DNA from: Ylistrum balloti
Lineage: Eukaryota
NCBI RefSeq assembly: GCF_031769215.1
Contig: NW_026781914.1
Location: 248,001-312,000, forward strand
Length of the DNA: 64,000 nucleotides
Direction of reading: 5' to 3'
Part shown: piece after piece, positions 1 to 64,000 of the stretch
How the letters are laid out: each line of letters opens with the position of its first letter
Numbering within the stretch: the stretch's first letter is position 1
Translations under genes and position numbers: made by a program
Notes under the pieces: generated by a model
What the model saw: the letters and a program-made list of their open reading frames with translations, nothing else
Told to the model about the DNA's origin: nothing
The model's database searches: none

Positions 1-526
1 CCCTTTGCTCTGCAAGGTTGTAATATCTTACGTGATATAATATAAAATGGCATGTTAACTGCAAGTGAAGCGTGTGTTGTGCGTCCTGCAAAGCAAAAAA
101 ATGTTTGCATGACTACTGACAATATTTTAAAACTTTTAAAATGACTGAAACTAAAACCAACTATGTACCATTTCTTAAGCATCGAGCTTCAATCTGTAAT
201 TTGAAGCGTGTGTTCACCAAGACCATAATATTTGGTACTGAATTATTTAATGGCTCCTGCAAAGCAATCAGAACATATTATGTTGTGTGGGAAATAGTGC
301 ATGACAGAAATTGATTAACCCATTACATCTTTTGTCACGTGCGATAATTCTGATTATTTTGCCATTTCATAACTTCCCTTTAAAACCTATTTGTGCTATG
401 CTTGTGTTTACGATCTGATACCTTTTCATTGTTTCCTTTTTCTTCTCAACAATTTGATTTTCGTATACATTTAACTTAGCTCTCTCCGTGTTAAACGTTA
501 TATTCCATTATTTTGTTTCATGACAG

Positions 527-694
527 ATTCCCAAAGATATTTTAGAAGACACTGTTTGCCTAGCGATACAGAAAGGGTATCGGCATTTTGACACTGCATT
601 TGCCTACCAAAATGAGGTCGAGATAGGAAAAGCACTCAAGCGGACGTTTGAGGACGGGGCGGTGAAAAGAGAAGACGTGTTCATCACATCAAAG
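527..694 (+). CDS. AKR exon (catalytic Asp, Tyr, Lys)
   Basis: IPKDILEDTVCLAIQKGYRHFDTAFAYQNEVEIGKALKRTFEDGAVKREDVFITSK; 168 bp, phase 0/0. Confidence 0.93.
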
Positions 695-3600
695 GTATTG
701 TTATACAGGTTGCAGTGGAGTTCGTGACGTATTTTTAATATTTGTATAATATAGACACAGTGTATCAATGAATGGAAAAGGGGACATATTTAGCTAATAT
801 AGCAAGAAGTGGATTAATTTAACCTACATCCACAACATATTTTTTTGTAATAGGACGAGTACACGGGATCAAATCAAAATCATATCACCAACGAGAATTT
901 TATCAGATATTCAAAGCTTACATTCTATTGAAACTGATATTTATAAACGAGTGAAAAATTCAACTCATAGCAGTATCACATTATCATAACTAGAGAACTG
1001 TTATCGCACATTAACCCGCCCTGATGTTACGAGCAGTTGGGTAATGTGTTTTTGTCTTCAGTTGAGTGGCTACTACCAGGCCGAGGAAGATGTATATTCC
1101 GCCTGTACCGAGAGTCTTCGCCGTCTCCAACTCGACTATGTCGATCTCTTTCTTATCCACTCACCATTATCTCTCAAGGTATGGTACCTATCTGTAGCAG
1201 AGTGTTATGCTATTTTGATTGATTCAATTTAAGATGAAATTACTTCATTTTTTCTGTAATGGTCCACATAAGACATTTTTCAATAGAAATTCTTTAATAT
1301 GTATAATGGTATAAATGCCTTTATGAAAGACTGGTCTCACTTAATATGTTCACATTATCAGTGATTAGAATCACAATGGGTTTCACGAAGGTATGGAATC
1401 AATTAATGGGTTTTCGATTGTTATCACTGTATCTTTATGTTTTAGAATCCAGGATATTTTGTCACAAAGCGTGTTGACACCGGTTATTTTGCAAGGGATT
1501 TAAAGTCAACCTGGCGGGTAAGAGAAATTATTACCTCATTCTTCGATAAAAAATATTTTTTGTTCTTTTGATTATGGCTGTGGATGACATCACACGTTCA
1601 GCAAAACGCAACACAAGTCGTCATGCATGGATTATTGGTGACGTAATACACAACTTCGTCATGCATGGATTATTGGTGACGTAATACACAACTTTGTCAT
1701 GCATGGATTATTGGTGACGTAATACACAACTTCGTCATTCATGAATTGATCGTGAAGTTATAAATACAGAAGTAAGGGTTACGCGTGAAGTATCTTCTGA
1801 AATAAAACATCCACTTGTTATGCATGATTGCTCTTAACATAATGATACATAATTGCACGATAATTTCCTATTAATATTTAATGAATATCGGTCATTCTAA
1901 TGTAGAATGTTCTGTGATTATTATTGACGATGGAAACATATTAATTTCAACACGATACAAAATTTTCCAAAAGTTTCTGTTTATTTATATGTAGCATTGT
2001 TGCAATTGTTACAGACATTGTGAAAGACCGATTAAGTATTTGTAGATATTTAGTCAACTAAAAGGATGATTCCTAACCGTAACTTTTATGTCGGTAACGT
2101 ATTATTTTTCCAATTTGTGTGTAGCTGCAGATAAAAATCATTTTAATTTTCAGATCAATGTATAGTATGTATTGGAATGATGTGTTTTTAATGGTTACTT
2201 CTTGTTAAATCTGAAAGTGGATGAAATCAAATTGGATATAGAGTCATTGTATATCTGACACAGAAATTACATCATGAATAAAACCGATAGCAATCAGTAG
2301 ATAATTTAAATCGTTGCTTAATTTCAATTTTGTCCACAATGAAATATTTTTATCTAAATTGAAACGACATTAAATGTGTAATACATAACTTTGTTATATC
2401 GTATTGGTATTCCCGTCTCTATTTCAGTCCATGGAAGAGTTGGTGTTTTCAGGGAAGGCTAAATCAATTGGTCTGTCCAACTTCAACTCACAGCAAATTG
2501 ATTATATATGCGACGGGGCAAGAATTAAACCAGTTATTAATCAAGTAATCATTCAGTTTATACATTTATCTGTTCTAAAATGAAATACAACTGTATTATT
2601 GTTCATGTAGAGTAAAGACAGTGTCCTATTTAAAATTAAACCTGTGCAATCATGTGAAAATCAGTTTGTGCTTAACTTAAATTGCACATGGCAGCCTTCC
2701 TATTTCCACATTTTATCATTTCGCTGACGGTTAAATATGATTTCTGTATTTTGTTATCAGTAAAGTCTTCCTTCATTACTAATTACATTCATTCGTCCAT
2801 ATTCTATTATCTCTACCTCTAAACACTATCCTATAGTAAAATGTTGTAATGTGTCAATATCAAAAGTGGCAGTACTAGTTACTTGATTTTATATTTGTCC
2901 AGGTCGAACTTAACGTTCGTTTTCCTCAACATCAACTCCAGCGGTTCTGTGGAGAACGAGATATCCTGCTAACGGCGTATGCTCCTATGGGCTCTCCAGG
3001 TCATCCAAGCTTGCAGAAGTAATACATCTAAAATTATGCGATATATGAAAATTACCATTCCAGAACTAATGCTCCTCCCCATCTAGATTTCAACATTTTT
3101 TTCCGATCAATTTGAATTTTCCTTAGTCGCCTCCTTTATTTCCCATTGAGGCCCTTAGCTTCACAGGAACGAGTCATCGAGGGACGAAACAGTAGTATTT
3201 TGAGCGTTTATGAAATTCTATACTCAATATTCGATAACCAACAGATATGCCCTTCACTTATAAGCGTCATTCTTCTTAGTGTAAGCAACCAACATCCTCT
3301 TCCAAGTTGAATGTATTGTTTTATCAATATATACACGGGGACAATAGATATACCTACAGACATTTTAGTACAAGCTAACTATAATTTGTCTTGCAGTACT
3401 GTCGAGGAAAAAGTCCCTTTACTCCAGGATCCCATCATTAGTAAACTAGCTGAAAGATACAGAAAGAACACGGGGCAGGTGAGGTTTTAGTGATTGTAAC
3501 TAGCATCACTTCTCCGTGAAACCAAACTTATACTTTATACATTTATATTTTTGAAATGGTGATCATGTTCAGCAGTTGCTGAAACAAACAATATATTGTA

Positions 3601-4484
3601 GATTTTGCTCAAGAGCCTAGTCGACAGGGATATAGTGGTGATTCCGATGTCGACCAATCCTGACCGACTTACTGCCAACTTACAGGTAATGATCTTTGTC
3701 TTAACTATTGTTTATCGTGCTGAATAAATTAAAGTCGTAACATCACTTTATCGATGTCATACTAAAACATACAGTAGTACGAATATAACATTTAGTAACC
3801 TCTTCTTCAGAAATTGAAATTGATGCACCAGGTTTCCCGAAAAAAATATTCATTAGGAAATTGCTATTAAAGTTCATAGCCACCATTTTACCACCGTTGC
3901 TATAGAGTATACACCGTAATTGATATGCTAATAATCTATAAAAAAAAAAAAAAACTTGTGACCAGGTGAGTTCTTCATAAAAGTAACAAAAAACATCGAA
4001 AGGTGTGTCAGATTACATGATTCAGAGATTATGTGTTCGCCTATCGAGAATTTTATCAATCATGTAAGCTATTTCCATAACAATCTTGTCCCGACACATT
4101 TGCATACATCGTTGTTATGATTTTTTGTATTGACAGGTGTATGACTTCGAATTCAGCGAAGAAGACCTGAAAAGCATTGCTGGTTTAGATGATGGGATAC
4201 GCCGATTTGGACGTGTAAAGTAAGTTTATCTATATACATATATGTATACATAGCTCTTCCTTCTCCCTATGTAATTCTACTTTGACCACGTTCTCAATCA
4301 ATCTATTTTAACTTTTCGATTCTCTTCAATATCAAACATGATTATTTATTATTTCAATACAGCGGATGGTACACCAATATCTTCCTCAGTAGTTCTCAGT
4401 CTTCTATAGTGGTTTAGATTTTCTAAAATTCTCTTTTTCAGAAGCAAAGATCATCCAGATTACCCCTTCAACTTACCTTTTTGA
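527..4484 (+). CDS. Aldo-keto reductase (AKR1-like), 5'-incomplete multi-exon gene
   Basis: Exons 527-694, 1062-1178, 1446-1517, 2428-2544, 2903-3018, 3397-3478, 3602-3685, 4137-4219, 4442-4484, all AG/GT bounded and frame-compatible. Motifs GYRHFDTAFAYQNE, REDVFITSKL, LQLDYVDLFLIH, AKSIGLSNFN, KPVINQVE, AYAPMGSP, VVIPMS, DHPDYPF-stop. First coding exon not found. Confidence 0.95.
1062..1178 (+). CDS. AKR exon (catalytic His)
   Basis: LSGYYQAEEDVYSACTESLRRLQLDYVDLFLIHSPLSLK; 117 bp. Confidence 0.93.
1446..1517 (+). CDS. AKR exon (loop A)
   Basis: NPGYFVTKRVDTGYFARDLKSTWR; tttag/gtaaga; 72 bp. Confidence 0.85.
1619..1740. repeat. Intronic 38-bp tandem repeat, ~3 copies
   Basis: gtcatgcatggattattggtgacgtaatacacaacttc. 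Confidence 0.9.
2428..2544 (+). CDS. AKR exon
   Basis: SMEELVFSGKAKSIGLSNFNSQQIDYICDGARIKPVINQ; 117 bp. Confidence 0.93.
2903..3018 (+). CDS. AKR exon
   Basis: VELNVRFPQHQLQRFCGERDILLTAYAPMGSPGHPSLQ; ends phase 2. Confidence 0.9.
3397..3478 (+). CDS. AKR exon
   Basis: TVEEKVPLLQDPIISKLAERYRKNTGQ; phase 2/0. Confidence 0.9.
3602..3685 (+). CDS. AKR exon (cofactor-binding IPxS motif)
   Basis: ILLKSLVDRDIVVIPMSTNPDRLTANLQ; 84 bp. Confidence 0.9.
4137..4219 (+). CDS. AKR exon
   Basis: VYDFEFSEEDLKSIAGLDDGIRRFGRV; ends phase 2 at gtaagt. Confidence 0.9.
4442..4484 (+). CDS. AKR terminal exon
   Basis: (K)SKDHPDYPFNLPF-TGA; the HPxYPF tail is typical of AKR1. Confidence 0.88.
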
Positions 4485-5077
4485 GACTGTTTCTTGATTT
4501 GAAATATCATTACCAACGATGTGTTTCAATGAACATTTATAGTAAGTCTTGGGATTGTATTATAAGATACAAGTGAAGACACACGTGAATAGCACCTGTT
4601 GATGAAATTTATAGTTAGATACTGTAGAGGCAAGCGTACAACAACAGCAGAGTCCAAAGGCAAACTAGCCTCAAATACGTTCAGCTTTATATCACACGAA
4701 GAAATAGAATATTTCTCAATGATATTCCAAGACGACCGTAAACCTTCCCCATAATTTTTATCAACCGTCATCGCTGTAAACTCTGTGGTATGAGTTTGCT
4801 TGTCAGTTGACGAGATCTTGCACAAAAATCGTGGTTTTGTGAACAGCATATGCTGATTCATGTTGGTCATTTTTTCATCTCAAAACTCTATAAAAATCAA
4901 TTTGGAAAACTTCTATTATCTCGATGATTTCTTTTATCCCGTTGCACCATACACGATAATCAATGTAACTTCCTAGATGTATGCGGCAGTCTGCGTATAC
5001 CCAATAAGTCACGTGGCTGTCACGTGAGTCTACATAAACACATGGTCACTAAATCTAGCCAGAGGTTTCATATATAT

Positions 5078-5301
5078 ATGTTTCCATTAAATTGAATTTT
5101 GAACGAGTGGACAGCTCTTTTGCTTCTAATCCAATACGATTCCGACAATATTATGTTGTTTTATATTCAGTGTAAATATGACGTTGTAATGCCATTTGTG
5201 GCAATATTTTGATACCATGTTTCCATTAAATTGAATTTTGAACGAGTGGACAGCTCTTTTGCTTCTAATCCAATACGATTCCGACAATATTGTGTTGTTT
5301 T
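5078..5301. repeat. ~84-bp direct duplication, period 139
   Basis: atgtttccattaaattgaattttgaacgagtggacagctc...ccgacaatatt at 5078 and 5217. Confidence 0.9.
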
Positions 5302-6092
5302 GAATACTTTAGGATAATGGGGTTTTCTGGAGTGATTTATAGAGTAAATGTTTATGTTCACCTGTCAATATTGGAACTTTGTTTATGCATCATAAGACCG
5401 ATGGAAACGTCAAAATTATTGAATAATTATTGATATGCAAAAGCTTAAGAATTCTCTTGCATTTCTTAACATATCTGACACAATCAAGGAAGACTATGTT
5501 GTACGCATTTGGTTATAGTTAGACGTCGGACGATTTTTGAACATTAGATGTATACCGTCTTCATCGTTGTCATGACAGCCAATCACGGCTGCGATCAACG
5601 AAGAAAAACTCGTCGTCTTTCATGAAACTAGGCGTAGTTCATTAAACTTGAAGTCATGTCTGTTATTGTTTGATCTTATCCAACATCCACTAATTTATGC
5701 CAACATAATTACACAAATAAACGCGATAAAAACACAAAATATAGCAAATATATATATATATATATAAACTACTGGCCAAGAAAATGAGATACAACTTTAA
5801 CCCACATGTGAGGTTTTTGAATGTCGAATCAACTCCGAAATGTTGACACCTTAAGTTTGGGGAGCACGGTTGTTATCATCCAGAAATGGAAAATTTACGA
5901 TAGGAAAATTGTAATGAATGTCTGATACTTATATACGATACTTCCATTTTTACTGATGTTGTTTGACATTATCGATGAAAATGAATGGATAACTAACAAA
6001 CAACATTTCCTATCTATGATTTTTCCTCTTTTTCTCTCACTACCTTTCCTTTGTACAAACTTTCGGAGACAGAAACTGATATAAGTTTTCGG

Positions 6093-6103
6093 TTTATTTT
6101 ATT
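6093..6103 (-). terminator. Candidate polyadenylation signals (two overlapping AATAAA) of the large gene
   Basis: + strand tttattttatt gives two AATAAA on the - strand, ~140 nt after the stop; AT-rich context lowers specificity. Confidence 0.45.
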
Positions 6104-6238
6104 ACTCCAGTCCACACTGTTAACTGAACAACTATTGCAAAATAAAACCTCTTAAAATAGGATACTGTTTAAACCAAACTTAAGACAATGACTTTTGGTT
6201 AAATTCGATTTCCTATCATTCCATTAAGTCCATTGAGA

Positions 6239-6439
6239 TCACCTTTCAACACACGACTGTCTGCCGTCTCCATGATAACCGGGCATGCATACACAGGTAG
6301 GGACCCCGTCCAACAGACCACACATGCCATGAGTGTGACACTCAATATCTATCTCTGTCCGTCTGAAACGAGCCAGTCCATTGATATGTTTACATGTCAT
6401 CTTCTCACTGCAATCCTCCGTCACAAACGTACCGCCAAT
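6239..6439 (-). CDS. Terminal exon: TILa-like + EGF, stop
   Basis: IGGTFVTEDCSEKMTC...IECHTHGMCGLLDGVPTCVCMPGYHGDGRQSCVER-TGA. Confidence 0.88.
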   Translation of the reverse strand: MGGTFVTEDCSEKMTCKHINGLARFRRTEIDIECHTHGMCGLLDGVPTCVCMPGYHGDGRQSCVER

Positions 6440-9400
6440 CTGTTTAACAAACGTAACAAAAATTGTTTTGTGTTGGTTCCATAATTCATGCATGATGTTT
6501 ATTTCATATATATGCCAATAATAGGTTAGGTACATGCGTCTTCAGAATGTAATAATTTAGATATCTCTTTCTTAAACACGTGCTCTACGACCCCTTCAAC
6601 TCCGGAAAAAATAAACAGGTCCATGAAAAATATGTCTAAGTATGTTCAGCGCATAATATCGAGTCGATCAGTCTTATTCCACCAATGAAAACACTTGGAG
6701 AACACACACAGTCCACACTACGTATGTTTCACTGACCATTTACAACCGAACCTCGTTATCTCGAACTCGTATAACTCGAAGGCACTCTTTGATTGGAAGC
6801 ATTTCGTCAGTCCCTGTCTAACTTTACACAAATTATTAAAACTTACTTCAATCGAAAATTCGGTTATCTCGAAATTTTGGTCACGCCGAGTTCGAGATAA
6901 CGAATTTCGACTGTAATACTTATCTTGATAGCCTATGACTGTAATCGACCGAAAGAAGTCATATTTTGAACATCGATAAGATTGTTATGTTTTCGTATTT
7001 CCTTAAGTAATCGCTGTGAGGTGTTAGTTGTGTTTTCTAAAGCTTTCCGGTGTCTTGATAAAGAGGCTAACTGCTTCGAAAATTTGACATAGAATTGATT
7101 CATCATCGTATTACTACTCTTGTCATTATCGGTATAAATATATATGTATGCATCAATAGATAACCATCTGATACATATATTGCATCCGTGCAAAATGATT
7201 GCTTATGTGACACACTCCTTTATATTAAGCGATATGAATTATTCAAAGACTGTAAACAGACTCACAGGTACATAGGTTTCGATTGGACAAACACAACCAC
7301 ACATCTCAGGTTTGACGCATTTGTCTCCATCCAGGACGTACCCGGGCTGACACTCGCACCCATCAGAGGTCGGAAGATCACAGGTCTGATTAGGATGCAT
7401 GCACGTTGCGGGACATCCACTGACTGTGTCCGAGTACCTCATATTTTCCTTGCACTTAATAGCTATAGAAACACAATATACATCACCAGTACTGTTAGCC
7501 AATGAGATCCTTTGATAAGCTGAAGATTACAGAAAAAATTCGATTACACTGCCAAAGATTAACTTAAATTTCAAGTTAGATCTTCAGTTATTGTTTGGTC
7601 TATAGTTCATCAATATCTTAACCCAGATTGATAGCCGATATAGGAAAAGAAATTACAGACGCTTTAAACAATTTAATGCGTAAAAAAGAATCGGATTTTT
7701 TTTTTTACTTACAACAAAATGTTGATGTTCTGTATCGTATGGTAAACCCTCTCTGGCTACATTCCAGGGCGAATTCCGCCATATAGGCTCTGATGATCTG
7801 TTCCAACTTGATTTGAAATTCAAAGTATCTACAAACATCTCGAACACACGCTTGGTATACACGTCGCGCTAAGTATGGGTAAAAATCCATGCACTTCCGG
7901 AACGGGCTTTCTACCCTAGATAAATCCAGCAGTCCACACATATCTGGTTTGGAAGCTGTTAATTTTCTCTCCTCACTACACAAAATTGTTGGAACCGAGA
8001 TCAAGCATTTTCTGAAAAGAAAAAAAAATCCATCCTTAAAACATAAACATGGGTAAGACATGGATTTACACAAGATAAACATAAACAAGAGTGAGACACA
8101 GGATTTACACAAGATAAACATAAACAAGAGTGAGACACTGGATTTACCCAAGATATACATAAACATATGTGAGACACATAGTCTTAACTGAAATGGAAAC
8201 GAGTTTCATATAAAACAAAACAAGTTCCATACCTTTGATTATTTTCAGGTCGAATTGCCTCTTGAACTATGTAGCTACCGGCTATAAGCATGTCTCTCTT
8301 TTCCGCTGGGTGGTCTGCCACGTTCTTGCCGTCTGCAGTAGTGAAGTCATCTTGCCCCACACCGTTACAGTTGCCACATAAACCCTTAAGTTCTCCGTGG
8401 TATCGTGACGGCACCCGCACCACAACGGCACCGTGTCCATCCCACCAAACAACAAGGCCACACTTTGTCCATACTACCAGCCACTGACCTGACATGTATA
8501 TCCTAACATTCCCGTCAGCCACGAAATTCGGCGTATAACGAAGATAGCCATTCACCTTAAACGATTGTTCAATATATGTTAGATTAACGTTTTTTGGCTT
8601 GCATATAACGTCTAAAATAAGACGTGTAAAAGATATCAAATATGCAGGTTGTAGCTCCACAGCAATTTAACCGTTATGCATAGAAATTATTTTCAGGTGA
8701 AGCACTACGCTAATTGAATAAAATGTCAACCACATTCATGTTGTTTAAACAGAGACTAATGATGTTGTCCTCTGCAAGACCAGGGTCCCTATGAATAGGA
8801 CGTCTATTGACATCACTAACTTACATAAAACTTGTAATCACTTCCCAAACTGAGCTTGGTGTCATAGATCTGTATATCAACCGATTTCACCCACGTAGAC
8901 GAATTCAATCCCTCGTGACTGTTGTTTATTTTCACAGTGAATGCGCATGCGTCGGATGCTATGGTTGACTTAGTGAGAATATATCGGCATGCATTAGTAA
9001 CATCGATGCTCTCTCCGTCGTGCGTTCGCACGTGAGGGTCCCCAGATGCAGTACATACACATCTTCCTGACAAATACATCACAAGAAGATTGACGTAATC
9101 GTCCTGTAACTTGGAGGTGTCAGAGAAAGGATAAGAGAATATATCACCTTTCTATCCCATCATTTAGAAACTGTAATGCATTGTATTTGGCGCAACAAAT
9201 TTAATCGTATAATGACAATTTTATAAATTAATGTAATGAGAACATATCCATAACACTTGCTATATCAAGAAGTCAGAAATAGTAACTAGCGCAATCCTAT
9301 TAAGCGCATTATTTTTAGTTCGAAGAGCGCTGAGATTGTCGATGAAACATGTAAGTTAACAGCATAAAGATTTCAACCGCATTCAACAAATATAAACCAA

Positions 9401-12400
9401 GCGATGCTTATATCTCCAATACCAAAAGATTACGGTACAAACAGAGATTCCTTTGCCAGTGGATATACTATAGACCTTCCATGTAGAACATCATTGTCAG
9501 TGTTTATTGTTTGTAAGCAATATTAAGTAAGATTTACTTTTACATTCCACTTCACCGTCACCATAGTAACCACCCTTACAAACACACCGTCCGTCATCAC
9601 AGACAGCATTTTCAGCACATTTCCTTCCTCTACAGTATCCTTTAGCTTTAAATCAAGATGTATGAAAACGTCATAATCACAACACAAAATATTATATAAT
9701 GCCAACAAAATGAATATGTTTAATATTAATAAGATATTTATTTTAACCAACAAGTCTTATTCAACAACATTCTTTGTAACAGATCTTAATTCAGTTAAGC
9801 ATAATTCCAAGCGTTTCATCTACTTATGTTGATTTGTTACATACGATCACAGAAGTTGTAGCCGTCCCCATAGTAACCGTGTCTACAACCACACCGGAAG
9901 TTCTCACACGTTCCGTAATCCGCACACTTCCGACCTCCACACAAACCAAGGGCTGCAAACAAACCAAGAAAAAAAATGAAAAACAGCTTATATCAGAGAC
10001 AGAATGCACCGAGACAAACTAAAGAAACCATTTCTATTTGCATTTTTATCTTGTACACAACGTTGCCTACCTGACCTTTTTAACATCTTGACGTGGAAGG
10101 AATTTAGTTTTAAAAACGGAAATAATTTTATAACCATTTTCAGAATACACCTTCTGCATAATCATTTCTGACTGTAAGAAAGTAACTTTGAAATGCAGTT
10201 TTCATATAGAGAGAAACACTATACGTACGTTCACACTTTAAGTATCCATTGCCATGGTAACCTTGGTGACAGGTACAAGTTCCATTGGCACAATCAGCAT
10301 TTTCCACACATAAACGTCCGTTACAGAAGGCTGAAGTTCAAAAGATTTACGCACATGTATTTCAATATACATATACAAATGTCATTCGGAATGTTACATA
10401 TTTCCTGGCATCATCAATAGCATCACATGAATAGGAAAACGTATGATAATTTTGCATACGTCACAACTTTCACCTCTTATTTATGCTATATGCGTATATT
10501 AGCATATTGAACAATAGATACTTTCAGAATACTCACGATTACATTTTTTATATCCATTTCCAAAGTATCCCCTTTCACACAAACACATGTAGTTATTGCA
10601 GTAGGCATTGGGGGCACATGGTAGGCCGTTACAAATGCCTTCAGCTGCAAATCGATATATACATGGTTACCTAAATTCTTCAAGAAAAAAATATAAACTT
10701 GTACGTTTCACTCCGAAATCACTGTGTTGTGATTCATCACTTGAATTCCTATTTTAGAAATACCGACAAGTCAACATAATCTGAATTCCAACTCAAATTC
10801 GATGAAACTAAGGCAATGTATGAACAAAAGATTTATACGGAGATTCCTAAAAAAATTAAAAGGAGAATAGGACCAAATATCCGGAAAGAGTTAGCGTTTT
10901 CTGCTTCATCGACGTCACACGCCGTGTAAACCTAGGGCAATCCAAGTAAGAAATGCCACGTTCTGGAAAAAAAACCAAGGTAAAAATAACGGAACACACC
11001 AGCAAACTAACGAGCATAACACGTCTAATTATATATTAAACAAGGAAATACATTTGTTTGTGGCGTGAAAATGGACCATGCTTTCATCTCTTTATACATT
11101 TCTATAATGCTATGTACTCAAATTATACTGTCCTGTACAATAATTCTAAATGATGCTCAGTGAATTCACTACAAAATCCTCAACTGTTTGGTATTTATTT
11201 TTTTTGAAAGCTTACGTTCACATTTGAAAAATCCATTTCCATGGTAGCCCTCTTCGCAGAAACATGTGTCTTGTCTGCACTCTGCATGGTCTACACATTT
11301 GCGTCCGCCACAAAGTTCTGATGATTGAAACAAGAATTAAATTTAGCTATCAACGTAATTTTCTGGTAATGTTTTATTGAAATTATTTTTTCTAAAATGT
11401 AATTAACTAATTCAACAACTGAAGTCACGATTGACTGCTTTATCAAGGCTACTGAATCTCCTTACAATATACTGTAGTATATCGCGAACCGTTACTGAAA
11501 GTTAGTAATATAAAGATTGCTACTTAATGAAGACAGGAACAATATAAAGACTGATACTAAATGAAAACAGATCCGATTGAATTAACAGTGGCGGTTGATA
11601 TCTACTGTCACACATAGTAACTTCCTTCAACTATATTTACCTTCACAGCTAGTTACTTCCTTCATCAATATGTTGTATATCTACCGTCACACTTAGTTAC
11701 ATTCTGTTCTATATCTACAGTCACACTTAGTTACCTTCTGTTCTATATCTACAGTCACACTTAGTTACATTCTGTTCTATATCTACCGTCACACTTAGTT
11801 ACATTCTGTTCTATATCTACAGTCACACTTAGTTACATTCTGTTCTATATCTACAGTCACACTTAGTTACATTCTGTTCTATATCTACCGTCACACTTAG
11901 TTACATTCTGTTCTATATCTACCGTCACACTTAGTTACATTCTGTTCTATATCTACCGTCACACCTAGGTTACATTCTGTTCTATATCTACCGTCACACT
12001 TAGTTACATTCTGTTCTATATCTACAGTCACACTTAGTTACATTCTGTTCTATATCTACCGTCACACTTAGTTACATTCTGTTCTATATCTACCGTCACA
12101 CTTTGTTACATTCTGTTCTATATCTACCGTCACACTTAGTTACCTTCTGTTCTATATATACAGTCACACTTAGTTACCTTCTGTTCTATATCTACCGTCA
12201 CACTTAGTTACATTCTGTTCTATATCTACCGTCACACTTAGTTACATTCTGTTCTATATCTACCGTCACACTTAGTTACATTCTGTTCTATATCTACCGT
12301 CACACTTAGTTACCTTCTGTTCTATATCTACAGTCACACTTAGTTACACTCTGTTCTATATCTACCGTCACACTTAGTTACCTTCTGTTCTATATCTACA

Positions 12401-15400
12401 GTCACACTTAGTTACACTCTGTTCTATGTCTACCGTCACACTTAGTTACATTCTGTTCTATATATACCTTCACACTTAGTTACTTTCTGTTCTATATCTA
12501 CAGTCACACTTAGTTACCTTCTGTTCTATATCTACCGTCACACTTAGTTACATTCTGTTCTATATCTACCGTCACACTTAGTTACCTTCTGTTCTATATC
12601 TACAGTCACACTTAGTTACACTCTGTTCTATATCTACCGTCACACTTAGTTACCTTCTGTTCTATATCTACAGTCACACTTAGTTACACTCTGTTCTATG
12701 TCTACCGTCACACTTAGTTACATTCTGTTCTATATATACCTTCACACTTAGTTACATTCTGTTCTATATCTACAGTCACACTTAGTTACCTTCTGTTCTA
12801 TATATACAGTCACACTTAGTTACATTCTGTTCTATATCTACAGTCTGTTCTATATCTACCGTCACACTTAGTTACATTCTGTTCTATATCTACCGTCACA
12901 CTTAGTTACATTCTGTTCTATATCTACCGTCACACTTAGTTACATTCTGTTCTATATCTACCGTCACACTTAGTTACATTCTGTTCTATATCTACAGTCA
13001 CACTTAGTTACATTGTGTTCTATATCTACCGTCACACTTAGTTACATTCTGTTATATATCTACAGTCACACTTAGTTACATTCTGTTCTATATCTACCAT
13101 CACACTTAGTTACATTCTGTTCTATATCTACCGTCACTCTAACTTACGTGCCTCGCACCTTTATCTCTACCTTTACATTTAGTTACCCTCGGCTCTCCTC
13201 TGCTCTTTACCTACCTTCGCACTTCGTGGTCCCATCTCCGATATATCCTTGTTTACAACGACACACATAGTTAGAACATTCGGCATTGGCAGCACACTGT
13301 TTCCCGCCGCAATACTCCACAGCTGTTATGGTGACGTCAAAAATTAAAATAAAATATAAAAGAAGACAACTGGCAAACGTAATATATATATTTGAATCAG
13401 AATTGCCACTATTGAAAAAAAAACTCTCTTTTGAAAATGAAATCAAAATAAAAAAAAAACACAGTATAAACAATTATACTAGATAATAATGATTCAGGAA
13501 GACATTAATGTGTTTATAGAGTCATTATTAGATAATTACTATATAAATAATCTCTGGTTAAATTATGATTGTAATATCCAGTGTGTTTACTCTAGGATCC
13601 TGTCATGTCGAAGTTTCTTTACTTCAATATTTACATAATTTTATCACTTTATTCACATTCCTTATTTCATCGTTTTAAAGAAACTTATCTACACGATTTG
13701 TCTGACAACGTACATTCACATTTCTGGTAACCATTTCCATGGTAACCTTCCTTACACATGCAACTCCCTTGGGAACAGTATGCAAACGAAGTGCATTTTC
13801 TGCCTTTGCAAAGAGCTGAAATATAAGTAAAAGACTATTTTCTTTACTTTTGTCGTAATTCAATCACATACATTCATCATGAACTAGCACATCGTCTGAA
13901 CACTTTTATCTAAGAAAATAAACAGATCTCTATATACATCTCCTTTCAAGGCGTCCATAAAATTATTGCATAATCAAAATAACACTTTGTACATACGTTC
14001 ACAGAAAGTTCGGCCGTTTCCGACGAACCCTTCCTTACAAACGCACTGGAAGTTGGTGCATTCTGAATTTGCCACACATCTCTGACCCCCGCATATACCA
14101 TTAACTGAAAACAGAAATATGTCGAAGTTGCTTTACGCTTTTAATTGAAATCCGTTTTTTCTTTATACAGATATTTTTAACGTCTTTAACATTCGATCTT
14201 ATTTCTCTTCTTCATATTATGCTAGATTTATTATTGTTGTAAGTCATGTAAGATCTATAAACAAATACGTTAACACACCTTCACAACGGATATATCCATC
14301 ACCATGGTATCCGGAAATGCACGTGCATTTGCCGTCGTGACATTCAGCGTTGTCAGTACATATCTGTCCACCACATATTTCTGTACAAGTGAAGATGGAT
14401 TATAATTTCGCTTTATATGAAAAAGGCTCATACTTGTATTCGTATGGTACCTATAGAATTAAAGGTTTTATCATTCTTATAGCAGGTGATGTTAGTTTGT
14501 CTTATCATCACCATGATAACGACGCATTAAAACGGTATTAAGTTCAGACATTGAAAAAATATATTTTTTACTTAATTTGAATAGATGTGAAAATGTAAAG
14601 GAGTATGCTAAATGTGTGTAAATGAAACCTTACCGTCACACTCATCGTACCCGTCACCCCGATAACCCGTCATACAAACGCACTGGAAGTTAACACAATG
14701 CGCAAATGCCGCGCACGTTTTTCCGTCACAAAATCCGTCCACTACAATAATAAAAATTCATTTTAAAGATAAAGTTTGCTTGGTGCTTATATGCATATTG
14801 TTCTTGTTCTTTAAGAAGATTTTGAAGTGATATAAATATTTCGATACAGTTGAACTTTTATCGGGAATGATATTCTATAATACCTTCACATCTAGTATTG
14901 CCGTCTCCGTGATAGCCCTTGTCACACACACATTTGTCGTCGATGCAGGATGCAAACTCCACACACTTGATTGTCCCACAAAGGGCTAAAACAATAGAAC
15001 ATATTACCTGATTTACAAATTGCTATCACAAAACAATACTATTTCTGGTATGCGAAAAGTAAAGCGATTTGAAAATGTGTTGTTGTTATCAAGCCATAAA
15101 AATCGGATAATTACCTTTACATTTCTTGATACCGTCCCCAACATATCCTTGTTGACACTGACATTGGAAGTTCACACACTCCGCGTTCACAGAACATTCC
15201 TTACCACCACACACAGTAGTCGCTAAAATATATATCATACCATACTAAAAATATGTGATATGTTTAGGTGCGTATTTCAACAAACATATAAGTATCTTGC
15301 TAAATCTGTTTACTCGTCAGCAAAGAAAACGTATGTGGTCCTCAAAACAACTCTAACTGTGCGTTAAAACAACAAAGCGTGTGTTTGCTTAGATAGCAAA

Positions 15401-18400
15401 GCCACACTTACGGTATGTTTAGATAGCAAAGCCACACTTACAGTATGTTTAGATAGCAAAGCCACACGTACAGTATGTTTAGATAGCAAAGCAACACTTA
15501 CAGTATGTTTAGATAGCAAAGCCACACTTACGGTATGTTTAGATAGCAAAGCCACACTTACATTATGTTTAGATAGCAAAGCCACACTTACATTATGTTT
15601 AGATAGCAAAGCCACACTTACATTATGTTTAGATAGCAAAGCAACACTTACGGTATGTTTAGATAGCAAAGCCACACTTACAGTATGTTTAGATAGCAAA
15701 GCCACACTTACATTATGTTTAGATAGCAAAGCAACACTTACGGTATGTTTAGATAGCAAAGCCACACTTACATTATGTTTAGATAGCAAAGCAACACTTA
15801 CAGTATGTTTAGATAGCAAAGCAACACATAATAAACCTAACAGGGTTAACAATGTTAATAACATTCAATAAAATATCATAAATAAACAATTAAACACGTA
15901 AAAGCTAATAAGATAAACACAATAAAACAAGTTAAATCAACTATTACTCATGTCACAAACCTAAAATTCTGAACACTTACGTTCACACAATACGTGTCCG
16001 TTTCCGTGAAATCCTTCGGCACACTGACACTTGTTGTCCACACAAATGGAGTTAGCAACACATAGCCGGTCGTTACAGAGCTCTGTAACGTATCGACAAT
16101 AACACACACGAGTGCAATAATTTACGAACTAAACAGTAAACACACTATTGAAGGTATACATAAAGTTTTTTTTATGAAAGCAAATCGATTTCACCGTAAA
16201 TTTGCCAACAAATGTAAACTAAATGGTAGCTGAAGAGAGAGAACCGATTCTAATTTAACATTAATTTTAACAAGATTAAATATCTTTTCCATAATTTCCA
16301 TGAACAAAATTTAAATATTATAAATAGAGTATTAATTTGTTTAAGGTTTTACAGGTGTGCCTTTTTGATACGCTGTAACACATACCTGTACATTTTGTAT
16401 TGCCATCTCCACTGTACCCAGGCCGACACTTACACCTGTAGTTCTGGCACTCAGCGTATTCAGCACATCGATCTCCATTACAGAACCCATTAGCTGATGT
16501 CCGAAAAGTTATACATTCAGATGTTTCCATGACAGATTCATGCTTCAAGGCATATGTTTATGTTTTTGTCACTTGATACCAATTGACCATAAATTGTAAG
16601 ACCTCAGTTTAATTGGTTATCAGTGTGCACCACTGGCACCAGAACACGTACCCAAACAATGTGATATTTCCAATCTGTAAAGTAGCTCACGAGACAATAC
16701 ATGTATGTCAACAGTTGGAAAAGTACCTGTTTGCTACCTCGTCCTTAACAATTAATTAATTTTCAAATTGTAGTCCTTTATGCAGAATTCGTTGAATCTG
16801 GCAGTAGAAAATTTTCATATGACCATTCCTGTGATTATGGCACTATTCAATGGTCATATGGGCATTCCCTTGTCTCGAGCAGTACACAATTTCATACATT
16901 ACAATAACCTGTAGGTGCCTTTTAAATCATACTGATCTTAAATGAACACTACAATAGATACATTTGATGTAGACAAGAACTTACGTTCACATTTGATGTA
17001 TCCGTCTCCATGGTAACCTTGTGTGCATTTACAACCACTTTCTGTACACTCTGCGTGGTCGACGCATGGTATACCCTTACAGATGCCTGAAATACGAAAA
17101 GTGAAAACAAAACCGCCAATAACATCTATACAGCTAACCACTAAGTCACTTACGACTTAAACCTTTACTTACGGTTTTCCTGTCATGATAGATATAGGGC
17201 ATGTCCAGTAGGTGTACTGTGATCTACATATTTTCAACCTACAATTTACATTTCCAGCCATCTCAAGACCAGCAGGTTAATGACAACAATCCCTCAAATT
17301 ATTTGTAGATATATTATTTCGTTATGTAAATGATGAGACAATAACATTGAACATTCGGTAATATCAGATTAAATATTATGTTTTGAAAATATTAAAACAA
17401 AAGTGGTCTTACGTAAACAGCGAGTGTAACCGTCCCCGTAGTAATCAGGGTCACACAAACAGTGGTAGTTCTTACAGGATGCATTCTCTGTACAAGTCTT
17501 CCCACCACAACTTCCTGATTCTTATAGAAAAAAAGGCAATTAAATGTCAATCTACATTTACGTCATTGAAAAATAAAGATAAAATGTTACAACAGTTGTC
17601 TCATATATACCTTCAATGTGTATGTAGGCGTCGCCACTGTACCCTGGGTCTCATACATACCTTCAGATTGTATGTAGGCGTCGCCACTGTACCCTGAGTA
17701 TCATACATACTTCACATTGTATGTAGGCGTCGCCACTGTACCCTGGGTCTCATACATACCTTCACATTGTATGTAGGCGTCGCCACTGTATCCCGTGTCA
17801 CATTCACACTTTCCGTCTATACAAGAAGAGTGATCTACACACGAGCGTCCATCACACAATCCTGTGAGAGACATCAAATATATTTCCGGAATTAAAATAG
17901 TACACACTTACCTACACATTGTGTGAACCGATACAAACCGTCACAAAAACCTATATATTTATATAAACAACCAGTCTTATACATCACTTATTTTTGTTAC
18001 AAGATGTGTTTAAGAAACTGACGTCATAAATCAAACACCAACACGACTGACTCAAATATGAAATATATCTATATAGGCTTACAGACTAACTTCACAAAGT
18101 ACATGGTGTATTGTACATCATCCTTCGATGTGTGTTTATTTTCCCATTAACAGTGTATAACAATATGTATTTGCTTACGTTTACATTTATTGTAACCATT
18201 TCCATGAAATCCTTTTTTACATTTACACACATAATTGATGCACTCTGCAAACTCTGTGCAGATTTTCCTTCCGCATAAGTATGGCGCTGTAATATAAATC
18301 AAATTTAAATATAAGAACAGGCACCTTTATGTGTTTCTAAATGCACAGAGAAGAAATACATTTAGTACACACATGACAGCTGAAACGTGATTATTGTTTA

Positions 18401-21400
18401 ACTCTTAATGCTGATCTCCCAGAGTTACCGCCCTTTGTTTCAATCTTTCAGTACAGCGGTAAGTTTAACAGAAGAGAATGAAGTAACGTTGGTATACATT
18501 ACTTCTGTGTGATGACAGTTGGTGACAAGTACTAGGAACATGGATCAAAAGTAAAAGTGTGTTTTACTGAGCCAATTCTATTTTTTTCTGAAGCATGCGT
18601 ACTGTACAAATTAATACATTTATAACAAATGGTTGAAACTTAGAATTTACTTACGTTCACACAAGATCAAACCGTTTCCTTGGTAACCAAAACTGCACAC
18701 ACATTTGTTATCCTTACACACAGCATAATTCGCACAAGTTTGTCCACCACATAGAGCTGTATAAAAAATGGTAGATATTGAGTACCAAATGTAATACATT
18801 GAATCTTTCACTACGAAAAATCAAAGTTCTCGGATCTATTTTGTTTCGCAATTGATTCGATATTCAATGACGTGTTCTCAAAACCAATATGCAACTGACA
18901 GACAACCTAACAAGACACGATTTCGAAATATGCAAGTTGATGGAAACGATGTTTTATGGGGGAAAATATGGTCGTTATAATAATCCCATTGGATAATATT
19001 CCATTTCTTCATAATATATGTAGTTGGAAGTGTTTGATGTTTGTTGGTTTGCCTGTTGGTTCCGTTGTTGTATATATTGTTCTCATTTAAGGCACGTGAC
19101 ATTAATGACTTTGAACCAAAATTTACATGGCAAGTGTAGTTGACGAAGCAGAAGATACTTACCTGTCCGCAACACTTGTCTTATTCATCTTGTATTTTTT
19201 CAGGAGACTTCGATTAAATATTTCCTTTGTTCATATTTCCCCCTAGTTTTATTGAATTACAGTTTGAATTATGCTACAAGATGACACGTTGGTATTTTCT
19301 TTGCTGTTGTTCAATCTACGTCTCTAGAATATTTCATAGTGAAACTTCTTTATTATCTTCCAATGTAAAAGTTCTGTTCACATTTATTATATTTCAAAGT
19401 CGGTGAACCATACATTTATTTTATTTCGAAGTCGATGTACCATAAATGTTTCAGTATAAAACTTCACATTTATTTTAATTCAAAGTCTGTTTACCATACA
19501 TGTTTCAGTGAAAACTTCACATTTAATTTAATTCGAAGTCTGTTTACCATACATGTTTCAGTGTAAACTTCACATTTAATTTAATTCAAAGTCTGTTTAC
19601 CATACATGTTTCAGTATAAAACTTCACATTTAATTTAATTCGAAGTCTGTTTACCATACATGTTTCAGTGTAAACTTCACATTTAATTTAATTCAAAGTC
19701 TGTTTACCATACATGTTTCAGTGAAAACTTCACATTTAATTTAATTCAAAGTCGATGTAACATACATGTTTCAGTGTAAACTTCACATTTAATTTAATTC
19801 GAAGTCAGTGTACCATACATGTTTCAGTATAAAACTTCACATTTATTTTAATTCGAAGTCGGTGTACCAAACATGTTTCAGTATAAAACTTCACATTTAA
19901 TTTAATTCAAAGTCTGTGTACCATACATGTTTCAGTATAAAACTTCACATTTATTTTAATTCGAAGTCGGTGTACCAAACATGTTTCAGTATAAAACTTC
20001 ACATTTAATTTAATTCAAAGTCGGTGTATCATACATGTTTCAGTATAAAACTTCACATTTATTTTATTTCAAAGTCTGTTTACCATACATGTTTCAGTGT
20101 AAACTTCACATTTAATTTAATTCAAAGTCGGTGTAACATACATGTTTCAGTGTAAAACTTACGTTCACACTTGTTGTAGGGATCTCCGATATAGCCATGG
20201 TTACATTTACATTCGTAGTTGATACATTTAGCAAATGAGGCACATGTTCTTCCGTCACAAACACTGGCAGCTGTAAGTATGTAAGGTATCATTAGAATCA
20301 CAATAATCTGATAGAGGAATTTCTCTTCATATAGAAATGGTTTATGTCATTTCCAAATGTGTTCAAATGTTAATTGCTACGGTAATATCCTATATACAAA
20401 GTTGTGGCAGCTTCAATTACATGCTTCACGCAATGATTTAGCCAGGAAATTAAACGTTAAGTGGTGAAATGTCCGTGCTTACGTTCACATCTGATGTAGG
20501 GATTACCCTGGTACCCGTTCTGACAGACACACTCATTAGCATCACAGTAAGCGTATTCTGCACAGCGTCGGAAATCACACACAGCTAGATAACAGGAAGG
20601 ACGATGTAAAATGATTAATGTCAAACCAACAGATACAAATTACATTACATGGTAAGTGGGACTGAATAAATAACGTACTTTATGTTTGGAGGGTTGTAGT
20701 TTACGATATTACAAATTACTCAAATCAAAATAGAGAACGTCATCTTTGTATTCGTGATAATGAAAACACATTCAGATGTCATCAGTATGGTGATTTGAGT
20801 CACCATTGATGTGATAAATGAAGCAAATTAAATTACGTAAATATAGTAATACACAGCAGATCCCAGAGGGATCTCGGCTCCCACAATTCTTTGATCTTTA
20901 TTTGTTCTTTGAAAGTTGGATCTCTTCCCTTCATTTCTCTTCTCTTTTGTGTATTTACTCTTCATGAAGAAATCTGAACATTTCTTTGCAGAAATAGTGA
21001 TCATAATTTTTTAAATGCCAAATGAAATATGGTCGTCTGGAAGCCATTTTGTTTCCCCTAATTAGTCCTTAAACCAATCGGGCACAATTAGGGACCAAGG
21101 GGAACTTACGTATGAAGTTTGAGAAAGATCCATTCAGTACTTCTTAAGAAATAGCGATAACAATTTTTTCTAGTCGAAATCCAAGATAGCTGCTTTCGAC
21201 CATTCTATTTTTCCTGAGCAGGCCCAAAGTCAAACGGGAAGAACGAGGGACCAAGGGAAAGCTACAGATGAGAAAGATTCACCCAGAACTTTTCAATGAA
21301 TAACCATAACAATCTTCATTGAAAATAATCCAAGATGGTCACCTGTCTGCTATTTTTTGCATCAGTCCAAAAATTGAACGGACACAACTAGAGTCCATGG

Positions 21401-24400
21401 GGACGCGCCACATGACATAACTAGAGACCAGGGGAAACCTACATACACATTTTGAGAAAGTTCGCCCAATACTTCTCAAGAAATAACGATAACAAAAATT
21501 ATTTACGGACAGCTGGACAACGATTATGTTATAGATGGTGGGCTAAAAACTTACGTTCGCACTTGCTATAGCCATCGCCGATATAACCCTGGTCACAGAC
21601 ACATGCGTAGTCGAAACAGTGGGCATTCTGAACACAGTTGGTTCCGCCACAAATGCCCAAGGCTGCAAATAAGTGAAAAAAATCCGTTTAACGTTTGGTA
21701 TTAAATTTGTATTAAAATATGTAGTTCATGTGCATATGATTTGTTAACTCAACTATAATAAAAACAATCGATTCAATAACTAAACTCTCGCGTTTTTACG
21801 TGTGGGAGACCACTTACCTTCACATTTGTTGTATCCATTTCCATGGAAACCTGCAGTACACACGCATTCGTCGTTCAAACATTGAGCATGTTGGGAACAA
21901 ATCCTTTCGCCACAAAGTTCTATAAAAATTACATATACTTGTATATAGTGTTCTTTATAAATAAATGAAAAACAAAGTATATTGTCATGTGACCTTTCAA
22001 AATCAATGTACACTACACAGTCAATTGATCAGTAATTGATTACGTTTAGATGGCAATGATATTAAGAGTACAGTAAGATAAGTTGTCATAGATTGATAGT
22101 GGAATTTCATATCGATATTACCAAAGATTTTAATTTATAGAAAGAGGCGATTTTTTTAGTCTTACTTGTGGCAAAGTTTTTTTCTGAACTTGAATAACTA
22201 ATATGACTTGAAGTTTGCGGTATTGTTTTGTAATGTTTTCCCCGGATAATTTCAGTATTAATACTGTTCCTGTATAGCATTTTAAATATTAATGTTTCCA
22301 TATGGGAAATCATATTTCAAAAATAGTAAATTTCTGAGTGACGTTTCAGGATAAGGCACGTTTCTCATATTCTGACACACATTACACTTTGGAACAAAGT
22401 CAGTATATGTTTCTATGTATTTCTGTCGATTTATCGGATAAAACAGTAAGTACACACGGTTAAACTGCAGATAGAAGTTGAATGCTCCCCGAAGAAAACT
22501 TAATTAGGCACGGAATTTTAACAGAGTGCAATTATTCTGTAATAAAGGGGTTACAGGCCCTGGATTGTTTTACTACACATGTTTTAATATTACCAATGTA
22601 TTATCCTGGTTTAAAGCAGGATTCATGCTTAACCATGGGAAAAGTTATGAACACCAAAGGACGGTCGGAAAGAAGGACGGACGGCCAAAGCGACAACAAC
22701 AAATGTATATGCTCCCCTACTACAATTTCGAGGAGCATCATAAAAGCGTATACTCAGATTTTAGACTTACTCTTACACTCCAAGTAGCCATTACCAATGA
22801 ATCCTGTCTGACACTGACATGCGTAGTTGATACAGACGGCATTAGTCACACAAGTCTTCCCGCCGCATGTGTAAACAGCTAAAAAAATACTTTAAAGTTT
22901 TTAAAAGAGACAAATCAACCGACGTGAAACTAAACCAGTAAAACTATGGAAGTATTCTTTCTAGATACAATTTTCCTTAAATAGAAGAAAATTCTACAAA
23001 TTAAGACATGTTCTCAAGCAAATTGAGTCATACTTTCGGAGGAAATTGCAGAGAGTTTAAAAAACAAAAGCAATGCGTATTGATCCCTTTGATTGGTGGT
23101 GATCGACTTACGTTCACAGCGTATGGTGGGTGTACCATGAAACCCGTCGTAACACACACATTTGCCGTTTTGACATTCGGCGTTACCACCACATCGCTCT
23201 CCTCCACAAAGGGCTTCAATGGGGAAACAATCACGTTACATGTTACAACATCACAACGTACAAAGTGTCATCGCAAAAATGATATGTGTCTTTTATACAG
23301 AAACAACTGTAGGAGATGTGTCATTAATACAGAAAAATACAGATATAGGAGACCTGTCATTTATACATAAAAACATACAGAAATAGTAGATGTGTCATTC
23401 GTACAGAAAACATTCAGATATAGTGTCATCGCAAAAATGATGTGTCTTTTATACAGAAACAACTGTAGGAGATGTGTCATCAATACAGAAAAATACAGAT
23501 ATAGGAGACCTGTCATACATAAAAACATACAGATATAGTAGATGTGTCATTCGTACAGATAACATACAGATATAGTAGGTGTGTCATTCAAACAGAAAAC
23601 ATTCAGATATAGTAGATGTGTCATTCATACAGAAAACATACAGATATAGTAGATGTGTCATTCATACAGAAAACATATATATATAGTAGGTGTGTATTCA
23701 TACAGAAAATATATACAGATATAGTAGATGTGTCATTCATACAGAAAATATATACAGATATAGTAGATGTGTCATTCATACAGAAATATATACAGATATA
23801 GTAGATGTGTCATTCATACAGAAAACATACAGATATAAATATATACATATATATATATATGTGTCATTCATACAAAAAACAAGAATATGATGTGTCTTTT
23901 ATACAGAAACAACTGTATAGTAGATGTGTCATCAATACAGAAAAATACAGATATAGTAGATGTGTCATTCATACAGAAAACATACAGATATAGTAGATGT
24001 GTCCTTCATACAGAAAACATATATATATAGTAGATGTGTCACTCATACAGAAAACATATAGATATAGTAGATGTGTCATTCATACAGAAAACATTCAGAT
24101 ATAGTAGATGTGTCATTCATACAGAAAACATACAGATATAGTAGATGTGTCATTCATACAGAAAACATACAGATATAGTAGATGTGTCATTCATACAGAA
24201 AACATACAGATATAGTAGGTGTGCTATTCATACAGAAAATATATACAGATATAGTAGATGTGTCATTCATACAGAAAACATATATACAGATATAGTAGAT
24301 GTGTCATTCATACAGAAAATATATACAGATATAGTAGATGTGTCATTCATACAGAAAACATATATATATAGTAGATGTGTCACTCATACAGAAAACATAT

Positions 24401-27400
24401 AGATATAGTAGATGTGTCATTCATACAGAAAACATTTAGATATAGTAGATGTGTCATTCATACAGAAAACATATAGATATAGTAGATGTGTCATTCATAC
24501 AGAAAACATACAGATATAGTAGATGTGTCATTCATACAGAAAACATATATACAGATATAGTAGATGTGTCATTCATACAGAAATATATACAGATATAGTA
24601 GATGTGTCATTCATACAGAAATATATACAGATATAGTAGATGTGTCATTCATACAGAAAACATATATACAGATATAGTAGATGTGTCATTCATACAGAAA
24701 ATATATACAGATATAGTAGATGTGTCATTCATACAGAAAATATATTCAGATATAGTAGATGTGTCATTCATACAGAAAATATATACAGATATAGTAGATG
24801 TGTCATTCATACAGAAATATATACAGATATAGTAGATGTGTCATTCATACAGAAAACATATATACAGATATAGTAGATGTGTCATTCATACAGAAAATAT
24901 ATACAGATATAGTAGATGTGTCATTCATACAGAAAATATATACAGATATAGTAGATGTGTCATTCATACAGAAAATATATACAGATATAGTAGATGTGTC
25001 ATTCATACAAAATAATCTCCACTTGCACCTAACTCCAATTTACTATACAAGGAGATATGCTTACATTTACAGGAGACATATCCATCTCCAACATACCCAG
25101 GTGAACACACACATTTCCCGTATAGACAAGTGGCATGCTCACAACAATGGCGACCATCGCAGAAGTCCAGGGCTACGTAGTGTCAGGAAAAAAAACAGTT
25201 ATCATCATCACTGTTAGGGACGTTATCATCAAAGAGTAAGGTTTGGTTAACAACGATTTAACTAACCTATTCATCATCATATAGCTGTTGTCAATTTTAA
25301 CGTTTATAGAATGTGTCTTTGAGCAGTCAAAACCTCCTAATTGTTGTCAGTCGACTTACAGTAACATTGCAGGTATCCGTTGCCATGGAAACCTTCCATA
25401 CACCTGCATTTTCCATCTTTACATGTTGCAAACTTTGCACATCTTCTGTTACTGCATAGTTCTTCGGGAAACAATATATTTTGATTACTTAAGTGACATA
25501 TACAACAAAGTAGAATGTTCTGTTCAATAAGGAATAACCTAAAACAAAGTTATTACAGAGAACACATATTTCTTGAATGCATAGAAAGTAAAAATTTCTG
25601 TGTATTCCACCATTCACATAAAACATAAATAGTAGAGCCAATAAAGCGTCTATTTTATTGAAGAAATGTATAACAGTTGGACTCTTTCAATAAAAATGTG
25701 AATACTAAAAATACGACAAAGCGGTGAATTTTGTAGAATGATATATACTCACAATCAATGACGTAATCAATTATGTCATATTATCAAATAAATGATCGAA
25801 TGATGAAGTAGAAAAAGACAGAGGGTTATTACAAAACCCTCATGACCATTAGTATAATCTAAGTACCTTCACAATGGCTGTACCCGTCTCCTACAAAGCC
25901 GTCTCTACACACACACTGATAGTTGAGACACTTGGCGTCAGGGGAACACATCTTCCCTCCACATAGTGACGTTGCTATATACAAGATTTATCGTTGGAAA
26001 AATAACAATCTTTATAAAAATGCACCAGATCATTAGCCAACAGAACATAATCTCTTTAACAAGAATAACATGGGTGACATTCAATGTTTATTGAGCTGCT
26101 TTTAAAATTTTGAGAAATACTTTACCTTCACATTTCAGATATCCGTTACCATGGTAACCTTCTGTACACACACACTCCTCTCTGTAGCAATACGCGTTCT
26201 GTACACATTGTCTCCCTTTACACAGAGCTACAACGTCAAAGCGTGATGGCCGGTATTTAAATTGACATATTTAATTAGTGATAATTTTAAAATACACCAA
26301 GCAACTATTTTGATTACTATAAACGATTTTCTTTCTTTTATTTGATGTACAGACAATAGGAAACATAATTCGTACACTAACAGTTTGTATTCGATGGTTA
26401 CAGATATACAAGTAAAAAAAACCATGATGAACGTGATAATAAACAGTGAATAATTCACCAAACGCCGTCAATAAATTAAATTCAATTAAGAATTCATAAT
26501 TAATTAAAGTTAAAACTTCACAATACCTAAATTATTTCAAAGTTCTTATTATCTGTTCATGTATTACCTGTGTCTTATAAACAACTTAATTTATCCTAGT
26601 TAAATAACGAACTTGTTTACATCTCTGTACTTCATGGGTACGTAAAAGAAATATTTATTGATTTGAATGCATGTCCTTACGTGTGCATTGCATGTAGGGG
26701 TCTCCATAGAATCCGCGAGTACATGTACACTGGTAGTTCACACATACCGCGTTCGCGCCACACTTACGTCCATCACAAACTCGTAATGCTACAACCGAAG
26801 ATAATCAAAAACATCAACATTAAATCAAGTAAAGAGAAAATCCATAATATCTAGACAGACTTGGACCATCAAACAGATGATTTGATAATATCAGAATTAC
26901 TGCAGTGATGAGTGTCAACGAATCCTATATACCAATCATAAATCAATTATTGTGAAGTTTTCAAATCATTGATAATATCGATAATTACAATGTACAGTAT
27001 CTGAGAACGTATTTATCTATATGTATCTGAGAACGTATTTATCTATATCAATATGTATCTGAGAACGTATTTATCTATATTTATATGTATCTGAGAACGT
27101 ATTTATCTATATGTATCTGAGAACTGAGAACGTATTTATCTATATGTATTTATCTATATCAATATGTATCTGAGAACGTATTTATCTATATGTATCTGAG
27201 AACGTATTTATCTATATGTATCTGAGAACGTATTTATCTATATGTATCTGAGAACGTATTTATCTATATGTATCTGAGAACGTATATTATCTATATGTAT
27301 TTATCTATATGTATCTGAGAACGTATTTATCAATGTGTATCTGAGAACGTATTTATCTATATGTATCTGAGAACGTATTTATCTATATGTATCTGAGAAC

Positions 27401-30400
27401 GTATTTATCTATATGTATCTGAGAACGTATTTATCTATATGTATCTGAGAACGTATTTATCAATATGTATCTGAGAACGTATTTATCTATATGTATCTGA
27501 GAACGTATTTATCTATATGTATCTGAGAACGTATTTATCTATATGTATCTGAGAACGTATTTATCAATATGTATCTGAGAACGTATTTATCTATATCAAT
27601 ATGTATCTGAGAACGTATATGTATCTGAGAACGTATTTATCTATATCAATATGTATCTGAGAACGTATTTATCTATATCAATATGTATCTGAGAACGTAT
27701 TTATCAATGTGTATATGTATCTGAGAACGTATTTATCGTATTTATCTATATCAATATGTATCTGAGAACGTATTTATCTATATCAATATGTATCTGAGAA
27801 CGTATTTATCTATATCAATATGTATCTGAGAACGTATTTATCTATATCAATATGTATCTGAGAACGTATTTATATATGTATCTGAGAACGTATTTATCTA
27901 TATCAATATGTATCTGAGAACGTATTTATCTATATGTATCTGAGAACGTTTTTATCTATATCAATATGTATCTGAGAACGTATTTATCTATATGTATCTG
28001 AGAACGTATTTATCTATATCAATATGTACCTGAGAACGTATTTATCTATATCAATGTGTACCTGAGAACGTATTTATCTATATCAATATGTATCTGAGAA
28101 CGTATTTATCTATATGTATCGGAGAACGTATTTATCTATATCAATATGTATCTGAGAACGTATTTATCTTATTTATCTATATCAATGTGTATCTGAGAAC
28201 GTATTTATCTATATGTATCTGAGAACGTATTTATCTATATCAATATGTATCTGAGAACGTATTTATCTATATCAATATGTATCTGAGAACGTATTTATCT
28301 ATACGTATATTATCTGAGAACGTATTTATCTATATCAATGTGTATCTGAGAACGTATTTATCTATATCAATGTGTATCTGAGAACGTATTTATCTATATG
28401 TATCTGAGAACGTTTTTATCTATATCAATATGTATCTGAGAACGTATTTATCTATATCAATGTGTATCTGAGAACGTATTTATCTATATCAATGTGTATC
28501 TGAGTATGTAACCAGTATCAATATTATTTTGGTGTCCTTAGTTGTCAATATATACCCAGAGGCCACAAATTGATCTTTTCAACATATCATGTTTGTAATG
28601 TCATCATTTCCTCAGCAATTTACATTGTATATTCGAAAAAATTACATTATTTAAGAATACATACATGTGTTTCTTTTGTGATTTATTAGGAATCTGATAA
28701 CTTAAACCCAAGTATGCAGTCCAACTCACGTTCGCATTTGACGTCACCGTCTCCATGGAAACCGTCATCACATCTACACTCGCCGTCGATACAAGAAGCT
28801 CTTTGTGCACATCTCCTTCCATTACACAGGGCTGTTTGGAAAGAAGCCTTAAATGGTTAACAAATGTAGATAAAATAAATCAAATAACAGTTCACATCAT
28901 ATATAGTGAATATTTGAAATGAAATCAACAAAAAAAATACCGACATGTCAAAACAGCTCAAACTCAAAATCAATGAAACTAAGGGAAATATGAAGCAAAG
29001 AGCGATTAACGCGGAGACCTATGAAAATGTACAAGGAGAATAAGACAATGTGTTCAGGAAGGTAAGCGTCTTCTGCTTCATTGACGTCTCTTGCCATGTG
29101 TAATGTTCTCAGAAATGTTAACAACATCGAACATACCTACTAATTGACATATTGATGGTTTATATCATTACAAATGTAATGCCAGTGTCCAACCTTATTC
29201 CTTCCAAAATCAATGACATCAAGATCAGCCGTTTACCTCTCTTTCAACTTTTAAGGCATAATCGTTATAATCGTGATGATTTCAGTATTCGTTTTTTTTA
29301 GCTAAGTAACACCCTTACCTCCCGGACCTGTCACTGTTTATTGGAGTCTACGACTTGTTTTCAGTATGACAATTTGACGCTGTCAACTACCGACGGTTTT
29401 GAGAGATGTATTTTGATGAAATAGTGGCTGATGTTGGTGTATATATGAAGAGGAAGGGACACTTTTCCTTCTGAAACACTACTTCTTTGCTCTTGAAACT
29501 TTAAAGGGGCTCCGTGTGAACGTTTCCTATGTTCATATTTACCTTTTTTATCAATATTAAGTATAAGGTAAGCTTTGTTAACATTTCGTTATCGTTGTTT
29601 TAAATAGATTTGTTGGAATCTTTCATATTTTATAATTACTGGCATTTTGTATGTCTTCTCTACATCAGTCTAAATTTCTTCTCCTTACGTTCTCAGCGAA
29701 ATGGGAAGTCCTTATGTTGTCTCAATAATACATCATGTTTAGATTATAAATAAATACTTACCTTTACACACTACATACGGATCTCCATGGTATCCAGCAC
29801 CACACCTACAGATGGAGTTAACGCAAGTGGCACCCTTTGCACATATAGCATCATCGCACTTACCATCAGCTGATTAAAATCAATGGAAGACATTACGTTT
29901 CATGTAAACATGTGTTTATGGGTGCAAATATAGGTTTTAATATCCTCTATAGTTAATCAGTATCACTTCAACCCCTTACCGTTTTAAACTGATTTATTTT
30001 TTTACTATTAATATTTTGTACGTACATCGGAAAGTGAATTTCACGTAAAATATATATTTACCATGCTGAAAATGCACTTCGATGCACGTGAAGAAAATAA
30101 ACAATCCTTATATTTACATTTGATTACCGTAGATATTCATACAACATTTAAGAAACAAATCACTTCATACATATTATTAGAACAGAGGCAAGTTCAATTG
30201 AACTGCCATATTATACCAATGAGGAAGGTGGCGCCATATGGGGGTTCAATGAAAATGCCATGACAACAAAAAGTGATTCAATTGATGTTTTTATTTACTA
30301 TTAGTAAATACTTAAACGATGTAATTATATCAATATATTTTACTTAACATTTAACCACGTTTATGTAAATTTTCTATTTACAACCACTATTGACATGGAC

Positions 30401-33400
30401 AAGACCACGACACACGCATTGTGACTTTAAAACATCGTCAAGAGACTTGCTCCGGCAGTGTAAATTTATTAGAATACGATAAGTAGTAAAACCATTATTA
30501 AATAGAACAAAGACGGTTAATTTAACGGAATTGCTCTTACGTTCACACTTTATATATCCGTTTCCATGGAATCCCGGAAGACAGACACATCTGTCATCCT
30601 GACAGGATGCGTTGGAACAGCATCGCATGCCGTCACAAAGAGCTGGAAAATATAACACAACGTTCTTATCTCAAATATCCGACCATATAACCACAACCAT
30701 ATTCTCACTCTGTGTGACAATAATCTACTTTATCAGTAACACAAAGAAAGCATTTCTCAGAAAACATTTTCTCAGATTTGCAATATCTAAATGCACAACA
30801 CCATGGTATTACAATGCATTTTGTTTCAGATAAATCATAAACATAAAACAAACAAAAAATTAATGCATGCTTTAATAAAGAGCAGAAAAACGTAAGGCAA
30901 AAAGAGTTAACACAAGTGTTTAATTACCAGGAAGTTTTGAAAGGTGTTTCATTGGTTGCAGAGAAACACAAGCCCTGGTACACACTTGCGATGTATATAT
31001 AGACTGTATTTAATGTCTAACCTTTCGGGTGACTGAGATCCTACATAAGCTGTCGGTGTAACCAGGCATTTGATATGTTGTAGGGAACATCTCCTTTCAG
31101 GGTATTATGGTGCTACATCACATCTAACCTTTGGAGTATTTTGATACCACATCACATTTGTTGTAGGGAGCACCTTACCTTTGGAGTACCTTGGTACCAC
31201 ATCACATTTGTTGTAGGGAGCACCTAACCATTGGAGTATCTTAGTACCACATCACATTTGTTGTAGGGAGCACCTAACCTTTGGAGTACCTTGGTACCAC
31301 ATCACATTTGTTGTAGGGAGCACCTAACCATTGGAGTACCTTAGTACCACATCACATTTGCTGTAGGGAGCACCTAACCTTTGGAGTATCTTGGTACCAC
31401 ATCACATTTGTTGTAGGGGACGCCCACCCTTTTGTAGTATCTTGGCACCACATCACATTTGGTGCAAGGGACGCCCACCCTTTTGTAGTATCTTGGTACC
31501 ACATCACATTTGTTGTAGGGGACGCCCACCCTTTTGTAGTATCTTGGCACCTCATCACATTTGTTGTAGGGGACACCTACCCTTTTGGAGTACCTTGGTA
31601 CCACATCACATTTGTTGTATGAGACACCTACCTTTTGGAGTACCTTGGTACCACATCACATTTGTTGTAGGAGACACATACTATTTGGAGTACCTTGGTA
31701 CCACATCACATTTGCGGTAGGCAGCACCTAACCTTTGGAGTACCTTGGTACCACATCACATTTCAAGGTACCACATCACATTTGCGGTAGGGAGCACCTA
31801 ACCTTTGGAGTACCTTGGTACCACATCACATTTGCGGTAGGGAGCACCTAACCTTTGGAGTACCTTGGTACCACATCACATTTGTTGTAAGGGAAACCTA
31901 CCCTTTTGGAGTACCTTGGTACCACATTACATTTGTTGAAGGGGACGCCTACCTTTTGGAGTATCATGTCGCTATACACTACTGGGTTGATGTTAACATC
32001 TTTTTTTTTAAATCTTTTTGTCACTTCATATGTTTCAGGATTTTGTCTGCAGTAACTTGACACAACGTACGTTGTCGAAAACATCTATATTTAAGCAAAT
32101 CAATTTATTATGTAGAATCCACTTTTGCTTTAGAGGTCAATTCAGTTGTAGGAAATATCGTCCTTTTCGAAGCTTTCGTTTATAGGAAGAGTGTGACATT
32201 TCATATAACTCAGATATTATATTGGCGCTACTGAATGACCAGTTGTAGTGTATACAAAACCTTGTACAGCTGGAAATTGTCGGAAACTGCAACCAATGTA
32301 ACCAGGTGTAACAATGTAACACACAGAGATAATTCCTTCTACACTTTCTGAACACAAAATGTATACCCTTATGATTTACCATCACGGCTTACTAACGATC
32401 CTAAATTTGAAACTTACCAATACAGGCGTGGTACCCATCACCATAGTAACCACGCTGACATACACACTTGTAGTTAACACACTCAGCATCCGCGACACAG
32501 GTCCGGCCATCACACACAGCAGCGGCTACAAAAACAATAAAAGCAAACACACATGTGTAGTTAGCACAAGCATAAACACTCAGGTGCGACTTTCACACAC
32601 CGTGACGATTACAAAAACAATAGTGTACAATACACCACACCGTTCTGACCTTCACACACCATGACGGTTACAAAAAATGGTGAATACACACTACACAGGT
32701 GCGACATTCACACACAATGACGGTTACAAAAAACTGGTGAATACAAACTACACAGGTGCGACATTCACACACCGAGACGGTTACAAAAAAAGGGTGAATA
32801 CACACTACACAGGTGCGACCTTTCACACCGTGACGCTAAATATAACGATAGTAATTATTGCATCCTCCCATCCTTCTAGTTAACGAAAAACCCACAACTC
32901 ATAGGTCTGGCCACCATAGAGCGCCGGCTGCTGCAAAGACGATAATGTTTTTTCCTGAATCTAACTACATGGTGAATCTCAAGTACCTTGCACTAAAGGG
33001 CAGAGTCGGCATCATATTTTATAAATACATCATTGTTAAATCATGAAATCAACAACAAAAACATCCCCATCTAATAAACTCATAATTCAAACAAAAATTG
33101 GTTATTTAAAGAAAATAACGACCGAAACATCGACTTGAGTTCCGTAACTATGGCAAAATATTATACGGCTGTGTTTGTGGGTTTTTCTTTATTATAACCA
33201 TATTAAAGATTAGTGGTTCCGATGTACCATAGAATGCAAACTTACGTTCACAATGAATGTAGCCGTTACCATGGTAACCAGGTATACATCTACAGTTATC
33301 GTCTACACATTGGGCATTGTCAGCACACCTCCGTCTATTACACAGACCTGTTGAGCATGTTGAAGAGAGTGGTCAATACTATAATATAGATAATGTAAGT

Positions 33401-36400
33401 ATACAAAACTAAGTAGTGGTCAAGCATATATCTGATTGACCAGAATACTAACAGGAGTACTGGGATTCCATCAAAACTCCGACGATGTGTTACAATTTAC
33501 ACTGGTGACCATTCGGCGATGATGAAAATACTGTATTCGGGTATTGTTCAGCTGGCCTAGGTGACTGAATGTACCATAAAACACGTGACGCTGATGAAGA
33601 CATTTAGATGACAGAATGTGACATGTAACCACGTGACGCTGACGAAGACATTATGATGACAGAACGGGACATATGACCACGTGACGCTGACGAAGACATT
33701 TGAGTGACAGAACGGGACATATGACCACGTGATTCTGATGAGGACATTTGGGTGAAAGAACGGGACATATGACCACGTGATAATGATGAGGACATTTTGG
33801 TGACAGAATATGTCATATAATAATTAAGTGAACGTTGATGAACACATTGATGAACGTGTCACATAATCATGTGACGCTTAGATACCAGATTGTGCAATAC
33901 AGTATTTGGTGTTTATGAATTAGGTATATGACATGGATATTGAACCCTACTTTTACACTCGTCGTATCCATCCCCGACATAGCCCTGCCGACACACACAG
34001 TTGTAGTTGATGCAATCAGCGTTTTCAGAGCAACTCTCACCTCCACATGTCCCGATTGCTGAAAGTTAAAAGAAATTATAAAGTTTAAAAATGGTAAATT
34101 AATGTGTTTTTATTAACAATTGTTTCCCTTATCAGAAACCTTGGCACGGCATTAAGTAATAATAACGAATTTTATTTGATTGATGTCACACAATGTTTTC
34201 TTCAGAATATTCATCAGCTGGTGACAATACACACAAAGCATGTTTCATAACAAGTCTTATTACTACAGATTCCTTTTATCGTAAACTAGATACAATACAT
34301 TCTAAAATTGCATAAAATTTAGACAACAAAAATGTCAGTGCGCTTTAATTTAGGGACTCGTTTCATTGTGCTTTGTGACGTCACAATGGTTGAGTAATAT
34401 CGTTTTAAAGAGAAATAAAAATATATGATGATCGTATCTCATTACCTATAGCCTGCCGACTGGCTATAAAAATTACGAGGTTGTGACTCATGGAAAAATG
34501 AATTTATCATTTCTACACTCCCCTAATTTAGGAAACTCTCAGATTAATTTTCCTCGGCGTGCGTCATGAAATCATGTTTGTTTGCTCATGAAATGTGACG
34601 ATTTCACGCTAAAATTCTATACTAATCCCATCATACAATGCGAGGTATATATATTTATCATTGTAGCACAGAACTCGGTCAGGCTTTCTGTATGATAGGA
34701 AATTAATACTTGTTTTATCAGAAGTTCCTTTATCTAAATAAAATCAGTTCAGAAAATTTGATAAAATGCTCGAAATCTATTAAAGGTTTCGTGATCCGTT
34801 CCTATCGTATATTAAAAAGTTGTCTTTATAAACAATTAATAGTTTTCGATACTTATCAATGTCGAACAATTAGGTAAAATAAATACCCAGGAATGTTAAA
34901 CCTAGCAGTGCGGTTTGTATCCTTTCTATGACCGGGAGATGCGATGCTACATAGAAAGTAGTCAGGAAAACTTAACAAGACCTGTAGGAACCGTTGTTTT
35001 CTACTGCTGGTATTTATCGATTTACACAGACACACAACAAAACCATATATTATCCTTTGTGTTCCCTTACAGAAATTTGTCATAAACAAAATGTTTCTTT
35101 TGCTATACAACACGGTATTTCTTGTAATCATAACAATTTGCGCAAGTACATACGTTCACAGTTGACGTAAGGATTTCCATGGTAACCGTTTCCACAGCGA
35201 CAACGCATATCCAGGCAACGAGCGTGCAGACCACATTTTGTTCCGTTACATAAGGCTGTAAATAGAGGTTATTCACTTTTCCTTTAAATGATGGTCGCAA
35301 AAAAGACAGTACAAAACGGTGAATGTATTCAGTTGATCATTTAAATACTACATTTAGACATTTCTGGTTAATACGACCCACTTACGTTCACAAGAAGTTA
35401 TGCCGTCTCCAAAGTATCCGTCCAAACAGGCGCAATTAGGACGTCCTGACTGCAGCCCGCACGCGGCGTACTCGTGACATTGTAATGTGACAGTTTTCTT
35501 TTGCAGGGTTGGTTTCCCATTCGTTTCAACACATGTTAGCATCGTCTGACAGTCCAACGACAGCGACGATTTCCAAAGCTAGGATTACAAATAAAAATGT
35601 TGCTAACTTTACCGGAATGTGATGGTACTTTCCTCGAATGCGGTTTATCATAGAGAACTGACCGTTAGGTTTACAAGCACGAAGAACGCTTAATGTTATA
35701 GTAATTGTTTAACTTACAACGTTACTACTGATTACTATCATATCACCAGGCCAATGAATACATACTGCTGAGTACAAGTTACTAGTGCAACTAGCATTAG
35801 TGTACTAATTAAATGATAACATTAAAAAAAACTAAGGTATGATGCAAGATAAATATATATATTACTGATACGTTAACATATCTGTCATCCGCCCTTAGAT
35901 CAACAGGTTTATGATGTTGTACTGGTGAATGTCGGTAGATGTGGTTTGTGGTTATCTAATAAAAAAATCCGAACAATCACATGTCTCGTACAAAACATCC
36001 TTCACACAATATAATATACATTTCACTGATATCAGTAATTTAAAATTCCATTCCATTTGGTTTTAAATGATAAATAGATAAAATTTCAATTCCCCTTTGA
36101 CAAAGGAAGTAATCTAATACTGGTGGATCCAGGGTTTAGTGATCAAGTTGATATGGTGAACATACAACAAAAACAAAAACAAAACAAAACAAACAAAGAA
36201 GTTAACAAGGAGTTCTCTGTTCTCTAAATTAGTTATTTACAAAAATAAATAAAGTATCTATGAATGTAACATCATCAAGTGATGTTTGCAGTCTCTGATT
36301 GGCTAAATCGATTCCACGTGATTCACAATACATACTTTTTGTCAACAAAATGGATGAAAAATGATGAACCGATCATCACACTTCGTATAAAATATCACAG

Positions 36401-39400
36401 CAGCAGAAATGTGTAAAGAGGAGAAAGACGATATCATATGAAATGAGAACAAGGCACGTTTTATTTGGTACCAAAGTACTGAACGTTTTACATCAACGTT
36501 GAGGTTTTAATATGCTCCCTCCAGTGCGTCATAAAAATACAGTGCAAGGTTATTAACTAGGCTGTGTGAATGTGAACCAGTGATATTCTTCACTACAGAA
36601 GTGTAATATAGAAGACACATATCTAGGTTCTCATGTTTAGGTCATACTCGAATGCCTGAGAAGAAAATTGGAGATGATCAGAGGTTTGATGTGAATTTTA
36701 CATAAGACATTAGAGAAGACTTAACGAGGTGTATTTTTTATTTAAAGTTGAGAGGGGAGGTGTAAGGAGGACAAGAAATAAAAATAACTTGTTTTATTAT
36801 TACTGATCAAATTCAAGGCCAGTAACACATGATATCGTGAATTGTATTTCAAACGTCTTACCTGTGTAAAGAGTGAGAAGGGGTAGAGAAGTATTACAAT
36901 AGAGATAACGGGTTGTTTCCTGATAGCAATTGTATTTGACAAGGGAAGATATGGAATTATTTATAACACGGAAATTTTAGCATGGGAATGTAATTATACC
37001 GGAAGTATTTGACAAGTCTGTTTCCTTGTGGTTGACATCTGTTAATTATAGGTGTTAATCTTGTTTGCAGGTGTCTAATTTAGATTTGTATCCGGACAAA
37101 AGATAGCTTATTGTTTTGGATGGTTGATATTATATTTGAAAGAAACACATCCTGCGATGTATTTCCGTTATTGTAGTAGAGTATATAAACGTATTCTACA
37201 GTTTGACTGAGAAGCTAAAAAAATAACTTATAAACTTATATATGAGGTCTAGAGATTCTGGAAATTTTTTTCTTTAGTTATGTTTGTTAACAACAGTTCC
37301 TACTATTATTACTACACCCATTGGATATTACATGATAGGTGTGAATGTTAGATTCATGGTATCACAGTAATGTAGTACAGTAAGTGTTAAGAATGATCAA
37401 TATCAGGCACGTGTATGAAGTAGTAAACATATGTTGAATCATGTTAAGATTCAACCGTTCCAGTCAAATAGAAGACAAATCAAAAGACAATCGCCAAGTA
37501 TACAGTTATCAACGAAAGTAAGATTTTCCGGTTTCTTAAAATGGATAACTGATACTGACAAATTAACTGATAAGAAAATCGCGAGATGTGTTGAAGCATT
37601 ACCTCAATATTTAATTATTCTAATTATAATCACATATCAGTATCTCACGCCTGAGAAACACATTCGTCAAGATAATGTACATTTTCACAGAAAAGAAAAC
37701 TGTCGTAACATATATCTTACGGCAACTTCTTTACCGAAAAATGCGTGCAATGGAATCTATTTACACTTCAGGTATATATGTCATACAGGTAAATTTCCTA
37801 TGTCGTGCTAACAGGTAAATTTCCTATGTCGTGCTAACAGGTAAATGTCCTATGTCATACTTACAGGTAAATATCCTTTGTCATACTTACAGGTAAATGT
37901 CCTATGTCATACTTACAGGTAAATGTCCTATGTCATACTTACAGGTAAATTTCCTATGTCGTACTAACAGGTAAATGTCCTATGTCGTACTTACAGGTAA
38001 ATGTCCTAAGTCATACTTACAGGTAAATGTCCTATGTCATACTTACAGGTAAATGTCCTATGTCATACTTACAGGTAAATGTCCTTTGTCATACTTACAG
38101 GTAAATATCCTATGTCATACTTACAGGTAAATGTCCTATGTCATACTTACAGGTAAATGTCCTAAGTCATACTTACAGGAAGATATATTATGTCGTATTT
38201 ACAGGTAGATATCTTAAGTTGTACGTACAGGTAGATATTCTGTGTCGTAATTGCAGGTATATATTTTAAGTTGTACTTACAGGAAGATATCCGACTTCAG
38301 ACTTGCAGCCACAGTCTGTCATTGGAACACAGGCAAGGCCACTAAGCAGGTATCCAGGTAGACACTCACATCCGGCCGACAGGGGCTGGGAACAAGTGGT
38401 CTGGGCACGATGAGGGTCAAGGCAGGTGGCTGGACATCCACTTATCTCGGTGCTGTATCGCATGTTCTCCGGACATTTAGGAGCTGTAATACCCAAACTT
38501 ATCAGCAAAAAAGATAAGGTCATACAAGCATCTTTTGTGCTGAATTAATTCTGGAATCGTATAACAACATTGCCTACTTAATTCAGCAAAAATGTAGAAA
38601 GCGAATCTATATGTGTGTGAATATGTGACCAAACGCACCAAGAAACAACTATATCCCAGTTGTTATCTATCAACACTTTTGAAACTTACGACAAAATGAC
38701 TCCGTCCTCCATTTTACCATATATCCCCTCTCCTCACACTCAGCTGCCATGCTGTCCATGGCCTGGCAGACAACTTCTTTTACGCGGTGTTCGTCATGGA
38801 AATATGTGCACACGTCGAAGCGACATGACGAATACATGTCAAGAATAATTTCCGGAATGGTGCTAATACACTCTTGGAACGGACTGGATGCCTGACGAGC
38901 CGGAAACAGTAACCCACAGTACACTGGTTCCTGTACTAAAAGTTCCATGTCTCCACTACATGGGTCCTCCGTTTCTCCAACTGCACATCTACACATAAAA
39001 CAATAGATCACAATGACAGGTTCTTTTGTATGTGTTATCAATATTACAATTTTCCGTGACGAACACACCATCTATGTGCTGTTTGACAAAAGGTTTCTGG
39101 ACTCAAGTCGCTTCGGAAAGTTTCATATTTCTTTGAAATAAAAATCTTTTTATGAAATGATAATCTTTAATTATATATCTCTCAACATCTGTAGAACCTA
39201 CCGAATGTTTAGTGTATATATATATATATATATTTATTATTGGTTTACTAGCCAGGCATATTGACCAACCATGATTAACTAAGTGTAAATATATGTGTTA
39301 CGTTCAGTTTTACTTAATCAACTGCATTCCACTTACTTTTCCCTATTTTACATAGTGTTATGACACGTGCTTAAACGTGCTCGTTTACAACTCCGACATG

Positions 39401-42400
39401 TTTTGTTTCATTGATATAATTAGGATTATTTGAAATTCATATTGCCGTTGCTGTGACGACATTGATACAGTCAATCAGAATTCGTCTAAGTGTTATCAAA
39501 TTTGAACTGCGAACAGGACTAGAACCATTATCTTGAAGGACAGCACCTTGCAATAATTGTTCATCCTCAACATGAATCTCGAGCCTCTAGTTTTGCAGGT
39601 CATCATAGATATACATACATTATAGATATATAGATTTCTATTTATCATATTAGAACCAAACTGGTGTTTTTGTCAATCGATAACAAGATCTCAGACAACT
39701 TTTAAAGAAAAAGATAAACTATTGACAATTTTACGGGACATCTTGATCGATCTGGTACTGCAGTTTCTGTTATTGCGGTAATGATATATGAAAACAGAAT
39801 ACCTAAAGTCAGTGCACTGTTACGATTGCGTGAAGTTTCTCTGAACTCCACCTTCAAGTCTGGCAGTAGCTGTTTGTATAATTTTATACTAATCTTCATC
39901 AAAGAAGTATGTCTCTGTAAGACAGTGCTGGAATGACAATACAACATGAAGATTTGCATCGTCAGGAAATTGTGATGATATGTCGTAAGTTTTATCACGA
40001 TCCGAGGAAGAGTAGTGGGAACCTGTCTGGACAATTATTGGTCAATAAAAAAGGCATTCTTACGAAATGTAGGAATGAAAAATATTGACAAACAGATGAG
40101 AAATATCCGGGGTGATTTCTCTCTATCGTTGTTGGGGTATAATTACTTTAATAACTGGTGTGATACTAATCACGGCCAAGTTTTCAGGAGGAAGGGGTTT
40201 TTCTTTATTGTTACAATATGTTATTACAGATTAATACAACACCCACTCCTTAGCCGCGTCATCAGACAGGTCTTTGACAAGGTAACTCTCTGCTATCTCC
40301 CTGCCTTTAGTCCTTACACCGGACACGTCCGTCCCATTCTTCGTTCTATAATCGTCCCGTTTTCCATTACAGTTTCCGCACAGGCCGTTTAGATCATTTC
40401 CGTATCTCTTCGGAACTGTCACGAAAACTTCCGATCTACCATTCCAGGAAAGTGACAGGCCACATCCGGTTACCAGTCTGGCGTACTGCCCGGTATTGTA
40501 AATGTCGATTTCCCCATGCGTGTCTGACGTCACACTAACAGGAAAGAACTGTGCGACGCCATTTATCTGAAAGAGGAAATAAAGATACATCACATTTTCA
40601 CTGTCGTCTGCAACCTTTCTGTAAAACTTGATCTATCTTCATACACGTACACGCAATGTCGAGTTTATAAGTACACCGAATGACCAAATATGACACCATA
40701 CGACTGAACAGTGGGAAGACATATTAAATGCCATCGAGTTCCCTATAACTGCCTGTAGACATTAACAATTGGTCGCTGCAAGAAACGTCTGTGATCGTAA
40801 GATTAGCGCTAATGCATTTTATCATCGAGTTCAAAGGCGATCACAAAATAGCGTTTCAGTTTTGTCCCTTTTAAATTCGTTACGTGTATAATTTTGTCCT
40901 CAAATGTATCTATTATTTCAATACTGCTATGTATTTTTGAGTGTTATTTTTACACGTCACTTGATATAAAAAGAAAATCCACAAGGCGTCTGAACATGCC
41001 CTTTGGCAGTTTCTGTGATTGCGGTAATGATATATGAAAACAGAATACCTAATGTCAGTGCGCGGTTACGATTGTGTGAAGTTTCTCTGAACTCCACCTT
41101 CAAGTCTGGCAGTAGCTGTTTGGATAATTTCATACTAATCTTCTTCAAAGAGGTATTGCTCTGTAACACAGTGCTGGAATGACAATGCAACATGAAGGTT
41201 TGCATCGTCAGGAATTGTGATGATGTGTCGTAAGTTTTATCACGATCCGAGGAAGAGTCGAGGGAAACTGTCTGGACAATTATTGGTCAATAAAATAGAA
41301 TTCTTACGAAATGTAGGAATGAAAACTATTGACAAACAGATGCATTTTATCATCGAGTTCAAAGCATTTATCACAACATAATGTTTCAGTTTTGTCCGTT
41401 TTAAATTCGTTACGTGTATCTATGTGTCCTGAATTGTATCTATTATTTAAATACTGTTATGTATTTTTGAGTTTTATTTTTTCACGTCTCTTAAAAAGAA
41501 AATCCACAAGGCGTCTGAACATGCCCTGAACATGCCCTTTGGCATATTCATCCGCAACCCGAATATATGTTGCCATTATCGGTATAAAAACTTGTAAAAT
41601 GAGTACTATCTATACTATACTCTCTTTCATTTTAGAACGCGGTATAAAGCCTCAGTCAATAGATCATATTATCTGCATTATGCCGGTTAAAAGTTTATTT
41701 GATACACCTTAGTTGGAATCCCCCCCGTCCCATTTAGAGGGTTGTGAAGAAGCGATAGGACAGCATTGACATACTCGTTCGAAATCATTTAGATATGGAT
41801 TATCGATCATTAACTTGAGGATCCATTTAAACAAAAGTCTAACTGCTCAACCAATTCTTTGTCTAAACTATCAACCACCATTCTAGGTACTATAAAGTTA
41901 CAGTCTTATTGTGATACTGTTTACTCCAGAAGTGGATTTCGATGAACTCAAAAGGGCTTTTTGGCTACTCTTCTAAAAAAACTTCTATAAGAACATTTGA
42001 TTTTTCCATGCTGTACACCACCATACCTCATTCTAAACTGAAGAAACGCCTTCGTTTTCTTGTTATGAGAGCTTTTTTCTCCTAGAAAGGTGAACGACGG
42101 TATAAACATTTGGTTGTGAACTTATACTGAAGCGTATAACATAAAGTATATGTCCAAATCAAAAGAGAAATATACGGAGTACAAAATCATAAAAATGATC
42201 AAGTTTCTGGTTGTAAACATCTTCGTCGACTTTGGTGGTAAGATCTTCCAACAGACTATTGGCATACCTATGGGAACCAACTGCGCGCCTCCTTTAGCTG
42301 ACTTGTTTTTTGTTTTCATGCGAAGCTAAATTTATTGAAGAGCTTATCAAAACAGGTCACAAAAACCTTACCAAGTTGTTTAATTTCACCTTCAGATATA

Positions 42401-45400
42401 CTGATGACGTCTTGTCTTAAAATAAGAAAAATTAATTGACCACGTTCATCATATATATCCACCAGATTTCAACTTTCATAGTGTAAATTTTCCATTTCTG
42501 GATAGCAATATTAATGCATCTCCAACCTATGATATTTACATGTCACAGTTGATTGATATCAAAGGGCCTGTTCCCATTATCACGATTTTCGTGCAAGTCA
42601 TCATCTGACTGATAGGGCGGGTTGCGCAGTGGTAACGCAGTTGCCTTTCACCTAGACGTTCGAAATTCGATTCCTTGAACGGACGTAAAAGGGTATGCGG
42701 TCACCAACACGATCATGGTGACCCAATCATGTTGGGTTTTCCACGGCTACTCCAGTTTCCTCCAATAATGAAAACTCTCTCTTTCCCAAACGACCAGGTA
42801 CACCAGGGACTGGCAACCAAGTGTTTTACATGTTTACAAATGACTGTCGAGAGAATCGAATTTTATTCTCGGCCGAGAGTGATGGATTTGATGGTGTCTT
42901 CTTGTGTTAAGGTAATGGCGTTCATTCTTAAGATTGAATTCTGTTTTGCATTAATGGGAAGTGATTCTATAGGGTAGAAGAAGAAGGAAGGAAGGAATCT
43001 TTGTTAAGATTGGTGTATCAGACAAAGTAGTAAGCTTGTCTAGTATTGTGGAATGTCACTCACCAACAGGAAGCTTGCTAGATAAGTGAGAAGGACAATG
43101 ACCTTGAATAACCGTGTTAATTATACTTTCTGTAGGATTTCTCGTGGTATTGTAAGGATCAGAAGTTGTGTAGACTTCACACATTCGATAGGGGTAATTG
43201 CATCAGTGAAAAATAAATGTCATACATTCTGTCATCATTAAAGCAAGTTTAGCAATTAAATATTATTAATTGTGTAACTTAAAACATACACTATGAGTGT
43301 TAAGTATGACTGGGACAACTGTCACAATTAGGTGAGCTCCGTCGCGCTCTTCTGTATAAAAATTAAAAATGAATTATGAAAGAAAAGCCCGAGAAAAAAG
43401 TCCGTCGCAAACCATATCCAAGTACTCACAAGTACTTCTTTGTCCTTTATGAGGTCAATAACGAACCCGTTAACCATCACGTGCACAGATCGCGTGTAGG
43501 CCACGTTCTTCCTGGTACCCCTCTGCTCGTTTTTGAGCTCGATATTAAAGGCACATTTGTCGCTCTCGTTTCCGTATTTTGTTAGGGTGTATCGACAAGG
43601 ACCGTTTACAGTTATCTTTTGTTTGTCGTATAACCGCAAGTGGGGGTCCCCGTAGGCAGCGCACGTGCACACATCTGAAATAAAAAAGTAAACTAAAAAT
43701 TAAGACAAGTTAATCAGCGATAATTTATAATTAGTTCAGCGTTGACACAAAAACAAGCCTCAGGTGTATTATAATTTTATTCAATATTATCAACGAGTGA
43801 GACCAATACATATATCGAATCTGAGAATTCGTGTTGCTTAATTTCGCTCGTATCTACGCAAGCAACATTATGTATTTCTGTCGTCGATAAAAACAGATAA
43901 AAATGCTAATCACAAACAATAGGAGTGTTTCAAAATGTATCAGATGCTAATCTGGTATTCAACTTTTTCGGGAAACGTTTGAAAAAAATAATGCTTAATG
44001 AGAATTTTCCCTATTGTAAACGTTGTAAAATATCAACAAGAAAATACAGATATGTTTACAAAAGTCAGAAACGCAGAATCGACGAAAAGATGGTAAATTA
44101 TTAACAAAAATATATATTAACGTAGACACTATAGGAAAAGAAGAATGACCCTGTGTTCCTGAAGGGTAAGCGTGATGCATAATACTAGATCTATGGCGGC
44201 TGGTACCCTGATACCAGCGCCCTAACACTCCTTTGTATGGTGAGCAGTAAATGAGACACATGCACACGGGACATAACGTGTGTGAGGATTAATTATGTAA
44301 GTGACATTGTTCTAAGACAGAAGCGGGTTTTAATGGAAATGAGGCTTGTTTCAATGCAAAATGTTTACTAAGTATCGTTAGGCAAAGGGACAACTATACA
44401 CCTTACCTTCACACTTGACGTACGGGTTACCATAGAAACCCTTGCTGCAGTGACACTTTCCCTCAACACATACAGCATTTACCCCACACCCTTTGTCACA
44501 GTTGAGTCCTACAGGAAGTATAAAAAGGAACGTCATCGAAGATTATCTACATAAGCAATGGTAATATTTCTACATATCTAAGAAATCGGGGAAATTCACT
44601 TATCGAAAAAGTTGTAATTCCTAACATTGAATACTTCTGATGTGAAACTGCGAGAACAATCACTTCCGGTAGACAGATGTGTTATTTCTGTTTTCCTTTA
44701 TACATTATCAAACGTTTTTCATGTTCAATAATCTAATAAATTTGAATATATCAAATGTAACGCGATGAAGTGTATTTACCGAATAAATACAAGAAGGACG
44801 TGTGCTATCATAAGGGGTAGCGTGGGATGGGACGTGTGCTATCATAAGGAGTAGCGTGGGATGGGACGTGTGCTATCATAAGGAGTAGCGTGGGATGGGA
44901 CGTGTGCTATCATAAGGAGTGGCGTGGGATGGGACGTGTGCTATCATAAGGAGTAGCGTGGGATGGGACGTGTGCTATCATAAGGGGTAGCGTGGGATAG
45001 GACGTGTGCTATCATAAGGGGTAGCGTGGGATGGGACGTGTGCTATCATAAGGGGTAGCGTGGGATGGGACGTGTGCTATCATAAGGAGTAGCGTGGGAT
45101 GGGACATGTGCTATCATATGGGGTAGCGTGGGATAGGACGTGTGCTATCATAAAGGGTAGCGTAGGATGGTGAGGGAGCACGAAGCAACATTTTTTATAT
45201 TAAGTTTTAACAATTGATTTGACATTTGATCTTGTCACTAGGTTTTTTGGGTTATTTATTTTTCCCGAAGGTCTATCGCCGATTCAGATAGCAATGTATG
45301 TTAACTGTAGAGGACGTTTCAAATTAAGGTCTGGATGAAAGCGTTTCTAAAGAGGTAGAGAATGTATCGAGTGTAATGTTTTCAGCGGAACCTTATGCTT

Positions 45401-48400
45401 GATTAAGTATAATTGACTGTCATTCTGTAACAGCTCTATGTGACGAAATTCTAAGATCCATGGGCCTGGTACTAAGACATTGTTTCACGATGTTTACATG
45501 GAAAGTTTGAGAGTGTACACAAATAACAGCATGCCTTCACCAAGGATGGATGTCCTCAGCTTTATTGAGTACAATAACGCCTACTTTTTATAACGCCCAC
45601 TAACTGACCACGAAATATGGACAATAAAACCACAATACAAATTAATGATCGTAATGACACACCAGTTTAACCTCGATTATGATTATGAGCATACCTTTAT
45701 AGATATCGATGATTGTCCCTTGTGCTCAATGGTTTAATCAGACAAAAAATGTTCGCAGAATTCAGACAAATATATTTTTTTACATTCATGAAGCAGTAAG
45801 ATCGCCAGCATTCACTATCATCGTGTTTTTTTTTTGTAGTAAAGCCCAATGATAAAATCTAAATATTCCGCGGCCTTGTCACCCACTCTTTCCTTCAAAT
45901 CTCTGCTATATGACCCTCTGCTCCTTGTCATCTGCTCCTTGTGCCCTCCTCTCGGGCATTTTAATCACTGTCCGCACTTGTCATCGCCATCAAAGCACTG
46001 TAACAGGGCAACGATCACGCTGTTCACAAGTATTAATGAGTGTGATTTAATCGGATGTCCTGACAAGAGAAGTTCTAAAGCGAAGATGTCACGCGAGAAG
46101 ACGTGAGATTTTTTTTCCAGTTGACAGGTTCTTGGGAAGTAATCCGTTCTTTACGTCACACTTTTTTTTTTAAAAAAGTATATCAATAATTTAGAGCCAT
46201 GATTGTATACTACAGCAGCATTAACAGCCAATCACTGAACGCGAAACATCTGAAATCGCTCGAAAGATCACACATTTGTTCCGGAACATTGAAAGTTCTT
46301 CGCTAGTATAAACTCATTTTGAACGATTTTACATGAGAGACGTCTTGGAAGCGCTGAATTCAATAATCCATTCTAGAGTTTTGTTAACAAAGATGAGGAA
46401 AGAAGTCGCTACAGTTTTTCTTGATGATAAGTCGACAAGAACTGACGGGTTGGATTTCCACGAAACAGTGACATTTTCTGTAAAACGATTTATCAATCTT
46501 CACAAGTGATTTCCGGCACTTGAAGACCGCGGGAAATATCACTTTCTGTGGTCTAATCCTCGTATTTGCCGGAAAACAGGTTGTATAGTATATATGTATA
46601 TTGCAAAATTTACCAATACCTCAGAGCATGTTGCTGATCAGTAATATTTTCTCTATATACTTAATAAATGAACTCTTGAATATTGTCGATGTAAATAACA
46701 TGTTAATTTACTCAGTTAACAGATTTTCAAAGTAATTAGAAAATGTCAACATGCCAACATAATCATAATTCAAACTGAAATTAAAAATATAATCCTGGCA
46801 GAAATTTTGAATAAAAGAAAGATGTACAAGGTGCCTCTTGAAAAAATACAAGAAGAATAAGCCAGGTGTTCCGGAAGTGTAAACATCTTCTGCTTCATCG
46901 ACGACACCCGCTATGCAAATCTTGATTGATCTGAGCAAGTAATGTCACGTTCTCAAACGGAGCCAACAGACAAACTAAAGAGCATCAGGCATGTCAAGTT
47001 TCATTGACTATTTCTCAGTAACATTACTTTGACGACTGTAAAACTTTCCCATAATTTTCATCAACCTACCTGTCCGTCAGTTGACGATTTCTTACACGAA
47101 AATCGTTATAATGGGAGAAAGCTATTGAATATCGAATCAAATGCAACATGTGAAAACAATAAGGATATTGAAATCATCACGCTTTTTATATCGGTCGGTG
47201 GACAGTATTTCATGTTGGTTTTCTTGTGGGAAAAGGTTGAGATAAGCAGCTGATGGAGATGAGTCTGTCGTATCTTTGATTTTCCTAATGGATATATACG
47301 ATGGACGTGGTAAAATAATTTCTTGTTATTTAAAGACAAGAAGACATCAACAACACACCTGAAAAGCGTAATTACACGTCAGCAAACAGAGGGGCGCTGT
47401 TGGTTCTCATAGGTATGCCAAACTCGACAAAGATGTTGCCAATCAGAAACACGATCATTTATTATGATTTCGTTCATCGTGTATTTCTTCTTTGGTTTGT
47501 TCTGTTTTGCATTAGAAGCTGTGATTTTCGGTCATACATCGAAATGTATTCAATCAATTCATAGTTTTGTTCTTCCTATTTTGAAACTTTTTAAAATGAT
47601 TGTACATCCCTTCTGGTAAGACGTGAAATGGATTAGCAGGTAGAGATGGTAATCTCGAATCGTCAGTTACAGAGAAACGGTAACGATCCCCTAAACGGTA
47701 TATCACTACACATATGACCAACAAGGGGTGACAGTTTCGAGAAATTAAGCCTGGTGTGATGACGTAGTAAGGAAACAGGTAGCAGATGGGATACCACATT
47801 TATTTATTTTCATGAAAAAGCTCGCGAAGTACAGAAGGAACTTTAATCCATAATCACATTTAGATGTTCGTTATTTGATTGCGAAGGTCTCGAATGGCTG
47901 TGCTTCTAGTCTAATTATGTGACAGAGCCTTCTATTGATGTACTACTATACATAAGCTGTGTGTAGAGTAGCTCTTCAAAGAGAGCGGATCTTATACATG
48001 TGTTGTTGAAAACAGTAGTAACATATGTGTGAGGGATACTTTATTTAAGCTGTCGATGTCAAAAGTGCTGTTACATTATCCAGGGCTAGAAAAAAATATT
48101 TTCAGCTACTCGTCTGTCGGGCAAGTGAAACTTGAAATTCACTTGCCCGAATCCAATATTCACTCACCCGAAGAAAAAAAGACATCAAAACATAATTCAA
48201 GGAACACAAATTATATTATCAATTTCTATATCAAATGTTTGAACTCAACACTTGCTTTTATTGTTTTACTCATTTTTAATTCACTGTTAACGCAAGCGAG
48301 AACATCGACTTTTTGACATTAACTACGTACACAAAACAACCTTGTTTACAACATGTGTGGTGACGTAATAGGTTTTCGCGTAGTCTGGATCAGCCTGAGT

Positions 48401-51400
48401 CTTGACACGTGGTGTAGGCCTAAACAAGGATACTACATCGATGTATTTGATCGGCTATCGGTGGATTTAAATTAGTTTTAAGAATGTTCAAGTTGATAAA
48501 CGTCATTTATTATGGAATATTCAATAGTCAGAATTACAAATTTCACTCGCCCGCCGGACAATTAGCTGAAACAAATCACTCGCCCGCAAGTATCTTTGAC
48601 TCGTCTAGACGAGCTGACGAGTGGATTTTTCTAACCCTGTTATCCCAGTGTACAATTTTCCATTCGTCACTACTGATTGATAAATGTCGCAGTTCTAGGG
48701 GTTTTGGCTAGCTGGAGGGTTACCAATGAACCAAACGGTCGTCTGATTATTATGTTTCGTTTTCTTGTCTGTCCGACGTTGATTATGTCAAACGATAGTT
48801 GTCGTTCTAAAAAAATTACCTGAATGTTACAAGCTCGGGTGTACTATTTCGCTCCTAACTGTTCACCGGTCACCGAGACTAAGTCTATTGCGATACCCCC
48901 TTGTCCATTGTCGTCCGTTGTAGATTCAAATACTTGTATTCATGGTCGGATGATGTTTGAAAGTAAAATTTCTGTCCCTGTGTAAATAGCGTTCCTTGTT
49001 TTCTCTTCCCTTTGTCACACATTCATTCCAATTGTTTCAGTCTGCGAGTTCACTCAGGTGACCGTTTAGACCCATGGGCCTCTTGTCTAAATTGTTTACG
49101 CCCATCAATGACACTAAACAGTTTTCTACGATTTCAGAATCAGCCACACAAAGTTAATCCCCTACATGCTCAAATAAATTGGTGATTTATGCTAAGTCTC
49201 ATGGAGTGTGTTTTAAATATAACAAGAACAAGGTTGTCATCGATCTAACAATGAAATCAAGACAAAGAATATTTTCTATACGACTGTCCATGTAATGGCG
49301 TGGTGGAAGATAAAAAGAATGTAGACGCCTCCTAAGAAATTCAGGAAGACATGACTCGGTGTCGTTATGATGGAATCAGTAATCTGCCGTGGTGCAACAA
49401 TATAAAAATATCAACGTGAGTCTAGTTAGTGGCTTTCATAGATATGCATTATGCGGCATTGATTTTAACACCATATCGTTAGCTATATGAATGAAAACTC
49501 GTTAGTATCGATTGGGGATATTTGATTCGGTTATTATGGTGTTATATCAACCTGGTAGAAAAGATTAACCGGAAGCAAAGCACGAGGTCAGTATTTTTCT
49601 TCTATGTTGATATAACACCATATTCATCAAAATGAAATGTCCTTGATTTTTACATTAACTTTGTGTATACTCGCGGGTAGTTTGATCATTGCCTTATATA
49701 AATACATTATGAAACAGTCTTATCTTAAAATTGAAAATTCAGACAATACATAGAATAAACAAAAGTGTTTATTTTCTTTGCAAAATTAAAAAACAAAAAC
49801 TTTTTAACAAAAAAGTTGACTCGTTTGGACACCGCGGTGCCCCCTACAGAAAGATTTATAATGAAATTAGCACAACACACAGCTTTTCATTTCCTCGTAA
49901 GGTCTTGTCTGCACGTTTTTGAAAACAGTATATTGTCCATTTAGCACTACGAAAAGTTGATTTGTTCTCAGACGTTACCAGCCATTTCCCACATATTGTT
50001 TGCCCTTCGCGAGAATACTAATGTACAGAAGCCTTTTCGAACGAATGTAATTATTTTCAGTGAAGAAATGTGTAAGTAATGCAATTTTCACAGTCACAAC
50101 TTGGTCTAAAAGTCACAAGACATGATGATAAAGCACAGGGTAGGTAGAATAAGCAAAACACAGGATCGAGGAATCACAGCTGAGGATGGCAGGACAAGGC
50201 ATCAAATCACAGGATGATTGGTCGAAACATTAAAATAGTGATGGAAGGTCGAAACATCACACCACAGGATAGTATTCCGAAGCATTACATTTCAGGTTCG
50301 TAGCCTTCCTCCTAAGACTCTTTACACAGGAAATATCAATCAATGTTTAATTCATTTCTACTGCCCAGAGTGAATCGAGAAATGATTGAGCTGTGAATCT
50401 CTTGTTTATTTCGCCGAGCAGGAGTTTTCTAAATGATCTTGTTCAAAGTGAGTTTTTCTCTTCAACATTTGTCTGTGCTGCTTGATAGAAGATGTTTCTC
50501 ATATTTGTCCCGTCACCCGTTTCCATATGTTCTTCTAACTTTCACGTTTACCTTTTCAAGTAACTTTGAAGTGGTTTGTCAGCAAGATAGCGTGCGCTGC
50601 GCAAAGTTTGTTTGCAGAACATTTTATGCAGTTGTCGAACAATATCATTGACTTTAGTCTCGAGTTCTATATATATTCTCCGTTACAATCAATACATTGC
50701 AACTTAATAGCTCTCTCCAAGACCTTTCATGTCTCGGTTTCTGTAAGAACATGTCCGGTTGTAAAGTTATTTCTGTCAGCATTTGTACTCACTATTTCGC
50801 AGTATGTTGCAAATAAGATATATAATAATTAATAATAATAAATAAAAATAAGAATGAATTTCGTCAATATTTATACAAAGTCTACCCGTGCGGACCTTCT
50901 AATCGTGCTCATCAAAATTACTAAGATTACTAAAAATATTCAAGATAATCTTCGCTATGACTAGTATTATTTACATAACATTTCGTGTATATCAGTTAGA
51001 AACAACCTTTAAAACAGCATCTGACAGAAAATCTGAGTGGAGAACATATGTAATATGCTGTATATGTTTCACCATTTAACTGCTTTCTCTTTCGGAAAAA
51101 ACCCCATAAAAAACTATTAAAGTAAGACGTCCCAGGGCTATAGATCGACAGATTTGTGCGGATAAACAAAAGCTTATTGACTTTGTCTCGGCGTCGGCTA
51201 TCTCTTTGGCGCTTTGAACATGTTTACTATGGACAGTAGCCGAGCCGAGATTAAGGTCTGGCTCACAACAACTCATTACGAAATACAAAAAAACCTTGAT
51301 CAGCCACAGCATGGTGATTTAATTTACTCTATCGATTACGTTGGATCTAATTATCTTTGTGTTCCAATATCATTACAGTGTATGTTTGACAGGCAGAATA

Positions 51401-52497
51401 TAATCTGCGAATTGGTATAGCCAACGGCGCCAGAAATCGCAACAGAATCCCTTCAATAGAAGACACAACTGTCAAGATCTAATCAAACAAGCAATATCAC
51501 TTAATAAACAAGCTATATTACAGTACAATACCAAGAAATAAGCAGGACAAAGTGTCTGTTTACACGTCTACCAATATTTATTAGCCGAATTAATCACCCT
51601 GACTCCCGGTAATGGATGGTAGCTACCTAACTGAACGGGGACTATCACATACCGTCCAGAGAAATCGGGGTAAAGTTTCTTGACCAATAACACAATGATA
51701 ATAGCACAGGACGGTCCGTTTCTCAGATTCCTGGGAAAACAGCTCCGAGAGTGTACGTCGATTCTTCCATCTCAACCTAACCCTATCCCTACCCTTACGC
51801 CACATGGCACACTTTCTATTGCAATACACAAACGGTACCAACAAAAACGATACATATCTAATGCAAACCATACAACAGCAAAATATACCATTTTGGTGTG
51901 CAATATGTTTTCGTATATTAAAGGTATTACAATGAAAAAAAACAAGTTGATCAAAACTGGTTAAGTGTCCTGTATTCAGTTGCTATGAAGTAGTTATTTT
52001 GAAGATTTAATTCAATATGAAATGATGTTTTTGTAGACGAGGTCATGTGGAAGCTTTTATTACCAAAATAAAAATTATTTATGTTCTATCTAATCAACCA
52101 TAGCAAGTGTCAATGTATGACATTATGGCGTATTAGTAATTCTGGATAGATTGTGTGGATACCAATTTTCATCTGTTGGTGAATTGGAGAAAATAAACTG
52201 AAGTTGAATTTAAATTTAATTGATTCAGTATCTCTATGACCTGATGAATATATAAGGGAAACCAACCTTCTCCTGTGGTGGCGTAACAGACTTGAAACTG
52301 ACCATCACACCCTTTGTCAACCCAGACAGCACCATGAGACGTTGGACCGTACGTCACATCCTGTTGACATGCACCCTGGGACAGATCCCTCATCAGTGAC
52401 ATCGAGAAGACAGCCACACTTCCGAGTCCAGGCCGGCATTCGTGTCGTTTGGACTCTTTGTCCCCGCAGCGTATAATGGCGCATGTCTGCGTCTCAG
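6239..52497 (-). CDS. Large secreted Cys-rich protein, FCGBP/zonadhesin/Sfp1-like: DUF3011/ADEL-like lectin, EGF, VWD-C8-TIL-TILa, 37 EGF, VWD-C8-TIL-TILa-EGF; 5'-incomplete
   Basis: 49 exons with canonical AG/GT whose phases chain without a frameshift (6,743 nt with the longer form of exon 9538) to TGA at 6241-6239. No transmembrane segment seen. AATAAA twice ~140 nt after the stop. Signal-peptide exon not located. Linkage of exon 52267-52497 is inferred from phase and strand across a 7.8-kb intron. Confidence 0.9.
6743..6913. mobile_element. Tc1/mariner (pogo/Tigger-type) MITE
   Basis: TIRs CAACCGAACCTCGTTATCTCGAACTC / GAGTTCGAGATAACGAATTTCGACTG, with TA on both flanks (6741-6742, 6914-6915). 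Confidence 0.85.
7266..7462 (-). CDS. Exon: TIL domain 2
   Basis: IKCKENMRYSDTVSGCPATCMHPNQTCDLPTSDGCECQPGYVLDGDKCVKPEMCGCVCP; 197 bp, phase 1/0. Confidence 0.93.
7713..8011 (-). CDS. Exon: C8 domain 2
   Basis: MCGLLDLSRVESPFRKC...YQACVRDVC...FALECSQRGFTIRYRTSTFC; 299 bp, phase 2/1. Confidence 0.92.
8040..8182. repeat. ~39-bp tandem repeat, ~3 copies
   Basis: acaagataaacataaacaagagtgagacacaggatttac. Confidence 0.8.
8233..8555 (-). CDS. Exon: VWD-2 C-half
   Basis: VNGYLRYTPNF...[35 protein letters not shown]...; 323 bp, phase 0/2. Confidence 0.93.
8825..9066 (-). CDS. Exon: VWD-2 N-half with GDPH
   Basis: RCVCTASGDPHVRTHDGESIDVTNACRYILTK...STWVKSVDIQIYDTKLSLGSDYKFY; 242 bp, phase 1/0. Confidence 0.93.
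9538..9645 (-). CDS. EGF array exon 37 (A-like; 108 bp, or 102 bp with the acceptor at 9639)
   Basis: (KG)YCRGRKCAENAVCDDGRCVCKGGYYGDGEVECK; two AAG acceptors 6 nt apart. Confidence 0.85.
9845..9952 (-). CDS. EGF array exon 36 (B)
   Basis: LGLCGGRKCADYGTCENFRCGCRHGYYGDGYNFCD. Confidence 0.9.
10229..10330 (-). CDS. EGF array exon 35 (A)
   Basis: FCNGRLCVENADCANGTCTCHQGYHGNGYLKCE. Confidence 0.9.
10537..10644 (-). CDS. EGF array exon 34 (B)
   Basis: EGICNGLPCAPNAYCNNYMCLCERGYFGNGYKKCN. Confidence 0.9.
10770..10985 (-). mobile_element. Dispersed repeat, probable Penelope-like 3' end (copy 1)
   Basis: Reverse complement of the core GTCGATGAAGCAGAAAACGCT...CTTTCCGGA shared with five other loci. 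Confidence 0.65.
11216..11317 (-). CDS. EGF array exon 33 (A)
   Basis: LCGGRKCVDHAECRQDTCFCEEGYHGNGFFKCE. Confidence 0.9.
11595..13140. repeat. 34-bp minisatellite, >40 copies
   Basis: accgtcacacttagttacattctgttctatatct. Confidence 0.97.
13215..13322 (-). CDS. EGF array exon 32 (B)
   Basis: VEYCGGKQCAANAECSNYVCRCKQGYIGDGTTKCE. Confidence 0.9.
13714..13815 (-). CDS. EGF array exon 31 (A)
   Basis: LCKGRKCTSFAYCSQGSCMCKEGYHGNGYQKCE. Confidence 0.9.
13997..14104 (-). CDS. EGF array exon 30 (B)
   Basis: NGICGGQRCVANSECTNFQCVCKEGFVGNGRTFCE. Confidence 0.9.
14279..14380 (-). CDS. EGF array exon 29 (A)
   Basis: ICGGQICTDNAECHDGKCTCISGYHGDGYIRCE; weak donor GTGTGT. Confidence 0.88.
14634..14741 (-). 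CDS. EGF array exon 28 (B)
   Basis: DGFCDGKTCAAFAHCVNFQCVCMTGYRGDGYDECD. Confidence 0.9.
14884..14985 (-). CDS. EGF array exon 27 (A)
   Basis: LCGTIKCVEFASCIDDKCVCDKGYHGDGNTRCE. Confidence 0.9.
15115..15222 (-). CDS. EGF array exon 26 (B)
   Basis: TTVCGGKECSVNAECVNFQCQCQQGYVGDGIKKCK. Confidence 0.9.
15385..15830. repeat. 30-bp minisatellite, ~15 copies
   Basis: tttagatagcaaagccacacttacagtatg; source of the spurious ORF 15364-15864. Confidence 0.97.
15981..16082 (-). CDS. EGF array exon 25 (A)
   Basis: LCNDRLCVANSICVDNKCQCAEGFHGNGHVLCE. Confidence 0.9.
16386..16493 (-). CDS. EGF array exon 24 (B)
   Basis: NGFCNGDRCAEYAECQNYRCKCRPGYSGDGNTKCT. Confidence 0.9.
16985..17086 (-). CDS. EGF array exon 23 (A)
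   Basis: ICKGIPCVDHAECTESGCKCTQGYHGDGYIKCE. Confidence 0.9.
17413..17520 (-). CDS. EGF array exon 22 (B)
   Basis: SGSCGGKTCTENASCKNYHCLCDPDYYGDGYTRCL; AAG acceptor. Confidence 0.88.
17600..17790. repeat. 50-bp tandem duplication of exon end plus donor, ~4 copies
   Basis: catacataccttcacattgtatgtaggcgtcgccactgtaccctgggtct. Confidence 0.95.
17760..17861 (-). CDS. EGF array exon 21 (A)
   Basis: LCDGRSCVDHSSCIDGKCECDTGYSGDAYIQCE. Confidence 0.9.
18179..18286 (-). CDS. EGF array exon 20 (B)
   Basis: PYLCGRKICTEFAECINYVCKCKKGFHGNGYNKCK. Confidence 0.9.
18655..18756 (-). CDS. EGF array exon 19 (A)
   Basis: LCGGQTCANYAVCKDNKCVCSFGYQGNGLILCE. Confidence 0.9.
19055..19275 (+). mobile_element. Dispersed repeat, probable Penelope-like 3' end (copy 2)
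   Basis: gttggttccgttgttgtata...gacgaagcagaagatacttacctgtccgcaacacttgtcttattc. Confidence 0.65.
19400..20160. repeat. 53/54-bp minisatellite, ~14 copies
   Basis: catacatgtttcagtataaaacttcacatttaatttaattcaaagtctgtttac. Confidence 0.97.
20163..20270 (-). CDS. EGF array exon 18 (B)
   Basis: ASVCDGRTCASFAKCINYECKCNHGYIGDPYNKCE. Confidence 0.9.
20483..20584 (-). CDS. EGF array exon 17 (A)
   Basis: VCDFRRCAEYAYCDANECVCQNGYQGNPYIRCE. Confidence 0.9.
20851..21549. mobile_element. Non-autonomous Helentron/HINE-type element
   Basis: Left end gatcccagagggatc hairpin plus gctcccac; right end gatggtgggctaaaaa (subterminal inverted repeat); internal degenerate repeats of agggaccaaggggaac...gagaaagatc. 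Family call from recalled end structure. Confidence 0.6.
21555..21662 (-). CDS. EGF array exon 16 (B)
   Basis: LGICGGTNCVQNAHCFDYACVCDQGYIGDGYSKCE. Confidence 0.9.
21818..21919 (-). CDS. EGF array exon 15 (A)
   Basis: LCGERICSQHAQCLNDECVCTAGFHGNGYNKCE. Confidence 0.9.
22463..22745. mobile_element. Probable short Helentron/HINE-type element
   Basis: aatgctcccc near the left end, ggacggacgg microsatellite remnant, 3' hairpin atgctcc...ggagcat then A-run. Confidence 0.45.
22771..22878 (-). CDS. EGF array exon 14 (B)
   Basis: VYTCGGKTCVTNAVCINYACQCQTGFIGNGYLECK. Confidence 0.9.
23112..23213 (-). CDS. EGF array exon 13 (A)
   Basis: LCGGERCGGNAECQNGKCVCYDGFHGTPTIRCE; AAG acceptor. Confidence 0.88.
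23270..25010. repeat. 36-38-bp minisatellite
   Basis: tcatacagaaaacatacagatatagtagatgtgtcat; source of spurious ORFs at 23616-25217. Confidence 0.97.
25065..25172 (-). CDS. EGF array exon 12 (B, 7 Cys)
   Basis: LDFCDGRHCCEHATCLYGKCVCSPGYVGDGYVSCK. Confidence 0.88.
25360..25461 (-). CDS. EGF array exon 11 (A)
   Basis: LCSNRRCAKFATCKDGKCRCMEGFHGNGYLQCY; AAG acceptor. Confidence 0.88.
25867..25974 (-). CDS. EGF array exon 10 (B)
   Basis: TSLCGGKMCSPDAKCLNYQCVCRDGFVGDGYSHCE; weak donor GTACTT. Confidence 0.88.
26126..26227 (-). CDS. EGF array exon 9 (A)
   Basis: LCKGRQCVQNAYCYREECVCTEGYHGNGYLKCE. Confidence 0.9.
26681..26788 (-). CDS. EGF array exon 8 (B)
   Basis: LRVCDGRKCGANAVCVNYQCTCTRGFYGDPYMQCT. 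Confidence 0.9.
26995..28505. repeat. 26/32-bp minisatellite
   Basis: gtatctgagaacgtatttatctatat, with or without caatat. Confidence 0.97.
28730..28831 (-). CDS. EGF array exon 7 (A)
   Basis: LCNGRRCAQRASCIDGECRCDDGFHGDGDVKCE. Confidence 0.9.
28955..29125 (-). mobile_element. Dispersed repeat, probable Penelope-like 3' end (copy 3)
   Basis: ggagaataagacaatgtgttcaggaaggtaagcgtcttctgcttcattgacg. Confidence 0.65.
29762..29869 (-). CDS. EGF array exon 6 (B)
   Basis: DGKCDDAICAKGATCVNSICRCGAGYHGDPYVVCK. Confidence 0.9.
30541..30642 (-). CDS. EGF array exon 5 (A, 7 Cys)
   Basis: LCDGMRCCSNASCQDDRCVCLPGFHGNGYIKCE. Confidence 0.9.
31085..31965. repeat. 50-bp minisatellite, ~17 copies
   Basis: ggtaccacatcacatttgttgtagggagcacctaacctttggagtacctt. 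Confidence 0.95.
32418..32525 (-). CDS. EGF array exon 4 (B)
   Basis: AAVCDGRTCVADAECVNYKCVCQRGYYGDGYHACI. Confidence 0.9.
32578..32836. repeat. 57-bp tandem repeat derived from acceptor plus start of exon 32418-32525
   Basis: caggtgcgactttcacacaccgtgacggttacaaaaaa...; ~4.5 copies. Confidence 0.88.
33246..33347 (-). CDS. EGF array exon 3 (A)
   Basis: LCNRRRCADNAQCVDDNCRCIPGYHGNGYIHCE. Confidence 0.9.
33580..33815. repeat. 48-bp degenerate tandem repeat, ~4.5 copies
   Basis: gaccacgtgacgctgacgaagacattatgatgacagaacgggacatat. Confidence 0.85.
33951..34058 (-). CDS. EGF array exon 2 (type B, 108 bp)
   Basis: IGTCGGESCSENADCINYNCVCRQGYVGDGYDECK. Confidence 0.9.
35154..35255 (-). CDS. EGF array exon 1 (type A, 102 bp)
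   Basis: LCNGTKCGLHARCLDMRCRCGNGYHGNPYVNCE. Confidence 0.9.
35386..35578 (-). CDS. Exon: TILa-like + EGF 1
   Basis: LWKSSLSLDCQTMLTC...QCHEYAACGLQSGRPNCACLDGYFGDGITSCE; 193 bp, phase 0/1. Confidence 0.9.
37785..38280. repeat. 26-bp minisatellite abutting the TIL-1 donor, ~19 copies
   Basis: acaggtaaatgtcctatgtcatactt. Confidence 0.97.
38281..38483 (-). CDS. Exon: TIL domain 1
   Basis: KCPENMRYSTEISGCPATCLDPHRAQTTCSQPLSAGCECLPGYLLSGLACVPMTDCGC; 203 bp, phase 1/0. Confidence 0.93.
38690..38988 (-). CDS. Exon: C8 domain 1
   Basis: CGLLFPARQASSPFQEC...SSCRFDVC...VVCQAMDSMAAECEERGYMVKWRTESFC; 299 bp, phase 2/1. Confidence 0.93.
39760..41543. repeat. Local segmental duplications (B'-exon-A-B-A')
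   Basis: 39760-40098 matches 41006-41342; 40812-41008 matches 41340-41543. Confidence 0.92.
40247..40566 (-). CDS. Exon: VWD-1 C-half
   Basis: INGVAQFFPV...[35 protein letters not shown]...; 320 bp, phase 0/2. Confidence 0.93.
41560..42610 (+). mobile_element. Decayed Penelope-like retroelement RT fragment
   Basis: + strand frames give TFDFSMLYTTIPH, FQQTIGIPMGTNCAPPLADLF, FNFTFRYTDDVLS, VNFPFLDSNI, broken by frameshifts and deletions. Confidence 0.85.
42612..42830 (+). mobile_element. tRNA-derived SINE
   Basis: A-box-like gggttgcgcagtggtaacgc, B-box-like ttcgattcc, central block gggttttccacggctactccagtttcctcc. Confidence 0.7.
43430..43674 (-). CDS. Exon: VWD-1 N-half with GDPH
   Basis: VCTCAAYGDPHLRLYDKQKITVNGPCRYTLTK...NVAYTRSVHVMVNGFVIDLIKDKEVL; 245 bp, phase 1/0. 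Confidence 0.93.
44407..44508 (-). CDS. Exon: EGF-like module
   Basis: LNCDKGCGVNAVCVEGKCHCSKGFYGNPYVKCE; 102 bp, phase 1/1. Confidence 0.9.
44796..45172. repeat. 34-bp G-rich minisatellite, ~11 copies
   Basis: gggacgtgtgctatcataaggagtagcgtgggat. Confidence 0.97.
46745..46950 (-). mobile_element. Dispersed repeat, probable Penelope-like 3' end (copy 4)
   Basis: gaataagccaggtgttccggaagtgtaaacatcttctgcttcatcgacg. Confidence 0.65.
48081..48639. mobile_element. hAT-like MITE with 5-bp TSD
   Basis: TIRs CAGGGCTAGAAAAA / TTTTTCTAACCCTG (1 mismatch); TTATC on both flanks; five subterminal TCACTYRCCCG-type motifs. Confidence 0.8.
48847..49086. mobile_element. Probable Helentron/HINE-type element remnant
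   Basis: ggtcacc near the left end and caggtgaccg...cccatgggcctcttgt at the right end; ttgtccattgtcgtccgt block. Confidence 0.5.
52267..52497 (-). CDS. Exon: DUF3011/ADEL-lectin-like domain
   Basis: ETQTCAIIRCGDKESKRHECRPGLGSVAVFSMSLMRDLSQGACQQDVTYGPTSHGAVWVDKGCDGQFQVCYATTGE; 231 bp, phase 1/1; L-x-R-x-x-S..C..TYG..VWVDKGC..F signature. Confidence 0.75.
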
Positions 52498-53614
52498 CTG
52501 AAAGTAAAGCGCACGCTGTGAAAATAAAATAACACTTTCAAGACCCCCCCCCCCTCCCCCTCCACCCACAAAACCTGTGTTATTTCTTACTGTATGTGTT
52601 TTTGGGAGTGAAGTTATCAGTTTATTAAAAACAAACAAATCGTACTTGCATTCTTATCGATTTAGCATTTCAGATTTTCGTAAATTAAAAAAAAAAGTAT
52701 TTTGGATCCACGTAGGAAGATATCTACTTTTTCATGTTTGGTTTTAGATGAAAAGAATTAGAGCAGAAATGATGCAAGTTTTCTTTTACTTCAGTAAAGA
52801 AATCCTCTTAAAGATATCTTAAAATAAGCAAATAATGATAATAATAATAAAAAACAAAAATGTGTTAGTTCCATTTCGAAAAAAATGTCTATTGTTAAGA
52901 CTATCAATTCGGTGTCCTCTGGACTACTCCGAAAATGACAATCATATCTGTTGGCAAGTCGTGTTCACACAAAACTTTAAAGTCTATATTAGCAGACTTT
53001 AATTGTTTTTCGTCAGAAAGATGGAAGTATTTGGCTCTGGTGAAAATCATCGAGGTCACAACCTGATAAAAGCGCTGACGTTAGTTGCTTTACATAGAGA
53101 GATTATGGCCAATCACTTCATTTTTATCGGCGCACAGCAGAATGAAACAGATCAAATTGCTTTTAATAATCAGCCAGATCTAATAAAACATACATAACAT
53201 CCCTCCCATTACTAATGATGGGGCTTATCTGTTTGTTGTCAATAAACCGTATAACACCAAGGCTCACCAGAGATTTTACCAGCTGTCAACACAGTGTCTT
53301 TATCACGGATAAATTGATCCAATAACTAGAAATGTCAGTTCGATGTTTCACGTTTTTTCTTGAATACGGATCATAAGAAATCTAGAATTCTAGAAAAGCT
53401 TTTAAGATATTCGGCAAATTACATGACTCCAAAGTTATGCAAAGTCAGTTTTAATCGATCGTGTAACAAGCGATTTTCAGAATGGTCTTTCCTAGTCTTC
53501 TCACTTTATGGAGGCGAGACTACATCAGTAACACAATCTGTGTATGTCAGTAAGACAATCAGCAGCATAGGTAAGAAAAACACAGTCTACATTGCTTAAC
53601 CCATCTCGGCCTAC

Positions 53615-54110
53615 ACTGGTAAAACAATTGGTACGACAATTTCGGCATACGTAGTAAAACAATTTCAGCTTAGAGTGGTAAGATTGTCTCAGCCTCCATT
53701 GGTAAAACAATTATAGCTTATAGTGGTAAGATTCTCTCAGTCTCCATTGGTAAAACAATTATAGCTTATAGTGGTAAGATTCTCTCAGTCTCCATTGGTC
53801 AAACAATTATAGATTATAGTGGTAAGACTCTCTCAGTCTCCATTGTTCAAACAATTATAACTTATAGTGGTAAGACTCTCTCAGCCTCCATTGGTAAAAC
53901 AATTATAGCTTATAGTGGTAGACTCTCTCAGCCTCCGTTGGTAAAACAATTATAGCTTATAGTGGTAAGACTCTCTCAGCCTCCATTGGTAAAACAATTT
54001 CAGCTTATAGTGGTAAGATTCTCTCAGCCTCCGTTGGTAAAACAATTATAGCTTATAGTGGAAAGACTGTCTCAGTCTCCATTGGTAAAACAATTTCAGT
54101 CAAAATTTAT
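53615..54110. repeat. 48-bp minisatellite, ~10 copies
   Basis: ggtaaaacaattatagcttatagtggtaagactctctcagcctccatt. Confidence 0.95.
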
Positions 54111-54289
54111 AAGACAATATCAGCCTACGTTGGGAAAATAATTTCAGCATTCATCGCTAAGACAATATCGACTTGCATTGCTAAGACAATTTCAGCTTAA
54201 CTTGAACATTGATCAGACAATCTCAATCACCATAGATAGGAAAATGTCAGCCTACATAATTACGATTATAATATTGGAAATACATAGCG

Positions 54290-54650
54290 GATGTTGAGTT
54301 TTTGCGTTATGTCGTCAACTGAAGGACAAAATCTTAACACAGGGTTTCAAAAGATGCAAGTTTATGAAAATTATGGGAATGTCATAGAAATATTATAGCG
54401 AAATATTCTACTTGTGCGATATAAAGCTGGACGTGTTTGATTCTAGTCCTTCGTCTGCCCGTTGGTTCCGTTGTTGTATACCTTGTTGTTATTTGAGAAT
54501 GTAACATCGCTTATTTGAATTGAGCAAAACCTTATGTCGGATGTAGTAGAAGACGCTTACTCTTCCGGAACACCTGGTCTTATATTTTTTCTTTTTTTTC
54601 ATATTTTGCCTTGATTTTATTGAATTTCAGTTTGGATTATGAATACGTTG
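54290..54650 (+). mobile_element. Dispersed repeat, probable Penelope-like 3' end (copy 5, longest)
   Basis: aaaatcttaacacagggtttc (KILTQGF-like) followed by gtagaagacgcttactcttccggaacacctggtctta. Confidence 0.65.
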
Positions 54651-56409
54651 ACCTTTTTCTTTCTTTTATTTTTTGCTCATTTTTTTCAAAAGCCATGGCA
54701 GGAAAGATTATGGTGTTTTTGAATCAAGCTATATCATGTTATCTGATTATCAGTCATTATCCATTCCAACTGTTTTTAATTTGCAATTACCTATGGGAGG
54801 CCGGCTTTAAGTTAAACTGAAAATAAATCTATGGAAGGTGGACAGCCTTGAGTGTTTATAACGTCCTATTTGGATGTTCAACAGATACAACGGATACCGA
54901 ACTCGCCTTTTCATGTGGGCGACCGATATTTAATTCACCTATCAGACTTAAAATGGTTTATGAATTCGATCACCTGCCAGACCACAGAGTTTTTTTCTCT
55001 GAACATTGCGCGCGTTTGCGTCAGGCCAATTATAATAATGAATGTAATGAACATTTAGCATGGAGTAGTTTCTTTATTTGCCGTTTAAAGGGGTTTAACG
55101 CTCGATCGGCGCAATGATACAAAAGTATTGAGAACGACTGTAGGAATAGAAAGTAAATCCCAATGTCTCCGCGTTTTACTGCAATGCATTTGGATCAACA
55201 GGTACGAATATTCGAGTCTACAGCGGAAACTTTAATGAGAAATGAAATGCGAGTGAGGTCGCGAGGAAAGGTTTACCTAATTGGTTTTACATAGTATTCT
55301 GTTTGATAGGTCATAAATTGATACAAAGGAAACGATAGTGAAACAGCGATTTTATGGAAGATACCATCAAAAAAGAAGGGATGTGTTATAAATCCTGTCC
55401 TTGATATTTACAAAGGATAAGTAGCACTATGAAGTGTATTGTGTATCATACCAGGTGTTTTGTATGCCTTAATTCTATGTACTTCGTCGACATTAGTCGG
55501 GCACTTGCAGTTTAGCGTGAGAACGTCGCCTTTAATAAAAGTAATATATGAGTTATTAAAAACATAAGATCGAGAAGCTCCTTTCAATAATCCATGTTAA
55601 TGTTGAACTGTGTTATCTGTACAGACACCGTGTCGCCAATCAACAACGAGTGTCTATCAACGCTTCTGTATCATCCGGACGACGTGGCGATATAGGTGTG
55701 GTAATCAGTAGTAATGAAGAATGTGTGTTAAAACGGATATAAAGGCACAGCATAAGAAATGCTTATTATGATTCCCTATTTAGAGAAAATGTCTGAGTGT
55801 ATAGATAAATGAAGCACCACTATATTGTGATAATGTTTATTTCCTGCTCTACATTATATACTACAATACACGTAATGTAAAAAGCATTTTTGTCCTTGTG
55901 TACATATGTTTGGTTGACTTTTAGTGAACTTTGGATTTCAACGCAGCATAGACAAGTCTCAAATGTGAGAAACAACTGTATGATGCTGTTAAGTTCGCTG
56001 TGTGACTCTACTGCACCTTATCTAAATCATATTAATAGGTGATATTAACTAGTGTGTCTTTTGAACGATTTTATATGTAAATGACTTAAATGAATTTTGT
56101 TAATTTTGGCCGGATACTGCTGTTCCAATGAACATTAGTAGCAGCACGTTTAAACTGTTCATAAGAAATTGTGAAGACGTTTTCTTGTTTTTTTTTATGA
56201 TTTTTGATCCAATAGATATAGAAATAGCCATCCTGACAATTTTTTATTCAGAATATACAATAATCTGGGAAAGATGGAGAGAAGGAGAAAGACGGAGAAT
56301 TTTAATAGAATGACCAGCAGTCACAGTAACACTCAATATAAGTTTTTTTTTTAAGATGAGAAGTGAAATACGCCACAACGGGCTATCAAAAGGCCTGTCT
56401 GATAACAGA

Positions 56410-56600
56410 AACTAGATATAACGATTGACACCAAGGTAAAGAAAAGACTGAGGGCGCCATTGGCACCAGGGCGGGAAAAAAGGTTGACGGCACCATCGGC
56501 ACCTAACGGTGAAAAGATTGATGGCACCATTGACTTTTGACGGAGGGAAAGATTGATGTCTAATGACACCAGGACGGAGAATGATTGAAGGCATCATTGG
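56410..56600. repeat. Degenerate ~33-bp tandem repeat
   Basis: Recurrent ggcaccatyggcacc...gaaaagattga. Confidence 0.6.
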
Positions 56601-57189
56601 TAGATACTAAAATACGGTGGAAGTGGTAACCGGCTGTCATGCACTAAGGATGGAATATCAGCTTAATTCAGACAGTTCTGAATAGTACGTGTTCGAAAAA
56701 TTGATGACAAATTCTTATCGGAAATAGCTTAAATGACAACATCTAAAACGATGAATCTATGGTATAAAATAAAGAAAAGCGCAGTTCCTGGATAACTCGA
56801 ATAGTTGTGATCCCAATCAGCGGACCCTGCAGGCGATGACGTTTAAAGGAAACTTACAAACGTTCCACGCGGGCAGGGTGAAAGAGAAAAATTACAAAGA
56901 AACTATGTCATATTATGACAACATCTTGGGTCCATTTCACCTGAAATACCCGTATGTGAGATTGGAGACAAATCTGGTCACAAAGTAGCCAAGGTAGTAA
57001 GTTGATGTTCTGCTGCTTTAGATATGCTTAAGCAATATGTGGCCGTCTGTTGTCCTGCTGCAAAATAATGTTATTCAGGCAATAACTGATAAACTGTTTA
57101 ATGCGATAACGCATAACTTCGCAGTAGTTGCGCACAATGGTCAAGCTGCCATCCACTAACCAATGGAGTCCCTCCATGTGTTGTAATAC

Positions 57190-58075
57190 CATCCCACACC
57201 ATAATGTTCGCTCCGTCGATCTCCGACCAGTTCCTTCTTGTCCCGAATTCCACTCTGGTCCTCTCCGACAGGTTCCTTCTTGTCCTGATCTCCAGTCCGG
57301 CCCTCACTGAATAGTTCCTTCTCGTCCTAAATTCTATCCCGGTCCTCATCGACCAGTCCTTTCTTGTTCTGATCATCTTTCCTGTCTTAACCAGCCAGTT
57401 CCTTCTTGACCTGAACTTCCTTCCGGCCCTCTCCGATCAGTTCCTTCTTGACCTGAACTGCACTCAGGCCCTGTCCGACCATTTATTTCTTGTCCTTATC
57501 TCCAGCTCTTCCCTCATCGACACGTTAACTCTTGTCCTATCTCCACTCCAGCCCTCACCGACTATTTCCTTCTGGTCCCGAATTCTACTCCGGTCCTCTC
57601 CGACCAGTTCATTCTTGTCCTGTTCTCCAGTCCGGTCCTCTCCGACCAGTTCCTTCTTGTCCTCGGGGCCAGGTCTTCCCTCATCGACCAGTTACCCTTG
57701 TCCTAATCTTTACTCCGGCCCTTACCGACCAGTTCCTTCTGGTCTTGAAAACCACTTCGACCCTTACCGACTTACTTCGTCTTGTCCTGAACTCCATTCC
57801 AGCCCTCACCGACCAGTTCCTTCTGGTCTTACCCTCACCGACTAACTCGTCTTGTCCTGAACTCCATTCCAGCCCTCACCGACCACTTCCTTCTGGTCTT
57901 GAAAACCACTTCGGCCCTCACAGATTAACTCCGTCTTGTCCTGAACTCCATTCCAGCCCTCACCGACCAGTTCCTTCTTGTCTTGAAAACCACTTCGGCC
58001 CTCACCGATTAACTCCGTCTTGTCCTGAACTCCATTCCAGCCCTCACCGACCAGTTCCTTCTAATCCTGATATCC
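57190..58075. repeat. Degenerate pyrimidine-rich ~42-bp tandem repeat
   Basis: ccctcaccgaccagttccttcttgtcctgaactccattccag; source of ORF 57532-58101. Confidence 0.9.
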
Positions 58076-58889
58076 AGTCATACGCCTACTTCAGCAAGTA
58101 ATCACCAGAACAAACGTTCTGATGATAAAAGGTAAGATTTAATGGTGTAAGTAGCTGACATGCCATTTAAGTGAAAATTGGAATCCAAGGGCTTTGTATG
58201 CAATGTGGAATATAGAAGATAAATGCCAGAAACATTTAGACAGGTAAATTTAATCAACACACCTGTTCTTTTTCTCTCTCAAACATGCGTTTGAAAAATG
58301 CATGTACAGTTTTTTGACCTGGCAACGGTTCGAGGAACGCACGCAACCCTTTTCTCCTATCACGACAATAAAATCTGATGATTTTTAGTGCCGACATGAA
58401 TGTAACCACATCTGTTAGATGTAAACTACGTAAAACTAATTATATAGCTATTGACCAGTGAGAACGAATCTGAGTAGCATCCACCTGAGCCTAATTAGTT
58501 ACAATTGTATAGCCTCATGGCCATAGCACGGCAGTATAGCATGGCGGACGACAAGCGACAGGATAGACTGTCAGTATCCATCACAGTATATACATATATT
58601 TTTACATTTAGTTCGGAGAGAAATATTGGGAGCTCCTCAAGCCTCTCTCTTTCGCCGCTTGAAATAAGAAGACGGTCAATAGAGTGAAGAAGATAATTTG
58701 TCAAAGCGGCGAAGTGTTGGGAAAAGCTTTAGTTTAAGAAGATATAGAAATATTGATTTGGAGTTTCAGAGACGACAGACTGTTACTGAACGCGTAGATA
58801 TCCATTCCGTGCTTTTATTATCATCATTTTTATTTTGTCTTTAAAACATGAACAACTGTGATTACAATGGCAGAAAAGTTGTTCAGAAG

Positions 58890-60535
58890 TCACTCTAGCT
58901 CAGAGAATAGCAGTGTAGAAAACACAGTAGCCCACAGAATTGTTGTGAAGAAAACCACTGTAACTCAGAGAATTTTTGTGTGTAAAAGTCAGTGCAGCTC
59001 AGAGACCGCTGTGTAGGAGTCAGTGTAGCTCAGAGAAGTGTTGTGTAGGAGTCAGTGTAGCTCAGAGAATGGTTGTGTAGGAGTCAGTGTAGCTCAGAGA
59101 ATTGTTGTGTAAGAGTCAATGTAGCTCAGAGAATTGTTATGTAGGAGTCAGTGTAGCTCAGAGAATGGTAGTGTAGGAGTCAGTGTAGCTCAGAGAAGTG
59201 TTGTGTAGGAGTCAGTGTAGCTCAGAGAAGTGTTGTGTAGGAGTCAGTGTAGCTCAGAGAAGTGTTGTGTAGGAGTCAGTGTAGCTCAGAGAAGTGTTGT
59301 GTAGGAGTCAGTGTAGCTCAGAGAAGTGTTGTGTAGGAGTCAGTGTAGCTCAGAGAATGGTAGTGTAGGAGTCAGTGTAGCTCAGAGAACGCTGTGTAGG
59401 AGTCAGTGTAGCTCAGAGAAGTGTTGTGTAGGAGTCAGTGTAGCTCAGAGTATGGTAGTGTAGGAGTCAGTGTAGCTCAGAGAAGTGTTGTGTAGGAGTC
59501 AGTGTAGCTCAGAGAAGTGTTGTGTAGGAGTCAGTGTAGCTCAGAGAAGTGTTGTGTAGGAGTCAGTGTAGCTCAGAGAAGTGTTGTGTAGGAGTCAGTG
59601 TAGCTCAGAGTATGGTAGTGTAGGAGTCAGTGTAGCTCAGAGAAGTGTTGTGTAGGAGTCAGTGTAGCTCAGAGAATGCTGTGTAGGAGTCAGTGCAGCT
59701 CGGAGAACGGCTGTGTATGAATCCGTGTAGCTCAGAGAACACTGTGTAGGAGTCAATGTAGCTCAGGGAAGTGTTGTGTAGGAGTCAGTGTAGATCAGAG
59801 AAATGTTGTGTAGAAAACACTGTAACTTAGAGAACGCTGTGTATGTGTCAGTGTAGCTCAGAGAATGGATGTGTAGGAGTCAGTGTAGCTCGGAGAAGTG
59901 GTGTGTAGGAGTCAGTGTAGATCAGAGAACGTTGTGAAGGAGTCAGTGTAGCTCAGAGAAGTGTTGTGTAGGAGTCAGTGTAGCTCAGAGAATGCTGTGT
60001 AGGAGTCAGTGTAGCTCAGAGAATGCTGTGTAGGAGTCAGTGTAGCTCAGAGAAGTGTTGTGTAGGAGTCAGTGTAGCTCAGAGAAGTGTTGTGTAGGAG
60101 TCAGTGTAGCTCAGAGAATGCTGTGTAGGAGTCAGTGTAGCTCAGAGAATGCTGTGTAGGAGTCAGTGTAGCTCAGAGAACGCTGTGTAGGAGTCAGTGT
60201 AGCTCAGAGAATGCTGTGTAGGAGTCAGTGTAGCTCAGAGAAGTGTTGTGTAGGAGTCAGTGTAGCTCAGAGAAGTGTTGTGTAGGAGTCAGTGTAGCTC
60301 AGAGAATGCTGTGTAGGAGTCAGTGTAGCTCAGAGAATGCTGTGTAGGAGTCAGTGTAGCTCAGAGAACGCTGTGTAGGAGTCATTGTAGCTCGGAGAAT
60401 TGTTGCGTAGGAGTCAGTTTAGTTCAGGCAAGTGTTGTGTTGACAACATAGTAGCTTACAGAAATGTGTAAAAGTCAGTGTAGCTCAAAAAATTGTTGTG
60501 TAGAAGTGACTGTAGCTAAGAGAATCGTTGTGTAA
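58890..60535. repeat. 31/32-bp satellite
   Basis: gtgtaggagtcagtgtagctcagagaagtgtt. Confidence 0.97.
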
Positions 60536-60974
60536 TCCACAGCGCTGTCCACACAGACCACCCATGCATAGATATATGTATACGAAATAGAACAACGAAT
60601 CTCTTACATAGCTGTTGCGTGACCAACTGTAATATCTACACATTGGCAACGGTTAATGTAATGACTTTCAATCTATTATGCAATACTTCAGGGGGAAATG
60701 CATGTGAAATTCGTCACAAACAATACCGTCTTTTGAAACCTAACATGCTAAATGATATGCTTAACACGCACATGAGCGTTGTTGCTGAGGAAAGACTGTT
60801 TTTTATATGTGCTATCAATTTGTATACCAATATTTGAATACGTGATGTAAAAGGCGGGTTTGTTCCATTACTAATGAATTGCCGTCTGTATAGACGCGAG
60901 TGATTGTGAAATATTGAATTGACCAATCTTATAAGTTATAAGACTTTGAGAATTTTTAGAGCTTGATGTATATA

Positions 60975-61190
60975 ATGCCTGTTGGTTTCGTTGTTGTAAA
61001 CGTGACATTATTATCTTGGATTGACCAAGGTTTGCATGGCGGTTGTCGTCGATGAAACAGAAAACGCTTACTCTGATTAAACACCTGGTCTTATTCTCCT
61101 TGTACTTTTTCAGGAGTCCTCGAGTGAATCTATATTTTTGTTCATATTTGGCCCTAGTTTTATGGAATTTGAGTTTGAATTTTCCTGATG
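60975..61190 (+). mobile_element. Dispersed repeat, probable Penelope-like 3' end (copy 6)
   Basis: gtcgtcgatgaaacagaaaacgcttactctgattaaacacctggtcttattctcc. Confidence 0.65.
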
Positions 61191-62419
61191 TTTTTCGTAT
61201 GAATTTCATGAAAGAGTATTTTGTTATGTAACTCGAGAAACGTATTTATACTATTAACGTTATCAATACTTTTTAAGATAAGCTTACCATAAATAAGTAT
61301 GTAACATTGAAAATATAGCATGACATAGAATATATAATTTTTATACCGTGATCAGTACCAGCCAAAGCATTCGTGACGTTTTAGACGCAATACATTGTCA
61401 TTGTGACGATTCGCAATATACGGATATAACACATTTGTAGCCATGTTGAGGGCGCGGCTGTTGGTTGGATTTTTCTATGTCTTACATACTTGGATACGCC
61501 TACACACAAAAAAAAATCATACCCTCAACATTCAATTATGTGTGGGATGTTGTTACTCCGGTCTATTTCGCCCCGTCACGTTGAGTTGCGTCACTTTTTT
61601 TATTTGGGATTTTTTATACAATTTTATGCAGGAATCAACTATGCAAATATCTCAGATGAGTTCATGATTCACAGTTCCGAGGTCAAGATCAATGTTACTA
61701 TTACTCACCAACTTATTTAAGTACATCACCAAAGCAACTTTCTGCTGGATTTTGTTCAAAATATTCTCATTCCATAGCATTCCTACGATGTAACCTTACC
61801 GTCAGTAGTGTATAACCTGCTCATGGCCTGCGCAACGGTGGATGAATATTGTGAGAATTGTAAAAAGATTGAGGTTTTCTTCGGTTATAACAAGAAAATG
61901 AGGATTTGGGGCATTGAGATTTGCATGGAGCAGAAAGAAAGGCTTAAAAGAAATATAGATCGATATGACATAAACACGAAACAACTGTGTGGATGAAAGG
62001 TAACTAACAATGGGAAATGGTTTGATAGTCTTTAGTGTGAACGAGCAGCATGAAAAGGTCTGACAGAAGATAACTGGCCCTTAGGAGGTAGAGAAATCAC
62101 TCGAGAATTCTGAATTCCAGGAAATGTAGAGAAGTTTTAAAGAGAGTTATAAAGATAGGAAAGGTATATGAACGAAAAAAATAAAACCAAATAAGATCTA
62201 TCTCAGTAACACAGGACACTTTAAATATAGATACAATATTCACAACATCCGCAATTAGAATCATTATCCGACATATCCAGATTGTGTACAAATCAGAAAA
62301 CAAGCAAGAAAAGAAATTAAGAGAAGAATTAAAACAACAGAAACAAGTAACAGAAACCACCGTAAAAATCTTCAGATATTTTCTAGTCAAATGATACTGA
62401 AGACTTTGCTGTGTAATAT

Positions 62420-64000
62420 ATACTAGGGACGTAACTTTAAATGTTCGGTTGTCAGTGTAATACTAGGGACGTGACTTTAAATGTCCGGGTGTCCGTGTAA
62501 TACTAGGGACGTGACTTTAAATGTCCGGGTGTCCGCTTAATACTAGGGACGTGAGTTTAAATGTCTGGGTGTCCTTGTAATACTAGGGACGTGACATTAA
62601 ATGTCCGGGTGTCCGTGTAATACTAGGGACGTGACTTTAAATGTCCGGGTGTCCGTTTAATACTAGGAACGTGAGTTTAAATGTCCGGGTGTCAGTGTAA
62701 TACTAGGGGCGTGAGTTTAAATGTCCGGTTGTCAGTGTAATAGTAGGGATGTGACTTTAAATGTCCGGGTGTCCGTGTAATAGTAGGGGCGTGAGTTTAA
62801 ATGTCCAGGTGTCCTTGTTATACTAGGGACGTGACTTTAAATGTCCGGGTGTCCGTGTAATAGTAGGGAAGTGACTTTAAATGTTCGGTTGTCAGTGTAA
62901 TACTAGGGACGTGACTTTAAATGTCCGGGTGTCCGTGTAATACTAGGGACGTGACTTTAAATGTCCGGGTGTCCGCTTAATACTAGGGACGTGAGTTTAA
63001 ATGTCTGGGTGTCCTTGTAATACTAGGGACGTGACTTTAAATGTCCGGGTGTTTACGTGACTTTAAATGTCCGGGTGTCCGCTTAATACTAGGGACGTGA
63101 GTTTAAATGTCTGGGTGTCCTTGTAATACTAGGGACGTGACTTTAAATGTCCGGTTGTCAGTGTAATAGTAGGGATGTGACTTTAAATGTCCGGGTGTCC
63201 GTGTAATAGTAGGGGCGTGAGTTTAAATGTCCGGGTGTCCGTTTAATACTAGGAACGTGGTTTAAATGTCCGGGTGTCAATGTAATACTAGGGACGTGAG
63301 TTTAAATGTCCGGTTGTCAGTGTAATAGTAGGGATGTGACTTTAAATGTCCGGGTGTCCGTGTAATACTAGGGGCGTGAGTTTAAATGTCCGGGTGTCCT
63401 TGTTATACTAGGGACGTGACTTTAAATGTCCGGTTGTCAGTGTAATAGGAGGGGCGTGACTTTAAATGTCCAGGTGTCCGTGTAATACTAGGGACGTGAC
63501 TTTAAATGTCCGGGTGTCCGTGTAATACTAGGGACGTGACTTTAAATGTCCGGGTGTCCGTGTAATACTAGGGACGTGACTTTAAATGTCCGGGTGTCCG
63601 TGTAATACTAGGGACGTGACTTTAAATGTCCGGGTGTCCGTGTAATACTAGGGACGTGACTTTAAATGTCCGGGTGTCCGTGTAATAGTAGGGACGTGAC
63701 TTTAAATGTCCTAGGGACGTGAGTGTCCGGGTGTCCTTGTAATACTAGGGACGTGACTTTAAATGTCCGGGTGTCCGTGTAATACTAGGGACGTGACTTT
63801 AAATGTCCGGGTGTCCGTGTAATACTAGGGACGTGACTTTAAATGTCCGGGTGTCCGTGTAATACTAGGGACGTGACTTTAAATGTCCGGGTGTCCGTGT
63901 AATACTAGGGACGTGACTTTAAATGTCCGGGTGTCCGTTTAATACTAGGGACGTGAGTTTAAATGTCCGGGTGTCAGTGTAATACTAGGGACGTGAGTTT
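62420..64000. repeat. 40-bp satellite running off the window end
   Basis: tactagggacgtgactttaaatgtccgggtgtccgtgtaa. Confidence 0.97.

What the first reader, a model, noticed from the sequence alone, without database searches (positions are those of the whole stretch)
6239..52497. Giant dumbbell-shaped secreted protein: lectin head and two VWD-C8-TIL cassettes joined by a 37-module EGF rod
Seen: 49 frame-compatible exons giving lectin-like domain, EGF, VWD/C8/TIL/TILa-EGF, 37 EGF, VWD/C8/TIL/TILa-EGF, with no TM segment before the stop. Established: VWD-C8-TIL assemblies drive multimerisation in VWF, gel-forming mucins, FCGBP and zonadhesin; the sea-star adhesive protein Sfp1 combines VWD, C8, TIL, EGF and lectin domains; mussel foot protein mfp-2 is a tandem EGF protein. 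Inference: here an EGF rod replaces the O-glycosylated PTS spacer of mucins, with a polymerising module at each end and a glycan-binding tip. That makes it a candidate structural scaffold for byssus, cement, mucus or egg coat. I do not recognise this exact architecture.
Basis: partly seen in the sequence, partly recalled or inferred. Interest (0 to 1): 0.82.

Follow-up and report, generated by a model that had tools for sequence, protein, structure and literature searches.

The report
Lectin-tipped VWD–EGF-rod bivalve matrix gene
The window holds one large, intact gene for an extracellular protein with a sugar-binding-type head, two mucus-protein-type assembly modules and a rod of exactly 37 EGF modules between them; pearl oyster has the same design with the same 37 modules, so it is a conserved but undescribed bivalve protein whose tissue and role are unknown.

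Summary
On the minus strand, 49 exons with canonical GT-AG sites and compatible phases join into a stop-free 2,232-residue reading frame. The order is a DUF3011 head, one EGF, VWD-C8-TIL-EGF, 37 single-exon EGF_3 modules (strictly alternating 102/108 nt, all phase 1), and a second VWD-C8-TIL-EGF. The stop is at 6241-6239. No transmembrane segment is present. No signal-peptide exon lies in the window, so the 5' end is incomplete.

The design is not unique to this genome. The Pinctada imbricata locus of KAK3100182.1 holds every exon in the same order, including the head-to-EGF junction and exactly 37 rod EGFs. A Pinctada paralogue also has 37, but no head was found nearby. A scallop "Tenascin-X" model is the C-terminal third. 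The three arrays align in register (0 of 20,000 permutations reach the observed score), so the rod length is ancestral and has been held constant.

Oyster "FCGBP-like/zonadhesin-like" proteins are looser relatives. No paper describing this architecture was found. Function is inferred only: no RNA data were available.

I read it as a secreted, disulfide-polymerising, lectin-tipped spacer protein, a new variant of the VWD-C8-TIL mosaic kind. This scan earlier noted another DUF3011-VWD mosaic on a different piece of the same genome (s1-234341).

The parts
52267..52497 (-). Exon 1 of the model: a single DUF3011 repeat (the 'lectin head'), phase 1 in and phase 1 out, 231 nt
   Evidence: Pfam PF11218 at 4.3e-9. 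Acceptor ctttactttcag| and donor GAAG|gttggt. The four family Cys and the WVDxGC motif are present. AF2 model has pLDDT 89.7 and is all-beta. 33-35% identical to the Pinctada head exon.
44407..44508 (-). Exon 2: single EGF, 102 nt, phase 1-1
   Evidence: Weak Pfam EGF hits. Splice sites. 56% identical to the Pinctada exon at L001:19551-19646, which lies about 320 nt after that species' head exon.
43430..43674 (-). Exon 3: N-terminal half of VWD-1, with a GDPH motif
   Evidence: Pfam VWD profile positions 1-80, E 2.9e-11. GDPH at model residue 119.
40247..40566 (-). Exon 4: C-terminal half of VWD-1
   Evidence: Pfam VWD profile positions 90-156, E 1.6e-13. Best solved relative is FCGBP 8rde at 8.7e-37.
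38690..38988 (-). Exon 5: C8-1
   Evidence: Pfam C8, E 7.5e-13. 56% identical to the Pinctada exon.
38281..38483 (-). Exon 6: TIL-1
   Evidence: Pfam TIL, E 3.4e-10. Splice sites.
35386..35578 (-). Exon 7: Cys-rich linker plus an EGF_3 module that closes cassette 1
   Evidence: Pfam EGF_3, E 1.8e-6, with no TILa hit. Aligns with the last exon of cassette 2.
9538..35255 (-). Rod: 37 single-exon EGF_3 modules (exons 8-44), strictly alternating 102 and 108 nt, all phase 1-1. Exons as low-high coordinates: 35154-35255, 33951-34058, 33246-33347, 32418-32525, 30541-30642, 29762-29869, 28730-28831, 26681-26788, 26126-26227, 25867-25974, 25360-25461, 25065-25172, 23112-23213, 22771-22878, 21818-21919, 21555-21662, 20483-20584, 20163-20270, 18655-18756, 18179-18286, 17760-17861, 17413-17520, 16985-17086, 16386-16493, 15981-16082, 15115-15222, 14884-14985, 14634-14741, 14279-14380, 13997-14104, 13714-13815, 13215-13322, 11216-11317, 10537-10644, 10229-10330, 9845-9952, 9538-9639
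   Evidence: Built. Of the 38 EGF exons scanned, 23 hit EGF_3 and only 1 hits EGF_CA. No further EGF-like exon lies in the introns. The array is in register with both Pinctada arrays.
8825..9066 (-). Exon 45: N-terminal half of VWD-2, with a GDPH motif
   Evidence: Pfam VWD, E 2.5e-10. GDPH at model residue 1833.
8233..8555 (-). Exon 46: C-terminal half of VWD-2
   Evidence: Pfam VWD, E 2e-14. The acceptor tttaag| was chosen by parallel with cassette 1.
7713..7975 (-). Exon 47: C8-2
   Evidence: Pfam C8, E 3.7e-7.
7266..7462 (-). Exon 48: TIL-2
   Evidence: Not scanned against Pfam. TIL-type Cys pattern. 48% identical to the Pinctada TIL-2 exon, E 5e-20. Splice sites.
6239..6439 (-). Exon 49: Cys-rich linker plus EGF, ending ...SCVER and the stop TGA at 6241-6239
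   Evidence: The C-termini of the scallop and Pinctada-paralogue proteins end 3-5 residues after the same Cys.
6098..6103 (-). AATAAA, about 136 nt after the stop: a candidate polyadenylation signal
   Evidence: Pattern search. No transcript evidence.

Best explanation
This is one intact gene of a probable pteriomorph bivalve. It encodes a large (at least 244 kDa) extracellular mosaic protein.

From N to C the protein has one DUF3011 lectin-type domain, one EGF, and an FCGBP-type D-assembly (VWD-C8-TIL plus EGF_3). A rod of 37 non-calcium-binding EGF_3 modules follows, then a second D-assembly, and the protein ends there.

Most likely mechanism (inferred). The protein is secreted. Both VWD domains self-cleave at GDPH but stay disulfide-held, as in FCGBP. 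The D-assemblies at the two ends make homotypic, disulfide-stabilised contacts that link molecules into chains or networks. The disulfide-stiffened rod, held at 37 modules, sets a fixed spacing of roughly 100 nm. The DUF3011 head ties one end to acidic or galactose-type glycans. The result would be a lectin-tipped structural cross-linker of an extracellular material such as byssus, mucus, egg envelope or a clot.

Shown: the gene structure, the domain identities, the orthology, the conserved count of 37 in register, and the depletion of variants in exons. Inferred: secretion, cleavage, polymerisation, sugar binding, and the tissue.
For: Gene model: 49 GT-AG exons with one stop at the end of the joined CDS.

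Domains: Pfam calls on single exons.

Orthology: the model aligns to Pinctada KAK3100182.1 (P0179) from residue 4 to 953 at 49% identity, crossing the head-EGF-cassette junctions. That protein's genomic locus L001 holds every exon in the same order, with 37 rod EGFs. The paralogue locus L002 also holds 37.

Register: mean score at shift 0 is 115/111/113, against 95-107 at other even shifts. None of 20,000 parity-preserving permutations reaches the observed trace.

VWD relatives: the closest solved structures are FCGBP, VWF and MUC2. GDPH is present in both VWDs and in nearly all relatives. FCGBP is secreted GDPH-cleaved but disulfide-held, and it forms C-terminal disulfide dimers (PMC8267560, PMC10880436, PMC11796319).

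Head: the DUF3011 proteins AKL/ADEL bind galacturonic acid (PMC5484111). The best hits of the head are gastropod 'D-galacturonic acid binding lectin' and 'capsulin'.

Compartment: there is no TM segment, and relatives end just after the last EGF. A textbook signal exon lies upstream of the Pinctada head exon.

Constraint: in four other DNA data sets, 6 of 40 listed substitutions are exonic against a 36% exon share (p 0.003). All indels are intronic.
Against: No transcript evidence of any kind exists for this locus, so splicing, expression and tissue are unverified.

The first exon with ATG and signal peptide is not in the window.

Polymerisation, GDPH cleavage and sugar binding are inferred from family membership only. 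GDPH in VWD-2 is not kept in the Pinctada orthologue, which has GNSH.

The head is a single repeat, whereas AKL has three, so its avidity may be low.

The AF2 model of the head finds no clear solved relative: best Foldseek E is 0.11 and best Z is 5.4.

The variant-depletion test used only the 40 listed of 67 substitutions.
Confidence: 0.6

Rival explanations
1. Specifically a byssus or foot-gland structural protein: a cohesive fibre component like mussel mfp-2 or scallop Sbp9/TNL.
For: [quoted passage not shown] The scallop relative P0178 is annotated 'Tenascin-X'. VWD, EGF and lectin domains recur in marine adhesives (papers listed). The rod is 6.6% Tyr.
Against: No expression data are available. 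The EGF numbers of the scallop byssal EC family vary from 1 to 49, while this rod is fixed at 37 in register across an orthologue and a paralogue. That fixed count looks more like a conserved matrix protein. The Sbp9 hallmark PCGGPC and the Calx-beta domains are absent. I could not show that P0178 is the published TNL gene.
Confidence: 0.25
2. A mucus or humoral defence and clotting protein: a lectin-armed, FCGBP- or hemocytin-like cross-linker that traps microbes or seals wounds.
For: The closest solved VWD is FCGBP. Oyster relatives with SUEL lectin, WSC and five cassettes are named FCGBP-like or zonadhesin-like. From my own knowledge, galacturonic acid and other uronic acids occur in microbial and algal polysaccharides.
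Against: There are no expression or proteomic data. FCGBP has contiguous D-assemblies and no rod. Nothing in the sequence is immune-specific.
Confidence: 0.25
3. An egg-envelope or gamete-recognition protein: zonadhesin-like, with an egg-lectin-type head.
For: AKL and ADEL are egg lectins (PMC5484111). Relatives are auto-named zonadhesin-like.
Against: The MAM domains, mucin region and TM segment of zonadhesin are absent. Gamete-recognition proteins usually evolve fast in repeat number, whereas this array is fixed.
Confidence: 0.1
4. The exons belong to two or more separate genes (for example a small lectin gene plus a VWD/EGF gene), or the protein continues to an unseen TM exon.
For: A 7.7-kb intron separates the head from the next exon. 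No RNA evidence exists. The last codons ...GAA AG|GTGA could in principle serve as a donor. The Pinctada model reads 46 residues past the last EGF.
Against: Head and EGF exons are adjacent (about 320 nt apart) and joined in the Pinctada model and locus. Phases match. Three of four family members stop 3-5 residues after the last Cys. AATAAA lies about 136 nt after the stop.
Confidence: 0.05

Closest known systems
Pinctada imbricata KAK3100182.1 (P0179, 'hypothetical protein FSP39_015875') and its locus L001
   Same: Same exon order from the DUF3011 head to the last EGF. About 49% identity. 37 rod EGFs in the genome, in register. Same phase-1 102/108-nt exon pattern.
   Different: The deposited model skips about 24 rod exons and has a doubtful N-terminus. 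Pfam does not call its head DUF3011. Its VWD-2 has GNSH instead of GDPH. Its introns are far shorter.
Pinctada paralogue KAK3099984.1 (P0175, locus L002) and Mizuhopecten yessoensis 'Tenascin-X' OWF54868.1 (P0178)
   Same: Cassette, 37 EGFs, cassette in the paralogue's locus. The scallop model is 50% identical over the last 14 EGFs and cassette 2.
   Different: No DUF3011 head was found within 9.9 kb upstream of the paralogue. The scallop model is a C-terminal fragment and its locus could not be fetched.
Oyster 'IgGFc-binding protein-like' and 'zonadhesin-like' proteins (Ostrea edulis P0275, Crassostrea virginica P0277, Saccostrea P0293)
   Same: An N-terminal lectin followed by the same cassette unit VWD(GDPH)-C8-TIL-EGF_3. 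Cassettes are 37-43% identical.
   Different: The lectin is SUEL-type plus WSC, not DUF3011. There are four or five contiguous cassettes and no EGF rod.
Human FCGBP (PDB 8rde, 8r0t), VWF and MUC2 D-assemblies
   Same: The closest solved VWD relatives. VWD-C8-TIL order. GDPH motif.
   Different: FCGBP has 13 contiguous D-assemblies. VWF and mucins have PTS, VWC and CTCK regions. None has a long EGF rod or a DUF3011 domain.
Aplysia egg lectins AKL/ADEL and the gastropod DUF3011 proteins (Plakobranchus GFN97594.1, Elysia 'capsulin')
   Same: The same domain family, with about 34% identity per repeat, the four conserved Cys and the WVDxGC motif.
   Different: Those are made of 3 to 21 DUF3011 repeats alone. 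Here a single repeat caps a VWD/EGF scaffold.
Scallop byssal Sbp9/EC and TNL proteins, mussel mfp-2, sea-star Sfp1
   Same: Long tandem EGF arrays used as cohesive elements (Sbp9, mfp-2). A VWD, EGF and lectin mix in an adhesive (Sfp1).
   Different: No Calx-beta domains and no PCGGPC motif (PMC6244088). Nothing here shows DOPA chemistry. Sfp1's lectins are of other types.

Membership tests
VWD-C8-TIL (D-assembly) mosaic proteins of the FCGBP/zonadhesin/VWF/mucin kind | VWD, C8 and TIL domains in that order | tested here: met
   Pfam hits above the curated cut-offs for VWD and C8 in both cassettes and for TIL-1. TIL-2 is called from its Cys pattern and its match to the Pinctada TIL-2 exon. Best solved relative is FCGBP at 8.7e-37.
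VWD-C8-TIL (D-assembly) mosaic proteins of the FCGBP/zonadhesin/VWF/mucin kind | GDPH autocleavage motif in VWD | tested here: met
   The motif is present at model residues 119 and 1833. Cleavage itself is not testable here.
FCGBP proper | Many contiguous D-assemblies (13 in human) with no other spacer | tested here: not met
   There are only two cassettes, separated by 37 EGFs.
Zonadhesin proper | MAM domains, mucin region, C-terminal TM segment | tested here: not met
   No such Pfam hits on the exons scanned. The highest 19-residue hydropathy is 1.32.
Gel-forming mucins / VWF | PTS region, VWC and CTCK domains | tested here: not met
   The model has no Pro/Thr/Ser-rich stretch (composition). 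It ends 3 residues after the last EGF Cys.
DUF3011 (PF11218) lectin family of AKL/ADEL | Match to PF11218 above the gathering score, with the four conserved Cys and the WVDxGC motif | tested here: met
   37 bits against a cut-off of 25. Alignment A5.
DUF3011 (PF11218) lectin family of AKL/ADEL | Binding of galacturonic acid or galactose | not testable with these tools
   Known only for AKL/ADEL (PMC5484111). There is no solved structure in the PDB from which to map a site.
DUF3011 (PF11218) lectin family of AKL/ADEL | Tandem repeats (three in AKL) | tested here: not met
   Only one copy is in the window.
Scallop EC/Sbp9 byssal family | Calx-beta domains inserted in the EGF array, and a PCGGPC motif at Cys1-Cys2 | tested here: not met
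   The rod EGFs have C-x4-C (for example CGGQTC), and no non-EGF exon lies in the rod. Family features are from PMC6244088.
Calcium-binding EGF arrays (fibrillin/Notch type) | EGF_CA consensus | tested here: not met
   Only 1 of 38 EGF exons hits EGF_CA, while 23 hit EGF_3.

The most novel reading that the evidence does not exclude
The gene defines an undescribed, conserved class of bivalve extracellular fibre-former. It would be a molecular ruler of exactly 37 EGF modules with a self-cleaving, polymerising D-assembly at each end and a uronic-acid-type lectin at the tip. Its fixed length would set the lattice spacing of a material such as byssal thread, periostracum or egg capsule.
Probability: 0.2. 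Interest if true: 0.75.

Novelty: new variant of a known kind. Interest (0 to 1): 0.5.

Why it matters
If the reading holds, bivalves have a conserved building block that joins three well-understood modules in a new way: an FCGBP-type assembly and cleavage domain, a stiff EGF rod of fixed length, and a lectin.

That would give biomaterials and matrix biologists a defined, testable scaffold for how non-mucin, non-collagen extracellular networks are spaced and anchored to glycans.

It also shows that public gene models of this family are badly truncated. The Pinctada model lacks about two thirds of its rod, and the scallop model is misnamed Tenascin-X. The family is therefore invisible to domain-based surveys of adhesive, mucus or shell proteomes.

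The strictly conserved number of 37 EGFs, in register, in an orthologue and a paralogue contrasts with the highly variable EGF counts of scallop byssal EC proteins. This argues for a length-dependent function.

Tried and rejected
Splicing and tissue could not be tested.
- Word-index search with the head alone found nothing in the allowed length range.
- The exhaustive representative search with the head returned only multi-repeat DUF3011 proteins of gastropods and bacteria. It returned none with VWD, because the top 150 are dominated by multi-repeat scores.
- An alignment of the cassette exons with a long DUF3011 protein as first row (A1) retrieved only that protein's relatives.
The EGF-profile alignment A4 then worked.
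- Signal-peptide exon: scans of 52498-64000 with strict and relaxed thresholds, and with the Pinctada candidate peptide, gave nothing convincing.
- PDB by sequence for the head, as a single sequence and as a profile, gave no relative.
- Foldseek and VIA-align on a confident AF2 model gave only weak beta-sandwich matches: E at least 0.11 and Z at most 5.4. No fold assignment is claimed.
- PDB by sequence for the C8 exon gave no hit.
- The scallop locus could not be fetched.
- Rejected: calcium-binding EGF rod.
- Rejected: extra hidden EGF exons.
- Rejected: recent or collapsed repeat artefact. The repeats are only about 47% identical to each other, and four other DNA data sets hold the 6100-10700 part (cassette 2 and the last four rod EGFs) at about 99%.

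Full report
**What is in the sequence**

The window has no N runs and about 35% G+C. A six-Cys EGF/TIL pattern occurs 39 times in minus-strand frames and never on the plus strand. Allowing a doubled second Cys adds two more. This gives 37 EGF units between 35255 and 9538.

Each unit sits in its own exon with an AG acceptor and a GT donor, and all are in phase 1. After choosing the better acceptor at three ambiguous sites, the exon sizes alternate strictly 102, 108, 102 ... 102 nt. That is 19 short 'B' units and 18 long 'A' units. The consensus of A is .g.CgG..C..nA.C.Ny.C.C..GY.GDGY..C. and of B is LC.gr.C..nA.C.dg.CvC..GyHGnGyikCE.

Two five-exon cassettes flank this array. Pfam calls VWD (split over two exons) and C8 in both cassettes, TIL in cassette 1, and EGF_3 in exon 7, with E-values from 1.8e-6 to 2e-14. 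The cassette-2 TIL exon and the last exon were not scanned. They are called from their Cys patterns and their matches to the Pinctada exons. The two cassettes have the same exon boundaries and phases.

Upstream lie one more EGF exon (44508-44407) and a 231-nt exon (52497-52267). The latter matches DUF3011 (PF11218) at 37 bits against a cut-off of 25.

Joined, the 49 exons give 6,701 nt with a single stop at the end (TGA at 6241-6239). The product has 2,232 residues, about 244 kDa, 13.4% Cys (298 Cys) and pI 5.9. No 19-residue window exceeds a hydropathy of 1.32. An AATAAA lies about 136 nt after the stop. No further EGF-like exon hides in the introns. The only extra hit is a partial copy of exon 28 inside a minisatellite.

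Two details differ:
- Exon 7 is not recognised as TILa by Pfam.
- The model begins in phase 1 without an ATG. I could not find a credible signal-peptide exon in the 11.5 kb upstream, which is mostly satellite DNA.

**Is it one real gene?**

No RNA run holds the locus, so I used comparative and population evidence.

*Finding relatives.* A profile of the EGF exons plus the two cassette-closing exons (alignment A4) retrieved bivalve proteins as best hits:
- Pinctada imbricata KAK3100182.1 (P0179, 1,497 aa) and KAK3099984.1 (P0175, 1,556 aa).
- Mizuhopecten yessoensis 'Tenascin-X' OWF54868.1 (P0178, 909 aa).

*The Pinctada orthologue.* Local BLASTP of my spliced model against P0179 aligns residues 4-953 at 49% identity. 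The alignment starts inside the DUF3011 head and crosses the head-EGF-VWD junctions. Residues 1355-2229 align at 43% to P0179's C-terminal cassette.

The genomic locus of P0179 (L001) contains every exon of my model in the same order. It has a head exon, an EGF exon only about 320 nt further on, cassette 1, cassette 2 and the last exon. Between the cassettes it has exactly 37 EGF exons with the same A/B alternation and mostly the same 102/108-nt sizes. The deposited Pinctada model simply skips about 24 of them.

*The Pinctada paralogue and the scallop model.* The paralogue locus (L002) also has exactly 37 EGFs between two cassettes. No head was detected within 9.9 kb upstream. P0178 matches the last 14 EGFs and cassette 2 at 50%.

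*Register test.* Mean BLOSUM62 scores of EGF i against EGF i+k peak at k = 0 in all three comparisons: 115.4, 111.2 and 113.3, against 95-107 at other even shifts. None of 20,000 parity-preserving permutations reaches the observed trace. In addition, 9-12 of the 37 units have their best match on the diagonal. Within the window the units are only about 47% identical to each other.

The 37-unit array is therefore old and position-specific. It is not a recent expansion or an assembly artefact, and its length has been kept in an orthologue and a paralogue.

*Population evidence.* Contigs of four other DNA data sets cover 6100-10700 at about 99%. Of the 40 listed substitutions, 6 fall in exons (3 synonymous, 3 non-synonymous), although exons make up 36% of the stretch (binomial p 0.003). 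All indels and a 52-bp deletion are intronic. A caveat is that 27 further substitutions were not listed.

**What the parts are**

*Head.* The exhaustive search finds 628 DUF3011 relatives. The best are the gastropod 'D-galacturonic acid binding lectin' of Plakobranchus and 'capsulin' of Elysia, at about 34% per repeat, followed by bacterial DUF3011 proteins.

In the alignment, the head has the four family Cys and the WVDxGC.G.F motif. It also has an extra Cys pair, shared with the Pinctada head and some other members.

AKL, the Aplysia kurodai egg lectin, is built of three such repeats and binds galacturonic acid. It is the first DUF3011 member with a known activity (PMC5484111). No DUF3011 structure is in the PDB.

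A confident AF2 model (pLDDT 89.7) is a small all-beta sandwich. It has only weak, non-specific structural matches. 'Lectin' therefore rests on family membership, not on a mapped binding site.

*Cassettes.* The VWD exon's closest solved relatives are FCGBP (8.7e-37), then VWF and MUC2. Both VWDs carry GDPH. In FCGBP this motif is autocatalytically cut at Asp-Pro while disulfides hold the fragments together, and the cut stabilises the domain (PMC8267560, PMC10880436). FCGBP also dimerises through C-terminal disulfides (PMC11796319). In the Pinctada orthologue, VWD-2 has GNSH instead, so cleavage at that site is not universally kept.

*Rod.* Of the 38 EGF exons scanned (the 37 rod exons plus exon 2), 23 hit EGF_3 and only one hits EGF_CA. 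This is a non-calcium-binding, stabilin/nidogen-type EGF. Linkers between the last Cys of one unit and the first Cys of the next are 3 or 5 residues. Twelve units fit the O-fucose consensus C2-x4-S/T-C3. That consensus is from my own knowledge.

**Mechanism**

Shown are the architecture, its conservation, the fixed rod length and the sequence constraint. The rest is inferred from the families:
- The protein enters the secretory pathway. All its domains are extracellular, disulfide-rich types, and a textbook signal exon (MQHRLHWIFWVLALAVANA, donor CAG|gtaaat, phase 1) lies upstream of the Pinctada head exon.
- The VWDs self-cleave at GDPH.
- The two D-assemblies mediate homotypic, disulfide-stabilised end contacts.
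- The rod acts as a spacer of fixed length, roughly 37 x 2.5-3 nm. This is my estimate from known EGF arrays.
- The DUF3011 head binds an acidic or galactose-type glycan.

I give the gene-and-architecture part about 0.9 and the mechanism about 0.5.

Which material the protein builds is open. [quoted passage not shown] VWD, EGF and lectin mixes also recur in temporary adhesives (papers listed). However, those byssal EGF counts vary from 1 to 49 and carry PCGGPC and Calx-beta features that are absent here. The fixed count of 37 fits a conserved matrix, mucus or envelope role equally well.

**Comparison and novelty**

The closest relatives are unnamed or misnamed database models in Pinctada and scallop.

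Next come the oyster 'FCGBP-like/zonadhesin-like' proteins. These have a SUEL lectin and WSC domains followed by four or five contiguous copies of the same cassette unit VWD(GDPH)-C8-TIL-EGF_3, with cassettes 37-43% identical. A Mytilus 'zonadhesin-like' protein mixes the cassette and EGF arrays with FAMeT and kringle domains.

The gene is therefore a member of the VWD-C8-TIL mosaic kind. It fails the defining features of FCGBP, zonadhesin, mucins/VWF, true tenascins and the Sbp9 family. The features I did not find described in the papers searched are the two cassettes flanking a fixed 37-EGF rod and the DUF3011 cap.

If that is right, DUF3011-VWD fusion is recurrent in this animal.

I class the finding as a new variant of a known kind, of moderate interest.

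**Organism**

Identities of about 50% to both Pinctada and Mizuhopecten, and lower identity to oysters and mussels, suggest a pteriomorph bivalve not close to either. The tools keep the name coded, and I did not pursue it.

Noticed in passing
window 17598-17790; 37784-38259; 19412-20160: Three intronic minisatellites are built from an exon end plus its donor. The first repeats the last 33 nt of EGF exon 28 with GTATGT as 50-nt units; reading into it meets TGA. The second repeats TACCT|GTAAGT of the TIL-1 donor as 26-nt units, about 18 copies. The third starts 3 nt after exon 25.
   Followed up: partly
window 8039-8178, 11671-13137, 15389-15827, 23466-25009, 26997-28504, 31124-31963, 32574-32835, 33582-33808, 44796-45170: Twelve of the 48 introns carry minisatellites with periods of 26-57 bp, some longer than 1.4 kb. 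They account for much of the size difference from the compact Pinctada locus.
   Followed up: no
window 53654-54148, 57220-58062, 58888-60534, 62420-64000: The 11 kb upstream of the head exon is largely satellite DNA with periods of 48, 42/84, 32 and 40 bp. No gene or signal-peptide exon was recognised there.
   Followed up: partly
L001:10001-45246 (Pinctada imbricata VSWD01000006.1): GenBank model KAK3100182.1 omits about 24 of the 37 rod EGF exons present in its own locus. It also starts with a doubtful 87-aa exon. A better signal-peptide exon candidate lies at L001:12222-12279.
   Followed up: partly
P0176, P0177, P0240 and about 80 Schistosoma models: Flatworm proteins of about 2,200-2,800 aa with NIDO and Ig domains carry EGF_3 rods 29-36% identical to this rod over more than 1,000 residues. 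Long rods of this EGF type are therefore not confined to molluscs.
   Followed up: no
window 6716-6890: This short stretch in the last intron has about 1,000x summed contig depth in all four DNA data sets and many loose ends. It is a high-copy dispersed repeat.
   Followed up: no
window 30542-30640 and 25066-25170 (EGF exons 12 and 19): Two rod EGFs have a doubled second Cys (CDGMRCC..., CDGRHCC...). This adds two cysteines beyond the six per module, which may be free or paired across modules or molecules.
   Followed up: no

What the first reader, a model, noticed from the sequence alone, without database searches (positions are those of the whole stretch)
9538..35255. Strict A/B alternation of two EGF module types, with an A-specific His and a B-specific Asn-aromatic loop
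Seen: exon lengths run 102,108,102,108 for 18 unbroken pairs. All modules share C-x4-C-x5-C-x4-C-x-C-x11-C spacing, and inter-module linkers alternate between 3 and 5 residues. In the G[YF]xG motif, x is His in 15 of 18 A modules and 2 of 18 B modules. B modules have Asn at loop position 2 in 16 of 18 and Tyr/Phe at position 3 in 16 of 18, while A modules mostly have xD[GDN]x. The modules are otherwise highly diverged, so the pattern was maintained rather than recently copied. Inference: the structural unit is an AB pair, and a His every second module could form a periodic metal-binding or pH-sensing track; the many Tyr are possible DOPA or cross-link sites.
Basis: partly seen in the sequence, partly recalled or inferred. 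Interest (0 to 1): 0.72.

Follow-up and report, generated by a model that had tools for sequence, protein, structure and literature searches.

The report
Frozen alternating EGF rod in bivalves
A secreted bivalve matrix-type protein has a central rod of 37 small EGF modules in which two module types alternate strictly, and the module number, order and type-specific residues are the same in pearl oyster and scallop relatives, so the pattern is old and selected; what the conserved histidine does is untested.

Summary
On the minus strand, 37 one-module exons (35255 down to 9538) all have AG/GT sites and phase 1-1. Their lengths run 102/108 for 18 pairs, then a terminal 108-nt module. Spliced, they give 1295 residues without a stop. 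The A-module His (15/18 against 2/18) and the B-loop Asn-Tyr/Phe (16/18 each) are as reported.

The array sits between two VWD-C8-TIL-EGF_3 cassettes of a secreted protein that databases call "hypothetical", "Tenascin-X" or "zonadhesin-like".

The new result comes from rescanning the genomic DNA of two Pinctada imbricata paralogues. Each also holds exactly 18 AB pairs plus a terminal module, collinear with the window module by module (permutation p < 5e-5). His is 18/18 against 0/18 in one and 16/18 against 3/18 in the other. A partial Mizuhopecten protein agrees.

The array is therefore an ancient, frozen, two-type repeat under class-specific purifying selection, not a recent copy. The AB pair as the unit is supported.

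The metal or pH track is possible but untested. The DOPA idea has no support, because most of the Tyr sit at motif positions also used by non-alternating flatworm EGF_3 arrays. No RNA data were available.

The scan's notes hold no earlier report of this pattern.

The parts
52172..52537 (-). open frame with a DUF3011-like Cys-rich domain and a likely signal-peptide tail; N-terminal part of the gene
   Evidence: Pfam PF11218 E 4e-9. Pinctada P0153 has the same domain in front of EGF-VWD.
44381..44542 (-). single EGF exon in front of VWD-1 (open-frame limits, not exact exon ends)
   Evidence: counterpart in L002 at 19557
43331..43699 (-). VWD-1, N-terminal part (open frame)
   Evidence: Pfam VWD E 3e-11
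40234..40632 (-). VWD-1, C-terminal part (open frame)
   Evidence: Pfam VWD E 2e-13
38673..39071 (-). C8-1 (open frame)
   Evidence: Pfam C8 E 8e-13
38269..38544 (-). TIL-1 (open frame)
   Evidence: Pfam TIL E 3e-10
35357..35578 (-). EGF_3-type module that closes cassette 1 (open frame)
   Evidence: Pfam EGF_3 28.5 bits, at the cut-off
35154..35255 (-). module 1, type A, 102 nt
33951..34058 (-). module 2, type B, 108 nt
33246..33347 (-). module 3, A, 102 nt
32418..32525 (-). module 4, B, 108 nt
30541..30642 (-). module 5, A, 102 nt; extra Cys after C2
29762..29869 (-). module 6, B, 108 nt (loop VNSI, His at x)
28730..28831 (-). module 7, A, 102 nt
26681..26788 (-). module 8, B, 108 nt
26126..26227 (-). 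module 9, A, 102 nt
25867..25974 (-). module 10, B, 108 nt
25360..25461 (-). module 11, A, 102 nt
25065..25172 (-). module 12, B, 108 nt; extra Cys after C2, loop LYGK
23112..23213 (-). module 13, A, 102 nt
22771..22878 (-). module 14, B, 108 nt
21818..21919 (-). module 15, A, 102 nt
21555..21662 (-). module 16, B, 108 nt
20483..20584 (-). module 17, A, 102 nt (Gln in place of His)
20163..20270 (-). module 18, B, 108 nt
18655..18756 (-). module 19, A, 102 nt (Gln in place of His)
18179..18286 (-). module 20, B, 108 nt (His at x)
17760..17861 (-). module 21, A, 102 nt (Ser in place of His); its 3' end and donor are repeated in the following intron
17413..17520 (-). module 22, B, 108 nt
16985..17086 (-). 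module 23, A, 102 nt
16386..16493 (-). module 24, B, 108 nt
15981..16082 (-). module 25, A, 102 nt
15115..15222 (-). module 26, B, 108 nt
14884..14985 (-). module 27, A, 102 nt
14634..14741 (-). module 28, B, 108 nt
14279..14380 (-). module 29, A, 102 nt
13997..14104 (-). module 30, B, 108 nt
13714..13815 (-). module 31, A, 102 nt
13215..13322 (-). module 32, B, 108 nt
11216..11317 (-). module 33, A, 102 nt
10537..10644 (-). module 34, B, 108 nt
10229..10330 (-). module 35, A, 102 nt
9845..9952 (-). module 36, B, 108 nt
9538..9645 (-). module 37, terminal type: 108 nt, 5-residue linker, A-like loop, no His
   Evidence: same type ends the arrays of L001, L002 and P0156
8187..9151 (-). VWD-2 (two open frames, 8819-9151 and 8187-8666)
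   Evidence: Pfam VWD E 3e-10 and 2e-14
7708..8205 (-). C8-2 (open frame)
   Evidence: Pfam C8 E 4e-7
7242..7526 (-). TIL-2 (open frame)
   Evidence: Pfam TIL E 3e-10
6242..6541 (-). TILa/EGF_3-type last module, followed directly by a stop codon; likely C-terminus
   Evidence: Pfam EGF_3 24.9 bits, below the 28.5 cut-off; stop after ...SCVER; P0001 and P0153 end at or soon after the same module

Best explanation
The region encodes the central rod of a secreted bivalve protein. The deduced order is DUF3011-like domain, EGF, [VWD-C8-TIL-EGF_3], 18 A-B EGF pairs, one terminal EGF, [VWD-C8-TIL-EGF_3], stop.

Shown here. Each module is one symmetric phase-1 exon. A exons are 102 nt and B exons 108 nt. 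The two types differ at a small fixed set of positions:
- A has a 3-residue linker ending in Leu, an x-[DN]-[GDN]-x hairpin tip, His after G[YF], a hydrophobic residue at column 29 and Glu after C6.
- B has a 5-residue linker usually starting with Pro, an x-N-[YF]-x tip, a hydrophobic or aromatic residue where A has His, and a polar residue at column 29.
- Both complete relatives have the same 37 modules in the same order, and the partial Mizuhopecten protein keeps the order over modules 24-37. The type-specific residues are kept in all of them although every other non-Cys position has drifted.

Inferred. A two-exon AB unit was amplified once, before these bivalve lineages and paralogues split, and the array was then frozen. 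Purifying selection keeps each module in its class because the two alternating junctions (A to B, B to A) are different, complementary packing interfaces. The mechanical repeat is therefore a di-EGF of about 70 residues, and the whole is a stiff rod of fixed length. At the usual 2.5-3 nm per EGF that is roughly 100 nm. The rod holds two D-assembly-type heads, known from mucins and VWF as polymerising or cross-linking units, a set distance apart in an extracellular polymer.

The A-specific His is a selected feature placed every about 70 residues along the rod. Whether it titrates or binds metal is open.
For: Exon structure, open frame and motif counts. Flanking domains above the Pfam cut-offs. 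No transmembrane or further domain after the last EGF_3, which is followed by a stop.

Profile search of 1.84 billion proteins: the best hit, P0001 (Pinctada imbricata), has the same architecture. Rescanning the genomic loci L001 and L002 gives 37 modules each, meaning 18 AB pairs plus a terminal module. L001 splices without a stop; in L002 one exon, module 25, has a frame problem. His is 18/18 against 0/18 in L001 and 16/18 against 3/18 in L002. In the B loops Asn is 16/18 and 17/18, and Tyr/Phe is 18/18 in both.

Module-by-module collinearity: the mean score at offset 0 is 114-119, against 100-109 at offsets of +/-2 to 6. The positional partner ranks first of 18 in 13, 10 and 6 of 36 modules for the three pairs. 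Permutation p < 5e-5 for all three pairs. Mizuhopecten P0156 covers modules 24-37 with strict alternation and His 6/6 against 0/7, with p 0.001-0.006.

AlphaFold2 of ABAB and ABABAB segments of P0156: mean pLDDT 93.6 and 90.0. Every module has the EGF pair of hairpins, and both linker types are at pLDDT 87 or more. Foldseek matches tandem EGF rods such as NELL2 and Notch with probability 1.0.

A second individual (run X1) has fewer differences in exons than in introns, and 5 of the 8 listed exonic differences are synonymous.
Against: - No RNA run holds this locus. Transcription, exon usage and tissue are therefore unknown, and the symmetric exons could be skipped.
- A search for covariation between neighbouring modules found nothing above the null, though power was low.
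- The A/B tree signal rests on the class-defining codons alone. Common descent of each class is therefore parsimonious, not proven.
- Single modules score below the Pfam EGF_3 cut-off.
- Rod length and the role of the VWD heads are by analogy with other proteins.
- The species of the window was not established by me.
Confidence: 0.7

Rival explanations
1. One reading: the His in every second module forms a periodic metal-binding or pH-sensing stripe that drives lateral assembly, and the many Tyr are DOPA or cross-link sites, as in mussel adhesive proteins.
For: The His is strongly conserved by class and by position: 55/60 A against 5/61 B over four arrays. Flatworm EGF_3 arrays mostly have Glu or other polar residues at that position, which suggests a surface site. 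In MUC2 and VWF D assemblies, histidines take part in pH-dependent assembly (PMC7599080, read). Scallop byssus does use EGF-like arrays (PMC9168380 and PMC6244088).
Against: There is only one conserved His per about 70 residues, and no second conserved His, Asp or Cys ligand column in A. A site would therefore need several chains. Net charge does not alternate between A and B. Tyr/Phe at column 23 is the canonical G[YF]xG[DN]G position, also present in the flatworm arrays. The byssal EGF proteins described so far have Calx-beta domains and a PCGGPC motif and are a different family. No expression or proteomic data exist for this gene.
Confidence: 0.15
2. Historical relic: the alternation only records that a two-exon unit was duplicated. 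The class differences have no function of their own.
For: Tandem duplication of an AB unit explains the alternation by itself. The tree signal for A and B lies only in a few codons.
Against: Other non-Cys positions have drifted to about 40% identity between positional partners, while the class-defining residues stay at 16-18 of 18 in each array of lineages that split long ago. Module number is unchanged in three independent complete copies, which neutral arrays of symmetric exons rarely manage.
Confidence: 0.08
3. Cassette array for isoform diversity: because all 37 exons are phase 1-1, the gene makes rods of variable length by exon skipping, and the alternation is kept so that skipping pairs preserves junctions.
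For: All exons are symmetric. The Pinctada gene models P0001 and P0153 lack many of the exons present in their loci.
Against: The same models also create AA and BB junctions and cut modules, which looks like annotation error in a repetitive gene. No transcript data could be examined. Conservation of every module at its own position argues that each module is used.
Confidence: 0.1
4. Calcium-binding EGF rod, stiffened by Ca2+ between modules as in fibrillin or Notch.
For: The B loop x-N-[YF]-x-C-x-C resembles a shortened form of the Asn ... Tyr/Phe part of the cbEGF consensus. This is my own comparison from general knowledge.
Against: Neither linker has the D/N-x-D/N-E/Q motif before C1. Pfam EGF_CA scores 15 bits against a cut-off of 27.
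Confidence: 0.03

Closest known systems
Pinctada imbricata FSP39_012964 (P0001) and FSP39_015875 (P0153); Mizuhopecten yessoensis 'Tenascin-X' (P0156)
   Same: Same family. VWD-C8-TIL-EGF_3 cassettes flank an A/B EGF array, with the same 3/5 linkers, His in A and N-[YF] in B. The genomic loci hold 37 modules collinear with the window.
   Different: The deposited models are partial or skip exons (21, 13 and 14 modules), and none is characterised or correctly named. Identity to the window is only 40-58%. Some Pinctada A exons are 105 nt.
EGF_3 (PF12947) arrays of flatworm NIDO/Ig proteins annotated 'stabilin-1' or 'tenascin' (e.g. P0173, P0193)
   Same: Same Cys spacing and G[YF]xG[DN]G motif, about 35% identity over the array, and 18-22 modules in a row.
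   Different: One module type only, a uniform linker of about 7 residues, an x-[DN]-G-x loop throughout, mostly Glu where A has His, and no VWD cassettes.
Oyster and mussel 'zonadhesin(-like)' proteins (P0166 Magallana gigas, P0160 Mytilus californianus)
   Same: VWD-C8-TIL cassettes with EGF arrays between or beside them.
   Different: Their arrays are of a single, different repeat type (33- or 39-residue units) with other numbers, and there is no A/B alternation.
Mucin / von Willebrand factor / zonadhesin / IgGFc-binding protein D assemblies
   Same: VWD-C8-TIL-E order of the two cassettes. These assemblies polymerise by disulfides, with pH-sensitive His contacts in MUC2 (PMC7599080).
   Different: No MAM, mucin (PTS), CK or transmembrane parts were found here. 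Only two cassettes are present, separated by a long EGF rod. Polymerisation was not tested.
Scallop byssal EC proteins (Sbp9) and mussel Mfp-2
   Same: Long tandem EGF-like arrays in secreted bivalve structural proteins (PMC6244088, PMC9168380).
   Different: EC proteins carry Calx-beta domains and a PCGGPC motif, and vary from 1 to 49 modules between paralogues. They have no VWD and no two-type alternation. No evidence places the present gene in the byssus.

Membership tests
EGF-like domain, EGF_3 type (PF12947) | six Cys with C-x4-C-x5-C-x4-C-x-C-x11-C spacing and G[YF]xG[DN]G before C6 | tested here: met
   37/37 modules
EGF-like domain, EGF_3 type (PF12947) | score above the Pfam gathering cut-off | tested here: inconclusive
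   One B module tested alone scores 22.7 bits against 28.5; the A module tested gave no EGF_3 hit. The cassette EGF_3 at 35357-35578 reaches 28.5. PF12947 is precomputed on P0001, P0153 and P0156.
EGF-like domain, EGF_3 type (PF12947) | EGF fold (two beta-hairpins per module) | tested here: met
   AlphaFold2 pLDDT 93.6 and 90.0, four strands per module; Foldseek to NELL2, Notch and uromodulin EGF rods with probability 0.9-1.0
Calcium-binding EGF (PF07645) | D/N-x-D/N-E/Q before C1, and a score above the cut-off | tested here: not met
   Linkers are x-x-L and E-P-x-x-x; EGF_CA 15 bits against 27
VWF-type D assembly (VWD-C8-TIL-E) | VWD, C8 and TIL in this order, each above the Pfam cut-off | tested here: met
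   Two cassettes
VWF-type D assembly (VWD-C8-TIL-E) | disulfide-linked multimerisation | not testable with these tools
   needs protein biochemistry
Zonadhesin | MAM domains, mucin region, several D assemblies, transmembrane tail, sperm expression | tested here: not met
   No MAM (PF00629) on the window pieces or on P0001, P0153 or P0156. A stop follows the last EGF_3 directly. Expression is not testable.
Tenascin-X | EGF array followed by fibronectin type III repeats and a fibrinogen globe | tested here: not met
   No FN3 or fibrinogen domain on P0156 or P0153. The array is followed by VWD-C8-TIL.
Scallop byssal EC / Sbp9 family | Calx-beta domains inside the EGFL array; PCGGPC motif at C1-C2 | tested here: not met
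   No Calx-beta on the pieces scanned. The C1-C2 loop is x-G-x-x. Family definition taken from PMC6244088.

The most novel reading that the evidence does not exclude
The frozen (AB)18 rod is a molecular ruler. Its exact length, and a stripe of one conserved His per di-EGF repeat, let neighbouring rods register side by side. They would switch from packed to extended, or cross-link through a shared metal ion, when pH rises on secretion. That would be a new assembly principle for a bivalve extracellular fibre or gel, built from EGF modules rather than collagen or His-rich tails.
Probability: 0.1. Interest if true: 0.8.

Novelty: new variant of a known kind. Interest (0 to 1): 0.52.

Why it matters
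Tandem arrays of symmetric EGF exons usually change copy number freely. Scallop byssal EC proteins range from 1 to 49 modules between paralogues.

Here a two-type array has kept exactly 37 modules, in order and in class, in two paralogues of one bivalve lineage and in the window's gene. This is a clean natural case for asking three questions: why an extracellular rod needs a fixed length, why it needs a di-EGF rather than a mono-EGF repeat, and what a single conserved surface-type His per repeat does.

It also shows that current gene models of this family are wrong. They skip up to two thirds of the exons, and the names attached to them ("Tenascin-X", "zonadhesin-like") are misleading.

Tried and rejected
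- **RNA evidence.** No RNA run holds the locus. The one holder (X1) is DNA, contiguous through introns and about 2% different from the window.
- **Tree of the 37 modules.** A and B labels cluster, but not after the class-defining codons are dropped. There are too few columns to resolve clades.
- **Intron comparison.** There is no residual similarity that would date the duplications.
- **Covariation between neighbouring modules.** I tested 3 arrays with position-preserving permutations. Nothing exceeded the null.
- **Charge alternation between A and B.** None is conserved across the arrays.
- **Super-repeats.** Identity is 0.51 at offset 2, 0.48 at offset 4, and 0.49 for the same-class mean.
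- **PDB sequence search.** Only a spurious RNase match.
- **Foldseek.** Generic tandem-EGF hits with low TM-scores, as expected for long rods.
- **Identity with the scallop byssal Sbp9/EC or 'TNL' genes.** Rejected on motif and domain content.
- **Further family members.** Two more word searches found only P0001, P0153 and P0156.
- **AA or BB control models.** I did not run AlphaFold on these. No clean alignment exists for non-native junctions, and the tool returns no coordinates or PAE.

Full report
**1. The observation**

A six-frame scan for the Cys pattern found 35 strict modules between 9542 and 35250, all on the minus strand. A looser scan added two that carry an extra Cys, at 30545 and 25063.

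For each module, exactly one combination of AG acceptor and GT donor gives a phase 1-1 exon of 102 or 108 nt. Joined in order, the 37 exons give 3888 nt and 1295 residues without a stop. Exon lengths run 102,108 for 18 pairs, then a last exon of 108 nt.

- His in G[YF]xG: 15/18 A against 2/18 B.
- B loop Asn: 16/18.
- B loop Tyr/Phe: 16/18 (Fisher p 3e-5 to 4e-8).

The A loop is less regular than stated. Asp is 10/18, and G/D/N at the next position is 15/18.

Further class-specific columns exist:
- Arg-Arg against Lys-Thr after C1.
- Asn against Asp in G[ND]G.
- Ile/Val/Leu against a polar residue at column 29.
- Glu after C6 in 17/18 A modules.
- Leu before C1 of A, and Pro at the start of most B exons.

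Module 37 is neither A nor B. It has the long linker, an A-like loop and no His.

Core identity is 49% within a class and 44% between classes, with six Cys and two Gly included. The introns (129-1941 nt) share nothing but one dispersed repeat.

**2. The gene**

Pfam places VWD, C8 and TIL upstream of the array (43699-38269) and again downstream (9151-7242). Each cassette is closed by an EGF_3-type module (35357-35578 and 6242-6541). The second of these is followed directly by a stop.

Further upstream lie a lone EGF exon (44381-44542) and a DUF3011-like domain (52172-52537). The Pinctada protein P0153 has the same order from DUF3011-like to the last EGF_3. The first-stage note on a lectin-like domain fused to this scaffold is therefore consistent.

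No transmembrane segment or other domain follows, so the product is most likely secreted.

**3. Relatives**

A profile of the 37 modules was searched against 1.84 billion representative proteins. It put a Pinctada imbricata hypothetical protein (P0001) first. Word searches added a second Pinctada protein on the same scaffold (P0153) and a partial Mizuhopecten yessoensis protein called "Tenascin-X" (P0156). No other member of the alternating family turned up.

The deposited models show AA and BB junctions, but these are annotation gaps. Scanning the genomic loci L001 and L002 with the same procedure gives 37 modules in each: 18 alternating pairs plus a terminal long-linker module. A exons are 102 or 105 nt and B exons 108 nt (one of 105 in each locus). 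One L002 exon, module 25, has an acceptor or frame problem.

| Array | His in A | His in B | B-loop Asn | B-loop Tyr/Phe |
|---|---|---|---|---|
| L001 | 18/18 | 0/18 | 16/18 | 18/18 |
| L002 | 16/18 | 3/18 | 17/18 | 18/18 |
| P0156 (modules 24-37) | 6/6 | 0/7 | not counted | not counted |

P0156 alternates strictly over the modules it covers.

**4. Age and stasis**

Module i of the window is more like module i of L002 or L001 than like other modules of its class.

- The mean alignment score is 114-119 at offset 0, against 100-109 at offsets of +/-2 to 6.
- The positional partner ranks first of 18 in 13 (window vs L002) and 10 (window vs L001) of 36 modules.
- None of 20,000 permutations of pair order reaches the observed sum.

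The same holds between the two Pinctada paralogues and for P0156 against all three arrays (p 0.001-0.006).

The 37-module array therefore existed before these genes and lineages separated, and it has neither gained nor lost a module since. There is no sign of concerted evolution. Where the window lacks the His (modules 17, 19, 21), both Pinctada partners have it, so these are local losses.

Other agents' notes call this genome a scallop. I did not verify that. The 57-59% identity to the Mizuhopecten array leaves open whether P0156 is the orthologue or a paralogue.

**5. A and B clades**

On a maximum-likelihood tree of the 96-nt cores the labels need 5-6 changes, against 12.6 expected (0 of 500 shuffles). 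A tree with A held together is not worse (AU p 0.54).

Dropping the three main class codons weakens the clustering. Dropping eight removes it. The rest of each module is saturated.

The independent marker of descent is the linker and exon-length difference, which never breaks in the three complete arrays or the partial one.

**6. Structure**

AlphaFold2 on natural ABAB and ABABAB segments of P0156, with shallow alignments of family segments, gives mean pLDDT 93.6 and 90.0 and pTM 0.58 and 0.47. Every module has four short strands, and no linker falls below about 87.

Foldseek finds tandem EGF rods: NELL2, Notch, uromodulin and integrin beta.

By DSSP, the His lies in the first strand of the C-terminal hairpin. 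From the usual geometry of a two-residue-register hairpin, it shares a face with column 29, which is hydrophobic in A and polar in B. In B the pattern is reversed: hydrophobic at 24 and polar at 29.

I read this as two different packing surfaces at the two junction types. By analogy with cbEGF pairs, where the C-terminal hairpin of one module meets the main hairpin of the next, A's Tyr-His would face B's Asn-Tyr tip. This is inference.

**7. Function**

The shown facts are the architecture and the selection. The inferred role is a rod of fixed length that spaces two D-assembly-type heads in an extracellular polymer. In MUC2 and VWF, such assemblies build disulfide-linked polymers, with histidines at pH-sensitive contacts (PMC7599080).

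The His stripe may serve a pH or metal switch, but three points weigh against a simple site:
- There is one His per 70 residues.
- No partner ligand column exists.
- No charge alternation is conserved.

The DOPA idea lacks support. Most of the Tyr are at motif or class-conserved positions. Column 23 is shared with non-alternating flatworm arrays. The described scallop byssal EGF proteins are a different family.

Calcium-binding EGF is excluded by sequence.

Expression could not be examined. A second individual's DNA shows fewer exonic than intronic differences, and the exonic ones are mostly synonymous.

**8. Verdict**

The reading "maintained AB unit" is supported. The chemistry proposed for His and Tyr is not tested.

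This is a new variant of a known kind: an EGF rod in a VWD-type secreted protein. It is notable for strict two-type periodicity and exact conservation of module number.

Noticed in passing
window 17598-17790 (intron after EGF exon 21, minus strand): A 50-bp minisatellite whose unit is the last ~33 nt of the exon plus the GTATGT donor and 13 nt of intron. There are three extra copies, two with an intact GT. The period is not a multiple of 3, so use of a downstream copy would shift the frame. This is the same kind of donor-copying array as first-stage note s1-262973 describes at 37785-38290.
   Followed up: partly
window 11671-13137, 15389-15827, 19412-20160, 23466-25009, 27014-28504, 31124-31963: Most of the long introns of the array are long because of minisatellites (units of 26-54 bp, 13-50 copies each). 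The origin of the units was not examined.
   Followed up: no
window 30541-30642 and 25065-25172: Modules 5 and 12 have a seventh Cys directly after C2 (CC), giving two potentially unpaired thiols about 7 modules apart. The positional partners in Pinctada lack them. Mizuhopecten P0156 has one in another module.
   Followed up: partly
L001 and L002 (Pinctada imbricata GCA_033119305.1, scaffold VSWD01000006.1): The deposited gene models FSP39_012964 and FSP39_015875 include only about 21 and 13 of the 37 EGF exons present in the DNA. L002 module 25 (about 36281-36382) has an acceptor or frame problem, which may be an assembly error or a decaying exon.
   Followed up: partly
window 524-3487, plus strand: Open frames that look like exons of an aldo-keto reductase gene lie downstream of the VWD-EGF gene on the opposite strand (read by eye; no domain search run).
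   Followed up: no
window 53674-54197 (plus) and 57100-58100 (both strands): Long open frames made of short coding-like tandem repeats (SGKT..IGKTIIAY units; a Pro/Ser/Leu-rich repeat). They are probably minisatellites and not genes.
   Followed up: no
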